The notes beneath the pieces were generated by a model, which saw only the letters and a program-made list of their open reading frames with translations, made no database searches and was not told the DNA's origin. From positions 1 to 64,000 of the IMG/VR virus record IMGVR_UViG_3300028831_000395: a DNA stretch of 64,000 bases. One strand, 5' to 3'. Numbering within the stretch: position 1 is the first letter of the stretch; the number at the start of each line of letters is the position of its first letter. This document shows, in pieces, positions 1 through 64,000 of the stretch. The position numbers were made by a program, and so were the translations under genes. This DNA comes from a virus.

Positions 1-184
1 CGTTATTTGTCCCGCACGGCACGCACTCGGTGTGCACGCCCAGAGCACCGACGACCGCGAGTCCGCCGACCCCGTCGCGCCAGGACGCGTCCACGTAGAC
101 GACGGAGGTGTCGGTCCGGTCGGGGAGCGCCGCTCGGCGCATCGCCGCGCGCTGACGGACCTCCCAGGGGTCAGCGCGGTTCAT
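1..184 (-). CDS. Ribonuclease H-like protein, partial (3' end cut by window edge)
   Basis: ATG at 184 overlaps the stop of the 181-390 gene (ATGA). Translation MNRADPWEVRQRAAMRRAALPDRTDTSVVYVDASWRDGVGGLAVVG resembles the first strand/Asp of RNase HI. Confidence 0.45.
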   Translation of the reverse strand, partial: MNRADPWEVRQRAAMRRAALPDRTDTSVVYVDASWRDGVGGLAVVGALGVHTECVPCGTNN

Positions 185-390
185 GCGACCGCGACGATCA
201 GGCCGGTCAGGACCGCGAGGATCGCCAGCACGAGCCCCGTTCCGAGCCCGATGTAGAACGCGACGGGGATGCCGAGCCCGAGCGGGTCGTCGGCTGCCGG
301 CTCGCTGTGCGTGAGGGCGAGCGGCACCTCGGAGCGCCCGCAGAACGGGCATGGGTCCAGCGGCGCATGGTTGGTCGGAGGATCGATCAT
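181..390 (-). CDS. Small membrane protein (69 aa)
   Basis: C-terminal TM helix IPVAFYIGLGTGLVLAILAVLTGLIVAVA. ATGA overlap with the upstream gene stop at 387. Confidence 0.55.
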   Translation of the reverse strand: MIDPPTNHAPLDPCPFCGRSEVPLALTHSEPAADDPLGLGIPVAFYIGLGTGLVLAILAVLTGLIVAVA

Positions 391-1124
391 CCGGTCACCG
401 GTGTGACGCGCGCGAGCGCCTCGCGCAGCACATCGCCGCAGCGATCGCGTGTCGCGTCGTCGTTGAGCAGACGGTTTAAACCGGACGGGTGGGGGATGGT
501 CACGACGTGGGGTGCCCAGCGGTGCTCGGGCTCCTGGCCGGCGCGGGCGACCGGCGTGTAGATGTGCCACGGCGCGGCCCACACACCGAAGTCGCCGAAC
601 ATGGTGCCCCAGCCGCCGGGCCTTGAGCACGCCGGCGTCACGTCGCCGTCGAGCGCGCCGAAGACGGCGAGCTGGACGCGTCGGCCGAGGCACACGATGA
701 CCGGCGGTGGCGTGACGGCGAGCCGCAGAACGGCCTTCGCGCCCGATAGCTGACGGTAGAACTCCTCCTGCGGGTGGCCCTTCCCGGGCGGCACGATGGT
801 GGTCGTGACGTGCTCCGCACGGAGTTCCTCGAGGAGCAGGCGGGCGCGTTCGCGCGCCGTCGGCGCCGACCAGGGCGTCGCGTCGGCGTAGCGCTCGAAC
901 AGGTTGTGGCACTCGAACCGGTCGTACAGCGCCCACGTCCAGCGGCCGTGCGTTGATCCTTCCGGCTGCGGCGGGATGCCGGCGAGCTCGCACAGCACGC
1001 GCGCCGGGCGCCCCGAGAGCGGGAAGGTGTGGTAGCGGTCGCCGCCGCGCGACGGTGCCTCGCCGAGAAGGATCGGGCGGGGGCGATCGTCGCCGGCGGC
1101 GACGTCCAGCGTGTCGACGGTCAT
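387..1124 (-). CDS. Uracil-DNA glycosylase superfamily protein
   Basis: Motifs LLGEAPSRGG (GEAPG-like) and IPHPSGLN (HPS motif). Start set at ATG 1124 (MTVDTL); the upstream part of the ORF is an Arg-rich shadow. Confidence 0.6.
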   Translation of the reverse strand: MTVDTLDVAAGDDRPRPILLGEAPSRGGDRYHTFPLSGRPARVLCELAGIPPQPEGSTHGRWTWALYDRFECHNLFERYADATPWSAPTARERARLLLEELRAEHVTTTIVPPGKGHPQEEFYRQLSGAKAVLRLAVTPPPVIVCLGRRVQLAVFGALDGDVTPACSRPGGWGTMFGDFGVWAAPWHIYTPVARAGQEPEHRWAPHVVTIPHPSGLNRLLNDDATRDRCGDVLREALARVTPVTG

Positions 1125-1126
1125 CG

Positions 1127-1447
1127 TCAGTCGAGCAGCGAGGCGAAGAGGTTGCGCTGACGCTCGGTGAACGATCCGACCGTCTTCGTCTCGGGCACGC
1201 CGAACTTGGCGAGGAACCTGCTCGTGCGCGTGGTGCCCCAATGCGGCTGGGATGTCAGCAGCTCGGAGATGGTCATGCTCGCGGCCTCCCACGGCACCCT
1301 GGACACGACGTCGGTGACGGAGACGGACCCCTCGCCGACGTGGCGCTTGAGCTCGGCGCGCGCGAGGCGCACCTGATTGGCGCGTCGTAGAGCGATCATG
1401 TGCTGCGGTGTTGCCTGCGCGTCGCGCTCGGCGGTGGCGGGCGTCAT
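1127..1447 (-). CDS. Actinobacterial integration host factor (MihF-like), copy 1
   Basis: ALRRANQVRLARAELKRHV...SELLTSQPHWGTTRTSRFLAKFGVPETKTVGSFTERQRNLFASLL matches the mIHF architecture. ATGA-coupled to copy 2. Confidence 0.65.
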   Translation of the reverse strand: MTPATAERDAQATPQHMIALRRANQVRLARAELKRHVGEGSVSVTDVVSRVPWEAASMTISELLTSQPHWGTTRTSRFLAKFGVPETKTVGSFTERQRNLFASLLD

Positions 1448-1779
1448 GAACGCCGCAGGAGCTGCACGAGGTCGTCGCGCTGGCGGTCGGACAACCCGGC
1501 GATGGTCTTGCTCGGCGAGATCCGGCACTGCGTCACCACGCGGTTGACCTTGACCCTTCCCAGCTTCGGTACGGCGAGCAGGACGTCGAAGACCTTCGCG
1601 CCCTCGATGTAGTCGGGCGGATCGACGAGCACGTCGTGGATGCTCGCGACGCCGGCCTTGAGGTCCTTCTTGAGCTTCGACCGCTTCGTGCGGACGATGT
1701 TCGCGCGCTCGAGCGCGTCGAGGCGTTGCGTCGGTGACCGTGGGGGCGTGGACGCGGGGTGTGCTGCAACGGTCGGCAT
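1444..1779 (-). CDS. Actinobacterial integration host factor (MihF-like), copy 2
   Basis: ALERANIVRTKRSKLKKDLK...VFDVLLAVPKLGRVKVNRVVTQCRISPSKTIAGLSDRQRDDLVQLL. GGAGG lies before ATG 1779. Paralogue of 1127-1447. Confidence 0.65.
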   Translation of the reverse strand: MPTVAAHPASTPPRSPTQRLDALERANIVRTKRSKLKKDLKAGVASIHDVLVDPPDYIEGAKVFDVLLAVPKLGRVKVNRVVTQCRISPSKTIAGLSDRQRDDLVQLLRRS

Positions 1780-1798
1780 GCGGCCTCCGTGGTTCGTA

Positions 1799-1823
1799 GG
1801 GGTTGCGCCGCACAGTGTAGCGC
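1799..1823 (-). promoter_or_regulatory. Conserved phage promoter/leader motif, copy 1
   Basis: Minus strand reads GCGCTACACTGTGCGGCGCAACCCC, about 20 nt upstream of ATG 1779. TACACT fits a TANNNT -10. Confidence 0.6.
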
Positions 1824-1904
1824 GCGGCGTGCGCTCTGTGCGAAGTTTCCCCCGCGACGACACGCGCCCCCTCGACGCGCGCGCCGGGTTCCCCTGCCGT
1901 CCGG

Positions 1905-2042
1905 TCAGCCGCCGCCCGGGATCACGGCCTTGACGACCTCGACGACGAGCGACCCCGTCGCGCCGACGATCTGCACGCCGAACACGAACGCCGCGGCGGC
2001 GACGCGCGAGACGGCCTCCTCGAACCCCGCGACGAACTTCAT
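1905..2042 (-). CDS. Small hydrophobic protein (45 aa)
   Basis: MKFVAGFEEAVSRVAAAAFVFGVQIVGATGSLVVEVVKAVIPGGG. ATGA overlap with the 2039-2503 gene. Confidence 0.4.
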   Translation of the reverse strand: MKFVAGFEEAVSRVAAAAFVFGVQIVGATGSLVVEVVKAVIPGGG

Positions 2043-2503
2043 CGCGCACCCGTCGGCGTCGGCTTGTGCAGCAGCTTGCCGACGGCGCCGGCTACGGCGT
2101 CCTGGATCTTGTCGCGCGGCGGCGCGCTGAGCGGCACAGCGACCTTGACGACGGGCACGGGCGGCGCCTTGGCGGGCTTCGCTCCGGGGGGCGTGGCGAT
2201 CGGCGCGGGCGTCTCGAGCGGGACGGTGAGGACGACCTTCGGGTTCGCGGTCGGCGTGACGGCCGCCTTCGCGCCGAGCAGTCCGAGCAGCGCGACGACG
2301 CTCTGCACCGGTGTCTGCAGCTTCGCCGGCAGCTTGCCCGCGAGCCACGCGAGGAACGTCGCGAGACCCCCGAACGCGATCACGGGGTCCTCTCCGACGC
2401 GCCTCTTGAGGTTCGCGACGAGGTCGGGGAGCAGCGCGTCGGTGACCCTCTTCACGAACGGCTTCTGCAGCGTGCTCTTCAGCTTCTCGAGTGGGTTAGC
2501 CAT
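2039..2503 (-). CDS. Hypothetical protein, hydrophobic centre and Pro/Ala/Lys-rich C-terminus (154 aa)
   Basis: Start at MANPLEKLK (ATG 2503). Protein-like composition, unlike the overlapping frames. Confidence 0.5.
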   Translation of the reverse strand: MANPLEKLKSTLQKPFVKRVTDALLPDLVANLKRRVGEDPVIAFGGLATFLAWLAGKLPAKLQTPVQSVVALLGLLGAKAAVTPTANPKVVLTVPLETPAPIATPPGAKPAKAPPVPVVKVAVPLSAPPRDKIQDAVAGAVGKLLHKPTPTGAR

Positions 2504-2602
2504 GAGGTCGAGACTACCCCTAGGTGGGGGAGCCTCGTCAACGCGGGGCGCCTGTAGACCGAAAGACGGGGCGCTGGCCAGCGCTCGGCGCCCCGCCCGC
2601 AC

Positions 2603-3073
2603 CTAGCCGATCGTCCGCACGAACACCTTGCCGGCGCCGCGCGCCCCGATCCGCAGCCCGACGAGCGCCTTCAACCGCGCTGTGAGGTCGAACTCGCGCC
2701 CCGCGACGAACGGGCCGCGATCGATGACGCGCGCCGTCGCGCACCGCCGCGCGCAGAACCGCAGGCGCGTGCCGCACGGCTTCGTCTTGTGCGCCACGCC
2801 GACGGTGCCCGGCTCCAGGACGCCGCCGCAGCCGAGCGCGTTGCCGTACAAGCCAGGCCCGTACCACGACGCCCACGCCGGCCTGAACTCGTCGGCGTGG
2901 GCGTCCTCGAGCCCGACGGCCGGCGCGACCGCCAGCGCGGCCGCGGCCAGCAGCGCTCGTCGGCGTGGGTGATGGATCCTGCGTCGGCGGCGCGCCGGCG
3001 CGTCGCTTGTGGAGCCGGCTCGCTCGAGCACGTCGAGGATCGCCGCCGAGGTGCTGCGCTTCGTGATGATCAT
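2603..3073 (-). CDS. Secreted RlpA-like double-psi beta-barrel (DPBB) protein
   Basis: Tat-like leader RRRRRIHHPRRRALLAAAALAVAPA followed by an ASWYGPGLYGNALGCGG core typical of RlpA/3D-type DPBB domains. Confidence 0.65.
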   Translation of the reverse strand: MIITKRSTSAAILDVLERAGSTSDAPARRRRRIHHPRRRALLAAAALAVAPAVGLEDAHADEFRPAWASWYGPGLYGNALGCGGVLEPGTVGVAHKTKPCGTRLRFCARRCATARVIDRGPFVAGREFDLTARLKALVGLRIGARGAGKVFVRTIG

Positions 3074-3127
3074 GTCCGCTGCCCTCCGTTCGGCCGGGCT
3101 CCGAGGACCCGGCGTTTGTCCTCCCCC

Positions 3128-3436
3128 TTACGCGCCGTGAACGACGCTTGAGCTCTCCCTCGGCGCTGGCCGGATCTGCGGCTCCGTTGGTGTGGGCACC
3201 GGGATCGCCGGCCATCGGGCGGAGCCCCGGCCGGGATGCTCCGGCCGCGGTAATCCCGTTGATGCCGAGGAAAAGAGGGGCAGCTGATCGACGACGCGCG
3301 TGCCTCGCAGCCGCTCGGCGGCCTCGTCGATCGCGGCGCACACCGCGCCGTCGGGATCCCCGACCGGCAGCGACGGGGTCAGCAGGGCGCCGTAGCGCGC
3401 TCGGAGGTCCTCGGCGACGCGCGCAATGTCGGTCAT
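3128..3436 (-). CDS. Hypothetical protein (102 aa)
   Basis: Start MTDIARVAEDL at 3436, ATGA-coupled to the 3433-3648 gene. Confidence 0.45.
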   Translation of the reverse strand: MTDIARVAEDLRARYGALLTPSLPVGDPDGAVCAAIDEAAERLRGTRVVDQLPLFSSASTGLPRPEHPGRGSARWPAIPVPTPTEPQIRPAPRESSSVVHGA

Positions 3437-3648
3437 GCGAGGAGCGCGCGAAGCGTCGTCTGGTCGTCGTGGCACGGCATGGAGAGCCAGATCAGCGGCG
3501 AGACGCGCAGCTCTATGAGCAGGGGGACGTCGCCGATGCGCTCTGCCGCGACCGCCTCCTGGTCCGTGATCGTCGCCTCGAGGCAGCCGGCGACGCGGTA
3601 GCGCATCGTGCTGCGCGTGGCGTCCCGCCAGAACTCAAGCGTCGGCAC
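3433..3648 (-). CDS. Hypothetical protein (71 aa)
   Basis: GTG start at 3648. Balanced composition (PTLEFWRDATRSTMRYRVAGCLEATITDQEAV). Confidence 0.5.
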   Translation of the reverse strand: MPTLEFWRDATRSTMRYRVAGCLEATITDQEAVAAERIGDVPLLIELRVSPLIWLSMPCHDDQTTLRALLA

Positions 3649-3650
3649 GC

Positions 3651-3875
3651 CTACGCTCCGTCTCGCGCTCGCTCGTAGGCGGCGACCGCGGCGCGTTGAC
3701 GGCTGTCGTGGATCCGGTCGCTCCCGCGCAGCAGCAGCGCGCCCAACGCGATCGCGGCGAGCGCCGGCCAGTACGGCAACGCCGCGGACGCGAGCGCGAC
3801 GAGCACCAGGACGACGACGTAGGAGAGCATCGACAGATGCCGCAGGCGGCGCCGACGGCGCAGCGCGGCGCGCAT
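3651..3875 (-). CDS. Small membrane protein (74 aa)
   Basis: Two hydrophobic helices: SMLSYVVVLVLVALASAALPYWPALAAIALGALLL. Confidence 0.4.
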   Translation of the reverse strand: MRAALRRRRRLRHLSMLSYVVVLVLVALASAALPYWPALAAIALGALLLRGSDRIHDSRQRAAVAAYERARDGA

Positions 3876-3885
3876 GCCGTGCGTG

Positions 3886-4395
3886 TCAGTCGGCACCGTC
3901 GGCTGCCTCCTCGGCGGGGTCGGCCGCGAGGACATCCGCCAGGTGCCGGCGGATGCGGCCGGCGAGAGCGTCCGAGCCTGGCGTGTGTAGCCCGTCGACC
4001 TCGCCTGCGATGCGTCGCAGGAACGCGGCGAGGTCGTCGCGCTGCCCGATGACGTCGCCGAGCGCCTGCCCCGCCGTCGCGATCTTCTCGCGCTGATGTC
4101 GTACGAGCTGCTCGAACGCGGCGCGCTCGCGTTCGCTCGGCGGCTCGTCGGCGATCTGCCGGGCCTGCAGCGCCTCGCGCGCGGCCCGCATGTACCCGAG
4201 GGCCTCCGCGGCGTTGCCATACATCGGGCTCGCGCGCTGGCGCGGCGTGAGGCGGTCGGCGGCGTCCGCCGCCTTGCTCGCGTACGCGAGCAGCCGGTCC
4301 GCGAAGCTCTCGGGCGCATCATCGCGGTCCTGCGGCGGCGAAGCGGGCGGCGGGTCCATGCGTGAGGCGGGATCGGTCATCGGGTGCGAGGTCAT
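3886..4395 (-). CDS. Hypothetical helical protein (169 aa)
   Basis: GGAG lies 4 nt before ATG 4395. Helical, acidic, protein-like sequence. Confidence 0.55.
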   Translation of the reverse strand: MTSHPMTDPASRMDPPPASPPQDRDDAPESFADRLLAYASKAADAADRLTPRQRASPMYGNAAEALGYMRAAREALQARQIADEPPSERERAAFEQLVRHQREKIATAGQALGDVIGQRDDLAAFLRRIAGEVDGLHTPGSDALAGRIRRHLADVLAADPAEEAADGAD

Positions 4396-4413
4396 GGGCT
4401 CCGTAATCCCGCG

Positions 4414-4617
4414 TTATCGCGCGTCGAGGTAGACGCGCGCTCGGCGCTGGTAGTCGTCGGAGTCCACGAGCCCGGTGGATTCCAGCGTCGCGAGGTGACG
4501 GCGCACGGTCGACCCTGACAGGCCGGTTGCCTCCGCTATCGCTCGTACCGTCACCGGGGCCATGTCGCGGACTTCCGCGAGCACTACGCCAAGGTCGTCC
4601 GTCTGTTCGTGGGTCAT
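4414..4617 (-). CDS. Winged-helix (ArsR/MarR-like) DNA-binding protein (67 aa)
   Basis: VTVRAIAEATGLSGSTVRRHLATLESTGLV is a classic HTH plus wing. Start at MTHEQT (4617), ATGA-coupled. Confidence 0.65.
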   Translation of the reverse strand: MTHEQTDDLGVVLAEVRDMAPVTVRAIAEATGLSGSTVRRHLATLESTGLVDSDDYQRRARVYLDAR

Positions 4618-4832
4618 GGTCTCTCCGGTACTAGGTCGCGTGCGGCCAGCCCATCGCGTGCCCACCGGAGCGCCCACCGTTGACACTCGGCCTCGCGTTC
4701 TCGCAAGCGAGCACGGAGGACGGCGTTCTCGCGGCGCAGTTCAACGACGTCGGTGGACGCCGATACGGGGTAGTCGAGTTCTTCCAGGGTCACGGTGTCT
4801 CCGTAACTGCGCTTATGAGGCATGGCTCTCAT
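4614..4832 (-). CDS. Hypothetical coiled-coil protein (about 72 aa)
   Basis: VELRRENAVLRARLREREAECQRW. Start at 4832 or 4823. Confidence 0.45.
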   Translation of the reverse strand: MRAMPHKRSYGDTVTLEELDYPVSASTDVVELRRENAVLRARLREREAECQRWALRWARDGLAARDLVPERP

Positions 4833-5004
4833 CTTCGCGCTCCGGGAGCGATTGAATGGCCAGCAAGGTCCCCATCCAATGTGGCGCGTAGTCACGCACC
4901 GTGCAGAAGGTCGGGTGATGTGGGTTGCCCAGGCACCAGACCAGCGCGTGGTCCTTCGCGTGGTTGGGCGGCTCGTCGTCTGAGCAACGCTCGAGATCAG
5001 GCAT
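4813..5004 (-). CDS. Hypothetical Cys/His-containing protein (63 aa)
   Basis: TAATG 1-nt overlap with the HIT gene stop. Non-shadow composition. Confidence 0.45.
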   Translation of the reverse strand: MPDLERCSDDEPPNHAKDHALVWCLGNPHHPTFCTVRDYAPHWMGTLLAIQSLPEREDESHAS

Positions 5005-5387
5005 TACGTCCCCTCCGGGTCGTTCGTCCAGGGCAGTGCCAAGCCATCGCCGTCAGTGCGGGGCACGACGTGTACATGCAGATGAAACACGGTCTGCGTT
5101 GCGGCCTCGCCGACGCTCGTGATGATGTTGCAGTCGCCCACCTGCCGGGCGATCAGGCCCGCGACGCGCATCGTCGCCTCGGTGACACCGAGCACATCGG
5201 CGGCATCGTGGACGTGCCGCGTCGGGATGACGAGGCGGTGACCTGCGACGACCGGGTTCAACGGCTCAATGACGATGCAGTCGTGCAGTCGCGCGAGCAC
5301 CTGCCCGCGGGAGTCATCTCGCACGATGGCGCAGAAGACGCAATGTTCGGCATCAGACACGGTAGCCATGCACGGCTCGTCGGTCAT
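5004..5387 (-). CDS. HIT (histidine triad) family hydrolase
   Basis: CVFCAI N-terminal motif and the histidine triad HLHVHVVPR. Confidence 0.85.
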   Translation of the reverse strand: MTDEPCMATVSDAEHCVFCAIVRDDSRGQVLARLHDCIVIEPLNPVVAGHRLVIPTRHVHDAADVLGVTEATMRVAGLIARQVGDCNIITSVGEAATQTVFHLHVHVVPRTDGDGLALPWTNDPEGT

Positions 5388-5755
5388 CGGCCGACCGATC
5401 GCACGTGGTCGGTGAACGCGACGGGGTCGGCGAGCACGGCGTGTGCGATGGCGACGGCCGCTATCGCGAGCAGCAGGATGACGATCGGCGTCAGGAACGC
5501 GCGCATCGCCGGGCTCATGCGGCGTCGGCGTCGGCGCGCGCGGGGTCGCGGCCGGTCGATGACGCGCTCTATGACGCGGGTGGCGGGCGCGGCGGGCTGC
5601 GTGACGTGCATGTGCTCGATGTGGACGTAGATGCCCGGCGAGTCCGGTGGGTCTGGGATCTCGACGCGGGGGTACGGGTCGAGGATGGTCACGTCTTCTG
5701 CGGGCACCGCTTCTGCGCGTGGGCGCCGCTCAAGTGCACGCTTCGTGTCGATCAT
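5384..5755 (-). CDS. Membrane-anchored hypothetical protein (123 aa)
   Basis: Poly-Arg stop-transfer then TM FLTPIVILLLAIAAVAIAHAVL. First gene after promoter motif copy 2. Confidence 0.55.
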   Translation of the reverse strand: MIDTKRALERRPRAEAVPAEDVTILDPYPRVEIPDPPDSPGIYVHIEHMHVTQPAAPATRVIERVIDRPRPRARRRRRRMSPAMRAFLTPIVILLLAIAAVAIAHAVLADPVAFTDHVRSVGR

Positions 5756-5772
5756 CCGGTGCCTTCCGTCGC

Positions 5773-5797
5773 GGGGTTGCGCCTCAGAGTGTAGCGC
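5773..5797 (-). promoter_or_regulatory. Conserved phage promoter/leader motif, copy 2
   Basis: Minus strand reads GCGCTACACTCTGAGGCGCAACCCC, 18 nt upstream of ATG 5755. Confidence 0.6.
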
Positions 5798-5870
5798 AGT
5801 CTGGGTGCTGGTGCGACACGTCTCGCCGCGCGGCGCGCCGGACCCGTCGAGCGGGCCCGGCGCCGGCGAG

Positions 5871-6185
5871 TCATCGCAGCGGCGGCCAGCGCCACGTCCC
5901 AGGCGTGTGCTCGTCCTCGGTGTAGAGGCCGCCGATCGCCTCGTCCTCGGGTACGTCGCGGGCGATGTAGGTCGTGCCGAGCTGCTGCGACGCTGACGGC
6001 GAGAACTGCGCGAGGTGAACGTGCCCCTCGGCGGGCGACTCGACGTCGGCTGTCGGGTACTCGCGGGCGCTCAGGACCGTCGACACGACGACGGCCGGCA
6101 CGACGCCGGCGGATGGGTGCGACGCGCGGTACAACACGATCCTGCCGAGCGTCGGGGTCTGGTTGGGGCGGGCTTGCAGCGTCAT
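5871..6185 (-). CDS. Hypothetical protein (104 aa)
   Basis: Start MTLQARPNQ (6185), ATGA-coupled. Beta-rich, protein-like sequence. Confidence 0.55.
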   Translation of the reverse strand: MTLQARPNQTPTLGRIVLYRASHPSAGVVPAVVVSTVLSAREYPTADVESPAEGHVHLAQFSPSASQQLGTTYIARDVPEDEAIGGLYTEDEHTPGTWRWPPLR

Positions 6186-6436
6186 CGGGTGCTCCGGTTG
6201 CGCTTGCGGGCGATGCGCGCCGCCTTGCGCTTGCGGCGACGCCTGCGGCCCTGCGCGATCTCGCCGTCGCGGATCAGCTGCGCGACCTTGTCGCTGATCG
6301 GTACGAGCTCGCCGCGGGCCTCGGCCTCCTGCATGCGGATCTCGGTCGCGAGATGCTCCGCGCGCGTCCTGGCGGGGTTCGGCACGAGCTGGCCGGCTTC
6401 GTCGCGGTCGAACAGCTCGCCTGATCGGGTGTCCAT
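6182..6436 (-). CDS. Hypothetical protein with basic C-terminal tail (84 aa)
   Basis: GGGAGG lies 8 nt upstream of ATG 6436. Tail is RRRRRKRKAARIARKRNRSTR. Confidence 0.55.
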   Translation of the reverse strand: MDTRSGELFDRDEAGQLVPNPARTRAEHLATEIRMQEAEARGELVPISDKVAQLIRDGEIAQGRRRRRKRKAARIARKRNRSTR

Positions 6437-6465
6437 CGTGGAGTCCTCCCTCGGGGTTTTGATCA

Positions 6466-6489
6466 TTTTGTGACGCGGATGTCACAAAA
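6466..6489. promoter_or_regulatory. AT-rich perfect palindrome (candidate operator/promoter)
   Basis: TTTTGTGAC-GCGGAT-GTCACAAAA: 9-bp perfect arms, 30-53 nt upstream of ATG 6436, in an otherwise GC-rich 270-bp non-coding gap. Confidence 0.5.
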
Positions 6490-6534
6490 CTCTCGTTGCC
6501 GGACGGAGCCGCACGTCGGTGCCCTTAGAACGCA

Positions 6535-6570
6535 GCGAAGCCGCCCTGGTCCGGGGCGGCTTCGCTTTGG
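6535..6570. terminator. Strong hairpin (12-bp stem) with TTT on the plus strand
   Basis: GCGAAGCCGCCC-tggtccg-GGGCGGCTTCGC followed by TTTGG. Sits between the end of the 6709 operon and the 6436 operon; orientation is ambiguous. Confidence 0.5.
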
Positions 6571-6708
6571 AGGCGGTACGCACGGGTGGCCCGCGTCCAG
6601 GGGAAGGGCGGGACGCCCGAGCCGCGACGATACAGCAGCTGCGGGGTCACGGTGAAGAGCGCGGCCACCGAGAGTGCCTGAACCTCGCCCGGCGCCGCGC
6701 GGCGCAGT

Positions 6709-7029
6709 CTACTCGGACGGTGGCGCGGCGACCCGCATCTCGGCGACCTGCCCGACGACGTGCCTGGCCGCGGCCGCGGCGGTGCTTTTCGTGATCGGGC
6801 CTCGCCGGTCGATCACGCTCGTCAGCGCCGCGCAGACCGCCCGCTCGAGCGTGGCTCGGTGAGACAGTGCGGGCGCCACCGCATCCTCGAGCGGCGCTAC
6901 GTCGCCGCCGGCGCAGCGCTTCATCGTCGCGGCGATGGCCTGCCACTCCAGGTCTGACCAGCCGCTGTCGACGTACGCGATCGCGCCGACGAGGGTCTGC
7001 AGGCGTTGCGGGCGAGGCTGCGGCGTCAC
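6709..7029 (-). CDS. Hypothetical protein (106 aa)
   Basis: GTG start at 7029 in a GTGA overlap with the upstream stop. Sequence LQTLVGAIAYVDSGWSDLEWQAIAATMKRC. Confidence 0.5.
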   Translation of the reverse strand: MTPQPRPQRLQTLVGAIAYVDSGWSDLEWQAIAATMKRCAGGDVAPLEDAVAPALSHRATLERAVCAALTSVIDRRGPITKSTAAAAARHVVGQVAEMRVAAPPSE

Positions 7030-7250
7030 GTGCCGGTCGCGAGGAGGCCCTGCACGGGATCGTCGCCCGGTGGGCGTAGGTGGACGGGATGCTGCGGTGC
7101 GCAGCGGCATCCCTTCCGAGCGCACGGCTGGACTCGGTCGGTAGCGGCCGGGTCCGGCACGTAGCCGGCCTGCCCGGCTGTCGGACGCACGTAGAAGTGC
7201 GGCGCGATGCTCGCGACCCCACCGTCCGAGCGCAACTCGACGTCCGTCAT
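7026..7250 (-). CDS. Hypothetical protein (74 aa)
   Basis: MTDVELRSDGGVASIAPHFYVRPTAGQAGYVPD. ATGA-coupled on both sides. Confidence 0.5.
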   Translation of the reverse strand: MTDVELRSDGGVASIAPHFYVRPTAGQAGYVPDPAATDRVQPCARKGCRCAPQHPVHLRPPGDDPVQGLLATGT

Positions 7251-7450
7251 CGCGGGACGCGCACCGCGACGCTGCCGCCGGCTGGCTGGCGATCGCGTGC
7301 GAGCGAGAGACCACAGCGGCGGTGCACGATCGCCGTCGCGCGTGACCGGCCGACGAGTCGGACGGGCGGCGGTGGCGCTCCCTGCGCAGTGGCGAGCGCG
7401 CGGGCGAGACGGGGGGCGACGTCGGCGAGGTGCTGCTGCTGTTCGGTCAT
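7247..7450 (-). CDS. Hypothetical protein (67 aa)
   Basis: MTEQQQHLADVAPRLARALATAQG. ATGA-coupled. Confidence 0.4.
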   Translation of the reverse strand: MTEQQQHLADVAPRLARALATAQGAPPPPVRLVGRSRATAIVHRRCGLSLARDRQPAGGSVAVRVPR

Positions 7451-7734
7451 CGGGTCCGGCCTCCTCGTGGGGTTCGTCTGGCTGGTCTGGCTGGCGCGCG
7501 GAGGTTCCACACGCCGTCGAAGTGGACGAGCTCGGCGCGCTCGAGGCCGCGCAGGACCTCGGCGACCTCGCGGGCCTGGTCGGCCGTCGCGCCGACCGAG
7601 CGCGCGCTGACCGGGTAGACCTCCTGGACGACACGCTCGGTCGTCTTCGGCGGCACGCAGCGCGTGACGGCGTCGAGCACACGCTCGTCGAGGCGGGTCA
7701 GCGCGGCGACGAGTGCAGCCGTGCTCGTCGTCAT
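7447..7734 (-). CDS. Hypothetical protein, possible winged-helix (95 aa)
   Basis: MTTSTAALVAALTRLDERVLDAV...AREVAEVLRGLERAELVHFDG. ATGA-coupled. Confidence 0.5.
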   Translation of the reverse strand: MTTSTAALVAALTRLDERVLDAVTRCVPPKTTERVVQEVYPVSARSVGATADQAREVAEVLRGLERAELVHFDGVWNLRAPARPARRTPRGGRTR

Positions 7735-8108
7735 CCTTGCCCGCCGATCGTGCTGCGTAGCGACTGCGCGGCGAACTCGCGGAGCGTGAGACCGCCGCGC
7801 CTGGCGATCTCTGCCTCGCCGTCCGGGTAGCCGTCGGCCTCGAGCATCTCGGCCGTGCCGGGAACGGTCAGCACGTCGCCGACGAGCTCGTCGGGCTCGG
7901 CCGTCTCCATCGTGCACATCGTGCAGATCGGATAGAGCGCGATGCCGTGCTGTCGCGCGAACGCTGTGCTCCGCGGGTTGACGAGGATCGTCGCGCGGCA
8001 GATCGTGCAGCGCGTCTCGCGCGTGCCGGGATCGGCAGCCTTGCGGGTACGGCGCGTCGCGTGAACGCAGACCAGGAGATACGCGCTATGCGTCGGCTCC
8101 GTCGTCAT
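7731..8108 (-). CDS. Zinc-ribbon protein (125 aa)
   Basis: CTIC...CTMC four-Cys arrangement. ATGA-coupled. Confidence 0.55.
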   Translation of the reverse strand: MTTEPTHSAYLLVCVHATRRTRKAADPGTRETRCTICRATILVNPRSTAFARQHGIALYPICTMCTMETAEPDELVGDVLTVPGTAEMLEADGYPDGEAEIARRGGLTLREFAAQSLRSTIGGQG

Positions 8109-8392
8109 GCGGCAGCCTCGACGGGGTGCGTGCCAGCGCGGCGAGTGCGCGGCTGCAGGGTCTCGACGTCCGCTTCAGGGTCGAGGAAGTGCCACATCGC
8201 GAGCGCGGCGTCCCGCGGGCTGCCGGTGACGCCCTGCACGCGCTCAGGGCCACGCCAGGCGACCCAGAACCACTCCGGCTCCCAGCCGGGCGGCACACCG
8301 TCGGCGGCGGGCCAGTTGACGATGTCGATCCAGCCGCCGTAGTGCGTCGTGCCCCATGCGGCGCAGTAGTCGCGACGGCGACGCAGGCTCAC
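8105..8392 (-). CDS. Trp-rich hypothetical protein, paralogue A (95 aa)
   Basis: GTG 8392 in a GTGA overlap. RRRRDYCAAWGTTHYGGWIDIVNWPA..WEPEWFWVAWRGPERVQGVTGSPRDAALAMWH. Paralogue of 17981-18238. Confidence 0.6.
   Translation of the reverse strand: MSLRRRRDYCAAWGTTHYGGWIDIVNWPAADGVPPGWEPEWFWVAWRGPERVQGVTGSPRDAALAMWHFLDPEADVETLQPRTRRAGTHPVEAAA
8189..8284. repeat. 96-bp perfect direct repeat, copy A
   Basis: Base-for-base identical to 18044-18139 (checked by eye). Flanking paralogue sequence is clearly diverged. Confidence 0.9.
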
Positions 8393-9204
8393 GCGGCGAC
8401 CTCGGCGAATGGCACGAGCGGCCAGTCGGTGCGGACGCGGTCGGCGTCCTCGGGCTTGCCCTCCTTGCGGAAGTGCAGTGCGAGACCGACGGCCTGGAAG
8501 CGATACCAGTCGATCTGCGCGGTGTGCAGCGCCCGCGCGTCGTCGCGGATGCGCTCCCATTCGGCCTGAAGCGGGTTCTGCTCCCAATGGTCGCGGCGGA
8601 TCGCGCGGCCGTTGCGGGCGATGCGGAACGCGAGGCGCGCCGCGGCGATCGCGTCGAAGTCGGCGTCGTGCGCGCCGGAGAACTCGACGCGGTAGTGCTT
8701 GCACATCGGCTCGAGCTGACGCTTGCCCTTGCGGTAGCGGTGCAGGTGCTTGTCGATGACGAGCGGGTCGATGATCAGCAGCTCGCCGCGGTTCTGCAGC
8801 GGCTCGACGCCGAGGCGCCGGCACTCGCGGTCGAGGACGGTCAGGTCGTAGGGCGCGTTGAAGATCACGATCGGTGCGCCGGCGGGGCGCTGCGCGAGCG
8901 TGTCGACGATGCGCGGCACGACGTCGCCGGGCATCTCGCCTGCCTCGCGGACCTGCTCGCTCGTGATGCCGTGCACGGCCGTCGCGCCGGCGGGGATCTC
9001 GACGCCCGGGTCGACGAGCCATGACCTCGACGTCGTGGGGCGCTGCCCGCCGACCTCGACGGCGGCCGCGGCCACTATCCGCGCCTCCTCGGGGTCCGCG
9101 CTCGTCGTCTCGAGGTCGAAGGCGGCGAAGCGCCGACGGTGCCACGGCGTGCCGGTGAACGGCTGCGGCTCGGGCTGCACGAGGTCGCGGATGCTCGCGC
9201 TCAT
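8389..9204 (-). CDS. DnaQ-like 3'-5' exonuclease (DEDDh family)
   Basis: Exo I AFDLETTS, Exo II IVIFNAPYDLTVL, Exo III HDADFDAIAAARL. Confidence 0.85.
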   Translation of the reverse strand: MSASIRDLVQPEPQPFTGTPWHRRRFAAFDLETTSADPEEARIVAAAAVEVGGQRPTTSRSWLVDPGVEIPAGATAVHGITSEQVREAGEMPGDVVPRIVDTLAQRPAGAPIVIFNAPYDLTVLDRECRRLGVEPLQNRGELLIIDPLVIDKHLHRYRKGKRQLEPMCKHYRVEFSGAHDADFDAIAAARLAFRIARNGRAIRRDHWEQNPLQAEWERIRDDARALHTAQIDWYRFQAVGLALHFRKEGKPEDADRVRTDWPLVPFAEVAA

Positions 9205-9383
9205 CGCTGTGCGCTGAGGTTCGGATCACGCCCGCAGCTAGGGCACCGCTCGACCACCAGGCTGGTGTCAGGATCTGCGTACTCGACACGGTAACGGCCG
9301 TCGTACTCGTCGAGGATGAACCCGCAGATGCAGTAGGCCTCGCTCATGAAGTCGCCGGCCGATGGGGTGGTGGGCGTGCTCAC
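9201..9383 (-). CDS. Small Cys-containing protein (60 aa)
   Basis: GTG 9383 (GTGA overlap). CICGF...CPSCG. Confidence 0.5.
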   Translation of the reverse strand: MSTPTTPSAGDFMSEAYCICGFILDEYDGRYRVEYADPDTSLVVERCPSCGRDPNLSAQR

Positions 9384-9604
9384 GGTTCCCTCCAGGGCTC
9401 AAGCTCGCCGGGCAACGGCTCGTCGAACAGGAATCGCATTTCAAGGCGGCGCGCCGCCGGGAACTCCATGCCCGACCTCGGCGGCATGTCGGTCGGTGGC
9501 CAGGGCGCGTCGCAGCCGGGGTAGCGGCATCGCGTCGGATCCTCGTGGGCGCGCGGCGCCTCATGGCCGAGAAGCGCGCAGAGAAGCCCCCGCCGGCCGC
9601 TCAT
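9380..9604 (-). CDS. Hypothetical protein (74 aa)
   Basis: ATG 9604 in an ATGA overlap with the ASCH gene stop. Confidence 0.4.
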   Translation of the reverse strand: MSGRRGLLCALLGHEAPRAHEDPTRCRYPGCDAPWPPTDMPPRSGMEFPAARRLEMRFLFDEPLPGELEPWREP

Positions 9605-9963
9605 AGCGCGTGCGCCTCCGCGTGGAAGACGATCCGCCAGACGGTCTCGTTTGGGTCCCATGATCCGTTGATCGCGGACCAAAGATCCATGAACTCTCGG
9701 ACGTTCGCGCAGCCCTCCGCGACGGCGCCGTCGTGCGTGATCGAGCCGAGGCGGACCTTCTCGACGTGCTCGACGACGAGCCGGCCTGCGGCGGGTCTGC
9801 TGCGGCCGGGCTGGATGGCGTAGCTGCCGTCCGGTCCGCCGCCAGGCTCGTAGGCGCACCGGTCGGTGTGCCACGGTGACCGCGGGTTATCCGACAGTCG
9901 GCGGCGCGTCTCGGTCTTGACGCCCGCGCGGATCAGGTCGGCGAGGTCGGGGCGGAAGATCAT
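9601..9963 (-). CDS. ASCH domain protein
   Basis: MIFRPDLADLIRAGVKTETRR is the typical ASCH N-terminus. Size (120 aa) fits. Confidence 0.7.
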   Translation of the reverse strand: MIFRPDLADLIRAGVKTETRRRLSDNPRSPWHTDRCAYEPGGGPDGSYAIQPGRSRPAAGRLVVEHVEKVRLGSITHDGAVAEGCANVREFMDLWSAINGSWDPNETVWRIVFHAEAHAL

Positions 9964-9964
9964 G

Positions 9965-10300
9965 TCAGCACGGCATCCCGTGCTCGGAGGTGATCGCGGC
10001 GAGGCCCTGCTCGACGGTGACGATCGTCGGTGTGTCGAGGTCCATCACGGACAGGCCGAACGCGAGGCACTGCAGCGCGTTGCACGCCGCGAGGAACGCG
10101 CTGAGCGATACGGCCTCGAGCGATACGACGGGGTCGGCGTCGACCTGCACGCGGGGGGTGAGCGCGTCGGGGTTGGCGGCGGGATCCTGCAGGCCGACGG
10201 CGGCGCGAAGGATGATGGCGCACTCGTGCATCGCGTGCTCGAGGCGCTCGGAGTCGGTGCGCTCCTCGTCGAAGAGGTCGCCTGTGGACGTGTCGGTCAT
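9965..10300 (-). CDS. Hypothetical acidic protein (111 aa)
   Basis: Start MTDTSTGDLFDEE (10300), ATGA-coupled. Confidence 0.5.
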   Translation of the reverse strand: MTDTSTGDLFDEERTDSERLEHAMHECAIILRAAVGLQDPAANPDALTPRVQVDADPVVSLEAVSLSAFLAACNALQCLAFGLSVMDLDTPTIVTVEQGLAAITSEHGMPC

Positions 10301-10509
10301 CGGTCGCCACAGGTCGCGCAGCACGGGGGCGCGGCGAGGTTGCTCGCCATGCGGTCGAGCGCGAGAGCGATCGGTGCTGCCGGCGCGAAGTCGGCGAGCC
10401 GGTCCTCGCGCGTCCAGCGCGCGTCTTCGTCGGCGTCGTGGTCGTCGCGGGCCTCGGCGTCGTAGCCGTCAACGGACTCGCAGAACGGCCAGCCGTGTCC
10501 GTAGCTCAT
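10297..10509 (-). CDS. Hypothetical acidic protein (70 aa)
   Basis: First gene after promoter motif copy 3. AGGAGC lies before ATG 10509. Confidence 0.5.
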   Translation of the reverse strand: MSYGHGWPFCESVDGYDAEARDDHDADEDARWTREDRLADFAPAAPIALALDRMASNLAAPPCCATCGDR

Positions 10510-10530
10510 GGGGTGTGTGCTCCTTCGGGC

Positions 10531-10560
10531 GGGGTTGCCTTGCGCCTCAGAGTGTAGCGC
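10531..10560 (-). promoter_or_regulatory. Conserved phage promoter/leader motif, copy 3
   Basis: Minus strand reads GCGCTACACTCTGAGGCGCAAGGCAACCCC. Confidence 0.6.
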
Positions 10561-10595
10561 GGTGCGGGTGGTTGCGGGGGAAGATTTCTGAGCGC

Positions 10596-10639
10596 GCGTC
10601 GGCGGCGTCCCAACCCCGCAGCGAGGACGCCGCCGACGC
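10596..10639 (-). terminator. Hairpin terminator (15-bp perfect stem)
   Basis: GCGTCGGCGGCGTCC-14 nt-GGACGCCGCCGACGC, 5 nt after the stop of the 10644-11264 gene. Confidence 0.7.
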
Positions 10640-10643
10640 CCGC

Positions 10644-11264
10644 TCAGGTCGAGTGCTGTACGGCGTTCGGGTCGCCGGTCGGGTCGGTCTCGTAGAGCAC
10701 GGCGGTTCCGCCCGGCAGGTCGGCGCGCCAGAAGCCGTTCTGCAGCGGCTCGACGCGACGGGCGGTCGTCGCGCGTCCGCGGTAGTAGACGGTCACGTTG
10801 CCGACCGTCGCGGCGAGCCGCGAGGCGTCGGCGATCTCCAGCGCGGTGGCCTCGCGGGTGACGGGCAGCACCTCGACGCGCCCGTCGCGGTAGATCACGA
10901 CGAGCGCGATCTGCTCGTCGTCGTAGTCGTAGATCGCGATGTCGCACGCGCCGTGATGCCCGCGCGGCGTCGTCATCACGGCGCCGATGGCGCGATGGCC
11001 GTGCACGATCCGCTCGATGTCCTCGCGGATGCGATCCAGCGGCAGGTCGGTCGGCTCGCGGTCGGCGTACGCCGCGACGCTGCCGACGATGGACACCGAC
11101 CAGATGCCGTTACGCACGTCGAAGTGGGGGTGCGAGATGAGGGTGTGCTGCAGCTCGCGGGGGTCGTGGCCGAGCGCGCGGGCGATCGCGATCGCCGTCG
11201 CGGTGCCGCCGCGCTTCTCGATGTACGCCTTCGCGTCGGTGACGAGGTCGGCGGTGATGGTCAT
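10644..11264 (-). CDS. Monocistronic hypothetical protein with a possible N-terminal winged helix (206 aa)
   Basis: Has its own promoter motif (copy 4) and its own terminator. N-terminus is AKAYIEKRGGTATAIAIARALGHDPRELQHTL. Divergent from the plus-strand island. Confidence 0.6.
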   Translation of the reverse strand: MTITADLVTDAKAYIEKRGGTATAIAIARALGHDPRELQHTLISHPHFDVRNGIWSVSIVGSVAAYADREPTDLPLDRIREDIERIVHGHRAIGAVMTTPRGHHGACDIAIYDYDDEQIALVVIYRDGRVEVLPVTREATALEIADASRLAATVGNVTVYYRGRATTARRVEPLQNGFWRADLPGGTAVLYETDPTGDPNAVQHST

Positions 11265-11286
11265 GGGTTGGTCCTCTCGTGCTCGC

Positions 11287-11311
11287 GGGGTTGCACTACA
11301 GAGTGTAGCGC
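11287..11311 (-). promoter_or_regulatory. Conserved phage promoter/leader motif, copy 4 (palindromic variant)
   Basis: Minus strand reads GCGCTACACTCTGTAGTGCAACCCC and contains CTACA-CTC-TGTAG. Confidence 0.6.
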
Positions 11312-11396
11312 ACTTGGCGGGGTTCGTGGGATCGGATCTCTCTGCCGGCGAGGCACGCCCAGAGCCTGAATTCCCGCTTGATCCCCACCCCGACCT

Positions 11397-11426
11397 GCGC
11401 TACACTCTGTAGCACAGAGCAACCCC
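11397..11426 (+). promoter_or_regulatory. Conserved phage promoter/leader motif, copy 5 (plus strand, palindromic variant)
   Basis: GCGCTACACTCTGTAGCACAGAGCAACCCC. TTGATC lies 17 nt upstream of TACACT. GGAGG then ATG 11443. Confidence 0.65.
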
Positions 11427-11442
11427 GCAGACGGAGGACAGC

Positions 11443-11769
11443 ATGGCCCGCATCCAGACCCGCACCAACGAGCGTCACGAGAACATCGCCAAGGCCGCCA
11501 ACCAGGCCGCCGAGGCGGCGCTCTGCCACTACGCGCACTTCAACGGCGTCCACTTCACCGACGAGGACTTCGACGCGCAGCAGGCGACGATGCGCAACGC
11601 GATCATGGAGCAGCTGCACCGCATCGAGCACGCGAAGGTGCTCGCCACGCACGCCGCGCTCAACGAGGCGCTGCAGCGCGCCGTCGCCGTCGAGGAGCTC
11701 AGCGACGAGCTCGCCGCGGTCGCCCCGCGCGAGCCGCGCATGATCCCCGCCGTCACCACGCGCTGGTAG
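11443..11769 (+). CDS. Hypothetical helical protein (108 aa)
   Basis: GGAGGA lies 6 nt before the ATG. First gene of the plus-strand island. Confidence 0.6.
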   Translation: MARIQTRTNERHENIAKAANQAAEAALCHYAHFNGVHFTDEDFDAQQATMRNAIMEQLHRIEHAKVLATHAALNEALQRAVAVEELSDELAAVAPREPRMIPAVTTRW

Positions 11770-11776
11770 CCCCCCG

Positions 11777-12145
11777 ATGCTCCGCCATCGCCCGCGCATC
11801 GCCGCCGCCAGCGACGCCGTCGACACCGTCCTGCTCGACATCGTTCTGCCCGCGCTGGACCGCCTCGTCGAGCGCGTCGAGCGTCGCGCTATGCCGCCGC
11901 TCGCCCGATACCTGCGTCGCCGCGCGGAGTACGCCGCCGACGTCGAGACCGTCAGCGTGGACTTCCGTCGCCTCGACCACGTGCTCACGCACGCCGAGGC
12001 CGACACCGTCAGCGGCGCGCTCGCGCTGTACGCCGCGCAGCTGCGGTTCGCGGCCGACGCGCTCGAGGTGCTGCCCGTCCCGTCGACCGATCGGCCGGAG
12101 CGCGCCGACTACGCCCGCATCGTCGCGATCAAGGCCCTCCCATGA
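11777..12145 (+). CDS. Hypothetical protein (122 aa)
   Basis: Protein-like helical sequence, same operon. Confidence 0.5.
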   Translation: MLRHRPRIAAASDAVDTVLLDIVLPALDRLVERVERRAMPPLARYLRRRAEYAADVETVSVDFRRLDHVLTHAEADTVSGALALYAAQLRFAADALEVLPVPSTDRPERADYARIVAIKALP

Positions 12146-12387
12146 CCCGTCGCGTTCTCCGCCAGATCCGTGCGGGCCTCGGGCGGGCCGTCAGCGCGAA
12201 CGAGCACCTCGCCGGGGCGTCCGCGTCGACATCGACGCAGGCGCGCCTCGACGCGCTCTGTCGCCGCGACCCCAAGATCGTCCGCGAGACGGTCGAGGAG
12301 CTCGCTCGGATGCGCGCCGGCTGGCAGCACACCAGCTACGACACCGCCCTAGGCCAGCTCCTCGACGCGATGGAGAAGAACCGATGA
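12142..12387 (+). CDS. Hypothetical protein (81 aa)
   Basis: ATGA-coupled. Confidence 0.5.
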   Translation: MTRRVLRQIRAGLGRAVSANEHLAGASASTSTQARLDALCRRDPKIVRETVEELARMRAGWQHTSYDTALGQLLDAMEKNR

Positions 12388-12845
12388 CCGTCACCGACCA
12401 CGCCGCCGGCCTCGCGACGGAGAAGACCCGGCAGCTGTTCGACGCGCTGCACGAGTCGTGCAGGGCGGCGCGTCTCGACCCTCCGTTCATCGACGAGTTC
12501 GCGGACTACGTCGTCGCGCTCGCGTGCGGTCGGGGCGAGGCCTGGCTGAAGGTCTTCATCGGCGAGCGCGAGGCGGAGGCGCAGCGGCGGTGCCTGGCGA
12601 TCTACGAGACGCTCGACCGCTTCGCGCGCCTGAACCGCGTCGACTACCAGGACGTCGCGTTTGCGGCGGAGGACGCTCGCTTCGCGTGCTCGTGCGATCC
12701 GCGCGTCCTGGTGCTCGTGACGAGCGCGGGCGGCGCGATCGTCGCGGATCTCGCCGGCGGTCACGTCGAGGAGTTCTCGCCGCGCCCACGCGGCCACCGG
12801 ACGCCGCTGCGCTGGCTCGCCGACCTCTGGCTCGGCCGGGCATGA
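12384..12845 (+). CDS. Hypothetical protein (153 aa)
   Basis: ATGA-coupled. Balanced composition. Confidence 0.55.
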   Translation: MTVTDHAAGLATEKTRQLFDALHESCRAARLDPPFIDEFADYVVALACGRGEAWLKVFIGEREAEAQRRCLAIYETLDRFARLNRVDYQDVAFAAEDARFACSCDPRVLVLVTSAGGAIVADLAGGHVEEFSPRPRGHRTPLRWLADLWLGRA

Positions 12846-12943
12846 CCCTCACGCCGCTGCAGCTCCGCGCCGCGGTGCTCGCCCGCCTCGACGCGCTCGA
12901 GGACGCCGGCATAACGGACCGGGCGCCAGACAGCCCGGGGTAG
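12842..12943 (+). CDS. Possible small protein (33 aa)
   Basis: ATGA-coupled ATG at 12842: MTLTPLQLRAAVLARLDALEDAGITDRAPDSPG. Confidence 0.3.
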   Translation: MTLTPLQLRAAVLARLDALEDAGITDRAPDSPG

Positions 12944-12966
12944 CACCCCACAGTCCTCCCCCCAAA

Positions 12967-13010
12967 GCGAAGCCGTCGAGGTCCCCTCCCCCCGCCTCGG
13001 CGGCTTTCGC
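12967..13010. terminator. Imperfect hairpin between convergent genes
   Basis: GCGAAGCCGTCGAGG ... CCTCGGCGGCTTTCGC, lying between the stops at 12943 (+) and 13021 (-). Confidence 0.45.
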
Positions 13011-13020
13011 GACCCGCGGG

Positions 13021-13428
13021 TCAGCGCGCCGGGATCTTCGGCCCGGTGTACCCGCAGGACGGGCATGGCTGCTGCCCGCTGCGCGGCGACCCGTAGATCC
13101 GGCACGTCCGGCACGCCGCGCCCGGCGATCCGGGCGACGACAGCTCGGCCGGCGCCTCAACGGCGATCTCCGCGGCCGCAGGCGCTGAACCCTGAGGCGC
13201 CGGGCGAGGTGTGGGGCGAGCCGCTCGAGGCTTCGCGGGCGGCCTCGGCGAGACGCGCACCACCGCCGCCGGGGTCTGCGCCGGCCCCGTCACCGCGCCG
13301 CCGTACGTCGCGCGGACGGCCGCGCGAACGAGCCACGAGAGATCGCGGTCGTCGCGACCGGCCGCCGCCTGCAGCAGCTGCTCTTCAAGGTCGGTGAAGC
13401 GGATGGAGCGCTGAGCCACCCCGCGAGT
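13021..13428 (-). CDS. Ribbon-helix-helix (CopG/Arc-like) regulator with C-terminal zinc ribbon
   Basis: GTG start. N-terminus SIRFTDLEEQLLQAAAGRDDRDLSWLVRAAV, Pro-rich linker, then CRTC...CPSC. Divergent from the 13714 operon. Confidence 0.6.
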   Translation of the reverse strand, partial: TRGVAQRSIRFTDLEEQLLQAAAGRDDRDLSWLVRAAVRATYGGAVTGPAQTPAAVVRVSPRPPAKPRAARPTPRPAPQGSAPAAAEIAVEAPAELSSPGSPGAACRTCRIYGSPRSGQQPCPSCGYTGPKIPAR

Positions 13429-13592
13429 GTAACCCACCGGGTGACACCGCAACCCGCGGCGTGGCGGCGCCGCTGACCTGACGCTCTCCACCGAGAGAAC
13501 CGGAGCCGGGGCAGCCCGCATCCCGGTCCACGCCCCGTTCGCCTCGCTCGACGCCGCCCACCCCAACCCTAACTCACGCGCCGAGCGGCATC

Positions 13593-13654
13593 CCGCTACA
13601 CAGGCGGCTATGACGCCTCCGACGCTCACCGTAACCTCTGTAGCCCAATCAACC
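13593..13654 (+). promoter_or_regulatory. Two degenerate plus-strand copies of the promoter motif
   Basis: CCGCTACACAGGCGGC (13593-13608) and CCGTAACCTCTGTAGCCCAATCAACC (13629-13654), upstream of ATG 13714. Confidence 0.35.
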
Positions 13655-13713
13655 ACACGCGGCGCCGCGTAAACCAACCACGACGCCGCAGGGACACAGG
13701 AGGCATATCTCCC

Positions 13714-14109
13714 ATGCGACACACACACTCTCACAACCCCCCACCCCCCAACCTCAACGCCGACGAACACCCCGCCCTCGCGCCGCCGGGTCGCACGAGC
13801 GGGCACCGCAGGCTAGGCTCAGGGCTTCGCCCGCCTAGCCGCCCGCCGCGGACCCTCGGGTTGATCGGGGCTTTGGCGGGCGTGGTGGTTCTGGTGGGCG
13901 TGCTGCTTGTGGTGGGGGGTGTGGTGTCGGTGCCGGGTTGGTATTCGCCGCCGGTGGAGTACAGCGATGTGGTGCGGTCGCATCCGTGGGTGGCGTCGGG
14001 GCTGGTGTTCGGTGCGGCGCTGTCGGTGTTCGTGCTGTTCGTGTCGGCGGTCGTTTCGTTGCCTGAGCCGCGTGGGCGTGGGCGGCGTGAGGGGGGTGGG
14101 TCGGCGTGA
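13714..14109 (+). CDS. Membrane protein, 2 TM (131 aa)
   Basis: AGGAGG lies 10 nt before the ATG. TMs are LIGALAGVVVLVGVLLVVGGVV and ASGLVFGAALSVFVLFVSAVV. Confidence 0.6.
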   Translation: MRHTHSHNPPPPNLNADEHPALAPPGRTSGHRRLGSGLRPPSRPPRTLGLIGALAGVVVLVGVLLVVGGVVSVPGWYSPPVEYSDVVRSHPWVASGLVFGAALSVFVLFVSAVVSLPEPRGRGRREGGGSA

Positions 14110-14468
14110 TGCGGCTTATCCGGTTGGCTCGGCTGATCGTGTCGCTGCTGATGGTCCTCGTCGGCCTGGTTGGCGGCGGGCGCTCTGCGGCGCCTTCGGC
14201 TCCGGCGTACCCGACGCCGCCGGCGGCCGTTCCGAGCTCGCCGGCCGCGCCGGCGCGGGTTGTGCCGCACGGTCCGACGCCGCACTGCACGACGTCGGGC
14301 GGACCGAGGGCCTCCGACGGTGCGAATCGGTGGGTCGGGGTGTGCTTGGTCTACGGGCAGAGCACGCCGCTTCCCGGCGACTACGCGACGCAGCGCGAGG
14401 CGCGGGCGACGGTGTTCGCGTTCCAGCAGGCGTGGCGCGACGCCGTCGCGAGCGGAGCGCCGCTGTGA
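14106..14468 (+). CDS. Secreted / signal-anchored protein (about 120 aa)
   Basis: N-terminal MMRLIRLARLIVSLLMVLVGLVGG then a Pro-rich linker. Coupled start GTGATG. Confidence 0.55.
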   Translation: MMRLIRLARLIVSLLMVLVGLVGGGRSAAPSAPAYPTPPAAVPSSPAAPARVVPHGPTPHCTTSGGPRASDGANRWVGVCLVYGQSTPLPGDYATQREARATVFAFQQAWRDAVASGAPL

Positions 14469-14740
14469 GCCGGCTGGGCACGGCGATCGTCGTCCTGGCG
14501 GTCGCGTGCGTGGTCCTGGCGGTCGTCGGCGTCGCGACCGACGGGGCGTCGATCGGGACGCTCCTGGTCATCGCCACCGTGGGACTCGCGATCGTCGGCC
14601 TCACCTCCGGTGCCCGACGCGGCGGCGAGTGCGGGCACGTGCCGCCTCCGTCGTTCGGTAGCGACCGGCACGACTGGCGGTGCACTCGCGAGCGTCGCCA
14701 CTACGGCACCCACCGCTATCACCGCCGGGGTGAGGCGTGA
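14465..14740 (+). CDS. Membrane protein, 2 TM (91 aa)
   Basis: GTG in a GTGA overlap. TMs are TAIVVLAVACVVLAVVGVA and TLLVIATVGLAIVGL. Confidence 0.5.
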   Translation: MSRLGTAIVVLAVACVVLAVVGVATDGASIGTLLVIATVGLAIVGLTSGARRGGECGHVPPPSFGSDRHDWRCTRERRHYGTHRYHRRGEA

Positions 14741-15222
14741 GCCTCCGAAGGCGCATCGTGACGCTGCTGTTTGCCGCCTGGTGCGTGTGGGGGTACCTGA
14801 CGCTCGTGCCGGCCGTGCCGCGCGCGGACTGCGACAAGCAGTCCTCGCCGGTCGCGATCAAGGTCAGCGTGTCGCGGTACCCCGAGAACTGGCGGCACAT
14901 CGTGGACGCCCGCCACGGCCGCAACACCGTCGGCGGCACGAAGGTGATCGACGACGGCCTGCGGTGGCCGGTCGTGCTGGTCAAGAACGACCAGGGCGAG
15001 GACCAGCGTCGGCAGGCCGCGTTCCGGCTGGCCGGTCTCGCCGGGAAGACGAAGGCCGGCAAGGCACGCGACGAGTACCCCCCCGCTGAGGGTCGATCAA
15101 CGAACGCCGCGGACATCCGGTTCGTGAACGCGCGGCAGAACAGCGCACAGGGCGCGAGCATGGGTGGCCAGCTCCGCAGGTGGTGTAACGGCCAGACGTA
15201 CAAGCTGGTGGCCGCACCGTGA
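14737..15222 (+). CDS. Exported NucA/NucB-type deoxyribonuclease-like protein
   Basis: Signal/anchor IVTLLFAAWCVWGYLTLVPAV. Family-like string RYPENWRHIVDA...RRQAAF...ARDEYPPAEG...IRFVNARQNSAQGASMGGQL. Confidence 0.65.
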   Translation: MSLRRRIVTLLFAAWCVWGYLTLVPAVPRADCDKQSSPVAIKVSVSRYPENWRHIVDARHGRNTVGGTKVIDDGLRWPVVLVKNDQGEDQRRQAAFRLAGLAGKTKAGKARDEYPPAEGRSTNAADIRFVNARQNSAQGASMGGQLRRWCNGQTYKLVAAP

Positions 15223-15749
15223 AGTGGTTTGGTGGCCGGGCCCGTCCCGAGGAGGGTCCGGCCGCCCCGCATCACGTGCATCTCACGAAGCCGCCGTGGG
15301 CGACGTCGTCGCGCATGTCGGGCGGGGTCCTGAAGGGCTCAACGCCGCAGGAGCGCGCGCAGAAGGGAATCGATCAGCGCGACCGCGAGCGCGTGCAGGC
15401 GCTCAGGAAGCGCGCGAGCACCGCGGGGTACGCGGCGTATTGGGCGGCTCGCAACGCCGCCCGGGCGCTCGACACCGCCAACCGCGCGCAGCTGCGCGCC
15501 GACACCGCAGGGGCGTCGGAGGAGCAGCAGATCAAGCTCGAGGCCGCCGTCGATTCGACGCGTCGAGCGCACGGCCGCTGCGACGACGCGTCGAGGCGCG
15601 CGCGGTCCGCGGCGAAGCGCGCGACGGCGCTCACCGGCGGGCGCCTGCTCGGCGCGGTACACGAGGCCGAGGCGCACAAGGAGGTCGCCGCCCGGGCGCT
15701 GCACGAGACGAAGGCCGCCGCGGCGGCCGCGGTCAAGCACGCGAGGTAG
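15219..15749 (+). CDS. Hypothetical all-helical protein (176 aa)
   Basis: GTGA-coupled. Ala/Arg/Glu-rich predicted long helices. Confidence 0.45.
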   Translation: MKWFGGRARPEEGPAAPHHVHLTKPPWATSSRMSGGVLKGSTPQERAQKGIDQRDRERVQALRKRASTAGYAAYWAARNAARALDTANRAQLRADTAGASEEQQIKLEAAVDSTRRAHGRCDDASRRARSAAKRATALTGGRLLGAVHEAEAHKEVAARALHETKAAAAAAVKHAR

Positions 15750-15751
15750 CC

Positions 15752-17332
15752 GTGGAGTTCTTGCTGACCATCGTGGCGCTCGCGCGGTTCGTGTTCGACA
15801 CGGTCTTCTTGATCGGGCGGGCGGCGTGGGATCACCCGGGGCGCGCGGCGTTCGTGCTCGCGTTCGCGGGCCTGGCCGCGCTCTTCGGCGTGTACGCCGC
15901 CGTCGGTGCGGTCCTGGACCTGATCATCGCCGCGGTCGTGCTGCGGTGGACGCGCAAGCGATGGTGGTTCCGGCTCGTCGGGTGGTGGTGGCGGCCGACG
16001 TGGCGTCGCTGGCGGCACTACGAGCTGCGGTGGCGAGCCGTGATGAAGATGTGCTGGCTGTCGACGGTCGTCGATAACGGCCTCGACGAGTTCCCGCTGA
16101 TCGGCAAGGTGCAGGTAGGCCCGTTCGGCGACGTCCTGCTCGTGCGTGTCCTGATCGGGCAGAAGCTCGCCGATTGGGAGGACCGGGTCGACGAGCTCGC
16201 TACGGCGTGGGGCGCGCAGTCGGTCCGCGCGTTCCCGCACTACCGCGACAAGGCGTACCTGCGTCTGGCGCTGCTCGAGGGCGCCGAGGGTACCCGTCGG
16301 CGCGTGCGCCCGGTGATCCGCCGAGACGGCCCGAAGCGGGTGCCCGGGATCGTGCGGCTAGAGGTCGCCGTGAAGGACCCGCTGTCGGTGCCGGTGCCGC
16401 CGGTGCCGATCCCCGCGACGTCGTCGCAGATCACCTACGAGGCGATCCCGGTCGGCCTGACGGAGAACGGCACGACGTGGACGCTGAAGGTCCGCGGCGC
16501 GCACATCCTGATCGCCGGCCTCACCGGGTCCGGGAAGGGCTCGGTGTTCTGGGCGATCCTGAAGGGCCTGGCGCCGGGGATCAGGGACGGCATCGTCGAG
16601 GTGTGGGCGATCGACCCGAAGGGAGGCATGGAGCTGTACACCGGGCGGCCGCTGTTCACGCGCTACTGCGACTCAAGCGAGGCCGCTATGGCGCAGCTGC
16701 TGGCGCAAGGCGTGACGGAGATCGATCACCGCACGCAGCGCCTCAAGGGCGCGACGCGCAACCACACGCCGACGGTCGAGGAGCCGCTGATCGTGATCCT
16801 CGTCGATGAGTTCGCGTCGCTCATGGTCCCGAAGAGCTCGAGCAAGGAGGACAAGGCGGTCGCCGAGGAGGCGAAGGCCGCCGCGACGATGATCGTCAAT
16901 AAGGGCCGCGCCGTCGGCGTCGTGCTGATCGGGGCGCTGCAGAACCCGCGCAAGCAGGTCGTGGACATGCGCGACGAGTTCCCCGAGCGCGTCGCTATGC
17001 GGCTGCTGTCGGCCGACTACACCGACATGATGTTCTACCGCGGCGCCGCACGGTCGGGCATCCGCTGCGACCTGATCCTGCGGTCGCTGCCGGGCACCGG
17101 GTACGCCTGGTCAGACGACGCCCGCGCGATCGTGAAGGTCCGCGCCGCGTACGTGGACGACGACGAGATCCACGCCCTCGCGCTCGAGTACCAGCCGCCG
17201 AGGGGACCGACGACGATCACCGACGCCGAGCTCGCGGAGTGGCTCGACAAGATCAGCCACGAATCGCACATCGACGAGGTCCTGCACGAGATCGAGGCGA
17301 GCGCCGACGTCGAGGCCGGCGCCGACGACTAG
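15752..17332 (+). CDS. Membrane-anchored FtsK/SpoIIIE-family DNA translocase (TraB/TraSA-like)
   Basis: GTG 15752 lies just after the upstream TAG. Two N-terminal TMs and a W/R-rich segment RWTRKRWWFRLVGWWWRPTWRRW. Walker A GLTGSGKGS, Walker B LIVILVDEFA, and LIGALQNPR. Confidence 0.8.
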   Translation: MEFLLTIVALARFVFDTVFLIGRAAWDHPGRAAFVLAFAGLAALFGVYAAVGAVLDLIIAAVVLRWTRKRWWFRLVGWWWRPTWRRWRHYELRWRAVMKMCWLSTVVDNGLDEFPLIGKVQVGPFGDVLLVRVLIGQKLADWEDRVDELATAWGAQSVRAFPHYRDKAYLRLALLEGAEGTRRRVRPVIRRDGPKRVPGIVRLEVAVKDPLSVPVPPVPIPATSSQITYEAIPVGLTENGTTWTLKVRGAHILIAGLTGSGKGSVFWAILKGLAPGIRDGIVEVWAIDPKGGMELYTGRPLFTRYCDSSEAAMAQLLAQGVTEIDHRTQRLKGATRNHTPTVEEPLIVILVDEFASLMVPKSSSKEDKAVAEEAKAAATMIVNKGRAVGVVLIGALQNPRKQVVDMRDEFPERVAMRLLSADYTDMMFYRGAARSGIRCDLILRSLPGTGYAWSDDARAIVKVRAAYVDDDEIHALALEYQPPRGPTTITDAELAEWLDKISHESHIDEVLHEIEASADVEAGADD

Positions 17333-17375
17333 GTCCGATTGCGTAGGAACGGCAGGCGTCATCACCGCGCATTGC

Positions 17376-17984
17376 CTACGAGCGCGCTTCGTCCCACGTC
17401 AGGATCACGCGGGTGCGGTAGATGCCGCGCGGCGACGCCACCGGGTCGATCGCCATCGTCAGCACCCAATCGCGGTCCTTGTCATCCACGAGCCAGCCGC
17501 CGGTGTAGGCGCGGTGCTGGTAGGTGAGCACGCGGTCAAGCTCGGGGTCCTGGTGCCGCGGCCCGGTCAGCGCGTCGCCGACGGCCTTGGCGATCACCGG
17601 CCGGCGGTTCTCGCTCTCCTGCTCGTCGGGGCGCGGGTAGGACACGACGAGGTGCACCCACAGCGGGCGGAGCGCCGGGACGGGGCGCGTGAGCACCGCG
17701 CCGGGCCCGTAGCTGAGCGCGTCCATCGCCCGCATGAGCTCGCCCTGCCACGACCCCTTCTCGGCGTGGAAGCCCTTCCAGCTCGACCGGATCGCGTTCA
17801 GGTTCACCGACGACGGCGCGCCCGGCAGCACGAACGCGACGCGGCGCCGGCGCATCGCCGGCGTGTCCGCGATCAGCCCGAGGTCCCGTGAGGCGTGCCA
17901 CCACAGCGCGCCCAGCGCGCCGTCCGTCGCCGCGATGCGACGCTCAAGCTCCGCGAGGTCGTCGCCGACAAGGGCGAGCGTCAC
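17376..17984 (-). CDS. RusA-like Holliday-junction resolvase candidate (202 aa)
   Basis: GTG in a GTGA overlap. FVLPGAPSSVN ... ENRRPVIAKAVGDALTG ... GGWLVDDKDRDWV resembles the RusA DxDN..K..DAL..DD pattern. Confidence 0.45.
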   Translation of the reverse strand: MTLALVGDDLAELERRIAATDGALGALWWHASRDLGLIADTPAMRRRRVAFVLPGAPSSVNLNAIRSSWKGFHAEKGSWQGELMRAMDALSYGPGAVLTRPVPALRPLWVHLVVSYPRPDEQESENRRPVIAKAVGDALTGPRHQDPELDRVLTYQHRAYTGGWLVDDKDRDWVLTMAIDPVASPRGIYRTRVILTWDEARS

Positions 17985-18238
17985 GACAGGATCAGCTGCG
18001 CCGGGCTGCGCCCCAGGGTGCGGGCCGGTGCGGGGTCGAGGCTGTGCCACATCGCGAGCGCGGCGTCCCGCGGGCTGCCGGTGACGCCCTGCACGCGCTC
18101 AGGGCCACGCCAGGCGACCCAGAACCACTCCGGCTCCCAATCCCGGGGCAGGGCCTCGGCGGGCCACCTGACGATGTCTATGAAGCCGCCGTGGTGCACG
18201 GTGCCCCACGCTGCGCAGTAGTCGCGACGGCGGCGCAT
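17981..18238 (-). CDS. Trp-rich hypothetical protein, paralogue B (85 aa)
   Basis: MRRRRDYCAAWGTVHHGGFIDIVRWPA..WEPEWFWVAWRGPERVQGVTGSPRDAALAMWH. Paralogue of 8105-8392. Confidence 0.6.
   Translation of the reverse strand: MRRRRDYCAAWGTVHHGGFIDIVRWPAEALPRDWEPEWFWVAWRGPERVQGVTGSPRDAALAMWHSLDPAPARTLGRSPAQLILS
18044..18139. repeat. 96-bp perfect direct repeat, copy B
   Basis: Identical to 8189-8284. Confidence 0.9.
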
Positions 18239-18240
18239 TC

Positions 18241-18933
18241 TTACGCGACGGCGTGGTAGATCGCCGTGATGAGTGGCGCGAGGTCGCTGTAGTAGTGCGC
18301 GGCGACGCTGCCGACGATGACGACGGGGCAGAGCTTGCGCAGCTTCGCCTCGTCGCCATCGTCGATCCAGTGCGGCTTGTCGACGATGTGCAGGCGCTCG
18401 CGGCGCCACGGTCCGAGCATCGGTGAGCCGAGCATTGTGAAGCCGTCTAGGAATGAGTGCAGGGCGCAGCCGATGAACACGCCGAGCGAGGCGAACATGC
18501 CTCCCCACGCGGCGACGGTCCAGACCTGCGTGGGCATCGCCGCGTCCGATCCGGCGTGCTCGGCGAGCGTGACGCCGATGAACCCGACGCCGACGATCGC
18601 GCCGAACGTCAGGACGCCGAGCAGCAGCGCGATCGCGAGCCCGACGGACAGCCAGTGCGTCCACGAGCGGTGGACCTGCAGCTTGCGTAGCCGCCGGTCG
18701 AGGCGATCGTAGAGCCGGCTCGGCTTGCCCTTGCGCTCGACGTGGCGGGCCTGGCGCTTGCGGACGCGGCGCCAGAGCGCGCGCGGCGCCTTCTCGAGGC
18801 GGTCGGGCCACGGCGACGCGATCGACGCCGCAGCGATCGGGATCGCCCACCACACGACGGGCAGCGCGAGCGCTGCGCAGACGACGGCCGCGCCGGCGCC
18901 GCCGGCCGCGGCGTGCGTGTCATTGCCGGGCAC
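18241..18933 (-). CDS. Polytopic membrane protein (230 aa)
   Basis: At least 4 hydrophobic helices; HSFLD motif. Confidence 0.6.
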   Translation of the reverse strand: MPGNDTHAAAGGAGAAVVCAALALPVVWWAIPIAAASIASPWPDRLEKAPRALWRRVRKRQARHVERKGKPSRLYDRLDRRLRKLQVHRSWTHWLSVGLAIALLLGVLTFGAIVGVGFIGVTLAEHAGSDAAMPTQVWTVAAWGGMFASLGVFIGCALHSFLDGFTMLGSPMLGPWRRERLHIVDKPHWIDDGDEAKLRKLCPVVIVGSVAAHYYSDLAPLITAIYHAVA

Positions 18934-19237
18934 GACGAACCCTCGCGAGCAGTCCGCGGCGCGCCGCCGGCGCGGTGAGCGGTGGGATCGCCTCGAGCGC
19001 CTCGAGCACGGCGACGAGCGCGAGGCGCGTGCGGGCCGTGAGGTCGAACAGCTCGACGAGGTCGGGCTCGGAGTGGAAGCACACCCCGAGCTTCGTGAGC
19101 TCGTGCGCGTCCGGTGACACGGTCGGGTCGACCTCGAGGTAGCTGTGCACGAAGTCGTTCGCGCTCGCCGCCGTGGCGATGAGGTCCGGCAGCAGCTCGG
19201 CGAGGCGCGTGACCTCGTCGAGGGTCGGCTTGCGCAT
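18920..19237 (-). CDS. Hypothetical protein (105 aa)
   Basis: Start at MRKPTLDEVTRLAELL (19237); 1-nt TGATG overlap. Confidence 0.5.
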   Translation of the reverse strand: MRKPTLDEVTRLAELLPDLIATAASANDFVHSYLEVDPTVSPDAHELTKLGVCFHSEPDLVELFDLTARTRLALVAVLEALEAIPPLTAPAARRGLLARVRRARQ

Positions 19238-19665
19238 CACTTCTCCGCGGCCTCTAGGACGTAGAACTCGACGGCGCCGGGCGCATCGGGCTTGCACGGC
19301 TCCCACGGGCAGAACTCGCATCGCATGCCGGCGCCGTTCTCGTCGTCGAGGTCCTCGTCGCCGGTGCTGTCGATGAGCCACTCGCCGTCGCCGGTCAGCG
19401 TGGCGAGAGGTCGCCACCACTCCCGCTCGTCGGTCAGCACGAGCTTGACGTCGTCCGGCACGATCGTGCCGTAGCGGTCGAGGTGCTCGACGGCCGCTCG
19501 TGCGGCGGCCTCAAGCCCGCCGGTCGCACGGATCTCGGCGTAGTCGTCGCCCTCGATGAGACGGACCGGGGCGTAGGCGTGCGTCTCGATCATCCCTTCG
19601 TCGGGGGTATCGACTAGCAGGTATGGCTCGTCGTCGTGCGGCCACCATTCGGGACTCGAGATCAT
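19237..19665 (-). CDS. Hypothetical acidic protein (142 aa)
   Basis: Clearly protein-like (MISSPEWWPHDDEPYLLVDTPDEGMIETH...). Confidence 0.6.
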   Translation of the reverse strand: MISSPEWWPHDDEPYLLVDTPDEGMIETHAYAPVRLIEGDDYAEIRATGGLEAAARAAVEHLDRYGTIVPDDVKLVLTDEREWWRPLATLTGDGEWLIDSTGDEDLDDENGAGMRCEFCPWEPCKPDAPGAVEFYVLEAAEK

Positions 19666-20006
19666 CGGGGGTTGGCCTCCTTACAGTTCGCGGCGTGCTC
19701 GTCGGTCGAGCCGGGTCGGTCCATGTGCGGCATGCCGCCGCAGCACCACAGGCGCTTCGGCACGGGCTCGGCGCCGAGCACGATGCGCCAGCGCGGCGGC
19801 AGCTCGTCGAACGGCCCGAGCACGACGACGTCGCTGAGCGTGCATGCGTCGTGATCGGTCTCGTCGAGGAAGAGGTGCGCGGCGTCCGTGATCGCCTCCT
19901 CCTCGTCGGGCGCCTCGAGGAACGCGGCGTGCCCGATCTGCGTTGGTCCGCCGCCGGGATCGGCCGTCGTGACGAGCCACAGCCGCAGCGGGTTTGGCTC
20001 CGTCAT
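19662..20006 (-). CDS. Hypothetical protein (114 aa)
   Basis: ATGA-coupled on both sides. Confidence 0.55.
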   Translation of the reverse strand: MTEPNPLRLWLVTTADPGGGPTQIGHAAFLEAPDEEEAITDAAHLFLDETDHDACTLSDVVVLGPFDELPPRWRIVLGAEPVPKRLWCCGGMPHMDRPGSTDEHAANCKEANPR

Positions 20007-21919
20007 GGCCGGCGCTCCGCGATCTTGTCGGCGTACAGCAGGTAGGCGGGGTGCACGCGCCGGCTGCGCTCCTCGACGAGCCCGAGCGTCTTGAGCTTGC
20101 TCAGGTTCGTGCGGAAGCTGCCGCCGCGGGAGTCCGCGAGCCGCTCGAGTTCGGCGCGGGTGAAGCCCTTGCCGGCGGGCCCGGAGCGCAGCACGACGTC
20201 GAGGACGCGGCGCTGCCCGGCGACGAGCTTGCCGATGTGCTTCGCGATGATCTCGTCGCGTGTCCAGGGCACGCCGACGGCGTCCTGCAGGCCCATCTCG
20301 CGGTCGGCGTAGACGTCGCCCTTGTGCGTGAGCGCGGCGCGCCCGTCGGTCTCCTCGACGAGCCCGGCGGTCTTGAGCGTCGAGAGGTTCGTGCGCATCG
20401 ACCCGCCGTAGGTGTTCGCGAGCGTCTGCAGCTCGTGCCGCGTGAGCGACCCGTAGCGCGCGAGCGCCTCGACGATGCGGCGCGCGCCGGCGACGAGGTC
20501 GGGCCCGGTGCCGTTCGATGTCGCGGCTCTCGCCGGCGACGGGTCACGCTTGACCCGCGGCAGCTCTTCGGTCGGCTCGCGCCGGCGCGGCGGCGGCGGG
20601 CGGCGTGCCTCCTCGTCGGCGCGTGGGAGCGCCGCGATCTCCGCGCCGAGGCCCCCGACGCTCTTCGACAGCGCCGTCGCGGCCTCGAGCAGGTCGGCGA
20701 CGTGCGTCTCGACGTCGTCGTGCGCAGCGCTGACCTTGGCGATGTCGACGGGCGGTCGGTCGAGCAGCTCGCGGACGCGGTCGAGCACCTCCTCGTGGCG
20801 ACCGGACGCGCCGGGGTCCAGGCCGAGGACTGCGGCGATGTCGTCGAGCTCGCCGCGCGAGAGGTTGCGGTCGGCCTGCGCCGCCTCGACCTCGGCGGCG
20901 GCTTCCCGTAGCTCGCTCTCCGAGACCGCGTCCTCGCGTAGGCGCTTGATCTCCCGCTCGAGGTCGGCGATCTGCTCCTTGAGCAGCGTCGGATCGTCGG
21001 CCTTGGCCTCTTCGATCGTGTCGGCCATGAGGTCGCGCAGCGCCTCGAGGTCGGCCTGTGTGTGCGCGGTCGGCACGATCGCCGACTCGCCCGGCGCGAC
21101 GGTCCGGGAGCTGTCGAACGTCTCTTTGGGGCGGATGCGGAAGACGCCCTCGATGCCGAGCGTCGGCGCTGATACGCGCGCGACGCCGCGCTCCAGGCCG
21201 ACGACCTCGGCGCGGATGGCCTTCCAGTCCTCGCCGACGTTCTCGACCCAGCCGCGGAGCTGCGCGAGGTCGTTATTGCCGCGCAGGCGGTGCGCGAACA
21301 TGATCTCGCACAGCTCGAGGACGTCCTTGTGCAGCTTCGCGAGGCGCTGCGTGATAACGAGCACCGACATGCCGCGGCGACGGCCGAGCGCGACGGCGTC
21401 GACCACGGCGCCGAGGCATCGCGCGACGTCGCCGCCCTCGTCGCGGACCGCTTGCGGCGCGAAGCGGTGCGCCTCGTCGATGACGATGAGCACGTGCCCG
21501 CGGATGACCTCGTAGAGCTCGGAGAGGTAATCGCCGACGAACCGCTGTCGCGCGGCCCATGAGCGGAAGTGCGGTCGGTCGAGGTCGAGAACGGGACTGA
21601 CGCCGTGCTCGGCCGTGAGACGCGCGACGGCGCGGCCGGCGGAGTCGTTGAGCGGGATCTCGCCGTGCTCGCCGCCCATGACGACCATGTCCAGGCCGGC
21701 GCGCTTGCCGTCGGCGGAACTCGTGACGCCCCACCATGCGCCGGACGGGTCGATGACGACGACCTGCACGCCGGCCTTGCGTGCCTCCTCGACGACGACG
21801 ACCGCCGTCGAGGTCTTCCCTGTGTCGGTCTGACCGACGACTGCCGTGCGACGCGTCACGAGCTCGAGCGGCAGCGTGAGATCCTCGCCGAGGCGCAGGG
21901 CCTGCGCGGAGGCCGTCAA
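20003..21919 (-). CDS. HerA/FtsK-superfamily (DUF87-like) ATPase with coiled coil and two C-terminal winged-helix repeats
   Basis: Proposed TTG start (TTGA overlap). Walker A VVGQTDTGKTS, VVVIDPSG, Walker B LIVIDEAHRF, VLVITQRL. The C-terminus has two copies of ..TRxELxxLA...GGSxRTNLSxLKTxGLVEE. Confidence 0.7.
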   Translation of the reverse strand: MTASAQALRLGEDLTLPLELVTRRTAVVGQTDTGKTSTAVVVVEEARKAGVQVVVIDPSGAWWGVTSSADGKRAGLDMVVMGGEHGEIPLNDSAGRAVARLTAEHGVSPVLDLDRPHFRSWAARQRFVGDYLSELYEVIRGHVLIVIDEAHRFAPQAVRDEGGDVARCLGAVVDAVALGRRRGMSVLVITQRLAKLHKDVLELCEIMFAHRLRGNNDLAQLRGWVENVGEDWKAIRAEVVGLERGVARVSAPTLGIEGVFRIRPKETFDSSRTVAPGESAIVPTAHTQADLEALRDLMADTIEEAKADDPTLLKEQIADLEREIKRLREDAVSESELREAAAEVEAAQADRNLSRGELDDIAAVLGLDPGASGRHEEVLDRVRELLDRPPVDIAKVSAAHDDVETHVADLLEAATALSKSVGGLGAEIAALPRADEEARRPPPPRRREPTEELPRVKRDPSPARAATSNGTGPDLVAGARRIVEALARYGSLTRHELQTLANTYGGSMRTNLSTLKTAGLVEETDGRAALTHKGDVYADREMGLQDAVGVPWTRDEIIAKHIGKLVAGQRRVLDVVLRSGPAGKGFTRAELERLADSRGGSFRTNLSKLKTLGLVEERSRRVHPAYLLYADKIAERRP

Positions 21920-22269
21920 GACGTCACCCCGCGCTCTTCCGATTCGGGGTCGGTCCCGATGCCGCAGCCGCACGCGTCGGCGAAGTCGTCGGGCGGCGGG
22001 ATGCTCGGCGCGTCCTGTCGGCCGAGGCGCCCAGGTACGACGTGCACGACGAGCGCCGGCGTGCTGCTCATGTGATGCCTGATCCAGCCGTCCCATCGGA
22101 CGCTGAACGGGTGATCGCTGATCCGTACCGTGTGCGAGTGCCCGCCGAGCGCGTGGCAGTCGCCGCGCGTGCACAGCGGGAGACGCGGCGCGTCGTTCGG
22201 GATGCCGCCGTGCCAGACCTCGACGACGGTCGGGATCTGCGCGGGCGCTGCGAGGAGCACGCCCGTCAT
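21916..22269 (-). CDS. Cys/His-rich hypothetical protein (117 aa)
   Basis: CTRGDCHALGGHSHTV ... ACGCG. ATGA-coupled on both sides. Confidence 0.5.
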   Translation of the reverse strand: MTGVLLAAPAQIPTVVEVWHGGIPNDAPRLPLCTRGDCHALGGHSHTVRISDHPFSVRWDGWIRHHMSSTPALVVHVVPGRLGRQDAPSIPPPDDFADACGCGIGTDPESEERGVTS

Positions 22270-23141
22270 CGGAGCGCTTCCAGCTCGAGCAGTGGGTTTC
22301 CGAACTCGTCGGCGCGGCCTTCCCACTCGCGCAGCGCGAACACGCCCGACGAGACCTTCACGAACTCGCCGTCGTCCTTGTCGCTCTTGACGAGGTGACG
22401 CACGATCGTCTGCTCGGGCCGGGCGCCCTTGTAGAGCTTGTCGCCGCCGTTCTCCATCACCCATGCGGCGATCCGCTTGTAGTGCATCGGCTGCTCGGAC
22501 CACTCAAGCGCCCTGCGCATGAGCGCCGCGCCCGGCGACGCCGCGGCGCGCAGCGCGTCGCGGTCGGCCTGGACCTCGGCGAGCTGCCGGCTCATCTCGG
22601 CGACGACCTCGCGGGAGTCCTCGCGCAGCTCGACGACCTTGCGCACGAGCGCGAGCAGGTCGTCGCGGTCCGCCGTCGGCCAGTCGGCGGTGTGGTCGCC
22701 GAGGGTCTGCTGCAGCATCTCTACGGCGTCGCGGACGGCGCGCGGCGTGTTCTGCGCGGGCAGCGCGGGGGTGCCCTCCAGCTTGGCGAGGTCCTTGGCG
22801 TTGGCCCAGATCTTCTCGACGGCGGCGAGCATCCTGGGCACGATGTCGGCCTCGGCGATGACGGGCCCCGCGGCTTGTGGGTGCGCCTTGCCGTCGGGGC
22901 GGTGGTTCATGCCGGCGCGCACGCCGAGCAGGGTGTAGGCGTAGCGGCCCTTCTTGAGGAGCACGCCGTCGGTCACGATGTAGCCGTAGCGACGCATGTC
23001 CTGGATGCGCTGGTGGAACGCCTGGACGCCCGGGACCTGCCCGAGCTGCACGTTGGTGAGGGTGCGGTCGGGCGCCGCCATGAACGCGTTGAGCACGCGC
23101 TCCCAGCCCGGGACGCGGGGCGGATCGGTCGGGTTCGGCAC
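22266..23141 (-). CDS. HARE-HTH domain protein with N-terminal winged helix (291 aa)
   Basis: GTG start after promoter motif copy 6. C-terminus MHYKRIAAWVMENGG...RPEQTIVRHLVKS...FVKVSSGVFALREW is HARE-HTH-like. Confidence 0.6.
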   Translation of the reverse strand: MPNPTDPPRVPGWERVLNAFMAAPDRTLTNVQLGQVPGVQAFHQRIQDMRRYGYIVTDGVLLKKGRYAYTLLGVRAGMNHRPDGKAHPQAAGPVIAEADIVPRMLAAVEKIWANAKDLAKLEGTPALPAQNTPRAVRDAVEMLQQTLGDHTADWPTADRDDLLALVRKVVELREDSREVVAEMSRQLAEVQADRDALRAAASPGAALMRRALEWSEQPMHYKRIAAWVMENGGDKLYKGARPEQTIVRHLVKSDKDDGEFVKVSSGVFALREWEGRADEFGNPLLELEALR

Positions 23142-23166
23142 GTCGGACCTCCGGTCAGGATTGCGA

Positions 23167-23191
23167 GGGGTTGCGCAACACAGTGTAGCGC
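23167..23191 (-). promoter_or_regulatory. Conserved phage promoter/leader motif, copy 6
   Basis: Minus strand reads GCGCTACACTGTGTTGCGCAACCCC. Confidence 0.6.
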
Positions 23192-23213
23192 AACCCGGCG
23201 GATGCGATCCGTC

Positions 23214-24176
23214 TCAGGTGGCCAGCAGATGCGCGGTCGGCGTGGGGATCTCGTCCCAGGTGCGGCCGTCGAGCTCGCGGCCGTGCGACGTCGAGTTCGC
23301 GCCTCCCCACTGCTTGAAGAAGAACGCGGTGCCGCCCTCCTGCTCCTCGGGGTGCCCGGCTCCGCAGCGGTAGCAGAACACCTCGTGGTAGCGGTTCAGA
23401 TCGCCGCACTCGCAGCACCAGTCCCGCGTGGTGCACGCGTCGCGGAGGTCACGGATCCACCCCAGCTTGTGCGGCACGGGGACGCCAGCCTCATCCACGA
23501 GGCGTCTGCCGATGCGCCCGCCGGACTCGCCGCCGGCGATCAGCCAGTCGATGCCGCCGAGATGTAGCTCAGGTCCATCTCGGTCGTCGGCCCAATGCGT
23601 CATGCCGTCCCCGGCCATCGCGTCATCGCTCGGCTCGCCCGGGTCGTGCGCGTCGTGCAGTAGCGGCCCGAGCAGCGGCTCGGCGGAGATGAACCGGCGT
23701 ACAGCCGGGACGGCGCGCAGCATGTCGGCGCGGTCGACCTGGCTGCGGGTGCCGATCGTGACGCCCATCCACACGTTCGGCCAGCCGTCGCCCCAATCGG
23801 CGGGGAGGTGCTCGAGGATGCGCTCGGGGCGGCTCGTCAGGATCTGATACGTCGACCCTGGGGTCTGGCGGATGATGTCCCACGCCTCGTCGCGCCACTC
23901 GTCGGCGTCTGCGTGAAACCAGTCCGACCAGCTGCACGTGAACACGAGGTGCTGGCCGTGCTCGGCGACGCAGCGCTCGCGGACCTCCTCCCACTTGCGC
24001 GACAGCGGCATGCGGAACACCGGCCGGCTGCAGCGCGTCACGACGGACGGGTCGCGGCCGTACCGGCGCTGCGCCGTGAACATGTAGCACCGAGCGCACG
24101 TCGGATCGACCTTCGTGCAGCCCCGCCAGGGGTTCCAGGTGCTGTGCGTCCAGGCGATCGCCGTCTTGAGACCCAT
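23214..24176 (-). CDS. Phage Gp37/Gp68 family protein (DUF5131)
   Basis: N-terminus TAIAWTHSTWNPWRGCTKVDPTCARCY is the family signature. Confidence 0.8.
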   Translation of the reverse strand: MGLKTAIAWTHSTWNPWRGCTKVDPTCARCYMFTAQRRYGRDPSVVTRCSRPVFRMPLSRKWEEVRERCVAEHGQHLVFTCSWSDWFHADADEWRDEAWDIIRQTPGSTYQILTSRPERILEHLPADWGDGWPNVWMGVTIGTRSQVDRADMLRAVPAVRRFISAEPLLGPLLHDAHDPGEPSDDAMAGDGMTHWADDRDGPELHLGGIDWLIAGGESGGRIGRRLVDEAGVPVPHKLGWIRDLRDACTTRDWCCECGDLNRYHEVFCYRCGAGHPEEQEGGTAFFFKQWGGANSTSHGRELDGRTWDEIPTPTAHLLAT

Positions 24177-24683
24177 CTACGCGTCCTCTCCCTCTCGTGG
24201 TGACATGACCTCCGCGGCGGCGACGATCTCTACGCCGAGCTCGAACAGCGCTCGTGAGATCGGCTCCCCCCCGACGCGCGAGGTGTACTCCTGGTAGGCG
24301 CGGTCGAGGAGTTCCGGGTCGTGCATGACGGTCGTGGCGGGCCCGAACTGCAGGGTGCCGGTGGCCTCGTCCTCTCGGGTGCGCTGCCCGGTGCCCTTCG
24401 GGACGCGTCCGTGGCCGCCGCAGTGCTCACACCTGACAGCGGCGTTGCCGGGATGCCCGTCGTCGCAGTGCGATCCGTCGCCGTGGCACTCGTCGCACTC
24501 GTCGCTGACGGCCATGAGCGTGTCGTACGTGCCGACGGGGTTGGACTCGCGGCCATGGCAGGCAAGCGCGAAGTACACCGCGGACGCGGGCAGCTCGCTC
24601 ACCGCGCCGATGCACGAGTCGATTCCGCTCGCGGCCCATTCCTCGAGGTCGCGGCGAACATCGATGAGGCTCTCATCGTTCAT
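24177..24683 (-). CDS. Protein with DnaJ-type CxxCxGxG zinc-finger motifs (168 aa)
   Basis: CDECHGDG and CEHCGGHG. Confidence 0.55.
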   Translation of the reverse strand: MNDESLIDVRRDLEEWAASGIDSCIGAVSELPASAVYFALACHGRESNPVGTYDTLMAVSDECDECHGDGSHCDDGHPGNAAVRCEHCGGHGRVPKGTGQRTREDEATGTLQFGPATTVMHDPELLDRAYQEYTSRVGGEPISRALFELGVEIVAAAEVMSPREGEDA

Positions 24684-24942
24684 GCTCCACCTCTCTGGTC
24701 GTGTCGTCTACCTCGCCTGCGTCGTGTAGGCGCTCCCACTCGAGGTCGAGCGGGGTGGGGTACGTCTCGCCGCCGCCGCCGCGCACGGCGTGCGGGGTGC
24801 CGAACTCGCTGATCCGCATGAGTGTGGGCCCGTCGACTGGCACGTCCACGATGACGCGCCCGCCGTCGCGGTGGTCGGCGTAGATGCCCTTCGTGACGCC
24901 GCCGGCCCAGAGGATCTCGACGCGGTCGCAGGAGTCCATCAT
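24673..24942 (-). CDS. Hypothetical protein (89 aa)
   Basis: Start at MMDSCDRVEILW, ATGA-coupled. Confidence 0.5.
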   Translation of the reverse strand: MMDSCDRVEILWAGGVTKGIYADHRDGGRVIVDVPVDGPTLMRISEFGTPHAVRGGGGETYPTPLDLEWERLHDAGEVDDTTREVEHER

Positions 24943-25259
24943 GTCCCGCCGAGCGCGCAGGGACGCTTCTCGCGGCCACCCTCGGCCTTGCCGTGGTAGG
25001 CGCCGCAGGAGCACAGGTAGACGCGGTGACCGGCGTAGACGAGGCGCCCGCCGGTGTGCTCGTACAGCGCGCAGCCGCTGCGTGGTTCCGACGCGGTCGT
25101 GCCGCCGACGGAGAACACGGGGCGTTGCCCGAGCAGCGGGCGCAGGACGCCGGCGTCGGTGGTCAGCTTGCGCGAGACCCACGTGTACTTCCCGGCGGTC
25201 GGTGTGACGGCGAACCCGTCGAGCGGGCCGCCGTCGCAGGTGAGGGGTCCTCTAGGCAT
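24939..25259 (-). CDS. Hypothetical protein (106 aa)
   Basis: Protein-like; CSCGAYHG. Confidence 0.45.
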   Translation of the reverse strand: MPRGPLTCDGGPLDGFAVTPTAGKYTWVSRKLTTDAGVLRPLLGQRPVFSVGGTTASEPRSGCALYEHTGGRLVYAGHRVYLCSCGAYHGKAEGGREKRPCALGGT

Positions 25260-25398
25260 CGCGGTTGACGACCTCCCACCTGCACGACCCGCAGAACGGG
25301 CAGCGGGTCGTGCGGGTGCGCATCGCGTGGACGGTCGAGACCCACGGGCTGCAGCACTCCTGCGCCAGGCAGCGCAGGCCCAGCATGAGCAGCGCCAT
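25252..25398 (-). CDS. Small Cys-rich protein (48 aa)
   Basis: MALLMLGLRCLAQECCSPWV...RCPFCGSCRW. Confidence 0.4.
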   Translation of the reverse strand: MALLMLGLRCLAQECCSPWVSTVHAMRTRTTRCPFCGSCRWEVVNRDA

Positions 25399-25400
25399 CG

Positions 25401-26375
25401 TCAGCCGACGATCGCGGCGAGCTTCTCGCCGACGCCGTCGCCGCCCTCGGCGATGACGCGCTGCACCTCCTCGTGACGCTCGGCCAGGTCCGGCCAGCGA
25501 CGCTCGGCCCACGCGACGAGCTGGTCGGCGCGCTCGACGAGGTCCTGCCCGCGGTAGTGCGAGGCGAGCTCGAGGACGCGCGCGGGATCGTCGTAGAGGC
25601 CGTCGTGGGCGCGCTCGACGATCTCGGTCAGCAGGCGCGGCAGGTCGTCCTCGGCGGTCTCGAGCGCCTCGCCGGTGCCGCGCAGCGACCGGATGATCTG
25701 TCGTGCGGCGGCGACGGCGCTGTCCTCGGCGTTCTGGTCGACGGCCTTCGTCTGGGCGGGCGCGAGGACGCGCGCGTCGGGCTTGCGCATGTCGGCGGCG
25801 AAGACGATGCCGTTGAGGACGAAGACGTCCTGGCCGGTCGAGTCGTCCTTGCGCACGCGGATGACGCCGAAGCGCTGCCGGCTCCGGACGGAGAACTTGA
25901 CGAGCATCGCGGCCTTCTCGTCGCGCAGCGCGCGCATGATCGTGCGCATGGGGCGGTCGAAGCCGGGGTCGGGCTGCACGTAGAAGGTGCCCGTCAGGCG
26001 GTCGGTCGGCACGAGGCGGTAGTCGATGAACTCGAGCAGGTCGACGGTGTCGAGATGCGTCGCGGCGTGCGCGTAGTCGATCTCCGACTGCGGGACGACG
26101 CGGAAGTCGTCGCCGACGCGGACGCCCTTCACGGCCTCCGCGATGACCTCGGGCACCTCGACGACCTCGAGGTCCTCGACGGTCGTGGCCTCGGGGTCCT
26201 TCGCCTCGTAGAGCTTGCGGACGCGCTCGGGGTGCGCGTACTGCTGCACGCGCGACGTGCCGTCGGGAAAGGCGGTGTCGAACCTGACGTCGGTCGAGCC
26301 GGTCGCGGCGGCGATGCCGACGGGGATCTTGAGCAGCTCGCCGAGTACGAGCGTGGTCCTGGTTACTGCGCGCAT
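25401..26375 (-). CDS. ku: Ku-like DNA end-binding protein
   Basis: LGELLKIPVGIAAATGSTDVRF, VKGVRVGDDFRVV, LEFIDYRLVPTDRLTGTFYVQPD, MRALRDEKAAMLVKFSVRSRQRFGVIR follow the bacterial Ku core pattern. Confidence 0.7.
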   Translation of the reverse strand: MRAVTRTTLVLGELLKIPVGIAAATGSTDVRFDTAFPDGTSRVQQYAHPERVRKLYEAKDPEATTVEDLEVVEVPEVIAEAVKGVRVGDDFRVVPQSEIDYAHAATHLDTVDLLEFIDYRLVPTDRLTGTFYVQPDPGFDRPMRTIMRALRDEKAAMLVKFSVRSRQRFGVIRVRKDDSTGQDVFVLNGIVFAADMRKPDARVLAPAQTKAVDQNAEDSAVAAARQIIRSLRGTGEALETAEDDLPRLLTEIVERAHDGLYDDPARVLELASHYRGQDLVERADQLVAWAERRWPDLAERHEEVQRVIAEGGDGVGEKLAAIVG

Positions 26376-26397
26376 GGCGGTGGCCTCCGTAGCCGTA

Positions 26398-26422
26398 GGG
26401 GTTGCGCCGCAGAGTGTAGCGG
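26398..26422 (-). promoter_or_regulatory. Conserved phage promoter/leader motif, copy 7
   Basis: Minus strand reads CCGCTACACTCTGCGGCGCAACCCC, upstream of ATG 26375. Confidence 0.6.
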
Positions 26423-26497
26423 ACGGGGTCGTCGCAGGCTACCCCGTCGGATGGTGCGTGTGGGTGCACGCAACGGGCGGCGGTAGCGTCTGCGTCC

Positions 26498-26908
26498 ATG
26501 GTCGTCTCGGTCATCGCGGCGGTGTCGAGCAGCATCGGGATACTGATCGGGGCGGCGGTCTCGGTCGGCGGGATGGTCGGCGGCGCGATCGCGTTCGTGC
26601 TCCGGTACAAGCGGACCGATGAGGGCGAGCACGTCAAGCAGCAGAGCCAGGTCCTGGCCGACGCGATGGGCGTCTACGAGAAGCTGCAGCGAACGCTCAC
26701 GCAGACCGAGGAGCAGCTCTCCGCCGCGAAGATCGAGCGTGACGCCGCCAAGGCCGAGCGAGACGCGGCGAAGGCCGAGCGAGACGAGGCGACCGCGGAG
26801 CGCGAGCGGATGCGTGTGCAAGTCGAGTCGCTGACGGCCGAGGTGTCGAGCCTGACCGAGAAGGTGGACACTTTGCAAACGACGCTTGAGCAGGTGAGGG
26901 ACCGATGA
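26498..26908 (+). CDS. Membrane-anchored coiled-coil protein (136 aa)
   Basis: N-terminal TM then heptad-like repeats AKIERDAAKAERDAAKAERDEATAERE. Confidence 0.65.
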   Translation: MVVSVIAAVSSSIGILIGAAVSVGGMVGGAIAFVLRYKRTDEGEHVKQQSQVLADAMGVYEKLQRTLTQTEEQLSAAKIERDAAKAERDAAKAERDEATAERERMRVQVESLTAEVSSLTEKVDTLQTTLEQVRDR

Positions 26909-27699
26909 GCACGAACGGCAGCGACATCCGCGATGCGGTCAAGATGCTCGGCGCGTCGATCGCCAGGGCTCACGCCTACATAAAGATCCTCGGCATCGGC
27001 GTCCTGTTCTGCATGGTCATCGTCGGCGCCGGCGTCGCGATCAACGGCTGCAACGCGCTGAGGGCGAACGACAGGGCGAACGCCGCGCAGGAGCAGAGCG
27101 CGAACGCCCAGGGCCAGACCGCCGACACGATCGCGTGCCTGCGCACGACGCGCTCGCAGACCCGATCTCGCGATCGATGCCTGCGTCAGATCGAAACCCA
27201 GGTGACCGCGCCTGGCAAGCCCGGCGCGTCTGGCCGCCGAGGCGCGACGGGCGCCACGGGTCCCATCGGTCTCAAGGGCGACGAGGGCGAGAAGGGCGAT
27301 ACCGGCGCGACCGGGCCGCGCGGGCCGCAGGGGCTACCGGGAACGCAGGGCGTGCAGGGCGCGAAGGGCGACAAGGGGGACCCCGGGGACGCGGGGACCA
27401 GCCCCCCGCCAGCTCCCGCGAGGCCACCGACGCGACCACCGGATCAGCGACCCGACCGCCCGGGAGACCGCCCCCCGCCCGACGAGCCGCCTCGGCGACC
27501 GCCGCCCGGCATGCAGGGACCTCGAGGCGAGAAGGGCGACCCGGGGGAGAAGGGCGAGAAGGGCGATACCGGGCAGCCTGGTGCGCCGGGCACGGTCGTG
27601 CTGTCGATCGAGACGGCGTGCCCCAACGGGCTCGGCGGCGGCCTGACGCCGGGCGTCGCGACGGACCCCGACGGCGACGGGAACTTCACCTGCCCGTAG
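26905..27699 (+). CDS. Membrane-anchored collagen-like (G-X-Y) repeat protein (264 aa)
   Basis: TM ILGIGVLFCMVIVGAGVAI. About 20 G-X-Y triplets, a Pro-rich linker, about 9 more triplets, then a C-terminal globular tail. ATGA-coupled. Confidence 0.8.
   Translation: MSTNGSDIRDAVKMLGASIARAHAYIKILGIGVLFCMVIVGAGVAINGCNALRANDRANAAQEQSANAQGQTADTIACLRTTRSQTRSRDRCLRQIETQVTAPGKPGASGRRGATGATGPIGLKGDEGEKGDTGATGPRGPQGLPGTQGVQGAKGDKGDPGDAGTSPPPAPARPPTRPPDQRPDRPGDRPPPDEPPRRPPPGMQGPRGEKGDPGEKGEKGDTGQPGAPGTVVLSIETACPNGLGGGLTPGVATDPDGDGNFTCP
27214..27591 (+). repeat. Collagen G-X-Y triplet-repeat coding region (two blocks, 27214-27396 and 27508-27591)
   Basis: GKPGASGRRGATGATGPIGLKGDEGEKGDTGATGPRGPQGLPGTQGVQGAKGDKGDPGDAG and GMQGPRGEKGDPGEKGEKGDTGQPGAPG. 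Confidence 0.8.
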
Positions 27700-27705
27700 A
27701 ACGAA

Positions 27706-27738
27706 CAGAGCCGCCCCGTCCGATGCGAGGCGGCTCTG
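27706..27738. terminator. Bidirectional hairpin terminator (10-bp stem)
   Basis: CAGAGCCGCC-13 nt-GGCGGCTCTG between convergent genes (stops at 27699 + and 27805 -). Confidence 0.65.
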
Positions 27739-27804
27739 CGACGCGGAGGTCGTCGCTGCGCGGCCGACTGGTCTAGGGGGAGGAGTCGGCCGCCGAGCGA
27801 GACC

Positions 27805-28134
27805 TTACACCGACGCCGGCTCGGTGTCCCGCAGTCTCTGCTCCTTGAACGCCTCGAGCACGTCGCGCGTCCAGAGCGTCCATGTGCCGGCGCTGCCGAG
27901 GTCCTGCCACGCCGGCGGCATGATGCCCTCGCGCTTCCATCGCGACACGGTCGTGCGGTTGACGCCGAGGAATTCCGCGGCCTGCGCGGGCCCGAAGAGG
28001 TCCTCGGGACGCAGGACCGCGGCGCCGTCGCGCAGCAGAGCGAGAGCCTCGCGGAGCGCCTCGACCTCCGTGGGCTCGGGCGCGTCGCCGCTGACGACGA
28101 CGGCGAGGGCCTCTGTGAGCGTGTCGGTCCTCAT
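27805..28134 (-). CDS. Helix-turn-helix (excisionase/MerR-like) DNA-binding protein
   Basis: GPAQAAEFLGVNRTTVSRWKREGIMP. Confidence 0.6.
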   Translation of the reverse strand: MRTDTLTEALAVVVSGDAPEPTEVEALREALALLRDGAAVLRPEDLFGPAQAAEFLGVNRTTVSRWKREGIMPPAWQDLGSAGTWTLWTRDVLEAFKEQRLRDTEPASV

Positions 28135-28253
28135 ACGACGAATCCCCCCCGGCGCCGTGCGCGCCGACGGCTGCGGATCATGCGGGCGCGCGGGACCGCG
28201 AGGCAGGCGATCGCAGCGATGCCGGCGGCGGTCAGGATCGGGGCGAGTTCCAT
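28131..28253 (-). CDS. Small membrane protein (40 aa, not in ORF track)
   Basis: MELAPILTAAGIAAIACLAVPRARMIRSRRRARRRGGFVV. GAGGAG lies before the ATG. ATGA overlap with the next gene. Confidence 0.4.
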   Translation of the reverse strand: MELAPILTAAGIAAIACLAVPRARMIRSRRRARRRGGFVV

Positions 28254-28275
28254 CGGAGGGTGTTCTCCTCGGTCG

Positions 28276-28301
28276 GGGGTTCGTGCCGCAAAGGTTAGCG
28301 C
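28276..28301 (-). promoter_or_regulatory. Conserved promoter/leader motif, copy 8 (degenerate)
   Basis: Minus strand reads GCGCTAACCTTTGCGGCACGAACCCC. Overlaps the stop codon of the RuvC-like gene. Confidence 0.45.
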
Positions 28302-28918
28302 AGCTTACGGTCGCGTGACCACCGGATAGCGGCGCACGTAGCGACGCCGAGACAGTCCGCTTCGTCGTGCGCTCGAGCGGCCTCGTCGCAGGGCCCCTTG
28401 CCCTCGCCGTGACACTTGCGGCAGTCGCCGGGGTACCAGAGCGTCTCGCGCGCCCAGGCGAGGATCGCGGGCTTCTTCGCGAAGCCCCTGCCGGCGCCGA
28501 GCGCGTCGCACTTCCAGCTCGTCGGCTCGACGACGTCGATGCGGGCCGCGGGGAAGGCCTGGCCGAGCAGCGCCAGCGCGATAGCGACGACGTAGTAGCT
28601 CTGCGGGTGAGGCCGCGCTTTGCCCTGTCCGTAGGGCTGCTCGACGAGGACGCCGGCGGGCGGCGCGACGTCGCCCATGCGCTGCAGGAACGGCGGGAGC
28701 GTCTCGAGCAGCCGTGCGAGGCGTCGCGCGGGATCGCCGGCGTGCTGCTCGATCTCGTGGGAGAACCATCCGACCTCGGGCTGCCGGTCGGGGCCGTGGC
28801 CCTGCACGACGCCGACCGCGATCCGCCTCGTCGAGACGTCGAGGCCCCAGACGTTCTCGGTCAGCCGGCACGACAGCGGCGGGACCTCTATGCCCGGCAG
28901 CGTCAGGATGTCAGCCAC
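28295..28918 (-). CDS. RuvC-like Holliday-junction resolvase
   Basis: VWGLDVSTRRIAVGVV (first catalytic Asp strand) and AHDEADCLGVA (DxADA-like) motifs. Confidence 0.65.
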   Translation of the reverse strand: MADILTLPGIEVPPLSCRLTENVWGLDVSTRRIAVGVVQGHGPDRQPEVGWFSHEIEQHAGDPARRLARLLETLPPFLQRMGDVAPPAGVLVEQPYGQGKARPHPQSYYVVAIALALLGQAFPAARIDVVEPTSWKCDALGAGRGFAKKPAILAWARETLWYPGDCRKCHGEGKGPCDEAARAHDEADCLGVATCAAIRWSRDRKLR

Positions 28919-29120
28919 TCCGGTAGCTCGCCCGCGACTCGCTCAGCCGCTCCTCGTGCTCGGGCAGCAGCGTCCCGTCGTCGTCGAACTCGACGAGGAT
29001 CATCCGAACGGTGCTTGGGTGGTCTGCGTCGAGGAACGATCCGCCGCACATCGCGGTTACGCTCAGCGGCTCCTCTCGGCGGCAGAACGGGCACATCATC
29101 GCCTCGCGGTAGCGGGCCAT
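28911..29120 (-). CDS. Hypothetical CxxC protein (69 aa)
   Basis: MARYREAMMCPFCRREE...; TGATG-coupled start at 29120. Confidence 0.45.
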   Translation of the reverse strand: MARYREAMMCPFCRREEPLSVTAMCGGSFLDADHPSTVRMILVEFDDDGTLLPEHEERLSESRASYRSG

Positions 29121-29269
29121 CAGCCCTGCGGCCGCCATGTCGGGGCGCTCGCGGCGATGGCGCGCCTGATCGCCTGGTCGCCGCGCTGACGCATCCACGT
29201 CGACATCACGGCGGCCATGATCAGGAGGTGGCGCGGATGCTGCCTGGATACGAGGTCGATGGTCCGCAC
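29120..29269 (-). CDS. Possible small protein (49 aa)
   Basis: GTG start with a 1-nt overlap on the upstream TAG. Supported only by the coupling pattern. Confidence 0.3.
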   Translation of the reverse strand: MRTIDLVSRQHPRHLLIMAAVMSTWMRQRGDQAIRRAIAASAPTWRPQG

Positions 29270-29475
29270 TAGAACCCGAAGTCCTCGGGCGAGCCGGGCG
29301 TGATCTTCGTCTCCTCGACGGCGCCGTGCGGGAGACCGGTGAGCTCGAGGCAGACCACGCACTGCGCCTCGACGGGGACCTTGGGCCCGGGGTCCTCGAC
29401 GAGCTTGAGGTCCCCGCCGCAGTGACACCGCGCGATCGTCGGTGCGCCCGCCGGCCAGAACTGCAGCGTCGTCAC
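29269..29475 (-). CDS. Zinc-ribbon-like small protein (68 aa)
   Basis: CHCGG ... CVVC. Confidence 0.5.
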   Translation of the reverse strand: MTTLQFWPAGAPTIARCHCGGDLKLVEDPGPKVPVEAQCVVCLELTGLPHGAVEETKITPGSPEDFGF

Positions 29476-29478
29476 GGG

Positions 29479-30231
29479 TCAGCTCGCTCGCGGCAGCGCG
29501 CCGATGACGGCGTCGACCGCGGCGCCGAGGTGCTTTGCGTCGTGGCGGCGTCGAGGCCCATCCTCGGCCCTGGCCTGCTCGAGGCGGCGAAGCGTCGGTG
29601 GGCCGGCGATCATGGCGATGGCGCGCGACTCGACGGCGCGCGTGGCGAACGTCTGCCACTTGACGCGCATCTGCGACTCGATCGTCGCGGCGTCGCGGCC
29701 GCCCTGCCCGACGGTGTCGATCTCGCCCCACGTGACGAAGCCCTCCTCAATGAACTCCCGCACGAGCGGGTGCAGCTCGTCGGCGGCGCGGCGCGCGGCG
29801 AGCATCTCGGGGCGACAGCGGCACGGACTCGCGTCCCTCGAGGTTGGATCGTCGAACCCCGCGAACCCCGTGCCGTCGCACTCCCCGTACGGGCACTCCC
29901 ACGCGGTCGCCTCGCTGCGGGCCCGCTCGATGGCGTCCTGGCGCAGGATCAGCGACCGCTTGACGTCGGCCCAATCCGGCGCCCCGACCTGCAGCCGAGC
30001 GACCTCGCGGACGACGTCGCCGGCCGGCGGCGCGAACTCACGTCCGGAGCGCTTGAGGACCTCGACGGCGGCCGCGGCCTCGGCGGGGTCCAGCGTCGCG
30101 ACGTCGGTCGCGTACTGCCGGCGATGCTCGTCGTTGAACCGCGAGCTCGGGAAGCTGTCCTCGACGAGGGCGACTATCTCGAGCGCGGCGGCGAGGCGCT
30201 CGCGGTCTGCTGCGGTCGGTGCGGCGGTCAC
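29479..30231 (-). CDS. Hypothetical replication-module protein (250 aa)
   Basis: Protein-like; WECPYGECDGTGF Cys cluster. Lies downstream of the initiator-like gene. Confidence 0.6.
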   Translation of the reverse strand: MTAAPTAADRERLAAALEIVALVEDSFPSSRFNDEHRRQYATDVATLDPAEAAAAVEVLKRSGREFAPPAGDVVREVARLQVGAPDWADVKRSLILRQDAIERARSEATAWECPYGECDGTGFAGFDDPTSRDASPCRCRPEMLAARRAADELHPLVREFIEEGFVTWGEIDTVGQGGRDAATIESQMRVKWQTFATRAVESRAIAMIAGPPTLRRLEQARAEDGPRRRHDAKHLGAAVDAVIGALPRAS

Positions 30232-31061
30232 TGTGGTTCACCTCGGAGCTCTGCGGCCATGCTCCGAAGTCTGGACGATCCGGTGGACGAACCTGCCGCA
30301 GAGTGTCGCATCGCACCGGCCGGCAACGGTGGCCCGGCCATCGGCTCGGCGCCCTCGAGGAACCGGCGGTACCGCGCGACGATGTCGGCGCACGACTGCG
30401 TCGCGCCCTTGCCGTGCAAGACCCACGCCTCGACGTTGCGCGCCACGGTGACGTGGTCTCGATCGGCGAACGTCAGCACGGCGTGCCCGACCGCGGCGCG
30501 TGTCACCACCCGCTTCTGGCGTCGCTCAAGCGCCGCCCGCTTGAGGATTTTCCCGGCCTGCACGGCGACGTCGTGCAGGTGCGCCGGCAGCTCATCGGGG
30601 AAGGCGTCCTCGCGCGCGGTTTCCTTCTTGCCGTTGGCAGGTGATTCCACAGGTTGACTCTGGGCCGGCGGGTTTCCGCCGCTAGGTTGACCGATTTCCG
30701 CCGGTAGACCCCCCGGCGGGTTTCCGCCGCTAGGTTCGAGGTCGCCGACCTCGCGTTCTCCGATGATTCCCGAGTAGGCGTCGAGGTCGAGCGGCTCGGT
30801 TCGCGGCCAGTTGAGCACGAGCAGATCGCTCGTCCTCGACCCGTTCAGGCGATGGCGTCGGTAGCGCGTCACGAGGCCGTCAGCGGCCAGCGCCGGGAGG
30901 TGCTCGCGGACCCACCGCGGGTCCTTCCCGATGCGCCCGCCGATGACCTTCTGGCTCTTGAAGGTGACGCCCTGGTCGTCGGAGATCCATGCGAGCGCGA
31001 CGAGCAGAAGTTTCTTCGTGGCGCTCAGGTCTTGCACGAGCGCCCAATCAACGAGATTCAC
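30228..31061 (-). CDS. Replication initiator / replisome-organiser-like winged-helix protein
   Basis: GTG in a GTGA overlap. N-terminal wHTH LLLVALAWISDDQGVTFKSQKVIGGRIGKDPRWVREHLPALAADGLV. Iterons lie in the linker region. Confidence 0.45.
   Translation of the reverse strand: MNLVDWALVQDLSATKKLLLVALAWISDDQGVTFKSQKVIGGRIGKDPRWVREHLPALAADGLVTRYRRHRLNGSRTSDLLVLNWPRTEPLDLDAYSGIIGEREVGDLEPSGGNPPGGLPAEIGQPSGGNPPAQSQPVESPANGKKETAREDAFPDELPAHLHDVAVQAGKILKRAALERRQKRVVTRAAVGHAVLTFADRDHVTVARNVEAWVLHGKGATQSCADIVARYRRFLEGAEPMAGPPLPAGAMRHSAAGSSTGSSRLRSMAAELRGEPQ
30665..30736. repeat. Iteron-like direct repeats inside the initiator-like gene
   Basis: CCGGCGGGTTTCCGCCGCTAGGTT occurs at 30665-30688 and, identically, at 30713-30736. 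A degenerate middle copy GATTTCCGCCGGTAG lies at 30693-30707. Confidence 0.7.
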
Positions 31062-31258
31062 GCCGGCACCGGCCGCGTTGTGCGGGGCAGCGCCTCGCGG
31101 GTCGTCTTCTCGACCCACGGCTCATCGCACGCCGGCGAGTCTCTCAGGTGCGCTTCGGCGAGCTCGTCGGCGAGCTCGAGCGCGGCGCGGCGCTCGGTCG
31201 CGCTCAGCGTCGCGCGCCAGCTGCAGGCGCACTGCACCGCGTAGGTGTTCTCCGCCAT
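31058..31258 (-). CDS. Hypothetical protein (66 aa)
   Basis: MAENTYAVQCACSWRATLSATERRAALELADELAEAHL. Confidence 0.5.
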   Translation of the reverse strand: MAENTYAVQCACSWRATLSATERRAALELADELAEAHLRDSPACDEPWVEKTTREALPRTTRPVPA

Positions 31259-31327
31259 CGGTGTCCTACCTTTCCGCCGACGGGCTGCGTACAGTCCCGC
31301 GGGCGTCGTCATAGATGTGTCTCCGGC

Positions 31328-31358
31328 GAAGGGGTGGCCCGCCACAGGCCACCCCTTC
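31328..31358 (-). terminator. Hairpin terminator (12-bp perfect stem)
   Basis: GAAGGGGTGGCC-7 nt-GGCCACCCCTTC, 14 nt after the stop of the 31372 gene. Confidence 0.65.
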
Positions 31359-31371
31359 GTGCTTTCCGTGG

Positions 31372-31848
31372 TCAGGCGGTGACGCCGAGCGCCCTCTCGG
31401 CGCGCGCACGCAGCCGGTCGAGCAGCGCGGCGGCCTCGCCTTCGTTGGCGGCGAGCAGCGCGGCGAACTGCGACTCGATCACGCCGGCCTCGCCCTTGAC
31501 CTTCTCGCAGTAGATCGGCCGCAGCTTCTGGCGACCCTTCCACCCGATGATCGACTTGCCCTGCACGCGATCGCCCTCGCGGTCGGGCACGAGTTCGAGG
31601 CTGGCCTCCTCGACGGTGACGAGCAGCATGTGCTCCTTGGACGGGTCGAACAGACCGGTGTCACCAGGCGAGTGGATCTCCGACGTGCCGTTCATCGACA
31701 CGGTGATCTTGAACGTGTGGTCGCCCTTGACGAGGTTGCCGAGCTGGACATCGTCGCCCTCGAGCGTCCCGAGGGGGAACATCTCGGCGGCGGCGTCCGC
31801 CGCCTCACCTTCCGCCATCTCGCGGATCGACTGTGCGTCTTCTGACAT
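31372..31848 (-). CDS. Hypothetical protein (158 aa)
   Basis: GGAGGT before ATG 31848. Beta-rich, protein-like sequence. Confidence 0.6.
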   Translation of the reverse strand: MSEDAQSIREMAEGEAADAAAEMFPLGTLEGDDVQLGNLVKGDHTFKITVSMNGTSEIHSPGDTGLFDPSKEHMLLVTVEEASLELVPDREGDRVQGKSIIGWKGRQKLRPIYCEKVKGEAGVIESQFAALLAANEGEAAALLDRLRARAERALGVTA

Positions 31849-31983
31849 ACGACCTCCAACCGGGGAGGATTGGATTGGGTGTCCGGCCGCGTCCCCGGGG
31901 CGCGACCGGTCCGGTGTGTCTCGTAGCACGCTGCGGGCGGGGGCGGGCCCCTGATCCCCGCTTCGTGCGACGACTTCTGCCGC

Positions 31984-32511
31984 TCATGCGTCGAGCGGGT
32001 AGACGTCTGCGTCCTCGAGCAGGCAGCGCGCGGGGTGCGCGCCGGTCCCCTCGTCGATCTCGTCGGCGCACGCGAACGCGGCGGCCGGGATCAGCGAGCG
32101 CGGGATGCGCTGCACCGCGTCGGTGTGCCGGCCGTGATGCCAGCGGCACACGCCGAGGCCTATCCGCACGTCCCACCGGTAGTCGGGCGCCCACCGCTTG
32201 AGCCACTGCTGCTCGATGAGGTGGTGCGCTTGGATCCAGTCGATGTCGATCTGCCTGTCGCGGTAGGTCTGCGGGTCCGGCGGGAACCGCCGGCACATCG
32301 CGCAGCCGCCGGCGACGACGGCGCGGTGCCAGTCGCTGCTGGCTCGGCGCTCCGCCGGAGATTGGGGCGCCTGACGCGCCGTGCGGCGCTCCTGCCGGGC
32401 GATGTCCTCGGGGCGCGGGGGTTCGGCTGCCCTGCGGGCCTCGCGGCGTGCGCGGCGCTCAGCGGCCTTCTGCGGGTCGTACGTGAGCCGGCCGTTTCGC
32501 TGCAGCGTCAC
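31984..32511 (-). CDS. HNH endonuclease
   Basis: GTGA-coupled GTG. CAMC ... AHHLIEQQ ... CRWHHGRH. Confidence 0.7.
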   Translation of the reverse strand: MTLQRNGRLTYDPQKAAERRARREARRAAEPPRPEDIARQERRTARQAPQSPAERRASSDWHRAVVAGGCAMCRRFPPDPQTYRDRQIDIDWIQAHHLIEQQWLKRWAPDYRWDVRIGLGVCRWHHGRHTDAVQRIPRSLIPAAAFACADEIDEGTGAHPARCLLEDADVYPLDA

Positions 32512-33905
32512 GCCCGCGACCTCGGTCGGCGCCGCTCGGTCTCGGCGGCCGCGAGCGCCGCCGCGCGCTCGAACATCTCGACGACGTCGGCGTCGTCGAG
32601 GCCGCGCGTCACGTCGGCGTCGGGGCTGTAGTCGCGGAACGCCGTCGACACGCGCCGCTTGTAGAGCTTGCGTGGGTCGCGGCCGGCGAGCATCGCGGCG
32701 CTGACCTGCGCCTTTGTGGGCCGCTCGACGCGCTCGGTCTCGACGTACCCGAAGAACCGGTCGCGCTTGGCGTCGCGGACGCGGACCGGGCCCTCTCGGT
32801 CGGCCCACGTCCGCAGGCTCGCCTCGGTCTGCTTGACCACGCGCTTGGCTCGGATGAGCACCCCCGCGACCGTCTCGGCCTCCGCAGGCGTGTTGATCGC
32901 GCCGCCCTCGCGCGCGTCCTTGTCGACGGGGCAGTCCTGCGCGCCGGGGCAGTAGCTGCAGTGCGCGCCCGGCGACGGCTCGCCCCACTGCGCCGGCGTC
33001 GAGAGCACGCGCCGACGGATCCGGCCGCGGCGCGTGACGACGGCGGCCTCGTAGCAGCGGTCGAAGCGCTCGGCCGTCGCCGAGAAGTACCCCAGGAGGT
33101 CGGGCAGCTTGTGGCGCCAGATCGTCGCCTCGCGAGGCCTCGAGCGTCGGATGTAGAACTCGCGCAGCGTCACCGACTGCACGCCGCGGAACTGCGGCGA
33201 GAGGAAGATCAGCAGCGCGTAGAACTGCTGCTGGAAGTAGCCCTCCTGGCTGAGCGCGTCGTCGCCGTCCTCCTCGTCGTCGTCCACCTCATCCTCGGAC
33301 CCCTTCTTCGTCGGCAGCTTCCACGTGTCCTTCCAGTCGGGCACGGTCGCGTGCGCCCCAGAGGGGTCGATGAGCAGGAGGTCGAGCTGCCCGGTCAGGA
33401 CCCGCTCGACGAACCCGCCCGCACCGTCGGGGTAGCGGATCGTCGCGGCGAGGCGCTCCTCGATGCCGTACAGCTCGGCGATCGTGATCAGGTTGTCCTT
33501 CGCCCACTTGTGCAGCGTTCGGCGCGCGAGCGCGTCCTCGTGCGCTGGCAGCGCGAACGTCTCGCCGACGGGGACCTCCGCCTGCCGCAGCTCGAGATCC
33601 CAGAAGTCGATGACGGTCTCCGGCGCGATGAACTCCTGGCGCTTCTCGCGCATGTGCCGGATCGATCGGCCGAGCGTGGAGTGGATGAGCCGCCCTGCGG
33701 CCTGGCGGTGCGTCGTGTAGCCGCTGGTATGCAGCGTCTGCGTCCCGGGCCGCGTGATCGACATCCGCAGGTCGAAGCCGGCCTGCAGCTGGCAGTCGGC
33801 GAACGTCGCGAGCATCGACTGGCGCAGAACGGGGAAGTGCGCCAGGGCGATCGGGTAGGGGACGTGCGGTGTCGCCGGGGGCGCGACGAGGGCGGGGGTT
33901 GCCAC
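32508..33905 (-). CDS. PD-(D/E)XK (RecB/Cas4-like) exonuclease
   Basis: GQLDLLLID..DWKDTWK (D..D.K), QQQFYALL (QxxxY), C-terminal Cys cluster CSYCPGAQDC. Adjacent to the RecT-like gene. Confidence 0.65.
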   Translation of the reverse strand: MATPALVAPPATPHVPYPIALAHFPVLRQSMLATFADCQLQAGFDLRMSITRPGTQTLHTSGYTTHRQAAGRLIHSTLGRSIRHMREKRQEFIAPETVIDFWDLELRQAEVPVGETFALPAHEDALARRTLHKWAKDNLITIAELYGIEERLAATIRYPDGAGGFVERVLTGQLDLLLIDPSGAHATVPDWKDTWKLPTKKGSEDEVDDDEEDGDDALSQEGYFQQQFYALLIFLSPQFRGVQSVTLREFYIRRSRPREATIWRHKLPDLLGYFSATAERFDRCYEAAVVTRRGRIRRRVLSTPAQWGEPSPGAHCSYCPGAQDCPVDKDAREGGAINTPAEAETVAGVLIRAKRVVKQTEASLRTWADREGPVRVRDAKRDRFFGYVETERVERPTKAQVSAAMLAGRDPRKLYKRRVSTAFRDYSPDADVTRGLDDADVVEMFERAAALAAAETERRRPRSRA

Positions 33906-33914
33906 GCGTGCAGG

Positions 33915-35087
33915 CTACGTCGTGGCGGGCGCGTGCTCGCGCTCGTCGGCCTCGAGCGCGGCGAGCTCGGTGTCGTACTCGCGTCGCTCGGCGTCGTCGA
34001 GGCCGTCGGGGTCGAACTCCCGCAGCTGCTTGAGGCGCTTGGCGTTGGCGACGGGGTCGCGGCGGCGCGCCTGCTCGAGCTGCACGTCGTGCTCGATCTC
34101 CGCGGCGATCCGGGCGCGCGCGGCGGCGTGGATCTCCGCCGACGCCTGCGTGCCGTCCTCGGCGACCTTCGCGCTCGCCAGGTGCGCGCTCAGCTTCGCC
34201 GGCGGCCAGAGCATCACGTCGAGCGCCTGCGCCTGGCGGTAGGCGTCCAGGATGCGGGTGTCGATGTCATCCACGGGCCCCTCCTCGAAGATCGCCGGGG
34301 CGACGGGCTCGCTGAGATCCGGTAGCGGGTCGGGCCGGCGGTTCACCTCGTCGGCGCCGACCACGTCGTTGAGGCTCGTTGCGACGCGCAGCGCGTTGCA
34401 CATCGCCGCCGCGATCATGCACCCGTCGGGGTAGCGCGCGCGGACGTCGTCGGGGTCCAGCGCGGCGCGCTCCTGCTTGCTACCGAGGTAGTGCTCGACG
34501 TCGAGGACGCGGATCGTCGGCGGCTTGCCGCGCATCTCCGCGACGCACCACGCGCCGACGAGGTCGCCGCGGCTGCCGGGCATCCCGGACTCGTGCGTGA
34601 TCCCGGCGCGCTCGGCGAGCGTCGCGGCGGTCGCGTCGGGCTTGCCCTTGCGGAACAGGTCGTCCTTGAAGATCGCCCCCTCGTCGTGGCCGAGAAAATC
34701 GGTCTGGCGCTCGGCGTGGCGCAGCAGCGCCTTGAGCTTCGCGACGACCGAGTACCCGAGGCCCGCGCCGTCGCGCGATCCCTCACGCTTGAGGAACACG
34801 TCGCCGCGCAGCGGGTCGGCCTGCAGCCGGCGCCCCTCGAGCAGCAGCCGCAGCACATCCGCGGCACCGGCGTCGTCGGGGACGCACTCGGAGACGATGA
34901 GGTCGACCATCTGCTGCCCGCCGAAGTGGGCGATGAGGTCGGCGGGGATCGGCGGGTCTTGGCGGCCTTGGCTCGGGCGTCGCGGCGTGCTGCGCGACGG
35001 CGTCGCCGCGCGCTGCGTGCGGGGCTTGCGCGCCGGCGCCTTCGGCTTTGACGCGCGCTGTGCTCGAGGCTTCTCGGCCATGCTCAT
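33915..35087 (-). CDS. RecT-like single-strand annealing protein
   Basis: Core LGYSVVAKLKALLRHAERQ..GHDEGAIFKDD..ITHESG..GDLVGAWCVAEMRGK resembles the RecT family. Paired with the exonuclease. Confidence 0.55.
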   Translation of the reverse strand: MSMAEKPRAQRASKPKAPARKPRTQRAATPSRSTPRRPSQGRQDPPIPADLIAHFGGQQMVDLIVSECVPDDAGAADVLRLLLEGRRLQADPLRGDVFLKREGSRDGAGLGYSVVAKLKALLRHAERQTDFLGHDEGAIFKDDLFRKGKPDATAATLAERAGITHESGMPGSRGDLVGAWCVAEMRGKPPTIRVLDVEHYLGSKQERAALDPDDVRARYPDGCMIAAAMCNALRVATSLNDVVGADEVNRRPDPLPDLSEPVAPAIFEEGPVDDIDTRILDAYRQAQALDVMLWPPAKLSAHLASAKVAEDGTQASAEIHAAARARIAAEIEHDVQLEQARRRDPVANAKRLKQLREFDPDGLDDAERREYDTELAALEADEREHAPATT

Positions 35088-35098
35088 CCTCCGTGGTT

Positions 35099-35124
35099 GG
35101 GGTTGCCGCCTCAGACAGTAGCGC
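35099..35124 (-). promoter_or_regulatory. Conserved promoter/leader motif, copy 9
   Basis: Minus strand reads GCGCTACTGTCTGAGGCGGCAACCCC, directly upstream of GGAGGA and ATG 35087. Confidence 0.5.
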
Positions 35125-35325
35125 GGACGGAGGAGGCGACGCTACCCCTCCGCCTCGACTGTGCTCGGATTCGGGCGGAGGGGAGAAGCGGCGCGGCTGG
35201 CGAACGGAGGGCTCATCCCAAGGCAACCCCTTGCACCGACGGACAGCGTCCAGCGGCGGATGAGCGGTGTCGCCTGCTCGTCAGGGTACCGCAGCGCACC
35301 GGCGTTCAGTCGTGTGTGCGGCGCG

Positions 35326-35991
35326 TCACGTAGTGCGCGCGCGAAGGCTCGCGTAGCGCGCTCGGCGCTCGGCGACGTCCCACCCGCTCTTCCGCGCGGC
35401 CGCCCAGATCGTCTTGCGGCGCTTCATCATCACGCGGCGCAGCACCTCGCGTCGGTCGGCGCCGCGGCCGGCGCGCTTGAGCGCGTCGTACTCGCGGATC
35501 CAGCGGCGCTCGTCGTCTCGGTAGCCGGCGAGCGGGTCGGCCTGCTTGAGGAACATCGCGACCTCTCGCTGCCGGCGAAGCTGCAGGCCGCGGATGATCT
35601 GCCCGGCGCCGTTTCTGCACCACTCGAGCATCGCGTCGGCGGCCGCGTGCCACTGGCGGGCGCGCAGGGCCCGGCCGACCCTCGTGTCGGCGGCGACGGC
35701 GCCCTTGCCGCAGTTCCATATGAACGACGCGAGCGCGTCGTACATGTTTACGGTGAAGCCGTGGAGGTGAACGAACGGGTCGAGCGCGGGCGCGTAGTCG
35801 GCCGCGAAGCGCCTGCGTAGACGCGCCTCACCCTCGGCGCGGGTGATCCGCGGCGACGACGGGCCGATGCCCTTCGTCTCACCGAAGTAGGCGGTCCAGA
35901 CGGGCGGCGACGCGACGCGATCGAGGTACGGGCCCGACGACCAGCCCTCGCTCGCTTCGATCTCGCGCAGCCCGGCGGCGGAGATCATCAT
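35326..35991 (-). CDS. Endolysin, glycoside hydrolase family 24 lysozyme with basic C-terminal module
   Basis: LREIEASEGWSSGPYLDRV..VWTAYFGETKG (E/D/T catalytic pattern). C-terminal DPLAGYRDDERRWIREYD...RYASLRARTT is shared with the M15 enzyme. Confidence 0.75.
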   Translation of the reverse strand: MMISAAGLREIEASEGWSSGPYLDRVASPPVWTAYFGETKGIGPSSPRITRAEGEARLRRRFAADYAPALDPFVHLHGFTVNMYDALASFIWNCGKGAVAADTRVGRALRARQWHAAADAMLEWCRNGAGQIIRGLQLRRQREVAMFLKQADPLAGYRDDERRWIREYDALKRAGRGADRREVLRRVMMKRRKTIWAAARKSGWDVAERRARYASLRARTT

Positions 35992-36449
35992 GGTGCGCGG
36001 TCGGGGTCGACGGGGACCTGTCCGGCCTCGGGGCGCATCGGCTCGTCGGCGTCGTGAACGTCGATCCCGTCGTCGTGCGCGACCGGTGGGTCGGCGAACT
36101 CCTCCTCGTCGCTGACGAGCTCGTCGTCGGCCATGAGGTCCTCGTGCTCGGGCTCGAGGTCCGGCGTCGTGCCCGCCGGCTCGCCCGGCATCGCCAGGAC
36201 CGTCGACTCGACGCGGGCGTCCTTGGCGTTGCGGGCCGCGCGTACGCCCGTGTCGCCGGCGACGAGCGCCGTCGCGACGACTCCGCCCCACGTCATCACG
36301 TCGCCGAGCGCGGCCTGCTGCGCGGCGTTGACGGTCACGGCGTTGAAGGCCGCGAGCAGGTTGCTCACGGCCGGGACGCCGGCGACGGCGACGGCCGCGA
36401 TCTGCGCCGGCGTGAGGTCGGGTCGCTGGCCGCTGAGGATGCCCTTCAT
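35988..36449 (-). CDS. Holin-like membrane protein
   Basis: Two TMs (IAAVAVAGVPAVSNLLAAF, WGGVVATALVAG) and an acidic tail. Sits between the two lysins. Confidence 0.5.
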   Translation of the reverse strand: MKGILSGQRPDLTPAQIAAVAVAGVPAVSNLLAAFNAVTVNAAQQAALGDVMTWGGVVATALVAGDTGVRAARNAKDARVESTVLAMPGEPAGTTPDLEPEHEDLMADDELVSDEEEFADPPVAHDDGIDVHDADEPMRPEAGQVPVDPDRAP

Positions 36450-36489
36450 GTGCTGCCCCTTCCGGTCGGTGCGTGGCGGATCACATGAT

Positions 36490-37143
36490 TCATGTGGTCC
36501 TCGACTTCAGCGAGGCGTAGCGCCGGCGCCGCGTCCGCGTCCAGCCCTTCCCGTCGCCGCCTCTCGCTCGCGGCTGAGCGAGCTTGTAGATGCGCTTGCG
36601 CTGCTCGGTCATCACGCGCACGAGCGCGCGGCGCCGCGGCGGCGACGGTCCGCCGTCGTACTCGGTGATCCAGCGGCGCTCGGCCGCGGTGTAGCCGGCG
36701 AGCGGGTCCCGTCTGAGCTTGCGCAGCAGCGCGGGAGGGGTGCCCACCAGCCGGAAGTGCCACCACTCGCCGACGCGGGCGCCCTCGTCGTGGCTCCACC
36801 CGTACGCGGGCCCGTGCGTCATCAGCCAGGCGGCGGCGGCGCGCGTCTTGACGTCGACCGCGATCCCCCAGCCGTGGTTTGAGGTGTAGGGCCTGGCCGC
36901 CGGGGGCGGCTGGTGCGTCCAGAAGTGGTCCTGCGCCGCGCGCGACCGGGCGGAGCTCACCGGCCCGGCCGGCATGAAGTCGGCGGGGTGCCCGCCGGCG
37001 GAGACGTACGCGGCGCGCATCGCGTTCCACGTCAGCGCTGCCTCGGGCCACAGCCGGCCGCCGGGGATCGGGTCGGTGTTCGCGGCGGTGAAGACGCCGT
37101 TGACGGCGACGCCGAGCTGCCGGTTCGCGATGGTTACGGGCAT
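36490..37143 (-). CDS. Endolysin, peptidase M15 (VanY / DD- or LD-peptidase) with basic C-terminal module
   Basis: SNHGWGIAVD (SxHxxGxAxD) and EWWHF. C-terminus DPLAGYTAAERRWITEYD...RYASLKSRTT. Confidence 0.8.
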   Translation of the reverse strand: MPVTIANRQLGVAVNGVFTAANTDPIPGGRLWPEAALTWNAMRAAYVSAGGHPADFMPAGPVSSARSRAAQDHFWTHQPPPAARPYTSNHGWGIAVDVKTRAAAAWLMTHGPAYGWSHDEGARVGEWWHFRLVGTPPALLRKLRRDPLAGYTAAERRWITEYDGGPSPPRRRALVRVMTEQRKRIYKLAQPRARGGDGKGWTRTRRRRYASLKSRTT

Positions 37144-37147
37144 CGGG

Positions 37148-37981
37148 TTATCCGTCGACTCGGCGTGGTGTCAGCTCGAGCCATGGGTCCTGCAGCGTCC
37201 ACGCGATCGACCCGGGATTGCGCTGCTGCATCTGGACGTTCGTGTTCGCGGTGACGGTCTGGATGAGGCACTGCCCGGTCTGGCCGTCGCGGGTCGACGA
37301 CTCGCCTCCGGCGATCCAGATCGACGACGTCGCGTCGCGATCCTTGTCGGCCTGCGAGCGGGCGTCGCCGCTGAACGACGGGACGACGAGCGTCTGCTGC
37401 GTCGGGGTGCCGCTCGACGGCGTCGGGAACTTGTACCCCCACCGTGCAAGCCACTGCCCGACCCACGGGACGGTGATCTGGACGGCCGTTGATATCGCGC
37501 CGATCTGCCCGTACGACGTCGATGCGAACCCGGCGCTCGTGCCGGCCCAGCTCTGAAACCACGGGGCTGCGCCCTGCTCCTCCCACTTCAGCGTGGATGC
37601 GGCCTGGCGGTAGCGAAACCGTGACGCTGGGACCCCGGCGGCGATCATCGCGCTGGTCAGCAGGAGTACCTCGAGGCCGTCGTAGAGGTTGCTCGTCGGG
37701 AACGCCGCGACCGGGGTCTGCCTGGCGGGGATGTCGATCCAGCCGGTGCCGTAGTCGAAGAACAGCTGTCCGGTGTCCGTCGCGCGGTAGAGCCGACCGA
37801 GCTTCCCGGGCGTTCCCGGCGAGGATGTCGGAAGGCTCCCGACGCTGCCGGAGTCGACGATGGCCATCTTGCCGTCGACATCCTCGGCGAGCGCCTGGAA
37901 TCCGAGGTCGATGTCGCTTACGAGGTTCGCGCCGGTGAGCCAGCGCAGCGCGTGTTTCGCGGTCGTCGTGAAGGTCGCCAT
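37148..37981 (-). CDS. Tail fibre / receptor-binding protein candidate
   Basis: Last gene of the tail module. Beta-rich with a Gly/Ser/Thr-rich sequence. Confidence 0.5.
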   Translation of the reverse strand: MATFTTTAKHALRWLTGANLVSDIDLGFQALAEDVDGKMAIVDSGSVGSLPTSSPGTPGKLGRLYRATDTGQLFFDYGTGWIDIPARQTPVAAFPTSNLYDGLEVLLLTSAMIAAGVPASRFRYRQAASTLKWEEQGAAPWFQSWAGTSAGFASTSYGQIGAISTAVQITVPWVGQWLARWGYKFPTPSSGTPTQQTLVVPSFSGDARSQADKDRDATSSIWIAGGESSTRDGQTGQCLIQTVTANTNVQMQQRNPGSIAWTLQDPWLELTPRRVDG

Positions 37982-37993
37982 GTGATCCCTCCC

Positions 37994-38596
37994 CTAGGTG
38001 ATGTCCGCGAGCGTCGCGGCGTTGATCGTGCTTGCGGAGGCGTTGATCGTGCGCGTGCCCTCGTCGATCAACGCGGCGTCTGACACGACGTGCGTCAGGA
38101 TGTCGCCGCCGACCTTCTGCGACATGAGCGCGGCGAGCGTCGCGGCAGGATCCGGCGTCTCGGCCGTGCGGGTGATGACGGTCAGCGTCCACGCGCTAGT
38201 GGTGCGCTCGAGGATGCGGACGGATGGCGGGCTCCCCGTCATCGTCGCCTCGGCGGCGGCGCGCATGCTCGCGGGCCGGCAGCGCGCCTCCCCCGATCGC
38301 ATGCGGATCTCGTCGCGCTGCTGCGCCTCGGTGATGCCTCGCGTGAGCTGCACGCCGGGGATCTGCGCGAGCCACGGCAGCGCGTTCGCGGGCGCCGTGT
38401 CGACGTCCACGAGCACCGCCCAGCCGGGTCGGCCGTCGCGGTCCTCGGCGAGGTCGGCGATCTCCTGCCACATCCGGCCGATCGCCTCGCAGAGCGTCGC
38501 GAGGGCGTAGTCGTTGAGCTCGTCGGCGTAGGCGAGCGCGTGGTTCGCGTCGTAGAGCTCCGCGCCGACGCTGCCTAGCGGGGGGACCGGGCTCAC
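37994..38596 (-). CDS. Baseplate / tail protein (P2 gpI- or Mu gp48-like position)
   Basis: GTGA-coupled GTG directly after the baseplate J gene. Confidence 0.5.
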   Translation of the reverse strand: MSPVPPLGSVGAELYDANHALAYADELNDYALATLCEAIGRMWQEIADLAEDRDGRPGWAVLVDVDTAPANALPWLAQIPGVQLTRGITEAQQRDEIRMRSGEARCRPASMRAAAEATMTGSPPSVRILERTTSAWTLTVITRTAETPDPAATLAALMSQKVGGDILTHVVSDAALIDEGTRTINASASTINAATLADIT

Positions 38597-39984
38597 GTGC
38601 CTACCGCCGTCAGCGTGCCCGGGCGCGTGAGCGGCGCCGGGCCCAGGAGCGCGACGTCCTCGGCCTGCAGGCTGCGGACCGTCCCGGCCGTGAGGTCCGT
38701 CGTGATGTTGATCGCCGCGCCGCCGGCCGTGGCGGCGACCTTGAACGTGTTGGTCGTGATGTCGCGCGCGAAGTACGTCGTGCCGGCGACGAGCGGCGCG
38801 CCGCCGGTGATCGCGGCGAACACGACGGGGTCGTCCAGGACGTAGCCGTGCGCGGTCGACGTGAGCACGTCCGTCGCGGCGACGCCGGTCACCTGCCGCA
38901 CGCGAGCGAGCGTCAGCGACGTGATCTCGTCGAGCCCCTCGACGCGATCCAGGACCGCCGCGACCTCGAGGTAGCGCACGTGCGTCTTGAGGACCCACGA
39001 CGGCTCGTCGGCGTTGTACGGGGTGCTGAACGTCGCGGGCGACAGGTACGACGCGAGCGCGGCGAGCGCGGCCACCTCGACGCCGTCGGGGTCGAACCCG
39101 GTGTGCACGGTGAACGCCGCGGCGACGTCGATCGTCGTGTAGCTGGCGTCGATGACCGGGGCGACGGAGTTCAGCAGGCGCTTGGACTCGAGCAGCGTCT
39201 GCGCCGCGGTCTTCACGGCGCCGGCGACGGGCTCGCCGTTGGCGTCGGCGACCGCGACGGTGACGTACTTCTCGTTGTTCGACGTGCCGGCGACGGGGTC
39301 GTAGCCGTCCAGCGCGAGCGCCCGGTCGATGCCTGACACGGTCGCGAGCAGCAGCGCGGCGGAGTCAGCGGCGCGCGTCGGCGACGTGTGCGCGAGCTCG
39401 CGCAGCGCGACCCACCGGGCGAGGTACTCGTCGTCGGTCTCGCCGTCGATCCCTCCCGTCGTCGCGGCCGTCAGCGCGACGGTAGCGATCCACGACAGCG
39501 CCTCGGCGGGCTCGACCTCGGCGGTGATGGCGATGCCCGATCCAGCCGCGCCCGGCGTCTCGGCGACGAGTCCGAGCGCTCCGGCGGCCGTCGTCGTGGA
39601 TCCAACCGGGATCGTGACGGTGGACGTGGCGAGGAACACCTCGCCCTCGTCGCCGGTGCGGTGAATCAGGAACCGGGTGCCCTCGGGGATCGCGTAGCCG
39701 GCGTTGTCCAGCGCGGTGACCGTCGCCGTCGTCTGCGCCGACGTGGCGTTGATCGCCGCGAGCCCGTCGACCCATCGGCCGATGTACCGGATGATCGAGG
39801 TCGGCACGTCGGACGCGGTGTCGCGGCCCTCGGCGATGATCCGCGCGCACCCCGCGATGATCTGCGACGACTGATCGCCGCGCGCCCGGTTCCACCCCGG
39901 GACCGCCGACTCCATGTAGTCGAACCCGATCGCCTCGAGGTCGGCGGGGTCGGTCTTGATCGGGACGGTGATCGGCTCAGGCAC
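38593..39984 (-). CDS. Baseplate J-like protein
   Basis: TGGIDGETDDEYLARW motif and size are typical of the gpJ / Mu gp47 family. Confidence 0.75.
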   Translation of the reverse strand: MPEPITVPIKTDPADLEAIGFDYMESAVPGWNRARGDQSSQIIAGCARIIAEGRDTASDVPTSIIRYIGRWVDGLAAINATSAQTTATVTALDNAGYAIPEGTRFLIHRTGDEGEVFLATSTVTIPVGSTTTAAGALGLVAETPGAAGSGIAITAEVEPAEALSWIATVALTAATTGGIDGETDDEYLARWVALRELAHTSPTRAADSAALLLATVSGIDRALALDGYDPVAGTSNNEKYVTVAVADANGEPVAGAVKTAAQTLLESKRLLNSVAPVIDASYTTIDVAAAFTVHTGFDPDGVEVAALAALASYLSPATFSTPYNADEPSWVLKTHVRYLEVAAVLDRVEGLDEITSLTLARVRQVTGVAATDVLTSTAHGYVLDDPVVFAAITGGAPLVAGTTYFARDITTNTFKVAATAGGAAINITTDLTAGTVRSLQAEDVALLGPAPLTRPGTLTAVGT

Positions 39985-40183
39985 CGAGCCTCGCTCTCAG
40001 CCGCGCGATCTCGGCGTGCGCCTCGGCGAGCTCGGCCTCGAGGGATTCGTAGTCCGTCGCCAGGACCCCGGTGTGCAGCGTGGGGTGCGGCGGCTCAGGA
40101 GCCGGGCCGCGAGGCTCGGTCGGCGCGGGGTAGCCGCCCGGCGCCTGGATCAGGACGATGTAGCGTCGCGCCGGCTCGCGCAC
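39977..40183 (-). CDS. Small hypothetical baseplate-module protein (68 aa)
   Basis: Coupled. Coiled-coil tail ESLEAELAEAHAEIARLRARL. Confidence 0.45.
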   Translation of the reverse strand: MREPARRYIVLIQAPGGYPAPTEPRGPAPEPPHPTLHTGVLATDYESLEAELAEAHAEIARLRARLGA

Positions 40184-40524
40184 TACGTCGGCTCCTCGAC
40201 GGCGACGCGGATGTCGTCGCGGGAGCTTGGCAGGCGAAACCCGAGCGGTTCGGGTCGTCCCGGCGTGGCGCGCGTGAGCGTGACAGCGATGTCAGGCTCG
40301 GACTGCTCGATCGCGGCGGCGAGCACGTCGAGGTCGGCGCGGACGACGCGCAGGACCTCGGAGGGGATCCCGAACGTCGGGTCGTCGAGGCGGTCGCCGA
40401 GCAGCGTGCGGCACGTCACGTGGATGCGGTCGCGCATGTGGTCGGCTGAGTCCTGCTGCACCTCGACGGCGACGCCGTCCACGAAGCGCAGCGGGAACGC
40501 GAGGTGCGGGATCGGGTCAGCCAT
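40183..40524 (-). CDS. GPW/gp25-like baseplate wedge protein
   Basis: Size (113 aa), position and the N-terminal PHLAFPLRF pattern. Confidence 0.5.
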   Translation of the reverse strand: MADPIPHLAFPLRFVDGVAVEVQQDSADHMRDRIHVTCRTLLGDRLDDPTFGIPSEVLRVVRADLDVLAAAIEQSEPDIAVTLTRATPGRPEPLGFRLPSSRDDIRVAVEEPT

Positions 40525-40572
40525 CGGTGCCTAGATGATCCCGATGTCGATCGGGCTTACGCCCATCCACGC

Positions 40573-42033
40573 TCACGTCAGAGTCGCCTTGCGCCACGTC
40601 CCGCCGACGCGGTAGCAGACCTTCTGGACCCCGGCGATGTCCTCGATGATCGGGCCCATGCCGTTGACCGGCACGAACGGGAACGCGCCGTCGTTGACCG
40701 TCGTCGTCATCACCGGCACCTCGCTGCTGTGCACGAACGCTCCGCCGGCGTTGGAGGGGTCCTGCACGCGCGAGCCGACGGGGAACGTGCCGCCCCACGC
40801 GATCAGCGGCGCCGACCCGCCGATCATGCTGTTCGCCTCGACGACGTACCCGCGGTGCCCCGTGCCGCTGAGCACCATCCCGGCGGTGTTCTGCCCGTCG
40901 AAGTCGTTGCCGACGATCGCCACGCCGATGATGTTGCTCTGGCTCAGGCGGACGCCGACGTCGCCTGCCCCGATGTGGCACCCTAGGACGGTGAGGCCCT
41001 GCCCGTTGAAGTTGATCCAGTCGCCGGTGGCGCCGGCGTCTCCGAACCAGCAGCCGACGAACGCGACGCCCTCGGACACGACGCTGGCGTCGAACGACAG
41101 CGCGCCGGCGCCGGCGGCCACCCCGCCGCTCGTGACGAGGTTCTCGAACGTGCATCCCATGAACAGCCAGGTCTCCGCGGCGTTGCGGCAGTGCACGCTG
41201 GTCTGCCCCTTGAACGCGCAGTTATCGAACGTCACGACGTTGGAGTAGGAGCCCGCCGCCGCCATCCCCCGCACCGCATCGGCGGCGCCCGCGAAGACCA
41301 TGTCGCGGAAGCGCATGATGATCGCCTTGTCGAGGTCCACGAGCCGCCCGGCGGCGCGGACGCCGGCGCCGCCGAGGTAGACGCGCTCGATGCCGCCGTA
41401 GGCGGCGTCCTGGACGATGGAGTGCGAGAAGTCGACCAGCGTCCCGCCGAAGCCCGCCTGGTTGTAGAGCAGCATGAGGTCTCGAAGCCAGAACCCGAAC
41501 GACGACCGCGCGTCGATCGCGCGCGTCCCGGTGCCGGTGTAGGTGACCTGCGTCGCCGCCGCCGCGCCGGCCGTCATGCCGCCCTCGCCCAGGAGCGTGA
41601 TGCTGCGCGTCTCCTTGAACGACGGGGGCGACAGGATCGTGTACGCGCCGCGCGGGATCAGGATCTCCCCGCCCGCCGCTCCGACGTGCGCGAGCGCGGC
41701 GGTCAGCGCGGCGTCGATGTTCGCGCCGTTGACCGCGCCGAACCGGGAGTCGGCGATGTTCACCGGTGCCTCGCGCATGACCGCGACGTCCGCGGCCGGC
41801 TTGCGCGGCAGCGCCCACACCCCGCCCTTGTCGTCGATCAGGACGAGCACGGCGTCGCCGCGGACCGCGGCCTGCCCCGCCGCGATCCACGTCGCGGGCG
41901 GCCACTCGTGCACGTCGCCGTAGGCGTCGATCGTCACGCCGACGGTGCCGTCGGGGTTGACGCGCGAGACCTTGCCGACGAACACGGCGCCCGGCGCCGC
42001 GTCGGCGGGCGGCAGAACAGCGTTCGCGCTCAT
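40573..42033 (-). CDS. Central spike (gpV-like OB N-terminus) fused to a right-handed beta-helix (pectate-lyase-like) domain
   Basis: GGGAGGA before ATG 42033. VFVGKVSRVNPDGTVGVTIDAYGD, then NIADSRFGAVNGANIDAALTAALAHVGAAGGEILIPRGAYTI and repetitive beta-helix rungs. Confidence 0.6.
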   Translation of the reverse strand: MSANAVLPPADAAPGAVFVGKVSRVNPDGTVGVTIDAYGDVHEWPPATWIAAGQAAVRGDAVLVLIDDKGGVWALPRKPAADVAVMREAPVNIADSRFGAVNGANIDAALTAALAHVGAAGGEILIPRGAYTILSPPSFKETRSITLLGEGGMTAGAAAATQVTYTGTGTRAIDARSSFGFWLRDLMLLYNQAGFGGTLVDFSHSIVQDAAYGGIERVYLGGAGVRAAGRLVDLDKAIIMRFRDMVFAGAADAVRGMAAAGSYSNVVTFDNCAFKGQTSVHCRNAAETWLFMGCTFENLVTSGGVAAGAGALSFDASVVSEGVAFVGCWFGDAGATGDWINFNGQGLTVLGCHIGAGDVGVRLSQSNIIGVAIVGNDFDGQNTAGMVLSGTGHRGYVVEANSMIGGSAPLIAWGGTFPVGSRVQDPSNAGGAFVHSSEVPVMTTTVNDGAFPFVPVNGMGPIIEDIAGVQKVCYRVGGTWRKATLT

Positions 42034-42043
42034 ATCGTCGCGA

Positions 42044-43945
42044 TCATCCTCCCTTGATCCTGCGTGGCTTGAACCCGGTGGTCTCGCGCTCACCCTTGCG
42101 CAGCCGCGGCCCGGACTCCTGGTTGCTATCGCCGCTGCGCGACGACGTGTCGAAGCGCCAGCCCTCATGCGAGCCGTGGAACTCGATCCACACGTGCTCG
42201 CTGTTCGCCCACACCGTGAAGTACTGGCCGTGCCCGGCCTCGCCGAACGACGCCGCCAGCTCACCGGACGTCTGCGCCGTCGTGCCGGAGAACACGCCCG
42301 CCTTCCACAGCGCCAGACAGGTACTCGAGGAGCAGTCCAACCCCTCGCGGCCGTCGATGTCCTTCAGCGGCTTGCCGTGCCCGCCGCCGTAGACGTAGGG
42401 GTGGTTCTCGTCGCTGATCTGGTCGGCCGCCTCGAACACCGAGCCGGCGCCGCCGGCCGCGCCCGGGCCCTCGCTCGTCGCCTCGGGCTTCAGCAGCTCG
42501 GTGCCGCGGCGGAGCTCTATCGTCGCCTTCTGCGAGTCGCGGGTGCGCCTGAACGACGCGACGAGCCAGCGACCGTCCGCGACGCCCTCGCCCTTGATCA
42601 GGACCGCCGAGCCGTGCGGCACCGCCCACAGGCTCGCGCGCACCTGCGCGGTCGCGGTGTTGACGCGCTTGCGCGGCGAGACCTCCCAATCAATCCAGTC
42701 GACGGCGGGATCCTGCTCGGTCAGCACGGCCCGCACGCGGGACTTCACGAGGTCCTGCTCGCGGGCGTAGTGCACCTTGCCGCGGAGCGCGAACACGCGC
42801 CAGCCCTTCGCCTCGCCGATCCTGACGAGCGCCGACCACGAGTCCTCGTTTGGGTCCTCGGCCGTGCCGCGCTGCACGAGCGCTCCGGCGCGCCCGCCGC
42901 TGCTCGAGCCGCCGATCGCGTCCAGGCCACCGTAGGCGTCGATGATCTTCACGCCCTCGCTGCGCCACTTGTCGTATGCCTCGGGGTGGTCGGATCCCTG
43001 CACGGCCTGCGCGACCTCGCCGGCGGACCAATCCTCGTGGTCGGCGGCGAGCTTGATCGCGCCGCCGCGGCCGGTAAATCCCGTGTTCAGGAACAGCGTC
43101 GCCGACCGCGACACGGAGCGCGCGACCGCGGCGCCGTGGATGCCGACGCGGACCTGCAGGATGCCCTCGGCATCCAGCGGGCCCGACCTCAGATTCATGA
43201 AGGTGGACTCGACGATGCACGCTATGACGAGCGCGAGCGTCGCCTTCTGACCGGCGCCCGCAGCGGTCGCGACGCCCATCACGACCTCCATGTTGCGGAT
43301 CTGTTCGGGCGTCGCCTTCGCCCCCTTGACGGTGAGATCGTCGGCGGAGATCGCGCGAGCGTCGCCCGCGTCGTCGTTCTCGGTCGCCTTGTCCGTCGCG
43401 GGCCACAGGACCCCCGTGCCGTACGGGCCGCCGCCGGTCAGCGGCGCGTTGGACGCGGCCGGCATCCCGCGCTCGTGGCGATCGTCGGCGTCGGCGCGCT
43501 CTCGCTTCTCCTCGAGCGCCCCGCCCGACTTCGTGACCGCGACGCCCGTCGGCGTGACGAACGGCACGCCTGCGCGCTTGCAGAGCGTCTGCGCGAACGC
43601 GACGTGATCGGCGTTGCCGGACGGCTTGAGCGGGCCGCGCGACGCCTGCATCCGCGCGACGACGCGGTCGACGAAGCCGAGCGTGAACGTGTCGGCCGCC
43701 TTGCGCACGTCCGCGAGGCGGTAGGGGATGCCGTCCAGCTCGATCTCGATCGACGCGTCGAGCTTGCCGTTCTCGTCGCGGTCCAGGATGCCGGAGGCGC
43801 GCAGCTGGCGACGCTGATCCTGGACGGTGATCGTCACCGCGAGCGTCGTGTCGAGCGACAGGTCGTGCTCTATCTGCGTGACGGATGAGTCCAGCCGCAG
43901 ATCTACCTCGCGGCCGTCCAGGACCAGCGCGAACGTCTCAGACAC
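42044..43945 (-). CDS. Baseplate hub (gpD / Mu gp44-like) with SLT-like and NlpC/P60-like lysin domains
   Basis: GTG 43945. IVESTFMN..GPLDAEGILQV (SLT-like E-S...GxxQ). C-terminus HPYVYGGGHG..GLDCSSSTCLALWKAG (NlpC/P60 Cys). Confidence 0.6.
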   Translation of the reverse strand: MSETFALVLDGREVDLRLDSSVTQIEHDLSLDTTLAVTITVQDQRRQLRASGILDRDENGKLDASIEIELDGIPYRLADVRKAADTFTLGFVDRVVARMQASRGPLKPSGNADHVAFAQTLCKRAGVPFVTPTGVAVTKSGGALEEKRERADADDRHERGMPAASNAPLTGGGPYGTGVLWPATDKATENDDAGDARAISADDLTVKGAKATPEQIRNMEVVMGVATAAGAGQKATLALVIACIVESTFMNLRSGPLDAEGILQVRVGIHGAAVARSVSRSATLFLNTGFTGRGGAIKLAADHEDWSAGEVAQAVQGSDHPEAYDKWRSEGVKIIDAYGGLDAIGGSSSGGRAGALVQRGTAEDPNEDSWSALVRIGEAKGWRVFALRGKVHYAREQDLVKSRVRAVLTEQDPAVDWIDWEVSPRKRVNTATAQVRASLWAVPHGSAVLIKGEGVADGRWLVASFRRTRDSQKATIELRRGTELLKPEATSEGPGAAGGAGSVFEAADQISDENHPYVYGGGHGKPLKDIDGREGLDCSSSTCLALWKAGVFSGTTAQTSGELAASFGEAGHGQYFTVWANSEHVWIEFHGSHEGWRFDTSSRSGDSNQESGPRLRKGERETTGFKPRRIKGG

Positions 43946-44076
43946 GCCTGCCTCGCCGCCGCCGCTCCGACGAGCGTCCCGTCGAGCGTGGCGGCTCGGC
44001 GTGCCGGAACCATAGGCCGCGGTGCTTGTGGGGACCCTTGCGCAGGTCGCCGCCGCACACCGGGCATGGCGACTGG

Positions 44077-44823
44077 CTACGCACGGGGCACCTTGAGCTT
44101 CTGGCCGGTGTGCAGCGACTTGGGGTCGCGGATGCCGTTCAGGCTCTTGAGCACCGCGACGGCGTTCGCGATCGCGCTGGACGTCTTGGCGTCCATCTGG
44201 TCTCGCGCGATCGACGCGAGCGTCTCGCCCGCCCTCACGACGTAGTCGCGGGTCGACGGCTTGGCCGACGGTTTCTTCGCCGTGACCTTGACGATGTCGA
44301 GGCTGCCCGGCTCGCCGAGCGTGACCGTCAGCCAGAGCCGCACGCGGTGCCGGCCGTCCCAGATCGCGTCGCCCTCCGCGAGGTCGGTCAGCACCCAATC
44401 GCGGTCGCCGTGCGGGACCATCCCGCCGACGCGGATCGTCGGCGGCGGCGTGCCGCGCGGCGACCCGGCGGGCGGGCGACCCATCGCGTAGAGCGCGGCG
44501 AGCTCGGTGTCGATCGTGCGGCGATCCGCGAACCCGTCGAGCAGCAGCGGTATCTCGAGCGTGCGTGTCGGCGTGCTGCCCCACTCCATGCCGTTCTCGC
44601 GGCCGGGACGCTCGACGTCGCGCCAGCCGCCGACGCCGCCCTTGAGCGTCGCCGAGCCCCTCCCGAGGCGGCAGCGCAGCGTGATCGCCGGGCGGGTGGT
44701 GACGAACACGCACTCGCCGGCGCCGACGCGCGGCACACCGCCGGACGGCAGCTGCAGCCCGACGCGGTTCGACGAGCCGGCGGCGACGCCGTGTCCCTGC
44801 TCGAACACCGCGACGGGGGTCAA
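44077..44823 (-). CDS. LysM-domain tail protein
   Basis: C-terminal YVVRAGETLASIA...LNGIRDPKSLHTGQKLKVP is a LysM motif. Lies next to the tape measure gene. Confidence 0.65.
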   Translation of the reverse strand: MTPVAVFEQGHGVAAGSSNRVGLQLPSGGVPRVGAGECVFVTTRPAITLRCRLGRGSATLKGGVGGWRDVERPGRENGMEWGSTPTRTLEIPLLLDGFADRRTIDTELAALYAMGRPPAGSPRGTPPPTIRVGGMVPHGDRDWVLTDLAEGDAIWDGRHRVRLWLTVTLGEPGSLDIVKVTAKKPSAKPSTRDYVVRAGETLASIARDQMDAKTSSAIANAVAVLKSLNGIRDPKSLHTGQKLKVPRA

Positions 44824-46751
44824 GCGAACGCCTTCTCGTTGGCGAGCTGCGTCGCGTTCGCGCGCGCGATCTCGCGGCCGTTGACCTGCAGGATGACCGG
44901 CCGGTCGGCGAGGCGCGCGACCGCGGCGACGAGCGCGCCGAGGCCCGCGCCCATGTCGCGGGAGGATGGCGCGTCGCGCACGACCGCGCCGCGCGGGAGG
45001 TCCACGACCTCGACGCCGTCCTCGCCGACGGTGAACGAACCGGGCGCCACGACCCGGCCGCCGCCGGCGAGGCCCTTCGGGATGTGCAGCGGCGTGAGCG
45101 CGCCCTTGCCCCTGAACGGTGCGGCTGGCTGCCGCCGCGTCGCGGCGCTGGGCTTGCCGTCACCGTCCTTGCCGCTGACCGAGTCGGCGAAGCCCTGCAT
45201 TGCCGCGCGCGCTCGGTCGATCTGGTCGGCGGCGTCCTTGGCCCATCCCATGCCGGGCACGTGCGACAGCAGGGTGAGCATCGACGAGTAGGCGCCCATC
45301 AGGAACGTGATCGCGTCGATGACGGCGTTGAGCCCCCACAGCAGCGAGTCCTTCAGCGCGTTACCGACGGCGTGCACGACGTCTCGGAACGTCGCGGACT
45401 TGCGGTAGGCGTAGACGAGTCCCGCCGCAAGCGCGGCGATGCCGAGCACCACGAGGGCGACCGGGTTAGCGGCCATCGCGGCGTCCAGCGCCCAGAACGC
45501 GGTGGTCCACCCGCCGGTCACGAACGCCGAGACAGCCGCCCAGATGGCGTACGCCTTCATGCCGGCGACGTACACGCCGAGCCCGGCGGCGAGCGAGATC
45601 AGCAGGTCGTCGTGCCGCTTGCTCCATCCGTAGAGGTCCTTGACCGCGCCCGCGACCCCGTCGACCGCCGGCTCGAGGTTCGCCGACAGAAACTGCATCA
45701 CGGCCGTGGCGGTCGGCAGCAGCTTCTCGCCCCACGTGATCTCAAGCGTCTCGACGGTCGACTTGAACCCGTCCAGGGCGCCCTTGTAGCCCTTCGTCTG
45801 CGCCTTCGCGACCCGCTCGGCGGCGCCGTGCCTGGTGACGGCGGCGTGCAGCTTGTCGTAGGCCTTCACGTTGCCGAGCAGCAGGATGCCTGCTGCTCGC
45901 GACGCGTCCGACCCGAACAGCGTCTGCAGCGCCGCGGCCTGCTCCTCCTGCGACTTGCCGCGCAGCGCGTCGCCGTACTCCTTGATCGTTCCGCGCAGGC
46001 CGATGAACCTGCCCTGGGCGTCGAAGACGTCGATGCCGAGCCGCTTCATCGTCGCGGCGGCGTCCTTGGACTGCGGCAGCAGGCGCTGCATCATCGTTTT
46101 CATCGACGTGCCGGCGTCCGAGCCCGTGACGCCCCTGCGTGCGAACAGCGTCAGCGATGTGACGAGGTCCTGAAGCGGCACGCCGAGCCGGTGCGCGTCC
46201 GCGCCAGCCTGCTGCAACCCCGAGGCCAGATCGGTGACCTTCGCGCCCTTCATGGACGCGGCGGCGAGCAGGTTCGCGACGTCGATGGCCTCACGGCCCT
46301 GCATCCCGAACGTGTTCAGCGCCTTCGCGGTGATATCGGCGGCCTGGGCGTTGCCGATCTGCGCCGCGGCGGACAGCTGCAGCACGGGTTTGGCGGCCGC
46401 GAAGATGTCGCTTACCAGGATCCCGCCCCGCGCGAGCTCGGTCATGGCCTCGGCGGCGTCCGCGGCGGACGTGCTCGGCAGCCGCACGTCGGCGCCGAGC
46501 TCCTTGGCGAGCGTCCCGGCGCGCTTCATCTCGACCGACGTCGCGGACGACACGGCCTGGAAGACGTTCAGCGACTTCTCGTAGTCGCCCGCGGCGTCCA
46601 GCGCTGCGGCGCCGAGCAAGCCGACCCCGAAGACCGCTCCCGTCGCTACCCGGCCGAGCTGCTGCACCTTGCTCGTGGTGCCGCCGATGCCAGACGCCAC
46701 GGCGTTCTGGCCCTGCAGCCGCATCCGAAGGACGATGTCGGTCAGCGCCAT
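44820..46751 (-). CDS. Tail tape measure protein
   Basis: 643 aa, Ala/Gly-rich helical with a hydrophobic central segment. Sits downstream of the frameshifted chaperones. Confidence 0.8.
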   Translation of the reverse strand: MALTDIVLRMRLQGQNAVASGIGGTTSKVQQLGRVATGAVFGVGLLGAAALDAAGDYEKSLNVFQAVSSATSVEMKRAGTLAKELGADVRLPSTSAADAAEAMTELARGGILVSDIFAAAKPVLQLSAAAQIGNAQAADITAKALNTFGMQGREAIDVANLLAAASMKGAKVTDLASGLQQAGADAHRLGVPLQDLVTSLTLFARRGVTGSDAGTSMKTMMQRLLPQSKDAAATMKRLGIDVFDAQGRFIGLRGTIKEYGDALRGKSQEEQAAALQTLFGSDASRAAGILLLGNVKAYDKLHAAVTRHGAAERVAKAQTKGYKGALDGFKSTVETLEITWGEKLLPTATAVMQFLSANLEPAVDGVAGAVKDLYGWSKRHDDLLISLAAGLGVYVAGMKAYAIWAAVSAFVTGGWTTAFWALDAAMAANPVALVVLGIAALAAGLVYAYRKSATFRDVVHAVGNALKDSLLWGLNAVIDAITFLMGAYSSMLTLLSHVPGMGWAKDAADQIDRARAAMQGFADSVSGKDGDGKPSAATRRQPAAPFRGKGALTPLHIPKGLAGGGRVVAPGSFTVGEDGVEVVDLPRGAVVRDAPSSRDMGAGLGALVAAVARLADRPVILQVNGREIARANATQLANEKAFA

Positions 46752-47535
46752 GACGTCGCCTCGCCGACTCGCTGCAGGGCGTCGCGGATCGACCGCTCGG
46801 TCATCGGGTCAACGTCCGTGACGCCGATCAGCGACGACGGGCGCTTGTCGGGTTCAGCGTCGGCGACGCGGATGTCGATCGCCTCCTTGAGCACGGCTGT
46901 CCACATCGCGCGCTCGATCTCGTCTCCGTAGAGCAGGTGCTCGGCGAGCCCGTCGAGGCCGAGCGCGCACGCTACGGCTGCGTTGCGTCGCTCGCTTGGG
47001 TGGAGGCTTTTCCCACCGTGATCTGTGCTGCCTCGCGGCCGGCGACGAGGATCGTGCAGACCTGGGTGGCGACGGTCATCAGCTTGAGCGTGTCCAGCTG
47101 CGGCGGTCCGTCCTCGGTCACCGGCGACGTGAACGCCGCGAACACCGCCGCCCGCGGCGTCTGCACCTCGGGGACCCCGATCACCTCGGCGAACGCCTGA
47201 TCGAAGCGCAGCAGCGTGCCGTCGTCCGTCTTGAGCGGCTCGGGTGAAGGCGTGCCGTCGCCGTTGAGCTCGTGCAGGCTCACCGTCGCTGCGGCGACGA
47301 TGTCGGCGAGGTCCTCGACGGTGACGCTGACCTGCTCGGCGACGTCGGGGCGCATGATCGCCGTCATGGAGCGCATGACGCCGCTCGCGACCTCGAGGTT
47401 CTCGCTGCGCGCGATGCGCGCGTACAGCGCGCCGTCGTCCCACACCTCGACGTAGCGGGCGGGATCGGCCTCCTGGCGGGCGGCGTAGGCGGTCCGCAGC
47501 CGGTCGAGGGCGCTGCCTGGCGCGGCGTCGGTCAT
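46742..47535 (-). CDS. Tail assembly chaperone, -1 frameshift fusion (GT-like)
   Basis: The -1 frame is open from the slippery site to 46742 and gives protein-like sequence (..GKSLHPSERRNAAVACALGLDGLAEHLLYGDEIERAMWTAVLKEAI..). Confidence 0.55.
46972..47535 (-). CDS. Tail assembly chaperone (G-like)
   Basis: Lies between the tube and tape measure genes. Contains a slippery heptamer near its 3' end. Confidence 0.6.
   Translation of the reverse strand: MTDAAPGSALDRLRTAYAARQEADPARYVEVWDDGALYARIARSENLEVASGVMRSMTAIMRPDVAEQVSVTVEDLADIVAAATVSLHELNGDGTPSPEPLKTDDGTLLRFDQAFAEVIGVPEVQTPRAAVFAAFTSPVTEDGPPQLDTLKLMTVATQVCTILVAGREAAQITVGKASTQASDATQP
47008..47014 (-). other. Programmed -1 ribosomal frameshift slippery heptamer G_GGA_AAA
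   Basis: Minus strand reads GTG GGA AAA GCC in the zero frame. X_XXY_YYZ pattern, 34 nt before the zero-frame stop. Confidence 0.6.
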
Positions 47536-47951
47536 GTCGGTACGCCGTGGACCATCATCGTCAGCTCGAGGCGCGAGACAGCCGTGCCGTTGCTGTCGTG
47601 CTTGGGCGTCGCGACGCCGGTCAGGATCCCGCGCGCCGTCAGCAGCCCGCCGGGCACGGGCGACTTGTCGGGGTTGAGCGCCTGCCGGCCGGCGACCATC
47701 GCGCGGTTCAGGCGCTGCAGCAGCCATCGCTCGAGCAGCGCGTCGCGCTCGCCGCGGTAGCCGCGGCTGATCTTGATCTCCGCCGTCTTGACCGGGCCGG
47801 GCAGCGCCTCGGCGTCCGCCATGCCGCCGGCGTTGTAGGACTCCGAGCCCGACGTGACCTCTCCGCCCTCCCATCCGTCGAACAGGCCGGCTATCGGCGC
47901 GCCGTCGACCGCGACGGCGACGGCAAACATCTGCTCCTGGACGAGCGCCAT
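47532..47951 (-). CDS. Contractile-tail tube protein
   Basis: 139 aa, immediately downstream of the sheath gene. Confidence 0.55.
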   Translation of the reverse strand: MALVQEQMFAVAVAVDGAPIAGLFDGWEGGEVTSGSESYNAGGMADAEALPGPVKTAEIKISRGYRGERDALLERWLLQRLNRAMVAGRQALNPDKSPVPGGLLTARGILTGVATPKHDSNGTAVSRLELTMMVHGVPT

Positions 47952-47961
47952 CTGCGCCTCC

Positions 47962-49404
47962 TCAGATCGTGTCGCCCGAGGCGACCTTCGTTATCAGCAG
48001 CGCCACGGTCGCGGCGAACGGCGACGTGCGCAGCTCCATCTGCGCCGCGATCTTCCGGAGCGCGAGCTGCGCATCGGGGTTCACGCCGGGTCCGGTGTCG
48101 ACGCTGAACGCCTCGCCCGCCGTCGCGCCGTAGAGCGCGTCGCGCGCGTACCAGGCCTGGCAGATCCCGACGAGGTCCTTCTCGACGGCTGAGAGCAGAT
48201 GCCGGTTGCCGTCGATCACGGCCATGACGTACTGCTCGAGCGCAGCGAGCGCCTCGCTGTAGATCGCCAGCACGACCCGCATGCCCGACGCCTCGGCGTA
48301 CTGCGGGTAGACGCCGGGGTCCGCCCACGACAGCGCGTCGTAGGCCTGCACGTTGCCGCGAATGTTGCGGATGACGGTCACGCCCGCGTCGCTGAGCAGA
48401 TCGCGATCGGCCTGGCTCCACTCCTGCGTGACGTCCACGACACCGGTCAGCACGCCGAACGACGCCGCGGCCGGCTGCCCGGGCCCGGCCGGGTTCTCGT
48501 GGTCCGCGCTCGCCATCCTGCCGGCGACGGCGCCGGACGGCGGGATCGTGACCGTGCCGGTGAGGTAGGGCACCTTGATCCAGGGCGCCAGCATCTGGCC
48601 GAGCGCGACGGGCGCCGTCAGCGTCCGCAGCGTTCCGGCGGGCGACGTCAGCGACGCGACCGTAGCGGTGTCGATGCCGTCGCACAGCGGCCAGCGCTTG
48701 TGCGACCAGAAGTGCTTGCCGAGCGCCTCGTGCGCTGCGGGCGTCGTGACGCCGGGCAGCGAGACGGAGCCGACGCCGAGGTCGGCGTCGAAGACGTCGA
48801 GGACGGTCTTCCAGCCGGCGGCCGTCGTCGGGATGCTCGCCCGATCGTCCGAGCCCGTGGAGAGCGGCGTCTCGGCGAGGACGGCGATCGGCCACACGCC
48901 GGCGCCGAGCGCGACGTCCACCAGGCCGGTGTCCTCGAAGGCGGTCTGCAGCGCGGCGGCCGACGAGAACGTCGCGGAGAACAGCGCCGCGCCGGTGTCC
49001 TTGAACGTGACGACGCGGTCCGAGCCGGTGCCGGCGGTGACCGTGATCGTGAGGTTCGCCGACCAGTCGCCGGCGCTGTCGGCGGTGACGGTCATCACGA
49101 CGGCCGGCGCGGCGCTCGACAGCGCCAGCAGACCCTTCGTCGCGGCCGGCCCGACGATCCGCGAGATGACCATCCTCGATCCGCCCTGCCGGAAGTACTG
49201 CTCGGCGCAGCGGATCAGGTGCGAGTAGGTCACGACGTCGCCGTAGATCGCCTTCACCTGCGCGAGCGAGAGGCACTCCGAGACCGTGCCGACGGGCCCG
49301 CGGGCGGCGAGCCCGGCCGCGAACCACGCGCCGACGTCTCCGGGCTGCGGGCTCGCGGGCCCTCGGTCGCCGATCGTGATCTCGAGGCTGGGCGCAGGCG
49401 TCAT
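47962..49404 (-). CDS. Contractile-tail sheath protein
   Basis: 480 aa. Position and C-terminal pattern (VTVIRNIRGNVQAYDALS...) are typical of sheath proteins. Confidence 0.7.
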   Translation of the reverse strand: MTPAPSLEITIGDRGPASPQPGDVGAWFAAGLAARGPVGTVSECLSLAQVKAIYGDVVTYSHLIRCAEQYFRQGGSRMVISRIVGPAATKGLLALSSAAPAVVMTVTADSAGDWSANLTITVTAGTGSDRVVTFKDTGAALFSATFSSAAALQTAFEDTGLVDVALGAGVWPIAVLAETPLSTGSDDRASIPTTAAGWKTVLDVFDADLGVGSVSLPGVTTPAAHEALGKHFWSHKRWPLCDGIDTATVASLTSPAGTLRTLTAPVALGQMLAPWIKVPYLTGTVTIPPSGAVAGRMASADHENPAGPGQPAAASFGVLTGVVDVTQEWSQADRDLLSDAGVTVIRNIRGNVQAYDALSWADPGVYPQYAEASGMRVVLAIYSEALAALEQYVMAVIDGNRHLLSAVEKDLVGICQAWYARDALYGATAGEAFSVDTGPGVNPDAQLALRKIAAQMELRTSPFAATVALLITKVASGDTI

Positions 49405-49407
49405 CGG

Positions 49408-49635
49408 TCACTCCCCCTTCGCGGTGGTCGTCGCTCGCTTGCGCGCCGAGGAGGCGTCGGGCTCGGGCTCGTCGATGGCGAGCAGGTGGCCAGCGTCGAT
49501 CAGCGCGCGCGTGTGCTGGTTGTCCACGGCCTCGCCGCTGTCGCCCGGCGACATGGCGCCGCAGCCATCGACGATCTGCGGTGATCGGCCTACGTTCTTG
49601 ACCGCGATCACGGCCACGGGCGTGGTGCTCGGCAT
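49408..49635 (-). CDS. Hypothetical structural-module protein (75 aa)
   Basis: Protein-like. Lies between the neck genes and the sheath gene. Confidence 0.45.
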   Translation of the reverse strand: MPSTTPVAVIAVKNVGRSPQIVDGCGAMSPGDSGEAVDNQHTRALIDAGHLLAIDEPEPDASSARKRATTTAKGE

Positions 49636-50277
49636 CTACGTCTCCTCGACGGGGGTCACGCTCACGCTCACAGTGTCTACCGTCACGGGGGCGGGAAGGT
49701 CCACCGGCTCATCGCCGATCGGCGGGTCGGGCACGTTCCAGTCGGCGGGGACGCCCGCGAGATCGCACAGCACGTCCTGCACGCCGACGAGCACGCCGCG
49801 CCCGACGATGCAGCGCGACCTCTGGTCTACGCCGAGCGGCACGTCGTCGCTGGCCTCGCCCGCCCATCGCGCGAAGACGACGCGCTCGTCGATCTTCGGC
49901 AGCATCTGCACGAGCACGGCCGCGGCGGCGCACGCGAGATCCGCCGCGAGCGCGCGGGCGAGGTCAGCGTCGACCGACTGCGTGACCGCGGCGACGGTCA
50001 TCTGCCACATCGCGGAGTAGCGGCCCTCGCCGTCGCGCTCGGCGTCGCCGGCGGTCCCGGGGCACACGATGATGAGCGCCGGCAGCTGCTCGTCGGCGAA
50101 CCGCATCGCCTTCTCGCGCACGACGACGGTGCGTGGCCGCTCGGAGCGCACGCCCTCGCCGGTCTGCCGGACGACCTCGTCGAGGTAGAGCCCGATCAGG
50201 TTGCGGTCCGGCATGAGGAGGTCGCGCGCGGCCCGCTCGATCGACCACGAGCTGACGAGGGGACCGAGCGTCGGCAT
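49636..50277 (-). CDS. Tail completion / neck protein candidate (213 aa)
   Basis: Start at MPTLGPLVSSW (50277); assigned by position. Confidence 0.45.
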   Translation of the reverse strand: MPTLGPLVSSWSIERAARDLLMPDRNLIGLYLDEVVRQTGEGVRSERPRTVVVREKAMRFADEQLPALIIVCPGTAGDAERDGEGRYSAMWQMTVAAVTQSVDADLARALAADLACAAAAVLVQMLPKIDERVVFARWAGEASDDVPLGVDQRSRCIVGRGVLVGVQDVLCDLAGVPADWNVPDPPIGDEPVDLPAPVTVDTVSVSVTPVEET

Positions 50278-50762
50278 CAGACGAGGCTTCCGAGGATGCC
50301 GCCGTGGGACGGATCGCCGTCGATGATCCAGCGCTCGACGATGCGCACCCACGTGTGCAGCTCGGCGTCGTGAGGCACGACGAGCGGGTAGGTCTCGTCG
50401 AGGTACCGGGCGTACTCGACGGCGGTGCCGAATATCAGGCCGTTGTGTTGCGCGAACGCGAAGTTGGAGCCGCCGGGGTGCGTTAGGGAGTCGCGCAGGT
50501 CCAGCGTTGCGTGCAGGACGCGCGGGTCCAGCCCGAGGCGCGCCTTGCGCTCGACGGTGCTCTCGGCGTTCGCCGGCCAGGGCGTGCGGGCGTACGCGCC
50601 CTGCGAGTCGAACTGCTTGGCGGCGGCGTCGTAGATCCGGTCGATGATGCCCTCCATGGCCGGCCGTACGTCCCGTGCTCGCTCCGCGATGAGCTTCAGG
50701 TCGCGCCGGGTCGCCGCCGAGTCGACGTCGATCCGAAGGCCGGCCTGCCTCTCGCGGTTCAC
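50277..50762 (-). CDS. Virion morphogenesis (Mu gpG-like) / head-tail joining protein candidate
   Basis: GTGA-coupled GTG. PAMEGIIDRIYDAAAKQFDSQG...WPANAESTVERK resembles the Mu G family. Confidence 0.45.
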   Translation of the reverse strand: MNRERQAGLRIDVDSAATRRDLKLIAERARDVRPAMEGIIDRIYDAAAKQFDSQGAYARTPWPANAESTVERKARLGLDPRVLHATLDLRDSLTHPGGSNFAFAQHNGLIFGTAVEYARYLDETYPLVVPHDAELHTWVRIVERWIIDGDPSHGGILGSLV

Positions 50763-51499
50763 CACCTCGTGCTCCAGGTGGTGCGCTCGAAGACGGGCGT
50801 GCGCCCCACGGGCGAGCCCACGACCGATCCGTCGGGGGCGGTGAGCGGGCACTGCGTGATGACGGCCTCCGCGACGGCCTTCGCGGAGTCCTTGCGCAGC
50901 GAGTTCAGCGCCTTGAACGCGGTCGTCTCGTCGGTCGTCTGCTCGCTGTAGTAGCTGACCTCGACGAGCTGCGCGGCGAGGTACGCGGCGGCGCTGCCCG
51001 CCGCGGTCTCGAGGACCGGCGTGCACGGCGTGCGACCGCGCATCATGCCGGCGATGTCGCCGACCGCTACGTCGATGAGCTCCTGCACCTGCTGGTAGGT
51101 CGGGCGCGTCGTCGTGGTGAACGTGCCCTGCTCGCCGGCGACCGTCGCGTCGCGCGACGCTGCCCCTCGGGTGCGCGACCGCACGATCGCGGCGACCTGC
51201 TCAACGGTCGGCCGGTACGGCGGCGACGGCGACAGCACGGGCGGGCTTGGCGTGGATGGGTTCGACGGCGTGACGTCGAAGCGGAAGCGGAAGAACGCCC
51301 GCTCGAGCGTGGCCGTGGTGACGGTGATCGCGACGGGGTTCGGCGTCGCGGGCGTCGGGTCGACGGCGATCGCCTGGTCGTCGATCTGCGTCCAGGTGGT
51401 CGGCGTCTCGGGCGTGGCCTGCTCGACGAGCACGCGCGTCCACGGCACGTCGTCGAAGCGCGCGGGAGGGGTCGTGTTCTCGAAGCTGTGGGTGAACAT
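50759..51499 (-). CDS. Head-tail connector/adaptor candidate (246 aa)
   Basis: Assigned by position; protein-like sequence. Confidence 0.45.
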   Translation of the reverse strand: MFTHSFENTTPPARFDDVPWTRVLVEQATPETPTTWTQIDDQAIAVDPTPATPNPVAITVTTATLERAFFRFRFDVTPSNPSTPSPPVLSPSPPYRPTVEQVAAIVRSRTRGAASRDATVAGEQGTFTTTTRPTYQQVQELIDVAVGDIAGMMRGRTPCTPVLETAAGSAAAYLAAQLVEVSYYSEQTTDETTAFKALNSLRKDSAKAVAEAVITQCPLTAPDGSVVGSPVGRTPVFERTTWSTRW

Positions 51500-51500
51500 C

Positions 51501-53348
51501 TCAGACGGGTCTGCCTGGCCGGGTCCCGGCGACGATCGGTTGGTGCTGCCCGACGCTCGTCGGGTAGCCGGGGCGCGTGCTCACAGTGTGCCCGACGACT
51601 GGTGCGTCGAAGTGCAGCGCGGCGACGACGGGGACGGGCGCTCGCCCCGTCGCGAGGGCCGCGACGACCTGGATCGTCGAGTCCGCTCGAACGGTGTGCG
51701 TGACCGACGGGACCGTCATCAGCGCGGCCGGCGCGGCAACCACGACGTGCGCCGCGGCCGTCGCGGGCGGAGCCGATCCGGTCGCCGTCGCGGGTGGCGC
51801 GAGGACGGTGGCGAGCGTCGTGATGGCGGGCGCGGGCGCCGAGCCCGTCGCGACGCCGGGCAGCGCGAGCACGACCGCCGCCGCGGTCGGGGTGGGCGTC
51901 GGCGCCGCGCCCGTCGCGTGCGCTGCGGGTGCCGCGACCTCGGCGGTGGCGGACGGCGCGGGTGCGGGCGCGGTGCCAGACGCGGCGGCCACCGGGGCGA
52001 CTACGTCGGCGCTGCCGGTGCCGAACACCGACGGCGCCGGGGCTGTACACGCCGCCACGGCCGGCGGCGCGGCGATCTCGGACGTGGCGGTCGGCGTCGG
52101 GGGCGGTGCGGTACCGCTCGCCGCGGCGGGCGGGCTCGCGATCGTCGCGCCGGCCGACACGCTGGGGGCGGGGGCGCTGCCCGACGCGGTCGCCGCGACG
52201 ACCGGCGTCGCGATGACGGGCACCGGGGAGGGTGCGCTGCCGACCGCGGCGGCCGGCGGAGCCGCGACGTTCGAGGCCGCCGCGACGACGGGCGCCGGCG
52301 CGGAGCCGACCGCTCCGGCTGCCGGGCTCGTCACGCTGCTGCCCGCCTGCACCGTCGGCGTCGGCGCGGCGCCCGCGGCGGTAGCCGCCGGGGCGGCGGC
52401 GGTGTAGGAGGCCGCCACGCTGCCGGCGGGGGCGCTGCCGACAGCGGTCGCCGCGGGCGCGACGACGAGCGCCCCGGCCACGGGTGCCGGAGCCGGCGCG
52501 CTGCCGAGCGCTACGGCCGCGGGCGTCGTGACGTTCGCGCCGGCCAGCACCGCGGGGACGGGCGCCGCGCCGACCGCGGCTGCTGCCGGGCTGGTGACGG
52601 TGCTGCCCGCCGACGGCGCCGGTGCCGGCGCGGCTCCCGAGCCGACCGCGGCGACCGCGACGACGGTCGCGTTCACGACCGCCGCGCCGACCGGCGGCGC
52701 GCCGCCGCCGAGCATGACCGGCATCACGGGCGGGTGCGTCGCGCCGAGGACCGCGCCGGTGATCGTCATGTGTCGCTGCCCCGCGGTGTAGTCGCGCTCG
52801 GGCGACGAGGTCCCCCACGCCGGCACCCACAGCACGAGGCTTGCCGGCCGGATCAGCAGCGGCGACAGACCGCGGGCGTGCGCGGCGAGCTCGGCGGCGG
52901 TCAGCGCGACGGACCAGATCGCGCAGTCCGCGATCTGCGCGTTCAGGAACGACAGCAGCGTGCCGTTCAGCATGAGCCCGCCGATGCTGCTGCGGTTCAT
53001 CGTGCCGGGCACCCACGCGTTCGTCAGCGGCGTACCGGCGACGCCGTCCTTGTAGGCGACGTAGCTCGTGTTGCTCGTGACGACGCCGACGATCGTCGCC
53101 CACGCGGTCGTGACGAGCGTCCCGGCGAGCGCCGTCCCGCCGCCCGGGCCGACCTCCATGAACGCGCGTCCCGACCCGTCCATGCCGAGCGCGATGTAGG
53201 AGTTCGTCGTCGTCGAGCCGACGCCGAGCGCGGTGCCGTTGGCGATCGACGTCGGCTTGACTCGCGCGGCGAACGTCAGCGGCGCCACGGATACGGCGGC
53301 CGACGTTGCGAGAAGGACGTCGTCGATGCCGTCGCAGCTACGCGACAC
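51501..53348 (-). CDS. LamG/concanavalin-like lectin domain protein with a long Ala/Pro-rich tandem-repeat tail
   Basis: N-terminus CDGIDDVLL...FAARVKP...TAWATIVGVV..YVAYKDG..IGG is LamG (Laminin_G_3)-like. It is followed by about 14 repeats of 22 aa. Confidence 0.65.
   Translation of the reverse strand: MSRSCDGIDDVLLATSAAVSVAPLTFAARVKPTSIANGTALGVGSTTTNSYIALGMDGSGRAFMEVGPGGGTALAGTLVTTAWATIVGVVTSNTSYVAYKDGVAGTPLTNAWVPGTMNRSSIGGLMLNGTLLSFLNAQIADCAIWSVALTAAELAAHARGLSPLLIRPASLVLWVPAWGTSSPERDYTAGQRHMTITGAVLGATHPPVMPVMLGGGAPPVGAAVVNATVVAVAAVGSGAAPAPAPSAGSTVTSPAAAAVGAAPVPAVLAGANVTTPAAVALGSAPAPAPVAGALVVAPAATAVGSAPAGSVAASYTAAAPAATAAGAAPTPTVQAGSSVTSPAAGAVGSAPAPVVAAASNVAAPPAAAVGSAPSPVPVIATPVVAATASGSAPAPSVSAGATIASPPAAASGTAPPPTPTATSEIAAPPAVAACTAPAPSVFGTGSADVVAPVAAASGTAPAPAPSATAEVAAPAAHATGAAPTPTPTAAAVVLALPGVATGSAPAPAITTLATVLAPPATATGSAPPATAAAHVVVAAPAALMTVPSVTHTVRADSTIQVVAALATGRAPVPVVAALHFDAPVVGHTVSTRPGYPTSVGQHQPIVAGTRPGRPV
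51729..52658 (-). repeat. About 14 tandem 66-bp (22-aa) coding repeats
   Basis: The G(S/A/T)APAP core recurs at aa 236, 260, 282, 304, 326, 348, 370, 390, 412, 434, 458, 480, 502 and 524 of the protein. Confidence 0.75.
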
Positions 53349-53354
53349 GCACGC

Positions 53355-53636
53355 TCACCACCTCTTGACGGCCGTCAGCACGCACGGGCCCGTCGCGTCG
53401 TTCTCGAGGCACTGGTGCCAGTGCACGACGGAGTTGGCCTGCGGCGTGCCCATCGCCGCGATCAGCGCGTACGTCGACTGGATCGACGCGGGCGTGTCGC
53501 TCGAGCGGTCGACGATCAGGCTCGGCAGGCGCGCGAGCGTCGTCTGCACGGTCCCGGCCGACCCGATCTGCGCCTGCGCCGACGATCGCACGGTCGAGAG
53601 CGAGAAGCGCAGCTCGGCGTGCAGGCGGTAGACCAC
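53355..53636 (-). CDS. Hypothetical structural-module protein (93 aa)
   Basis: Protein-like composition. Confidence 0.5.
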   Translation of the reverse strand: MVYRLHAELRFSLSTVRSSAQAQIGSAGTVQTTLARLPSLIVDRSSDTPASIQSTYALIAAMGTPQANSVVHWHQCLENDATGPCVLTAVKRW

Positions 53637-53639
53637 GCC

Positions 53640-54161
53640 CTAGACGTCGGCGTACTCGAAGAACGCGTTGAACAGCAGCGCGGCGCCGGCCATCGTGTCG
53701 GCGGCGTCGGCTCCGTCGCGGGCCAGGAAGAACTCGACCTCCTCGTCGGCCGCGAAGTTCGCGGCGGTCAGGCTCGACGTGATCTCGAGGCGGCGGTGCG
53801 CTGCGCCCGGCGCGGCGTCGGTGACGGTGACGGCCTGCTCGGTGCCGGACTGGTCGAGACTGGTCGTGTCGTTGCCGGCGACGGTGCGGTAGTCGAAGTC
53901 CCACACGACGTTCCCGCTCGTCAGCGTGGCGGTCCACACGATCACGAGCACCGACGAGCCGACGTAGTTCTTCGGGACGGTGAACCCGCCGTGCGCGCCG
54001 TGTCGGACGGTGGGTTGCGCCGCGTTGCTCGCGCCGAACCGCAGCACGAGGCGCTTCCACGCGTCGTTGGTCGCGAGGACGTCGTAGGGCTCAAGCCAGC
54101 ACTCGCCCGTGTCGTCTGGACGCATCGACCACCCGAAGATGGGGAGGCGGTGCGTCGCCAT
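53640..54161 (-). CDS. Hypothetical structural-module protein (173 aa)
   Basis: Beta-rich, protein-like sequence. Confidence 0.55.
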   Translation of the reverse strand: MATHRLPIFGWSMRPDDTGECWLEPYDVLATNDAWKRLVLRFGASNAAQPTVRHGAHGGFTVPKNYVGSSVLVIVWTATLTSGNVVWDFDYRTVAGNDTTSLDQSGTEQAVTVTDAAPGAAHRRLEITSSLTAANFAADEEVEFFLARDGADAADTMAGAALLFNAFFEYADV

Positions 54162-55004
54162 CTACGTCACGTCGAAGACGGCGACGCCCAGGCTGTCGAA
54201 GGTGATCTGGAACGTGCCGGCGGTCGTCGCGACGGTCCCGCCGAAGTCGATCGCGGCGAGCAGCGGCGACGTGCTCGCGGTGCCGGTGCTCTTGTAGATG
54301 ACGGCGTCCGTCGCCGAGACCGTCGAGGACCCCCACGAGGGGTTGGCGGCGGCGAGGCGGATCTGGTCGGTGGCGGTGTCGTACGTCGCGGTCTTCGACC
54401 CCAGCGTCTGGCCGCCCGCCGTGTAGCCCGTCCCGGTGACCTCCGTCGCGGAGACGTCATCGAAGAAGTCGTGCGTGTCCTGGTTGGCGGTGTAGCCGGT
54501 CAGCAGCGCCGCCTTCTGCGTGTCGGTGTCCCAATCGTTGACGGCGGTCCCGTCGTATTGGTTCTTCATCGGGACGCCGTACAGCAGCGCCGTGACGGCG
54601 CCGAGCGGGACGCCCTCCTCGCCGAGGCGCTGCAGCATCGCGGCCCACGCCTTGGGGTCGTGCTGCAGCACGAGCAGCTCGTTCACCAGCCGGGTGACGT
54701 CGATCGGGACCTCGCGGACGGCCTCGACGACGTAGAGCTTGCCCTGCAGGTGCTGGTGCAGCTTGCCACGCGCGCGCTTGTCGCCGCCGAGCACCTTGCC
54801 GTCGTCGTCGATGACGCCGCCGTCGAGGATCGCTTGGCGCTGGTCGTCGGTCAGGTACGGGTCGGCGTCGAGCTTGTAGTTCACCGCATCGCGCTCGAGC
54901 AGCACGCACCGCGCCTTGGCCTCCTCCTCCGAGTCGGCGCTCAGCGTGACGAGCCGCGACTGCTCGTCGGTCTGCGACCGCATCCGGACCTCGAACTTCG
55001 GCAT
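54162..55004 (-). CDS. Hypothetical structural-module protein (280 aa)
   Basis: Protein-like composition. Confidence 0.55.
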   Translation of the reverse strand: MPKFEVRMRSQTDEQSRLVTLSADSEEEAKARCVLLERDAVNYKLDADPYLTDDQRQAILDGGVIDDDGKVLGGDKRARGKLHQHLQGKLYVVEAVREVPIDVTRLVNELLVLQHDPKAWAAMLQRLGEEGVPLGAVTALLYGVPMKNQYDGTAVNDWDTDTQKAALLTGYTANQDTHDFFDDVSATEVTGTGYTAGGQTLGSKTATYDTATDQIRLAAANPSWGSSTVSATDAVIYKSTGTASTSPLLAAIDFGGTVATTAGTFQITFDSLGVAVFDVT

Positions 55005-55019
55005 CGCGGCTCGCCTCCT

Positions 55020-55619
55020 CTATGCCTTCGTCGCGCCGACGACGTCGTCGGTGACGGGGGCGCTGTAGACCACCGTCATGCGGGTGCGCCCGGCCGTCCC
55101 AGAGCCGCCCACGGTCGTGACCACGCCGATGATCGACCTCGCCGCGACGGCGTACCGCGGGGACACCTGCGAGCTCGCGATGTACGCGCCGGCCTTGCCG
55201 CCCGCCTGCGCGAGGCTGATCGACTCGCCGGCGAGCAGGTCGGTCGCCTTGAGGTCGACGGCCGTGAAGTAGCCGTCGTCGTCGGTGCCGTCGCCGACCT
55301 TCAGCACCGCCGACGTCGCGGCGGTCCACAGCGCCACGCCGTTGACGATCACGTCGATGAGCGTCGCGCCGGCCGGCAGCGGGACGCTCGCGGTGTACGT
55401 GCCGGCGCCGGCGGTCTCGGTGAACGTGCGCTCGACGGCGTAGGCGCAGCCGGCGCCCTCGAGCGAGACCATCATCCGCCCGAGGCTGTCGCGCTTCAGG
55501 CCTCGGGTGAACGCGTCGTGCGCGCCGGCGTGCGCGGTGCTCGCGACCGCGGCGCTGGACACGTTCATGCGTAGAGCCCCCGCCGTGTTCTTCAGCAGGC
55601 CGCGGAACAGGTCACCCAT
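55020..55619 (-). CDS. Hypothetical capsid-associated protein (199 aa)
   Basis: Assigned by position, downstream of the capsid gene. Confidence 0.5.
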   Translation of the reverse strand: MGDLFRGLLKNTAGALRMNVSSAAVASTAHAGAHDAFTRGLKRDSLGRMMVSLEGAGCAYAVERTFTETAGAGTYTASVPLPAGATLIDVIVNGVALWTAATSAVLKVGDGTDDDGYFTAVDLKATDLLAGESISLAQAGGKAGAYIASSQVSPRYAVAARSIIGVVTTVGGSGTAGRTRMTVVYSAPVTDDVVGATKA

Positions 55620-56127
55620 CGTCCTCGCCTCCGTCGTCGTCGCGCTTGAGGGCGTCGGCGCCCATGTCGGGGTCTCCCGGCTGCGGCGTGTCGGCTGGTC
55701 CGCCCGGCTCCGCCGCGTCCGGGTTGACGATCGGCGATGTCTCGGCGAGCGCCGGGCTGATCATCGCCGCCTGCACCTCGGCGCCGACCTCGGGATTCTC
55801 CAGCGCGGCGCGGATCATCCCGAGGATCTCAGGGCGCGTTCGCGCCCCCGTCAGACGGATGCGGCGAGCGTCGGCGAACTGCCGCAGCTCCTTGATCGTC
55901 GTGTTCGGGTCGTTGAGGTCGATCGCCAGGCCGCCGTCCGGCTGCGGGTCCTCGGCGTTCTCGGCCGGTTCCTGCGGCTCGATGAGGATCGCCGTGCCGT
56001 CCGCGACGAGGCGCTGCGCGTCGGCGTCGCTGAGCTCGACGCGGTCGCCGCGGATCTTCGGCCGGTAGGCGTCGTCGGCGAGCGGGCGCACGAGCGCGCC
56101 AACCGCTGTGATCTCCACCAGGGCCAT
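55612..56127 (-). CDS. Protein with a Rho_N/SAP-like helix-extended-helix motif (171 aa)
   Basis: TIKELRQFADARRIRLTGARTRPEILGMIRAAL. Confidence 0.5.
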   Translation of the reverse strand: MALVEITAVGALVRPLADDAYRPKIRGDRVELSDADAQRLVADGTAILIEPQEPAENAEDPQPDGGLAIDLNDPNTTIKELRQFADARRIRLTGARTRPEILGMIRAALENPEVGAEVQAAMISPALAETSPIVNPDAAEPGGPADTPQPGDPDMGADALKRDDDGGEDDG

Positions 56128-56131
56128 GCGA

Positions 56132-57094
56132 TCACGCCGCCAGGTCGGCCGTTGCCGTGCCGGTCAGCTGCAGCAGCCCGTAGGGGTTGTCCACGAAGTA
56201 CGCGGCCGATCCGACGCACTGCACGACGTCGCGGCGGCGGCGGCGCTCGGGGATGATCTCGGTCATGATCGGCTCCTCCCACGCGGTGCCGCCGACGTTG
56301 CCGGTCGAGTACAGGATCGGCTGGCCGCGCGGCACGTCGCCGGTGTTGTCCGACGTGATCCGTGCGAGCCCGAGCGCCCGCGCGAGCGCCTGCAGCTGGT
56401 TGAGCTGCAGCGTCTCGTTGGCCTGCCCGTTGGCGTTCTTGAGGTAGATCGTGCTCAGCCGCCAGATGTCCAGCGGGTGAGCGAGCATCGCGTCGTACAC
56501 CCATGGCACGCGGGCCTGCTGCTGCTGCGCGTTGACGAGCGCCAGCGTCGAGTGTGGCCAGCTCGCGACGGGGTCGGGGTTCGCGCCGTCGGTGACGAGC
56601 GCCGACCAGTCGGTCGCCGCCTGCGTCCGGGACGCGGCCGCGATCGCCGCGAGGATGACCGCGACGGCGCGCCCGTTGAACTTGTCGGCGATCGAGTGCG
56701 AGAGCGCGAGCTCCTTGCGGTTGATCACGAACATCTGGTTGCGGATGCGCTCCGTGTCGCTGATCGTGTAGCCGAGACCGTCAGCGGATGCGCGCGCGAC
56801 CTTGAGGTCTCCCTCGAAGTGGCCGGCGAGCGGAACCTCAGCGTCGGGCGCGAGGGGCTCCGCCTTGCGCGTCATCGTCGAGTAGCGCGGATCCCACTCC
56901 TGAAAGATGATGACGCCGCCGCCCGGCGCACCGACGTTCGGGAGGATCTCGTCGGCGAAGTAGCGAAAGTTCGTCGCCTCGCCGACGCGGCGGTCGATGA
57001 CCCGCGGGTTGTTGATGAGGTACGAGACGGTGATGTCCGCACCCGAGACGGTGGCCGCGTTCCCGACGGGGAGGCCGGCGACTTCGGTTGGCAT
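56132..57094 (-). CDS. Major capsid protein
   Basis: 320 aa, downstream of the protease/scaffold and DUF2190 genes. Composition is typical of HK97-fold or E-like capsid proteins. Confidence 0.65.
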   Translation of the reverse strand: MPTEVAGLPVGNAATVSGADITVSYLINNPRVIDRRVGEATNFRYFADEILPNVGAPGGGVIIFQEWDPRYSTMTRKAEPLAPDAEVPLAGHFEGDLKVARASADGLGYTISDTERIRNQMFVINRKELALSHSIADKFNGRAVAVILAAIAAASRTQAATDWSALVTDGANPDPVASWPHSTLALVNAQQQQARVPWVYDAMLAHPLDIWRLSTIYLKNANGQANETLQLNQLQALARALGLARITSDNTGDVPRGQPILYSTGNVGGTAWEEPIMTEIIPERRRRRDVVQCVGSAAYFVDNPYGLLQLTGTATADLAA

Positions 57095-57112
57095 GAGAGG
57101 TCAGCCTCCCTT

Positions 57113-57493
57113 TCAGGTCTGCAGCACGACGAGCGCGTACGCGGCCGCCGCTGCGGTTGTGATGGCGAGCCCGACGCGCTTGCCGGAAGCGATGTCCTGC
57201 ACCGTGCCGGTAGCGAGAGCCTCGACGATCTTGCCGGCCGTCACGCCGGTGCCGCCCGCGAGGACCGGTACGACGAAGCCGGCCTTGTAGACGACGACGT
57301 CGCCGTTCTGAGCGACGTCGTCGCCGGCGACGCCGAGCGGCTCGTCGGTCGCGCCGCAGTGCTTGATCGGCGTCGGCTCGCCGTCCGCCTTCGTGGCGGC
57401 GACGCAGACGACCCGGCCGCCGGTGACGGCCGCGCCGGTCGCGCGTCCGGTGATCGCCTGCGCCGGATCGTAGATCGGGGTAGCAAGTGCCAT
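57113..57493 (-). CDS. DUF2190-like head decoration/cement protein
   Basis: 126 aa, Gly/Ala/Val-rich, immediately upstream of the capsid gene (characteristic pairing). Confidence 0.55.
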   Translation of the reverse strand: MALATPIYDPAQAITGRATGAAVTGGRVVCVAATKADGEPTPIKHCGATDEPLGVAGDDVAQNGDVVVYKAGFVVPVLAGGTGVTAGKIVEALATGTVQDIASGKRVGLAITTAAAAAYALVVLQT

Positions 57494-57505
57494 GTGCAGG
57501 TTCTC

Positions 57506-59107
57506 CTATGCGCGGCGAGCGCGCATCTCGGCGCGCTGGCTCGGCGTGAGCAGGGACACGTTCGCGGGCAGCGGCTCGTCGGCGGGGAACGGATCGGCGT
57601 CCGGGCCCGGGATGCTGGCTCGAGCGTCGAGCGGCACGCGGCCGGCCGGCAGGGCAGCGAGCGCCGCCTGCGCCGCCTGAGCCCGCGCGAGCGACGCTGC
57701 GTCGGGCGCGTCGCCGGGATCAATCTCGGTGCGCCACGCCTCGCGGACCGACGGTGCGATCCGTCCGTCCAGCACGGCCGCCGAGGCGGCGGCGTCCAGC
57801 TGTCGACGCTCGTTGGCGCGTCGCTCCTGGCGGGCGAGCGAGACCTCGCGCTCCATCTCCTCGAACCGCGCGCGGTCCACCGCAACGGTCAGCGACGACG
57901 CCGGCGCGGCGGCGGCCCTCGCGGCGGCACCCGCGGGCTCGCGGTCTCCCGCCGGCTCGCCCGCGGGATCGTCGGCCGGCTCATCGTCTGGGTCGGGCTC
58001 CGCGGGCGGGTCGCCCTCCGGCGCCGGGTCGCCGGGCGTCTCGGCCTGCGCCTGCGCCAGGACGGTTGCGGCCTGGATCTGCTCGTCGCTCGCTGCGTCG
58101 GGGTCGAGCCCCATGCCGGCGAGCACGTCTCGGACGGATTCGTCCATCGTGACCCCTTCGGGTTCGGGCCGCGCGTCGGCGGCGTTGGCTCCTGCTGCAG
58201 CTGCGGCGGGCTGCCGCGGCGGCTTGCTCGGTCGCGCGAACGACGCGACGAGGCGCTGCGACGCGGCCAGCGGCACGAACGTCTGGCGCACCTGGACGGG
58301 CGACCCGAACGTGACCTCGTCCTCGCCGTCCGTCGAGAACGGAACCGACCAGAGGCTGCCCTGCTCGTCGTCGGCGATGACCTCGTTCGGGTCGAGGCGG
58401 ATGTCGCGGGCCCACCACCAGTAGGTGTCCTGCTCGGCGCCGTTGTCCTCTGCCATCGCCCAATCGAAGTTGAACCGCGTCCAGACGACATCCGTTGACA
58501 CGCTGAGCGCCGCGGGTGCTGCGGGCTGTCCTGCTGGCACGTCCGGCTCCTCTCTGGCTGCTAGGGCTGCTGGTCCGCTCACGAGGAGGGTCTGTAGGTC
58601 CTCGAGGTCGGCGATCGCGGGGATGTAGACGCCGAGCAAAGAGACGGCGGTTACCACCATGGAATACCGCTTGCCTCCCGGCGTTTGCACATCGAAGTCC
58701 ACCGCAGCGACCTGCCACGTCGCCTCGCTGGACCGGTTCGGGTACGCCGCGGGCGCCGTCTCGGCGAGCCACGTGAGGATGTTCGTGGCGTCGCCGACGA
58801 GCACCGCGCCGTCGTTCTTGGCGGCGAGGTTGTGGAACTGCCCGAACGCCGGCTCGGCGTCTCCGATCGCCGCGAACGGGTCGAAGTCGGGCACGTCGCC
58901 GTTCAGCGTCGACGTGTGCCCGAGCTTGATCCGCGGCACCTGGATGTGCGGATCGTCGTTCGCGGCGACGATCGCGTCGGCGATGTGCTCCATGGTGATC
59001 GTGACCGGGCCCGACATCGCCGGCCACTCCATCCCGGCGGTCATCAGCTCGACGCCGAGCAGGTAGTCCGGGACGTCGTCGCCGGTCAGGAACAGCGAGT
59101 CAGCCAT
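57506..59107 (-). CDS. Head maturation protease / scaffold (Mu gpI-like)
   Basis: Start at MADSLFLTGDD. N-terminal globular part, acidic Pro-rich linker, C-terminal helical scaffold-like region. Lies between the portal and capsid genes. Confidence 0.55.
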   Translation of the reverse strand: MADSLFLTGDDVPDYLLGVELMTAGMEWPAMSGPVTITMEHIADAIVAANDDPHIQVPRIKLGHTSTLNGDVPDFDPFAAIGDAEPAFGQFHNLAAKNDGAVLVGDATNILTWLAETAPAAYPNRSSEATWQVAAVDFDVQTPGGKRYSMVVTAVSLLGVYIPAIADLEDLQTLLVSGPAALAAREEPDVPAGQPAAPAALSVSTDVVWTRFNFDWAMAEDNGAEQDTYWWWARDIRLDPNEVIADDEQGSLWSVPFSTDGEDEVTFGSPVQVRQTFVPLAASQRLVASFARPSKPPRQPAAAAAGANAADARPEPEGVTMDESVRDVLAGMGLDPDAASDEQIQAATVLAQAQAETPGDPAPEGDPPAEPDPDDEPADDPAGEPAGDREPAGAAARAAAAPASSLTVAVDRARFEEMEREVSLARQERRANERRQLDAAASAAVLDGRIAPSVREAWRTEIDPGDAPDAASLARAQAAQAALAALPAGRVPLDARASIPGPDADPFPADEPLPANVSLLTPSQRAEMRARRA

Positions 59108-59282
59108 CACGCCTCGGCGGCTTGCGAAACCACTGATCGCAGCGCACACAGATCCACCCGGCGCGTAGCCAGCGTCGACATGGGATCACGTTGTGGGCAC
59201 ATGCCGCCCGGGCGGGCGGTATGACGATGTCCTGCTCGGGCAGACCTTCAGGGTTGCTCATCGACCTGCGGGAATTAACCAT
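59100..59282 (-). CDS. Small Cys-containing protein (60 aa or shorter)
   Basis: Coupled ORF; CRRW..CVRC. Confidence 0.35.
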   Translation of the reverse strand: MVNSRRSMSNPEGLPEQDIVIPPARAACAHNVIPCRRWLRAGWICVRCDQWFRKPPRRDG

Positions 59283-59517
59283 CGCGGTGCACCAGCATCA
59301 GGTCGTATCCGATGAGCTCGCGCAGCCAGGCGGGGCGCGGCTGCTGCGCGATCGCGTCGGCCGCTACAGCGACGTTGCCGACGCGGTCTAGGACGCGGGC
59401 GAGGATGACGGGGTCGGTAGCCGAGCGCATCTGCACGCCGGTCGCCGCGACCAGCTCGCGTAGCTCAGCGACGTCGGTGCGCGCCCGGCACTCCGCGAGC
59501 GAACCAGGAGCACTCAC
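59275..59517 (-). CDS. Hypothetical protein (80 aa)
   Basis: GTGA-coupled GTG after the portal gene stop. Confidence 0.45.
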   Translation of the reverse strand: MSAPGSLAECRARTDVAELRELVAATGVQMRSATDPVILARVLDRVGNVAVAADAIAQQPRPAWLRELIGYDLMLVHRDG

Positions 59518-61679
59518 GTCGCCGCCGGCTCCTCGGGGTCGAACACGGCGACGATAGTGCCTCGGCAGCGGTCCATGCCCTCGCACGCGACGTAGCCGCC
59601 CATCGATGGGTAGTCGTGCATCGCCTCGTCCACGGACGCGTACTCCGTGCCGTCGATGTCGCGGCACGGGGTGCACGTCGCGTCGTCGAGGATCTCGCTG
59701 GCGTAGATGGCCTCCGTCGGCGCGGCGTCGATCGCCGCGAAGCGCCCGGTGTTGATCGCGCGCCACACCGCGCCGCTCGACGCGCTCACGGCCGCGGCGA
59801 CCGACAGCGACTCGAGGTGCTGCGCGATCGCGTCGGCCTCCTCGGCGGCGAGCTGCGTCGGTCGCAGCCGCCCGAGGAGGCCTCGGCGAGCCGTCGTCGG
59901 AGGCAGCTGCGTGCGCGCGGCAGACGCGGCGCTCTCGATGATCTGCGCGGCCATCCGGCGGTGCATCTCGCGGGCCTCAAGCTCGGCGCGGTCGGTGTAG
60001 TCCACGGACGCCTCGAGCGCGACTCCCTGCCTCGCGGCCTCGCCGAGGACCTGCTGGACGCCCTGGTTGGCGGTCGCGATCAGCAGCGTGACCAGCGGCC
60101 CGGTGTCCATGCCGGCGGCGTGATCGGTGAGCGCCGGCGCGAGCGTCGCGCCGAGCGTCAGCGGGTCCACCGCCCGCATGTCGCCGACGAGGTCCACGGC
60201 CACGCTGGCGAGCTCGTCGCGGTCGCGCAGCAGCACCGCCGCGAGGTCCTCCCTGGCCGCGACGTGCTGCGCCTCAAGCAGCGCGAAGTCGACGCTCGAC
60301 GCGAGCTCGACGTCGGTCGGCTCGCGGCGCAGCTCCCGTCCGGTGACCGCGGCGAACGACGAGCGCACGGCCGCGGCGCGACGCCGCGCAGCAGCCGATC
60401 GCGCGGCGGCTACGGTGCCCTGCTGCGCGCCGTCCTCCTGCTGCTGCTCGTCGGGTTGGGTGTCCTGCGGCGGGCTGGTGATGCTCGGCGTCGCCGCGGC
60501 GTCCTCGCGGCGCCTCCACACGAGGCGCGGCGCCGGCGCGCCGAGGCCGCCGGGGTTGCGGTCGATCCACGGCTCGCACACCTGCTGCGTCATCACGTCG
60601 CAGTACCAGTCCACGACGGCGTCGTGGAAGTCTGCGAGGAGGTCGTCGAACGTGCCGCCCAGCGCCCGCGAGCCGGTCTCGGTCTGCCCGAGCTGCAGCA
60701 GCATCGCGAGCATCGCGCGGGCCATGCACTCGTCGAGGTAGCGCAGCACGCCGACGAGGTCCGGCGTGGAGCCGGTCACGCCCATGAGCATGAGCGAGTC
60801 GCGTATCGACGCGTCGGTCTCGAGCACGAGGTTCGTGTCCTCGCCGGCGGCGAGGCGCGCCAGCAGGCGCTCCATGACCGCCTTCGCCTCGGCCGCGCCG
60901 GGCGCGACCTTGCCGACGGGGATGCCCATGCCCGTCCGCTCGGACGACATCCCCATCACCCGGAGCGTGCGATCGCGCAGCAGCCAGGCGCTGTAGAGCG
61001 GACGCAGCATCGACCGGCCGCGTGGGTCGCCCGGCGCGCCCTGCCACGTGAACACGGCGAGGTGGTCGACGGGCAGCTCGGTCGGCGGGTTGGTCTCGCG
61101 CTGCACGACCTGCAGCAGCCGGCCGTGCCGGTCGATCTTCCACGAGTCGGGGTCGTCGATCGTCCACTGCGGCACCGGCGCGAGATCCACGAGGCGCCAC
61201 CAGCCGTCCTCGTCGATCCGGCCGGCGTGCTCGAAGACGGCGTGCCCGTAGTCGAGGCCGTCCATCGCGCGGTCCAGCTGCCGCCGCGAGCTGAACCGGT
61301 CGGCGCGTCGACCGGGCCGCTGCTCGTCCGGGGCGCCGACGAGCGGCACGTCGAGGTCGGCGGCCATCTTGTCGCACGCCTCGGGCGCCGCGCCGGCGGG
61401 GTCGAGCTCGACGATGTAGCGGTGTACGGGCAGCCGGATCGCCTGCCGCAGCGACGAGGCCTGCGTGTCGTTGAGGATCGACTGCACCGTCTCAGTGCGC
61501 TTGCGGCCCTGCCACGCCGGCGCGGTCTCGCGCTCCATCGGCATGAAGTGCGACCAGCCCGGCAGCCCGACGTTCAGACCGGCGAGCTCCGGGAACACGC
61601 TCGAGTCCTGACCCCCCGTCGGGCGCGAGACAGCCGCGATCACGTCCAGACGTGCCTTCGCCCTGTCGATCTCGCCCAC
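59514..61679 (-). CDS. Portal protein (Mu gp29 / DUF935-like) fused to a MuF / SPP1 gp7-like minor head domain
   Basis: 721 aa. N-terminal two-thirds is portal-like. The C-terminal about 250 aa ends in YASEILDDATCTPCRDIDGTEY...GGYVACEGMDRCRGT, typical of MuF-like proteins. Confidence 0.7.
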   Translation of the reverse strand: MGEIDRAKARLDVIAAVSRPTGGQDSSVFPELAGLNVGLPGWSHFMPMERETAPAWQGRKRTETVQSILNDTQASSLRQAIRLPVHRYIVELDPAGAAPEACDKMAADLDVPLVGAPDEQRPGRRADRFSSRRQLDRAMDGLDYGHAVFEHAGRIDEDGWWRLVDLAPVPQWTIDDPDSWKIDRHGRLLQVVQRETNPPTELPVDHLAVFTWQGAPGDPRGRSMLRPLYSAWLLRDRTLRVMGMSSERTGMGIPVGKVAPGAAEAKAVMERLLARLAAGEDTNLVLETDASIRDSLMLMGVTGSTPDLVGVLRYLDECMARAMLAMLLQLGQTETGSRALGGTFDDLLADFHDAVVDWYCDVMTQQVCEPWIDRNPGGLGAPAPRLVWRRREDAAATPSITSPPQDTQPDEQQQEDGAQQGTVAAARSAAARRRAAAVRSSFAAVTGRELRREPTDVELASSVDFALLEAQHVAAREDLAAVLLRDRDELASVAVDLVGDMRAVDPLTLGATLAPALTDHAAGMDTGPLVTLLIATANQGVQQVLGEAARQGVALEASVDYTDRAELEAREMHRRMAAQIIESAASAARTQLPPTTARRGLLGRLRPTQLAAEEADAIAQHLESLSVAAAVSASSGAVWRAINTGRFAAIDAAPTEAIYASEILDDATCTPCRDIDGTEYASVDEAMHDYPSMGGYVACEGMDRCRGTIVAVFDPEEPAAT

Positions 61680-61728
61680 AGCCGCCAGTCAACCACCGCG
61701 CCGGCGCGGCGAGTCCATGCGCATGCGC

Positions 61729-61893
61729 TCAGGTCGCTGCGCGGCGATCCGCGAGCCATGCTGACAGCAGCATCGCTGCGAGTCCGACGACGACGCCCGC
61801 GACGACGACGATCGGCGATCGGACGCCAGCGATGTCGCACGGGAGGGTGACGGCGACGAGCGCCGCGCAGCCGGTCAGCACGTGCCGCGTCAT
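61729..61893 (-). CDS. Small 2-TM membrane protein (54 aa)
   Basis: MTRHVLTGCAALVAVTLPC..IVVVAGVVVGLAAMLLSAWL. ATGA-coupled. Confidence 0.45.
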   Translation of the reverse strand: MTRHVLTGCAALVAVTLPCDIAGVRSPIVVVAGVVVGLAAMLLSAWLADRRAAT

Positions 61894-62111
61894 GCTGGCG
61901 TGAATCCGGTCACGCGCCCGTTGCCGCCTGGCTCGTAACGGTTCAACGCGTCGTAGCGGTAGTCGGTGTCTACGTGACCGCCCTGCGGTCCCCATGCGAC
62001 CTTGCCGACCGCGTCGGCGAGCTTGACGAGGTCCTCGGCGCTGGCGTCGGGCGCGAGATCGCGCGCCCGCTCGTAGATGGCGCCCTGCGCGTCCTTGAGG
62101 CTCGCCGCCAT
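61890..62111 (-). CDS. Hypothetical protein (73 aa)
   Basis: Start at MAASLKDAQGAIYERARDL. Confidence 0.45.
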   Translation of the reverse strand: MAASLKDAQGAIYERARDLAPDASAEDLVKLADAVGKVAWGPQGGHVDTDYRYDALNRYEPGGNGRVTGFTPA

Positions 62112-62202
62112 GGAGGCACGAGTATGCCGAAACGACGAGCGCCCGACCACCAGGAGGGTGATCGGGCGCCGGAGGGCCCCGCGTTGATCCTTAGAAGTCA
62201 GC

Positions 62203-62230
62203 GGGGCGAGGCTCTGCAGCGCCTCGCCCC
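62203..62230 (-). terminator. Hairpin (10-bp stem)
   Basis: GGGGCGAGGC-8 nt-GCCTCGCCCC, downstream of the stop at 62282. Confidence 0.5.
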
Positions 62231-62281
62231 TAGCCCCTCACATCGTGCAGCGGACCGTAGCAGCCCGCCACGACGGCGACT

Positions 62282-62572
62282 CTAGATCATCTCCATTGCG
62301 CTGTTCTGTAGGTCAACCGTGAGCCCGTTCTCCTCGGCGATCTCGAGCACGTAGCGCCAGTCGTCGCTCGTGGGCGGTCCCCACTTGCTCGGCGCGAGCC
62401 GCAGGCGGTACGTGCGCTCGATCCCTCCGTCTAACACGGCGCGCCTCTCGGCGCTGCCGGCGTCCAGTCGTACATCGAACGTCGGGGGCTTGTACTCCCG
62501 CTGCGGCTCGTCGTCGACCGAGCGCTGCGACTCGAGCGCCGTGAACACGCTGAGCGCCGTTGCCTTGTCCAT
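62282..62572 (-). CDS. Hypothetical protein (96 aa)
   Basis: GAAAGGGGA before ATG 62572; protein-like sequence. Confidence 0.55.
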   Translation of the reverse strand: MDKATALSVFTALESQRSVDDEPQREYKPPTFDVRLDAGSAERRAVLDGGIERTYRLRLAPSKWGPPTSDDWRYVLEIAEENGLTVDLQNSAMEMI

Positions 62573-62657
62573 CTGAGGTCCCCTTTCGGGTCGGTGGTCC
62601 GCCACTCCGCGGGCGCGGCTAGCGGGCTACGACCAGTATGCAGATCCTGCATCGCCC

Positions 62658-64000
62658 TCAGAACTTCTCGTCGAGGATCCCGCCCATGATCGTGCCCGGC
62701 CCGGTGTCGCCGGGCGGGTCCTCCTCGCCCTTCGGTCCGGGCTGCGGGTTGGCCCACGTGATCGCCTGGCTGAACGCGTCGACCTGGTCGTCGTACGCGC
62801 CGGCGGGGAACGTCGCGGCCTCGTGGATCCAGTCGGCGACGGTCGTCGGGACGATGTCGTGGCGGACGCCGCGCTCGTCTGTGTAGAACTCCGGGCAGGG
62901 GATCGTGTCGGCGGCCGGCAGGATGATCTCGCCGCGCTCAGCGTTCGGTGAGACGGCCGCGGCGCGCACGTCCTTGCCGCCCTCGGGCTCGATCTCGATC
63001 CAGCCGCTGATCTCGCGCTTGAGCGCCGATACGACGGCGGGCCCGTTCGCCTTCGCCTCGACGAGCTTCCATGTCGCTCGAGGCTCGAACGCGGTCATCG
63101 CGCGCACGACGTGCACGGTCTCGGCGAAACCCCATCGGCCCCGAGCCTGCGCCAGCAGGTAGCAGTCCATGCCGTGGATGCCCCAGACCTGCCCGACGAC
63201 GTAGCTCGTGCTCGCCTTCTTACTGTCGCCGAATCGCATGTCCCAGGACTGCACGAGCACCCGCCAGCCTCGATGGAGGTAGCGGTCGAAGCCGGGCTGC
63301 CAGCGCCGCGCGAACCATGCGCGCTGGAACGTGCCGCCCTCCTCTGGGGCGGGCTGCTGCTGGTACTGCCCGGCGTAGGCGTAGCTGCCGAGGTCGCGGC
63401 GGCGCTGGTCAAGCGTCGTCTCGTTCAGGCGGACGGGGTCGAGCTTCTCGCCCTTCTCGGTGCGTGGGTCGCCGGCGATCTCGCGGCCGGACGGCAGCGT
63501 CGCCTGGGCGGGGTAGGTGAACTGGTGCGACGGGATGTACTCGGCCGGCAGGCACAGGTGATGCCAGCCGATGTCGCGCGCGAGGAGATGGCCGGTCAGG
63601 TCGTTCTCGTGCAGGCGCTGCATCACGATCACCGCGGCGGCGTGCTCGTCGATGAACCGCGTGGTCATCGTCTCGTCCCACCAGCGGTTCGCGGTCTTGC
63701 GGTCGGCCTCCGAGCGAGCCTGCCGCGGGTTGAGCGGATCGTCCACGACGATGCGGTCGCCGTGGTCGCCGGTCGCCTGGCCGCTGACGGACGTCGCGAG
63801 GCGCATCCCGGTCTCCGTCGTGTCGTAGCGGCCCTTCGCGTTCTGATCAACCGACAGCTGCCACGTCTGCCCGAGGAGCCGCAGCACGCCCTGGTAGCCG
63901 CGCCTGGCGAACAGGCCACCGGTCGCGGCGCCGCCCTGAGACTGGATCAGCGTGCGCATCTTCCGCGAGTCGCGGAACGCGAAGTCCTGCGCGTACGACG
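62658..64000 (-). CDS. Terminase large subunit, partial (5' end beyond window)
   Basis: The frame stays open upstream of the first Met through to the window edge. IVVDDPLNP, VMQRLHENDLTGHLL, nuclease-domain SWDMRFGD and DDQVDAFSQAITW. Confidence 0.85.
   Translation of the reverse strand, partial: SYAQDFAFRDSRKMRTLIQSQGGAATGGLFARRGYQGVLRLLGQTWQLSVDQNAKGRYDTTETGMRLATSVSGQATGDHGDRIVVDDPLNPRQARSEADRKTANRWWDETMTTRFIDEHAAAVIVMQRLHENDLTGHLLARDIGWHHLCLPAEYIPSHQFTYPAQATLPSGREIAGDPRTEKGEKLDPVRLNETTLDQRRRDLGSYAYAGQYQQQPAPEEGGTFQRAWFARRWQPGFDRYLHRGWRVLVQSWDMRFGDSKKASTSYVVGQVWGIHGMDCYLLAQARGRWGFAETVHVVRAMTAFEPRATWKLVEAKANGPAVVSALKREISGWIEIEPEGGKDVRAAAVSPNAERGEIILPAADTIPCPEFYTDERGVRHDIVPTTVADWIHEAATFPAGAYDDQVDAFSQAITWANPQPGPKGEEDPPGDTGPGTIMGGILDEKF

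Follow-up and report, generated by a model that had tools for sequence, protein, structure and literature searches.

Known systems and the phage cassette

The transcription start maps of Mycobacterium tuberculosis and M. smegmatis are characterized by TANNNT without a -35 element, CGN or TGN extensions, and a purine start with a pyrimidine at -1 (PMC3898074, PMC6448022). TANNNT usually stands without a -35 in M. tuberculosis; among the extended cases 45% have CGN before it, and activity is maximal with TGN-TANNNT (PMC3898074). These actinobacterial "-10 only" or extended -10 promoters of SigA/HrdB are the subject of Zhu et al. (2017, J Bacteriol), as cited in PMC6448022.

The window analysed here, a DNA stretch of 64,000 nucleotides, covers about 64 of the 73 kb of its 73.4-kb source, which is a novel, previously undescribed, myovirus-like actinobacterial phage of 72% GC; only ~11% of the window is intergenic. 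It carries nine near-identical copies of a 25-30 bp cassette that consists of a -10 part (module 1) and a short downstream block (module 2), and each copy is probably a host RNA polymerase promoter of extended -10 type fused to a short conserved 5' leader tag, CAACCCC. The cassettes are similar to SigA/HrdB "-10 only" and extended -10 promoters in TANNNT with a free interior, G at -14, CGN or TGN, and the lack of -35 (PMC3898074, PMC6448022), as well as in the predicted purine start after a pyrimidine 7-9 nt past the hexamer and in the occurrence of leaderless variants. Unlike the phage cassettes, which share a discriminator and the initial 8 nt of the predicted transcript at many promoters and in several phages, host SigA promoters have no reported common discriminator or common first 8 transcript nucleotides.

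A published actinophage precedent is a repeated 50-bp intergenic motif containing a -10 in Gordonia phage Vardy of cluster DJ (PMC9671010). Both motifs occur in multiple copies in a lytic-looking actinophage, within its non-structural half, include a sigma70-type -10, and reach toward the next gene start; however, the sequences differ, and Vardy's motif is one block running to the start codon, while conservation of the cassette ends ~9 transcribed nt in and its block floats relative to both -10 and Shine-Dalgarno sequence (SD). Cluster K mycobacteriophages possess start-associated sequences (SAS and ESAS), for which a role in translation is suspected (PMC3203893). The block resembles SAS as a short, asymmetric element in fixed orientation before many genes, whose place ahead of orthologous genes is retained among related phages. 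While SAS go with translation starts, the block is 12-27 nt away from the start codon, excludes the SD, and invariably accompanies a -10; ESAS consist of 17-bp inverted repeats, while the cassettes have no consistent repeat.

The stoperators of cluster A mycobacteriophages (L5 gp71 sites) are asymmetric sites of ~10-13 bp, present in ~25-35 copies per genome in both arms and mostly off promoters; the phages that carry them are temperate, and their repressor is known. The block shares with them asymmetry, one orientation relative to transcription, multiple copies, and short intergenic regions, but it is found only just past the -10, and neither integrase nor recognisable repressor was found among the scanned proteins. 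Promoters of T7-type phage RNA polymerases have rigid spacing and no TANNNT degeneracy and require a phage polymerase gene. The cassettes are likewise highly conserved motifs of ~23-25 bp that span the predicted start site and are repeated before transcription units; in contrast, they show variable spacing and TANNNT degeneracy and do not seem to require a polymerase gene of the phage.

Copies of the cassette in the window

The original prediction listed nine copies, and all of them proved to be real and correctly placed: the matches to GCTANNNTNTG on either strand are precisely these nine sites (expected 0.99 +/- 0.96; nine were reached in 0 of 100 shuffles), and every exact occurrence of GCGCTACACT (six) and CCGCTACACT (one) is among them. 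The block sequence GCAACCCC occurs 12 times versus 1.5 expected, a count reached in none of 100 shuffles, while outside the cassettes its frequency is about at chance level. The TACACT hexamer is found eight times in the 128 kb of both strands, in all eight cases intergenic and co-oriented with the next gene. Each of the nine copies is located upstream of, and in the same orientation as, an SD and start codon, which lie 5-14 nt and 16-25 nt past the motif end, respectively, the latter replacing the 14-22 nt given previously. The weight matrix found no copy in the 35-64 kb late region, as had been proposed.

On the minus strand, copy 1 (1799..1823; GCGC TACACT GTGCGG C GCAACCCC; predicted transcription start site (TSS) G1806) heads the mIHF/sIHF-like gene 1779-1444, the product of which matches mIHF (6tob, E 2e-14). 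Copy 2, of short type (5773..5797, minus; predicted TSS G5780), heads ORF 5755-5384 and has a GC-rich 12-bp hairpin directly upstream. Copy 3, of long type with GCGCAAGGCAACCCC (10531..10560, minus; predicted TSS G10543), heads ORF 10509-10297, and its long variant is retained before the orthologous gene in relatives (L033:8520, L035:5336, and L036:10771). It adjoins a strong terminator-like 24-bp hairpin (10590..10645, minus; -53.4 kcal/mol, z = -6.0, with 0 of 200 shuffles folding equally well), which ends the unit of gene 11264-10644; this hairpin, together with the GC hairpins before copies 2 and 9, would mark unit boundaries.

Copies 4 and 5 form a divergent back-to-back pair. Copy 4 (11287..11311, minus; predicted TSS G11294) heads the 206-aa ORF 11264-10644, and its -10 lies within the palindrome CTACA-CTC-TGTAG, of which the CTGTAG is present in the ortholog at L035:4150 and absent at L036:9957. 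Copy 5, of long type with CACAGAGCAACCCC (11397..11426, plus; predicted TSS A11414), heads the plus-strand block 11443-12943; its -10 is also palindrome-embedded, and the orthologs at L035:2290 and L036:8098 retain the long form with inserts of 5 and 7 nt. Copy 6 (23167..23191, minus; predicted TSS G23174) heads the HARE-HTH protein gene 23141-22266, has its -10 between the 9-nt inverted repeat arms GGGTTGCGC and GCGCAACCC, and has orthologous copies at L006:10656 and L005:5960.

Copy 7 (26398..26422, minus; predicted TSS G26405) heads the Ku gene 26375-25401 and has an orthologous copy at L006:5721 (TACAGT). Copy 8 (28276..28301, minus; TAACCT ... CGAACCCC; predicted TSS A28284) precedes a 40-aa membrane peptide (28253-28131), with the HTH_17 gene 28134-27805 next in line, and has an orthologous copy at L006:3396 (TAGGCT). 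The intergenic location claimed for every copy does not strictly hold for copy 8, in which the TAA of TAACCT, at 28297, terminates the preceding gene. Copy 9 (35099..35124, minus; TACTGT ... GGCAACCCC; predicted TSS G35107) is the first promoter past the late/lysis block, has a 10-bp GC hairpin upstream, and heads the RecT-like gene 35081-33915. Among the two weaker plus-strand variants suggested, the one at 13593 (TACACA) is not TANNNT, while that at 13632 is a plausible weak, diverged copy (13629..13654, plus; CCG TAACCT CTGTAG CCCAATCAACC), ~60 nt before the SD of a membrane/NucA/FtsK-like block starting from 13714.

The probable promoter part

A search in related phages, as recommended originally, revealed 18 further copies in six related metagenomic phages, often preceding orthologous genes; together with the nine in the window they form a pooled set of 27 sites from seven phage genomes. 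Module 1 is (C/T)G-N-TANNNT, followed by six bases and a pyrimidine-purine. TANNNT is present at 27/27 sites with invariant T, A, and T and a variable interior, which exists in 11 forms (TACACT, TACAGT, TAGGCT, TAACCT, TACTGT, TAAGGT, TACATT, TACCTT, TACCGT, TAGCAT, and TACGGT). G at -14 is found in 26 of the 27, the hexamer is preceded by the triplet CGN in the window and by TGN in several relatives, bases 7-8 past the hexamer are pyrimidine-purine again in 26, and the discriminator has G fixed at the third and sixth positions. In orthologous intergenic regions the upstream DNA is unconserved and the cassette intact. The absence of a shared -35 was confirmed (the best TTGACA match averages 3.0/6 versus 2.4 in the background), and so was the conservation ~15 nt beyond the -10: across 13 sites with fixed spacing, taken from five genomes, positions -17 to +8 have a high information content, and the profile is flat outside them.

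The promoter-like nature of the sites, with TACACT as the -10, is supported on sequence grounds, and they are very probably promoters for the host primary-sigma holoenzyme. Module 1 would recruit host RNA polymerase with the primary sigma (SigA/HrdB type) as a -35-independent extended -10 promoter, and transcription is predicted to start at the purine that is the eighth base past the hexamer. Because module 1 has the signature of an extended -10 promoter for actinobacterial SigA, a phage sigma need not be invoked. The phage-specific sigma or RNA polymerase appropriation factor suggested originally gains no support from this upstream half, and Pfam and PHROGs scans detected neither a sigma nor an RNA polymerase gene in the window proteins or the right arm of relative R1 (~9 kb of the phage lies outside the window); the largest unassigned protein of R1 is a portal. 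The regulator-site and 5' leader options raised in the same prediction may concern the downstream block only.

The scan of 185,579 species genomes with the strict motif gave one chance-like match and no host or prophage copies.

The downstream block

Module 2 is (C/G)AACCC(C), 8-15 nt past the -10. The distance is 8 nt in 14/27 sites, a spacing preference, and 9, 10, 11, 12, 13, or 15 nt in the others. The block always falls within the initial ~15 nt of the predicted transcript, with 0-14 nt between it and the SD and 12-27 nt between it and the start codon. Its conservation exceeds that of the -10 interior. All 13 fixed-spacing sites, drawn from five phages whose shared proteins are just ~35-75% identical, carry CGCAACCC unchanged, and orthologous promoters alternate between short and long spacing with CAACCCC retained. 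Since the distance from the -10 is flexible, the block appears to be a separate element outside polymerase recognition, and we consider it likely that it is a distinct module and not a sigma determinant.

Being 0-7 nt past the predicted start, the block would be transcribed first, and the early/middle mRNAs from the cassettes would read 5'-(R)(N0-6)CAACCCC, 0-14 nt, GGAGG, AUG. Here it would most likely work after initiation through the transcript's 5' end, affecting translation, stability, or factor recognition. No conserved secondary structure was found in the leaders, nor any Rfam match for them, and therefore an RNA role, if any, must be sequence-specific. Action as RNA rather than as DNA is proposed tentatively, with a probability somewhat below even. 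The discriminator TG..G is also conserved, which would fit equally well with RNA polymerase touching these bases directly or with a protein site that covers -5 to +9.

Alternative functions of the conserved sequence

It is possible, although rather unlikely, that the block is a DNA operator, where a phage regulator binds the asymmetric (G)CGCAACCCC after early/middle promoters as a roadblock or in a "stoperator"-like manner; this would mean joint shut-off of all units at a late stage of infection or during a carrier state. The block is asymmetric, fixed in orientation, and always inside the polymerase footprint (+1 to +15), a steric block could tolerate variable spacing, and candidate DNA binders are encoded (HTH_17, 28134-27805; HARE-HTH, 23141-22266; ribbon-helix-helix-like, 13419-13021; and the 206-aa ORF at the divergent pair). 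Also, copy 6 has GGGTTGCGC as an inverted second half-site, and the -10 of copies 4 and 5 is embedded in a palindrome; the orthologous sites L036:9957 and L036:8098 do not retain the palindromic features. The more distant phage L008, which also provides a parallel for the promoter-plus-leader reading, has a like architecture with a different block, YGC-TATCKT-N6-11-GTACCCGA-N4-10-SD-ATG, as expected under site-regulator co-evolution; however, the block is identical across lineages at just 35-55% protein identity, whereas repressor-operator pairs usually diverge faster. Unlike the stoperators, no isolated copies are found off promoters, the block is never upstream of the -10, a position open to steric operators, and the scanned proteins include no integrase or recognisable repressor.

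Alternatively, RNA polymerase itself may read the whole -17 to +9 region, with TG..G C GCAACCCC tuning open-complex stability, start choice, and promoter escape and no post-transcription role, which is judged unlikely. The conserved span is the zone contacted by polymerase in the open complex, the invariant discriminator G residues and the pyrimidine-purine start fit this function, and one spacing is common to about half of the sites; in sigma70-type initiation the RNA-DNA hybrid at promoter escape has approximately the length of the block. Against it, the spacing differs by up to 7 nt and changes among orthologous promoters, the L008 block is 6-11 nt from the -10, and leaderless candidates have the same -10 without the block.

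It is improbable that the downstream conservation is functionless, that is, that the cassette was spread by duplication or recombination and homogenised by gene conversion: the near-identity of copies within a genome and the varying gene content between cassettes among relatives, typical of phage mosaicism, agree with it, but orthologous sites with diverged flanks and -10 interior keep CGCAACCC unchanged, and the block is preserved despite insertions between start and block. Finally, use of the motif by a polymerase or sigma that the phage itself encodes (T7-like single-subunit RNA polymerase or dedicated sigma), the first suggestion made originally, is very improbable, since the T7-like extent of conservation (-17 to ~+8), the lack of -35, and the ~9 kb outside the window are opposed by the invariant T, A, and T with free interior, which is the signature of sigma70-family -10 recognition, by a CGN/TGN extension that fits sigma region 3 (PMC3898074), by non-rigid internal spacing, and by the absence of a polymerase or sigma domain in the called window proteins and the R1 right arm.

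Leaderless candidates

The statement that the motif heads every early/middle operon was overstated, as several units apparently have a -10 alone with a leaderless start. Such candidates are G-T-TACACT-CGCGGG-GTG (13417..13433, minus) before the ribbon-helix-helix-like ORF 13419-13021; GG TAGCGT CTGCGTCC ATG (26482..26500, plus) before ORF 26498-26908 and then a collagen-like ORF; and GG TAGTCT CGACCTC ATG (2501..2518, minus) before ORF 2503-2039. In the window and relatives the start codon of leaderless candidates is 7-9 nt past TANNNT, and this matching distance supports the predicted TSS position relative to the -10. In a possible leaderless variant of the cassette, TAGCCT GCACGC GTG GCAACCCC (33895..33917, minus), the PD-(D/E)XK gene 33905-32508 starts with the GTG, and the block adjoins this codon on its 3' side.

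Distribution and conservation of the cassette

The repeated motif of the window is a real, statistically solid and evolutionarily conserved cassette, in which a putative promoter half of the form (C/T)G-N-TANNNT (module 1) is followed by a block (C/G)AACCC(C) (module 2). All nine predicted copies were recovered at their positions: copies 1–4 at 1799–1823, 5773–5797, 10531–10560 and 11287–11311 on the minus strand, copy 5 at 11397–11426 on the plus strand, and copies 6–9 at 23167–23191, 26398–26422, 28276–28301 and 35099–35124, again on the minus strand. The pattern GCTANNNTNTG matches these nine sites and nowhere else in 128 kb (both strands), where 0.99 matches are expected and no shuffle reaches nine. 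All eight TACACT hexamers are intergenic and oriented towards the next gene, while intergenic DNA makes up only about 11% of the window; all sites lie before a gene and in its orientation, and no copy was found in the late region between 35 and 64 kb, as the original prediction had stated.

Several of its details are to be corrected. A Shine-Dalgarno (SD) sequence and a start codon do follow the motif, at distances of 5–14 nt and 16–25 nt, respectively, instead of the 14–22 nt proposed, and the placement in intergenic gaps is not complete, as copy 8 takes the TAA of its -10 from the stop codon of the upstream gene. From the two weak plus-strand variants the one at 13593 is not a TANNNT sequence, while that at 13632 is a plausible weak copy. 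The motif was also thought to head every early and middle operon, which is incorrect, since some units are without it.

The idea that a terminator precedes every copy was rejected, since the terminator-like hairpin is statistically strong before copy 3 only (z = -6.0) and copies 6 and 8 directly follow the upstream gene, so that these two would be internal promoters. GC-rich stems are present at copies 2 and 9, and copies 4 and 5 point away from each other within a divergent region of 178 bp.

Outside the window the strict motif gave a single chance-like match among 185,579 species genomes, in a Myxococcota MAG, and therefore neither mimicry of host promoters nor the presence of prophage copies finds support. 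The 30-nt motif query returned chance partial hits only from 50,697 phage records, and among metagenome contigs the strict motif yielded one true, already known relative, the rest being coding-sequence coincidence or AT-richer iterons. Literature searches on the motif string and on phiC31 early promoters gave nothing usable.

Six related metagenomic phages were recovered by motif scan and protein-anchored walks, namely IMGVR_UViG_3300018432_000004 (R1; L006, L024, L033 and L034), L005, L002, L007, L035 and L036, and the proteins which they share with the window are about 35–75% identical. The motif is indeed present in these relatives, with 27 cassette copies in the window and the six phages together, and it is kept before orthologous genes: Ku, the HARE-HTH gene, the HTH_17 operon, a 70-aa ORF, and a 206-aa ORF (11264–10644, minus strand, behind copy 4) with its divergent partner. 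The orthologous intergenic regions have diverged upstream of the -10 and in the leader past the block while the cassette is unchanged, which argues for purifying selection and not for recent copying.

The predicted promoter half

Module 1 is most probably, by sequence criteria and in comparison with mycobacterial promoters, an ordinary actinobacterial primary-sigma (SigA/HrdB) promoter of the extended -10 class. TANNNT is present at 27/27 sites of the seven genomes with 11 different interiors, T-12, A-11 and T-7 being invariant, and G occupies -14 in 26/27 sites; the hexamer is directly preceded by CGC in the window and by TGC, TGA or TGT in several relatives. A shared -35 was not seen in the original prediction either, and a conserved one is rejected here, the best TTGACA match being 3.0/6 vs 2.4 for background in a region that is not conserved across phages. 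In genome-wide transcription start maps of mycobacteria TANNNT is typical without a -35; among its extensions CGN is the most frequent, activity is highest with TGN-TANNNT, and transcripts begin at a purine, mostly after a pyrimidine (PMC3898074, PMC6448022).

The seventh and eighth bases after the hexamer are pyrimidine-purine in 26 of the 27 sites, and at sites with a -10 only, found in the window, in L036 and in the more distant phage L008, the start codon lies 7–9 nt after TANNNT (leaderless candidates 13433–13417, 26482–26500, 2518–2501 and 33917–33895; L036:8152; L008:19057). From these two facts the transcription start is predicted at the eighth base after the hexamer, in the common form the G of GCAACCCC. 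For the nine window copies this gives predicted starts at 1806, 5780, 10543, 11294, 11414, 23174, 26405, 28284 and 35107, and for the leaderless candidates of the window transcripts would begin with the start codons at 13419, 26498, 2503 and 33905. Module 1 would probably be read by the host RNA polymerase holoenzyme, with no need for phage factors. Among the called proteins of the window, which covers about 64 kb of the 73,425-bp source contig, and of the right arm of R1, neither a sigma factor nor an RNA polymerase was detected; the large unassigned protein of that arm is a portal. Because the promoter half fits the host type and no such gene was found in these regions, the phage-specific sigma suggested earlier is unnecessary and unsupported. 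CAACC is also not suitable as an ECF-type -35, since its -10 and start would land inside or beyond the start codon. E. coli-type promoter and terminator scans of the window were uninformative at its GC content.

The downstream block

Conservation does run past the -10, as was predicted: CGCAACCC is invariant in 13 fixed-spacing sites of five genomes, and at the same sites most positions of the discriminator differ, as does the interior of the hexamer. The -10-to-block gap is 8 nt in 14 of the 27 sites and 9, 10, 11, 12, 13 or 15 nt elsewhere, so that the block is shifted by 0–7 nt. In the long forms, for example GCGCAAGGCAACCCC, CACAGAGCAACCCC and GCGCAAGCAACCCC, the start context (C-R-C-A-A/G) is kept and then CAACCCC follows again. 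The promoter of the 206-aa ORF has the short form in the window and L035 and the long one in L036, and at its divergent partner the insert is 5 nt in the window and L035 and 7 nt in L036. From the end of the block there are 0–14 nt to the SD, which is outside the block, and 12–27 nt to the start codon; its orientation is always sense and its position always downstream of the predicted start. According to sequence comparison module 2 is thus probably separate from module 1, and its floating spacing is not that of a rigid polymerase-recognition element but fits either an RNA element at the 5' end or a DNA site under the initiating polymerase.

Outside the cassettes the block is no commoner than chance, GCAACCCC occurring three times vs about 1.5 expected, with a further copy at 33895–33902 in a cassette-like context. 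The leaders share no consistent fold, neither a conserved hairpin nor SD sequestration, and Rfam gave no match anywhere in the window, so a described structured RNA family was rejected. The 9-mer GCGCAACCC, which is CAACCCC in its usual context (window 1799–1807 and the other short-type copies), has the same sequence as a universally conserved stretch of the 16S rRNA sense strand, the one to which primer 1100R (GGGTTGCGCTCGTTG) is complementary; this match is post hoc, has a chance of a few percent for a 9-mer over rRNAs and tRNAs on both strands, and was given no weight.

Comparison with known systems

The cassette fails the defining features of T7-type promoters, stoperators and palindromic operators. 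A promoter of T7-like single-subunit RNA polymerase was rejected because no such polymerase domain is present in the called proteins of the window (about 64 kb of the 73,425-bp source contig) and the right arm of R1, and because the rigid ungapped -17 to +6 consensus of such promoters is incompatible with the varying hexamer interior and the shifting block. Stoperators of the cluster A type are expected to have promoter-independent intergenic copies, while GCAACCCC outside the cassettes is near chance; as to the repressor and temperate lifestyle belonging to them, no integrase or recognisable repressor was found, and several uncharacterised HTH proteins are present. Palindromic repressor operators, for example of the phiC31 CIR type, are excluded as dyad symmetry is not conserved across copies.

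The start-associated sequences (SAS) of cluster K are linked to the translation start, through their distance from it and overlap with the SD. The present block ends 12–27 nt ahead of the start codon and does not include the SD, hence it was not accepted as SAS (PMC3203893). Asymmetry, orientation and orthologous retention are shared by the cassette and SAS/ESAS, while position and coupling to a -10 distinguish it (PMC3203893). Repeated promoter-containing intergenic motifs have already been described in actinophages, e.g., Vardy's 50-bp motif (PMC9671010).

In L008 (IMGVR_UViG_3300005337_000022) a cassette of parallel build but other sequence, (TATAGAT)-YGC-TATCKT-N6-11-GTACCCGA-N4-10-SD-ATG, is located at L008:6849, 16106 and 19746, and a single leaderless variant at 19057. 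Many members of this phage group may share the arrangement of a promoter and a floating leader block. Arthrobacter phage vB_ArtM-ArV1, a myovirus and distant portal homolog, was rejected as a member, having its own repeated intergenic motif before start codons: AAACAGGCAC, about 10 nt, TAGATT or TAGGCT, then TGTAAGC ... CCACAACGAAAG (e.g., at 41.0, 51.2, 54.7 and 67.8 kb of its record), with conservation again past the -10.

Possible functions of the block

Ordinary host-type promoters in a new phage lineage would explain most of the finding; the residual puzzle is the conserved CAACCCC, which floats near the beginning of each transcript predicted from them. It is scientifically the more interesting part of the cassette, a modestly interesting and directly testable puzzle overall and a clean, mutable test case for the role of short, oriented, start-proximal actinophage motifs such as SAS, which is an old loose end in actinophage genomics. 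The cassettes also give a ready map of early and middle transcription units in an undescribed lineage of high-GC myovirus-like actinophages, and they offer a short promoter for high-GC actinobacteria that is probably strong and does not depend on a -35.

The reading preferred here, tentatively and at less than even chances, is that the block acts as an RNA-level leader element. It is placed exclusively within the predicted transcript, has a fixed orientation, tolerates spacing changes on both sides, and is identical across lineages at 35–55% protein identity, unlike fast-evolving repressor-operator pairs; against this, there is no conserved fold, no Rfam match and no known factor. An action on RNA would make the block a phage-wide leader tag. 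In a particular form of this reading, which we consider improbable, CAACCCC in the context GCGCAACCC would be the 5'-terminal tag of all early and middle phage transcripts, read by a host or phage RNA-binding factor that favours phage mRNAs. Such a tag might act via preferential ribosome loading or nuclease protection during host shut-off, its identity with the 16S rRNA segment would let it mimic a site bound by a ribosomal protein or an assembly factor, and the GTACCCGA block of L008 would be a second tag of the same type.

Rather doubtful is a DNA operator or promoter-proximal roadblock, which would be a roadblock system in a phage without recognisable repressor. The several uncharacterised HTH proteins encoded in the window, the inverted second half-site at copy 6, the palindromic -10 of copies 4 and 5, and the shared architecture with a different block in the distant L008 are in its favour, but free-standing copies are absent, window protein scans revealed neither an integrase nor a recognisable repressor, and orthologs do not retain the palindromes. 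The palindrome CTACA..TGTAG is confined to copies 4 and 5, L035:4150, L035:2290 and L002:671, the L036 orthologs being without it, and was rejected as a general operator because it is not retained and the block itself is asymmetric. At copy 6 (23163–23197) a perfect 9-nt inverted repeat GGGTTGCGC ... GCGCAACCC flanks the -10, and inverted GGGGTTG is found in the terminator loop (10611–10617), about 55 nt before copy 3, and about 100 nt before copy 9 (35224–35230). As an antisense partner the inverted sequence upstream of copies 3, 6 and 9 was dismissed, the numbers being compatible with chance and the sequence not being conserved in relatives. PDB sequence searches with the 206-aa and HARE-HTH proteins gave nothing.

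An effect of the initial transcribed sequence, intrinsic to RNA polymerase, is unlikely: the fixed discriminator Gs and the preference for a gap of 8 nt agree with it, while the spacing variants do not. That the block has no function at all is very improbable.

The phage and its genome

The window (72% GC) belongs to a myovirus-like actinobacterial phage. Megablast of 49 kb against 50,697 deposited phage genomes gave no match, so that no close relative is among them; the portal shares about 33–38% identity with the portals of Arthrobacter phages. Of the 73,425 bp of the source contig about 9 kb are outside the window, and no tRNAs were found in the window. Almost all genes are on the minus strand, with small plus-strand blocks at 11.4–17.3 kb and 26.5–27.7 kb. 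Late genes run from 64 kb down to 35 kb (terminase, Mu-type portal, tail sheath, baseplate J, tape measure, lysozyme), and early and middle genes from 35 kb down to 1 (RecT-like, PD-(D/E)XK nuclease, O-like replication initiator, Ku, DUF5131, HerA-like ATPase, DnaQ-like exonuclease, HIT, UDG-like genes and two mIHF/sIHF-like genes).

In R1 and L035 a GpA-type large terminase is located within the region syntenic with the early genes of the window (packaging genes at L034:5375–7300, L034:13162–15687 and L035:10039–11946), and R1 has a second portal-like gene further on, while the window has a different terminase (PHROG 38) and the Mu-type portal. This suggests that packaging modules have been swapped among phages that are otherwise related.

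The first gene behind copy 1, ORF 1444–1779 (minus strand), is homologous to the integration host factor of actinobacteria (mIHF 6tob, E 2e-14; sIHF SCO1480) and has an S13-like H2TH fold, and the adjoining 81-aa ORF 1127–1372 (minus strand) resembles, as judged by eye, a shorter paralog of it, with no hit in Pfam or PHROGs. The Ku homolog 25401–26375 (minus strand) directly behind copy 7 is 60% identical to that of R1; Ku is also present in some mycobacteriophages. Paralogous small ORFs at 8105–8392 and 17981–18199 are about 9.9 kb apart, with 83–90% nucleotide identity between 8170–8398 and 18025–18250, and their L005 homolog is 71–77% identical.

A plasmid-like module at 13021–17332 resembles the Tra/Spd transfer genes of actinomycete plasmids. 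It includes a ribbon-helix-helix-like, apparently leaderless ORF 13419–13021 (minus strand) and, diverging from it, a block of small membrane ORFs of atypical codon usage with a NucA/NucB-like nuclease (14758–15222) and an FtsK/SpoIIIE-like translocase (15752–17332), a homolog of which is present in L036. In the other plus-strand block within the minus-strand early region, ORF 26905–27699 encodes a collagen-like protein with an N-terminal membrane segment and two runs of G-X-Y repeats, underlain by 9-bp periodic DNA repeats at 27265–27600.

Follow-up and report, generated by a model that had tools for sequence, protein, structure and literature searches.

An accessory operon of contractile-tailed phages pairs a predicted membrane-anchored DNA pump with a NucB-type DNase

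SmeA-SffA pairs a small membrane protein with a septal DNA pump. In actinomycete integrative conjugative elements (AICEs) the main transfer protein is a Tra motor, and a Tra/Spd apparatus is found in AICEs and Streptomyces plasmids. The plasmid-phage pZL12 also has a tra locus (PMC3583192), and in Thermus ICEth1 a DNA pump works with nucleases in DNA donation (PMC5365140). We analyzed a window of 64,000 nucleotides (64 kb) from an uncultured virus and describe a cassette of six genes, g1 to g6, in which a motor like those of AICE Tra loci is encoded together with a NucB-like protein. AICE Tra loci have the motor but no NucB-like gene.

The window has a GC content of 70-75%. The genes around the cassette are those of a contractile-tailed phage (Mu-type portal, protease, capsid, sheath, tape measure, baseplate J, terminase and lysozyme), in line with the original prediction. 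Third-position GC (GC3) frame analysis backs six plus-strand genes, at 13714-14109, 14106-14468, 14465-14740, 14737-15222, 15219-15749 and 15752-17332, together with a divergent gene on the minus strand that ends at 13021, and so agrees with the predicted operon at 13714-17332 and its divergent neighbor. The genes are coupled as proposed: GTGA start/stop overlaps occur at four junctions (14106, 14465, 14737 and 15219), and the last junction reads TAG-cc-GTG (15749/15752). The expected AGGAGG was located at 13698-13703, 10 nt upstream of ATG 13714. The region 11443-17332, described earlier as the only long plus-strand block, is accompanied by another plus-strand pair at 26498-27699, which is short. 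The cassette is a self-contained accessory operon carried by high-GC contractile-tailed phages of an uncultured lineage.

The last gene, g6 (15752-17332, plus strand), encodes a 526-aa membrane-anchored translocase of the FtsK/SpoIIIE type. It matches Pfam FtsK_SpoIIIE with 35.1 bits (cut-off 24, E 1.2e-8), confirming the family proposed for it. Its Walker A motif, GLTGSGKGS, spans 16517-16543, and Walker B, LIVILVDEFA, spans 16787-16816. Profile comparison recovers the FtsK αβ motor fold (E 3e-20), and structure comparison agrees. The predicted structure comprises three N-terminal helices, where two membrane helices had been expected, followed by a W/R-rich helix (residues 69-100), a beta-rich domain (116-206), the motor (232-479) and one C-terminal helix; a C-terminal wHTH is absent from it. 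Outside phages, the closest relatives of g6 are AICE transfer proteins. By tblastn it matches the Tra protein of pMR2 with E 8e-56, at 36% identity across 75% of the protein, compared with ~1e-8 for annotated phage FtsK-like proteins, and a homologue with 42% identity resides in a classic AICE of the order GntR-x-x-Tra-RepSA-Xis-Int. Phage and AICE members show no variation in the Walker A, Walker B and Arg columns, and in a neighbor-joining tree the phage motors form one clade adjoining the AICE clade. [quoted passage not shown] The "TraB-like" label holds as kinship with actinomycete conjugation translocases but not in its strict sense: g6 is no equivalog of Streptomyces TraB, scoring 18 bits against the NCBIfam plasmid_TraB cut-off of 800 and having no wHTH. 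Nor did a search for the anticipated clt-like TraB-recognition repeats find an array of 8-mers.

The fourth gene, g4 (14737-15222, plus strand), encodes a 161-aa signal-anchored endonuclease of NucB type. Searched by itself, the sequence scores slightly below the Pfam NucA/NucB cut-off (23.4 against 23.8 bits). The family profile, however, matches NucB in the PDB (5OMT) with E 9e-14, and the AF2 model (pLDDT 89) aligns with NucB in Foldseek at TM 0.84-0.87 and probability 1.0; together these uphold the NucA/NucB assignment. Residues D112, E113, N135 and C150 are invariant and C32 is nearly so (≥90%). The catalytic D-E...N motif is intact in g4, and the conserved cysteine pair fits export. Judged by its sequence and model, g4 is a membrane-tethered, outward-facing DNase of NucB fold.

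A nuclease beside an FtsK-family motor invites comparison with type VII secretion (T7SS), in which an EssC/EccC-type ATPase would export a NucB-domain toxin against neighboring cells. Firmicutes NucB-domain toxins do adjoin FtsK-family secretion ATPases; in L074 an FtsK-family ORF of ~1500 aa lies directly 5' of a NucB-domain ORF, L015 combines a long extension at the N-terminus with a candidate immunity gene downstream, and g6 itself gives weak NCBIfam matches to EccC/EssC. These matches score 19-23 bits against cut-offs of 347-778, though, and g6 has one ATPase domain where EssC/EccC have several. The nuclease has a Sec-type signal anchor of its own and lacks an LXG/WXG domain, and the closest structural and sequence relatives of g6 are dsDNA translocases. 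We regard protein secretion as scarcely credible for this cassette.

The gene order of TM/secreted proteins, NucB, helical protein and motor recurs in at least six related contigs of uncultured phages (L005, L006, L007, L010, L012 and L014), again on the opposite strand, and across them the motor is 47-88% and the nuclease 53-77% identical. L103, a syntenic relative, is without the cassette. This indicates that the cassette is accessory and contradicts a conserved core function of related phages, the outcome that had been named as fatal to the original prediction. The site is a variable hot-spot, occupied in one relative by a DNA methylase. A core replication or packaging function, or an inert AICE remnant captured by the phage, is very improbable. 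The cassette is present in most of the relatives found, as suits a core function, but the whole segment is missing from L103 and the phage has a separate terminase/portal packaging set. A remnant would agree with the homology of g6 to AICE Tra and with the Walker-A-like fragments that L006, L007 and L010 carry upstream of the cassette. Against it stand intact catalytic motifs, conservation over deep divergence, dN/dS values of 0.22 for g6 and 0.24 for g4 (the latter against L005), and the absence of a Rep, Int or Xis gene nearby.

The NucB-like subfamily of g4 is found only beside a g6-type motor, with 33 of 33 members on contigs whose lengths match those of motor-bearing contigs. Distant relatives, both NucB-like and Tra-like, are common in Solirubrobacterales/Thermoleophilia. 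No tblastn match was obtained in phage or plasmid collections, BFVD gave no fold match, and we found no papers linking the motor and NucB; the combination is, as was suspected, undescribed in the searched libraries. The two proteins might still serve loosely tied functions, the motor, targeted by small membrane proteins, segregating phage DNA through closing septa to daughter compartments or spores in a carrier state, in the manner of SmeA-SffA or SpoIIIE, and the exported DNase separately degrading extracellular or lysis-released DNA, so as to release virions or salvage nucleotides. Motors of the FtsK/SpoIIIE type pump DNA at septa, g6 matches the FtsK αβ motor in fold and profile, and small membrane partners are present. 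Each kind of gene also occurs apart from the other: NucB-like genes stand alone in L017 and L018, which are other uncultured viral contigs, as they do in 79 of 80 genomic loci, and in L019, a more distant phage, the motor has no recognizable NucB-like gene with it. We nevertheless consider this division of labor unlikely, as the g4 subfamily occurs only beside the g6-type motor and is translationally coupled, the nuclease is better conserved than the motor in distant relatives (61-63% against 47%), and transfer proteins, not chromosomal FtsK/SffA, are the sister group of the motor clade.

Upstream, the divergent gene (13021-13419, minus strand, GC3 frame support) encodes a protein of 132 aa from GTG 13419, with GTG 13437 as an alternative start. 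Position 13428, given previously as its start, holds ACT, which is not a start codon. The sequence reads as an RHH-like N-terminal pattern, a Pro/Ala-rich linker and a C-terminal CxxC...CxxC. The CxxC motif of the proposed RHH/ribbon protein is thus present, while the RHH part amounts to a strand-helix-helix-like pattern, with no support for any family from Pfam, PHROG, NCBIfam or PDB. We treat the protein as a candidate regulator; it is not conserved among relatives. The control region (13420-13713) contains two copies of the palindrome GCGGCGCCGC, one at 13464-13473 and one inside ACGCGGCGCCGCGT, a perfect palindrome of 14 bp at 13656-13669, as well as the AGGAGG. The palindromes may act as an operator; no sigma-70 consensus promoter was found in this region.

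An opposite-strand operon with its own promoter and divergent regulator candidate would suit superinfection exclusion or defence, the main rival explanation: the pump would expel or block entering DNA and the tethered DNase degrade it at the envelope, shielding the infected or lysogenic cell from phages, plasmids and transforming DNA. The operon sits in the variable hot-spot where one relative has a methylase, typical conflict-type accessory cargo, the nuclease is outward-facing and non-specific by family, and the PHROGs class for phage FtsK-like proteins is "moron/host takeover". FtsK/HerA-type ATPases are known in defence systems, and PADLOC mad8 and SspH match the P-loop domain of g6, but at 33-48 bits this is generic P-loop similarity and PADLOC gave no system-level match. 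The near relatives of the motor are conjugation rather than defence proteins, and gene content and order are stable over 47-88% divergence, beyond what is usual for exclusion morons. We know of no mechanism for loading an FtsK-type ring on DNA during injection, which also counts against exclusion. We hold this explanation to be possible, if rather doubtful.

Two or three small envelope proteins are encoded with the pump and the nuclease. The small proteins have the hydrophobic segments expected of membrane or exported products: two TM segments in g1, a signal/anchor in g2, two TM segments in g3 and an anchor in g4. All three of g1 to g3 are on the plus strand with GC3 frame support. The 131-aa ORF g1 (13714-14109) is a 2-TM protein in its C-terminal two-thirds. 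The 120-aa exported protein g2 (14106-14468) has an N-terminal signal/anchor, a Pro-rich linker and a Cys pair, with a clear homologue in L012 (2349-2720) and a weak match in L006. The 91-aa 2-TM protein g3 (14465-14740) has a basic, His-rich tail and no family match in Pfam, PHROG or NCBIfam searches. The Ala/Arg/Glu-rich cytoplasmic protein g5 (15219-15749, plus strand, 176 aa) is probably a coiled-coil protein; it evolves fast (dN/dS 0.44), and its position is filled by the same kind of protein in every relative. Convergent to the motor gene lies d1 (17376-17984, minus strand, ~200 aa), with no assigned family. Each relative examined that bears the cassette has d1 along with the motor gene, and L103 lacks both d1 and the cassette; d1 is a conserved, linked neighbor, not a proven component.

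A conserved 30-bp inverted-repeat element, GGCTAGGCTCAGGGCTTCGCCCGCCTAGCC, lies at the 5' end of the cassette (13811-13840, plus strand). It is predicted to form a hairpin with an 8-bp outer stem, an inner GGGC/GCCC stem and a UUC loop, and GGTCGCACGA is conserved ~12 nt upstream. The element occurs once per genome and, save one C/T, is the same in L006, L007, L010 and L014, contigs with only 47-63% identity between proteins; the L012 version differs at unpaired positions only. It is absent from L019, L103 and AICEs, and has no match in Rfam. It is overlain by the g1 leader, the N-terminal ~45 codons, which start MxxTHSH, are kept in relatives and read the element through the rare codons CTA/TCA/CTT/CCT. 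Whether these codons, which lie over a conserved nucleic-acid element, are coding is doubtful. The counterpart of the leader in L007 and L010 is a separate short ORF with its stop just past the element.

Our best guess for the cassette, offered tentatively, is virion-independent translocation of dsDNA across the envelope. The small envelope proteins and the motor would assemble into a dsDNA translocation device spanning the envelope, comparable to the Tra/Spd apparatus, and would carry phage dsDNA through the membrane or septum to a neighboring cell or compartment. As g6 is without a DNA-recognition domain, specificity would come from a separate protein acting on a cis site, and the obvious candidate for that site is the 30-bp element. 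The nuclease, facing outward, would work on DNA at the membrane's outer face, where it could make ends or clear competing DNA. The conjugation proteins among the close relatives of g6, the coupled genes for TM and exported partners, the conservation of the unit and the dN/dS of 0.22-0.24 all favor transfer. Against it count the missing wHTH and clt-like array, the AICE Tra loci without a NucB-like gene, and L019, which keeps the motor without one. The Spd comparison has become one of analogy only, as the small proteins show no similarity to Spd families in Pfam, PHROGs or NCBIfam. An outward-facing, non-specific DNase is not an obvious transfer helper and could equally destroy DNA, the phage host need not be mycelial, and the 64 kb yielded no replication, partition or integration genes of the kind that would make the DNA a transferable replicon sufficient in itself. 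An optional, separately controlled phage cassette of this kind hints at DNA being moved or destroyed across the envelope without a virion.

The GC content of the window is 70–75% throughout, which makes bare ORF lists uninformative, and genes were therefore called from third-position GC in frame plots. The plots recover six plus-strand genes, g1 to g6, at 13714–14109, 14106–14468, 14465–14740, 14737–15222, 15219–15749 and 15752–17332. They are joined by four GTGA overlaps and a last junction reading TAG-cc-GTG, and the AGGAGG predicted 10 nt 5' of ATG 13714 is present in the sequence. Kyte-Doolittle scans agree with the envelope layout claimed for the first four products: g1 and g3 each have two transmembrane (TM) segments, and at the N-terminus g2 has a signal or anchor and g4 an anchor. 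In g6 the scans find two strongly hydrophobic segments with a moderate one between them. The divergent minus-strand gene, a regulator candidate of 132 aa, ends at 13021. Its start had been placed at 13428, a position that reads ACT; translation could begin at GTG 13419 or GTG 13437. The strand bias described originally holds for nearly all other genes, which are on the minus strand, but not for a second, short plus-strand pair at 26498–27699.

The surroundings of the cassette are clearly those of a contractile-tailed phage, as had been proposed. The window encodes terminase, Mu-type portal, protease, capsid, sheath, tape measure, baseplate J and lysozyme, together with the DNA-metabolism proteins RecT, a PD-(D/E)XK nuclease, Ku, DUF5131, a HARE-HTH protein and a HerA-like ATPase. 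The terminase large-subunit ORF, at 62658–63959 (−), matches its PHROG profile over the C-terminal half only (377–713 of 760) and probably runs past the window end. Ku lies at 25401–26375 (−); the products of the plus-strand pair next to it are a DUF2514-like coiled-coil protein and a protein with collagen triple-helix repeats, with the repeated 8-mers AAGGGCGA and GAGAAGGG at 27274–27567. A second FtsK/HerA-superfamily ATPase of 656–723 aa, at 20003–21973 (−), matches DUF87/HerA, Zot-like and PADLOC HerA models. Among the related contigs, L005 and L103 have it conserved, and it is absent from L006, L007 and L010. No close DNA relative of the window was found among cultured phages by megablast, and its portal shares only 38% identity with those of Arthrobacter phages.

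The motor assignment of g6 (526 aa) is well supported. Its product scores 35.1 bits against the Pfam FtsK_SpoIIIE profile (PF01580; curated cut-off 24, E 1.2e-8), in line with the FtsK/SpoIIIE assignment made earlier, and matches the PHROG FtsK/SpoIIIE-like profile with E 1.7e-26. A profile of 52 motor homologues matches the FtsK αβ motor 2IUU (E 3e-20) and also the pCW3 coupling protein TcpA. With the AF2 model (pLDDT 87), Foldseek places FtsK motors first (E 1e-18, prob 1.0). In the model, three N-terminal helices are followed by a long W/R-rich helix (69–100), a beta-rich domain (116–206) and the motor (232–479); the C-terminus is a single helix (491–521), and the γ/wHTH domain is absent. 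G256–S264 (Walker A), D352–E353 (Walker B) and R407 are invariant in the motor alignment. Type VII secretion ATPases (EssC/EccC) have several ATPase domains; g6 does not match this architecture, with one ATPase domain, and scores 19–23 bits against cut-offs of 347–778.

The main transfer proteins (Tra) of actinomycete integrative conjugative elements (AICEs) are FtsK/SpoIIIE-domain proteins (PMC2440964), and among plasmids g6 best matches, by tblastn, the FtsK/SpoIIIE protein encoded by pMR2, a Micromonospora AICE (E 8e-56, 36% identity, 75% of the protein), followed by small actinomycete plasmids. Homologues in a set of 5.8 billion proteins are graded, with about 20 at 43–88% identity and then hundreds (460–505 aa) at 38–42%. 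P0034, a homologue 42% identical to g6, sits in a GntR-x-x-Tra-RepSA-Xis-Int element on a 3.2-Mb contig. In a neighbour-joining tree the phage-borne motors form one clade, sister to the AICE clade. Over most of its length g6 is homologous to Tra of the pMR2/pSAM2 type, with which it shares the N-terminal membrane helices, the W/R-rich juxtamembrane helix and the single αβ motor, and the N-terminal columns are conserved jointly. The full-length homology, the architecture, the context of P0034 and the tree placement assign g6, as judged from sequence and model, to the AICE Tra type. AICE Tra loci also resemble the cassette in their co-transcribed small upstream genes and divergently transcribed regulator. 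In contrast to AICEs, the cassette belongs to the genome of a tailed phage and adjoins no Rep, Int or Xis gene, its regulator candidate is not of the GntR type, the phage-borne motors form their own clade, and AICE loci are without the NucB-type nuclease and the coiled-coil protein. Neither RepSA, integrase, excisionase, repressor or partition gene nor tRNA was found within the window, which covers 64 kb of a 73-kb contig, and the surroundings of the motor are phage genes.

The original prediction had called the motor TraB-like, which does not hold in the strict sense. Against NF041214, the NCBIfam equivalog of Streptomyces plasmid TraB, g6 scores 18.3 bits with a cut-off of 800 and so is not that equivalog; it also lacks the C-terminal wHTH of TraB in the AF2 model. 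The cassette has no 8-bp TRS/clt array: 8-mer cluster and repeat scans for the clt-like words of about 8 bp suggested for 13.4–13.7 kb and 17.0–17.4 kb found nothing specific there. What the cassette does have in common with the TraB and Spd systems of the Streptomyces plasmids pSVH1 and pIJ101 is one membrane FtsK-like dsDNA pump accompanied by several small proteins that are translationally coupled and are membrane-bound, exported or associated with peptidoglycan. Those systems have no nuclease, whereas the cassette has the NucB-like g4, and g1–g3 show no sequence similarity to SpdB2, SpdB3 or Spd79. With one or two TM segments each, g1–g3 matched no family, Spd families included, in Pfam, PHROG or NCBIfam, and they lack the four-TM SpdB2 architecture.

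The best tblastn matches of g6 in cultured phages, in cluster J mycobacteriophages and Streptomyces phage Gilgamesh, have E about 1e-8. The FtsK-like translocases of actinophages (Omegavirus/cluster J mycobacteriophages; Streptomyces phages Gilgamesh, Geonosis, Mandalore and Naboo) are, like g6, phage-borne FtsK/SpoIIIE domains, but their 23–30% identity extends over the ATPase core only. Their genes, unlike the cassette, are co-oriented with the neighbouring genes, and no NucB-like partner is annotated for them. In cluster J the FtsK-like gene is four genes from Ku, as in Mycobacterium phage KashFlow (2613–6014), and the window phage also encodes Ku; the pairing of Ku with an FtsK-like gene is thus seen repeatedly, in actinophages that are not related.

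The nuclease, g4 (161 aa), scores 23.4 bits against Pfam PF14040 as a single sequence, just under the cut-off of 23.8, and has only 33 homologues. Its place in the NucA/NucB family, proposed from its motif, is upheld by other evidence: a profile of 32 homologues matches Bacillus NucB (5OMT) with E 9.1e-14, and the AF2 model (pLDDT 89) matches NucB structures and nothing else in Foldseek (TM 0.84–0.87, prob 1.0). Invariant in 32 g4-type sequences are Y48, P49, W52, H54, D57, R111-D112-E113-Y114-P115-P116, N135, Q138, G139 and C150; C32 is nearly invariant (≥90%) and forms a conserved Cys pair with C150. The conserved active-site residues D112, E113 and N135 align to RDEW...DN of NucB, that is, to the D-E of the DEYP/DEWP motif and an Asn equivalent to N117. 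A hydrophobic N-terminal helix (3–23) preceded by RRR, together with the Cys pair, suggests that g4 is membrane-tethered and faces outward.

NucA is a membrane-associated competence nuclease that cuts surface-bound dsDNA, making ends for the uptake machinery. With the Bacillus enzymes g4 shares the fold and the active-site motif, and its predicted membrane tether and outward face resemble those of NucA. It differs in its identity to NucB of only ~25%, in belonging to a subfamily specific to phages that has an additional N-terminal β-α unit and the Cys pair, and in its coupling to an FtsK-type motor rather than to ComEC/ComFA. No Nin/ComJ-like inhibitor was recognised for g4. The phage and plasmid collections searched contain no g4-like gene by tblastn, and BFVD gave no fold match.

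All NucB-like homologues lie on contigs that match the motor-bearing contigs in size. More distant NucB-like genes (27–42% identity) occur singly, both in other viral contigs and at 80 genomic loci that belong mostly to Solirubrobacterales and actinomycetes, with no Tra-type motor near any of them. One Firmicute locus has a T7SS-like ATPase in place of the Tra-type motor; a T7SS-like toxin exporter is among the less likely readings of the cassette. In two low-GC contigs a long protein ends, at its C-terminus, in the NucB domain as a toxin module (L015, 9512–10945; L074, 4777–10333). In L015 a candidate immunity gene follows, and in L074 the domain adjoins a FtsK-family (T7SS-like) ATPase of ~1500 aa, a different kind of FtsK-family/NucB adjacency from that of the cassette.

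The remaining proteins are less readily placed. The 176-aa helical product of g5 has only three matches in homologue searches and evolves too fast to classify. For the regulator candidate, described earlier as a ribbon-helix-helix (RHH) protein, searches of Pfam, PHROGs, NCBIfam and PDB sequences (E up to 10) gave no match; its pattern SIRFTDLEEQLLQAAAGR..LSWLVRAAVRATY is compatible with RHH. No conserved counterpart of this divergent gene was found in relatives. The convergent neighbour d1 (~200 aa, 17376–17984, −) has invariant N..K..GDALTG and GWL.DD motifs, is RusA-like in look, and matched nothing in Pfam, PHROGs, NCBIfam or PADLOC.

The genomic context of the motor homologues shows that the cassette is kept together across a single uncultured phage lineage. 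The same arrangement is found at all close motor homologues (L005, L006/L013/L020/L104, L007/L008, L010, L012 and L014), on soil-metagenome contigs of 40–86 kb, two of which are IMG/VR viral genomes. IMGVR_UViG_3300048606_000052 and IMGVR_UViG_3300028831_000378 are among the relatives that bear the cassette. The order is conserved: small TM or secreted proteins, then the NucB-like gene, the helical protein and the motor, all encoded opposite to the flanking genes and convergent with a conserved d1, beyond which lie Ku, DUF5131, HARE-HTH and methylase genes. No close copy was found among 185,579 species-representative genomes. In L019, a phage further removed, d1 is present together with a divergent motor, a helical protein and small envelope proteins; a NucB-like gene is not recognisable. 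Its 112-aa exported protein was considered as a NucB derivative without the catalytic core and dropped (hhalign probability 27%). In the cassette a cytoplasmic helical protein and small envelope proteins are co-translated with a Tra-type membrane dsDNA pump and a NucB-fold nuclease, and we infer that together they form one trans-envelope DNA-handling machine. A motor for septal segregation and an extracellular DNase acting independently of each other are a less likely reading of the same genes.

Identity to the window is 47–88% for the motor and 53–77% for the nuclease, and dN/dS against L005 is 0.22, 0.24 and 0.44 for the motor, the nuclease and g5. A relative without the cassette is L103 (IMGVR_UViG_3300018432_000004), a viral contig of 73.6 kb and 72.9% GC, found through an IMG/VR search with the HARE-HTH neighbour and independently of the cassette. 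Its gene order follows that of the window from 31.8 down to 20.0 kb and then once more between 10.3 and 8.4 kb. Between these flanking conserved blocks the window has, at 10.3–20.0 kb, the two plus-strand operons together with d1 and a YdjM-like membrane hydrolase; L103 has four same-strand genes instead (12983–15946), including an N6/N4 DNA methylase and unknown genes, and no motor, nuclease or d1 gene. This replacement of the whole segment places the cassette in a variable cargo region. The cassette genes are conserved together under purifying selection as optional phage cargo. An inert AICE remnant, or a core function, is a less likely explanation, and a core replication or packaging role conserved in related phages is removed by the syntenic, cassette-free L103.

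The cargo location, the opposite strand and a predicted outward-facing, non-specific DNase would suit exclusion or defence. We rank that role second, below DNA translocation, and consider it rather unlikely, in view of the ancestry of the motor and of the lack of any defence-system match: no component set of a system described in PADLOC-DB 2.0 was matched, g6 matched generic P-loop models only (mad8, 48 bits; SspH, 33–40 bits), and the other six cassette proteins, g1–g5 and the regulator candidate, had no match.

Comparison of the 5' ends of the cassettes brought out a 30-bp inverted repeat, GGCTAGGCTCAGGGCTTCGCCCGCCTAGCC (13811–13840), inside g1. Copies identical apart from one C/T lie in L006 (8163–8192), L007 (4127–4156), L010 (8580–8609) and L014 (9506–9535), and a variant in L012 (1936–1964) differs at unpaired positions only. 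The element is among the longest exact matches between the window and its relatives, and is kept across phages whose proteins are only 47–63% identical. The g1 peptide RLGSGLRPPS is common to short ORFs in relatives, read through codons rare in such genomes (CTA, TCA, CTT, CCT); what is conserved is the DNA sequence. About 12 nt upstream of the element, GGTCGCACGA is conserved as well. An 8-bp stem encloses a GGGC/GCCC stem with a UUC loop; the RNA fold of the region is unremarkable alone (z = −1.1). The element is single-copy and absent from L019, L103 and AICEs. Rfam found nothing in 13.3–14.3 kb, a metagenome scan for the 30-mer gave 0 matches, and a stems-only scan of IMG/VR returned unrelated hairpins except in two contigs of the lineage. 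The element is a candidate either for a cis DNA site bound by protein or for an RNA hairpin or leader-peptide regulatory device; as a DNA site it would be the obvious candidate for recognition by the wHTH-less motor. In L006 (7808–8269), L007 (4000–4188) and L010 (8279–8638) the leader ORF over the element contains a Walker-A-like stretch, L(I/V)AG(T/K)TG(S/T)GK(G/A)S..W, which mimics the P-loop of the motor and may be an old duplication remnant or a small regulatory protein; g1 of the window retains the MxxTHSH start and RLGSGLRPPS without this stretch.

In the divergent control region of the cassette two GCGGCGCCGC palindromes are candidate operators. Promoter and terminator scans found no sigma-70 consensus promoter and no convincing terminator. 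A perfect 17-bp inverted repeat, CTACAGAGTGTAGCGCA / TGCGCTACACTCTGTAG (11296–11312 and 11396–11412), is found in the spacer between divergent genes that precedes the first plus-strand operon (11443–12845). Its right-arm region has exact matches in L006 (31 nt), L010 (22 nt) and L007 (21 nt), and it is probably a conserved operator or promoter.

The cassette may serve virion-independent translocation of dsDNA to a neighbouring cell or compartment, the reading that we rank first and put forward tentatively, as plausible if somewhat short of probable. Counted in its favour are the nearest relatives of the motor, which move dsDNA in this way, and an operon layout resembling tra/spd operons. One precedent is the Streptomyces plasmid-phage pZL12/phiZL12, which Zhong and colleagues are said to have demonstrated as a plasmid, with repA and a tested tra locus. 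Where pZL12 has repA, the 64 kb of the window yielded neither replicon nor partition genes. A paper that cites this work describes pZL12 as a phage genome with a conjugal transfer locus, made up of a major tra gene and adjacent genes (PMC3583192). Further precedents are the suggestion by Thoma et al. that Spd homologues in actinophages spread phage DNA (PMC4447253) and TdtA of Thermus thermophilus ICEth1, a membrane-associated FtsK/HerA-superfamily dsDNA pump that lacks its own DNA-recognition domain and whose operon also encodes nucleases needed for DNA donation (PMC5365140). A pump without a recognition domain can thus work with nucleases, and in the Thermus module as in the cassette pump and nuclease genes share one operon. 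TdtA differs in being HerA-type and ICE-borne, with a cytoplasmic NurA and a restriction enzyme and no exported nuclease. A bolder version of the translocation reading would make the phage a conjugative element as well, in which the pump, its envelope partners and the NucB nuclease form a dsDNA transfer machine, the 30-bp hairpin is its cis transfer site and genomes move directly between neighbouring cells or hyphal compartments; this we regard as unlikely.

AICE Tra, TraB/Spd, pZL12 and NucA/NucB are each already known, and actinophage FtsK-like genes are known but unexplained. The collections and papers searched contain no description of a phage clade of the AICE-type motor, of its obligatory-looking coupling to a dedicated NucB subfamily or of the invariant 5' element. 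The cassette is therefore filed as a new version of the FtsK-type dsDNA transfer module, with a predicted function.

To our knowledge, single-protein FtsK-type conjugation has so far been known only from actinomycete plasmids and AICEs, and we know of no actinophage FtsK-like gene, widely annotated as these are, with a function. The cassette offers a concrete, testable case: a phage clade of a conjugation motor, locked to a predicted exported DNase and a candidate cis site. If DNA is transferred, the line between phages and conjugative elements would be blurred and phages would have a second route of spread; if DNA is excluded, pump plus nuclease would be a new exclusion principle. Either way, the coupling to a nuclease bears on how a ring translocase loads onto DNA and handles its ends, an open problem of this type of conjugation.
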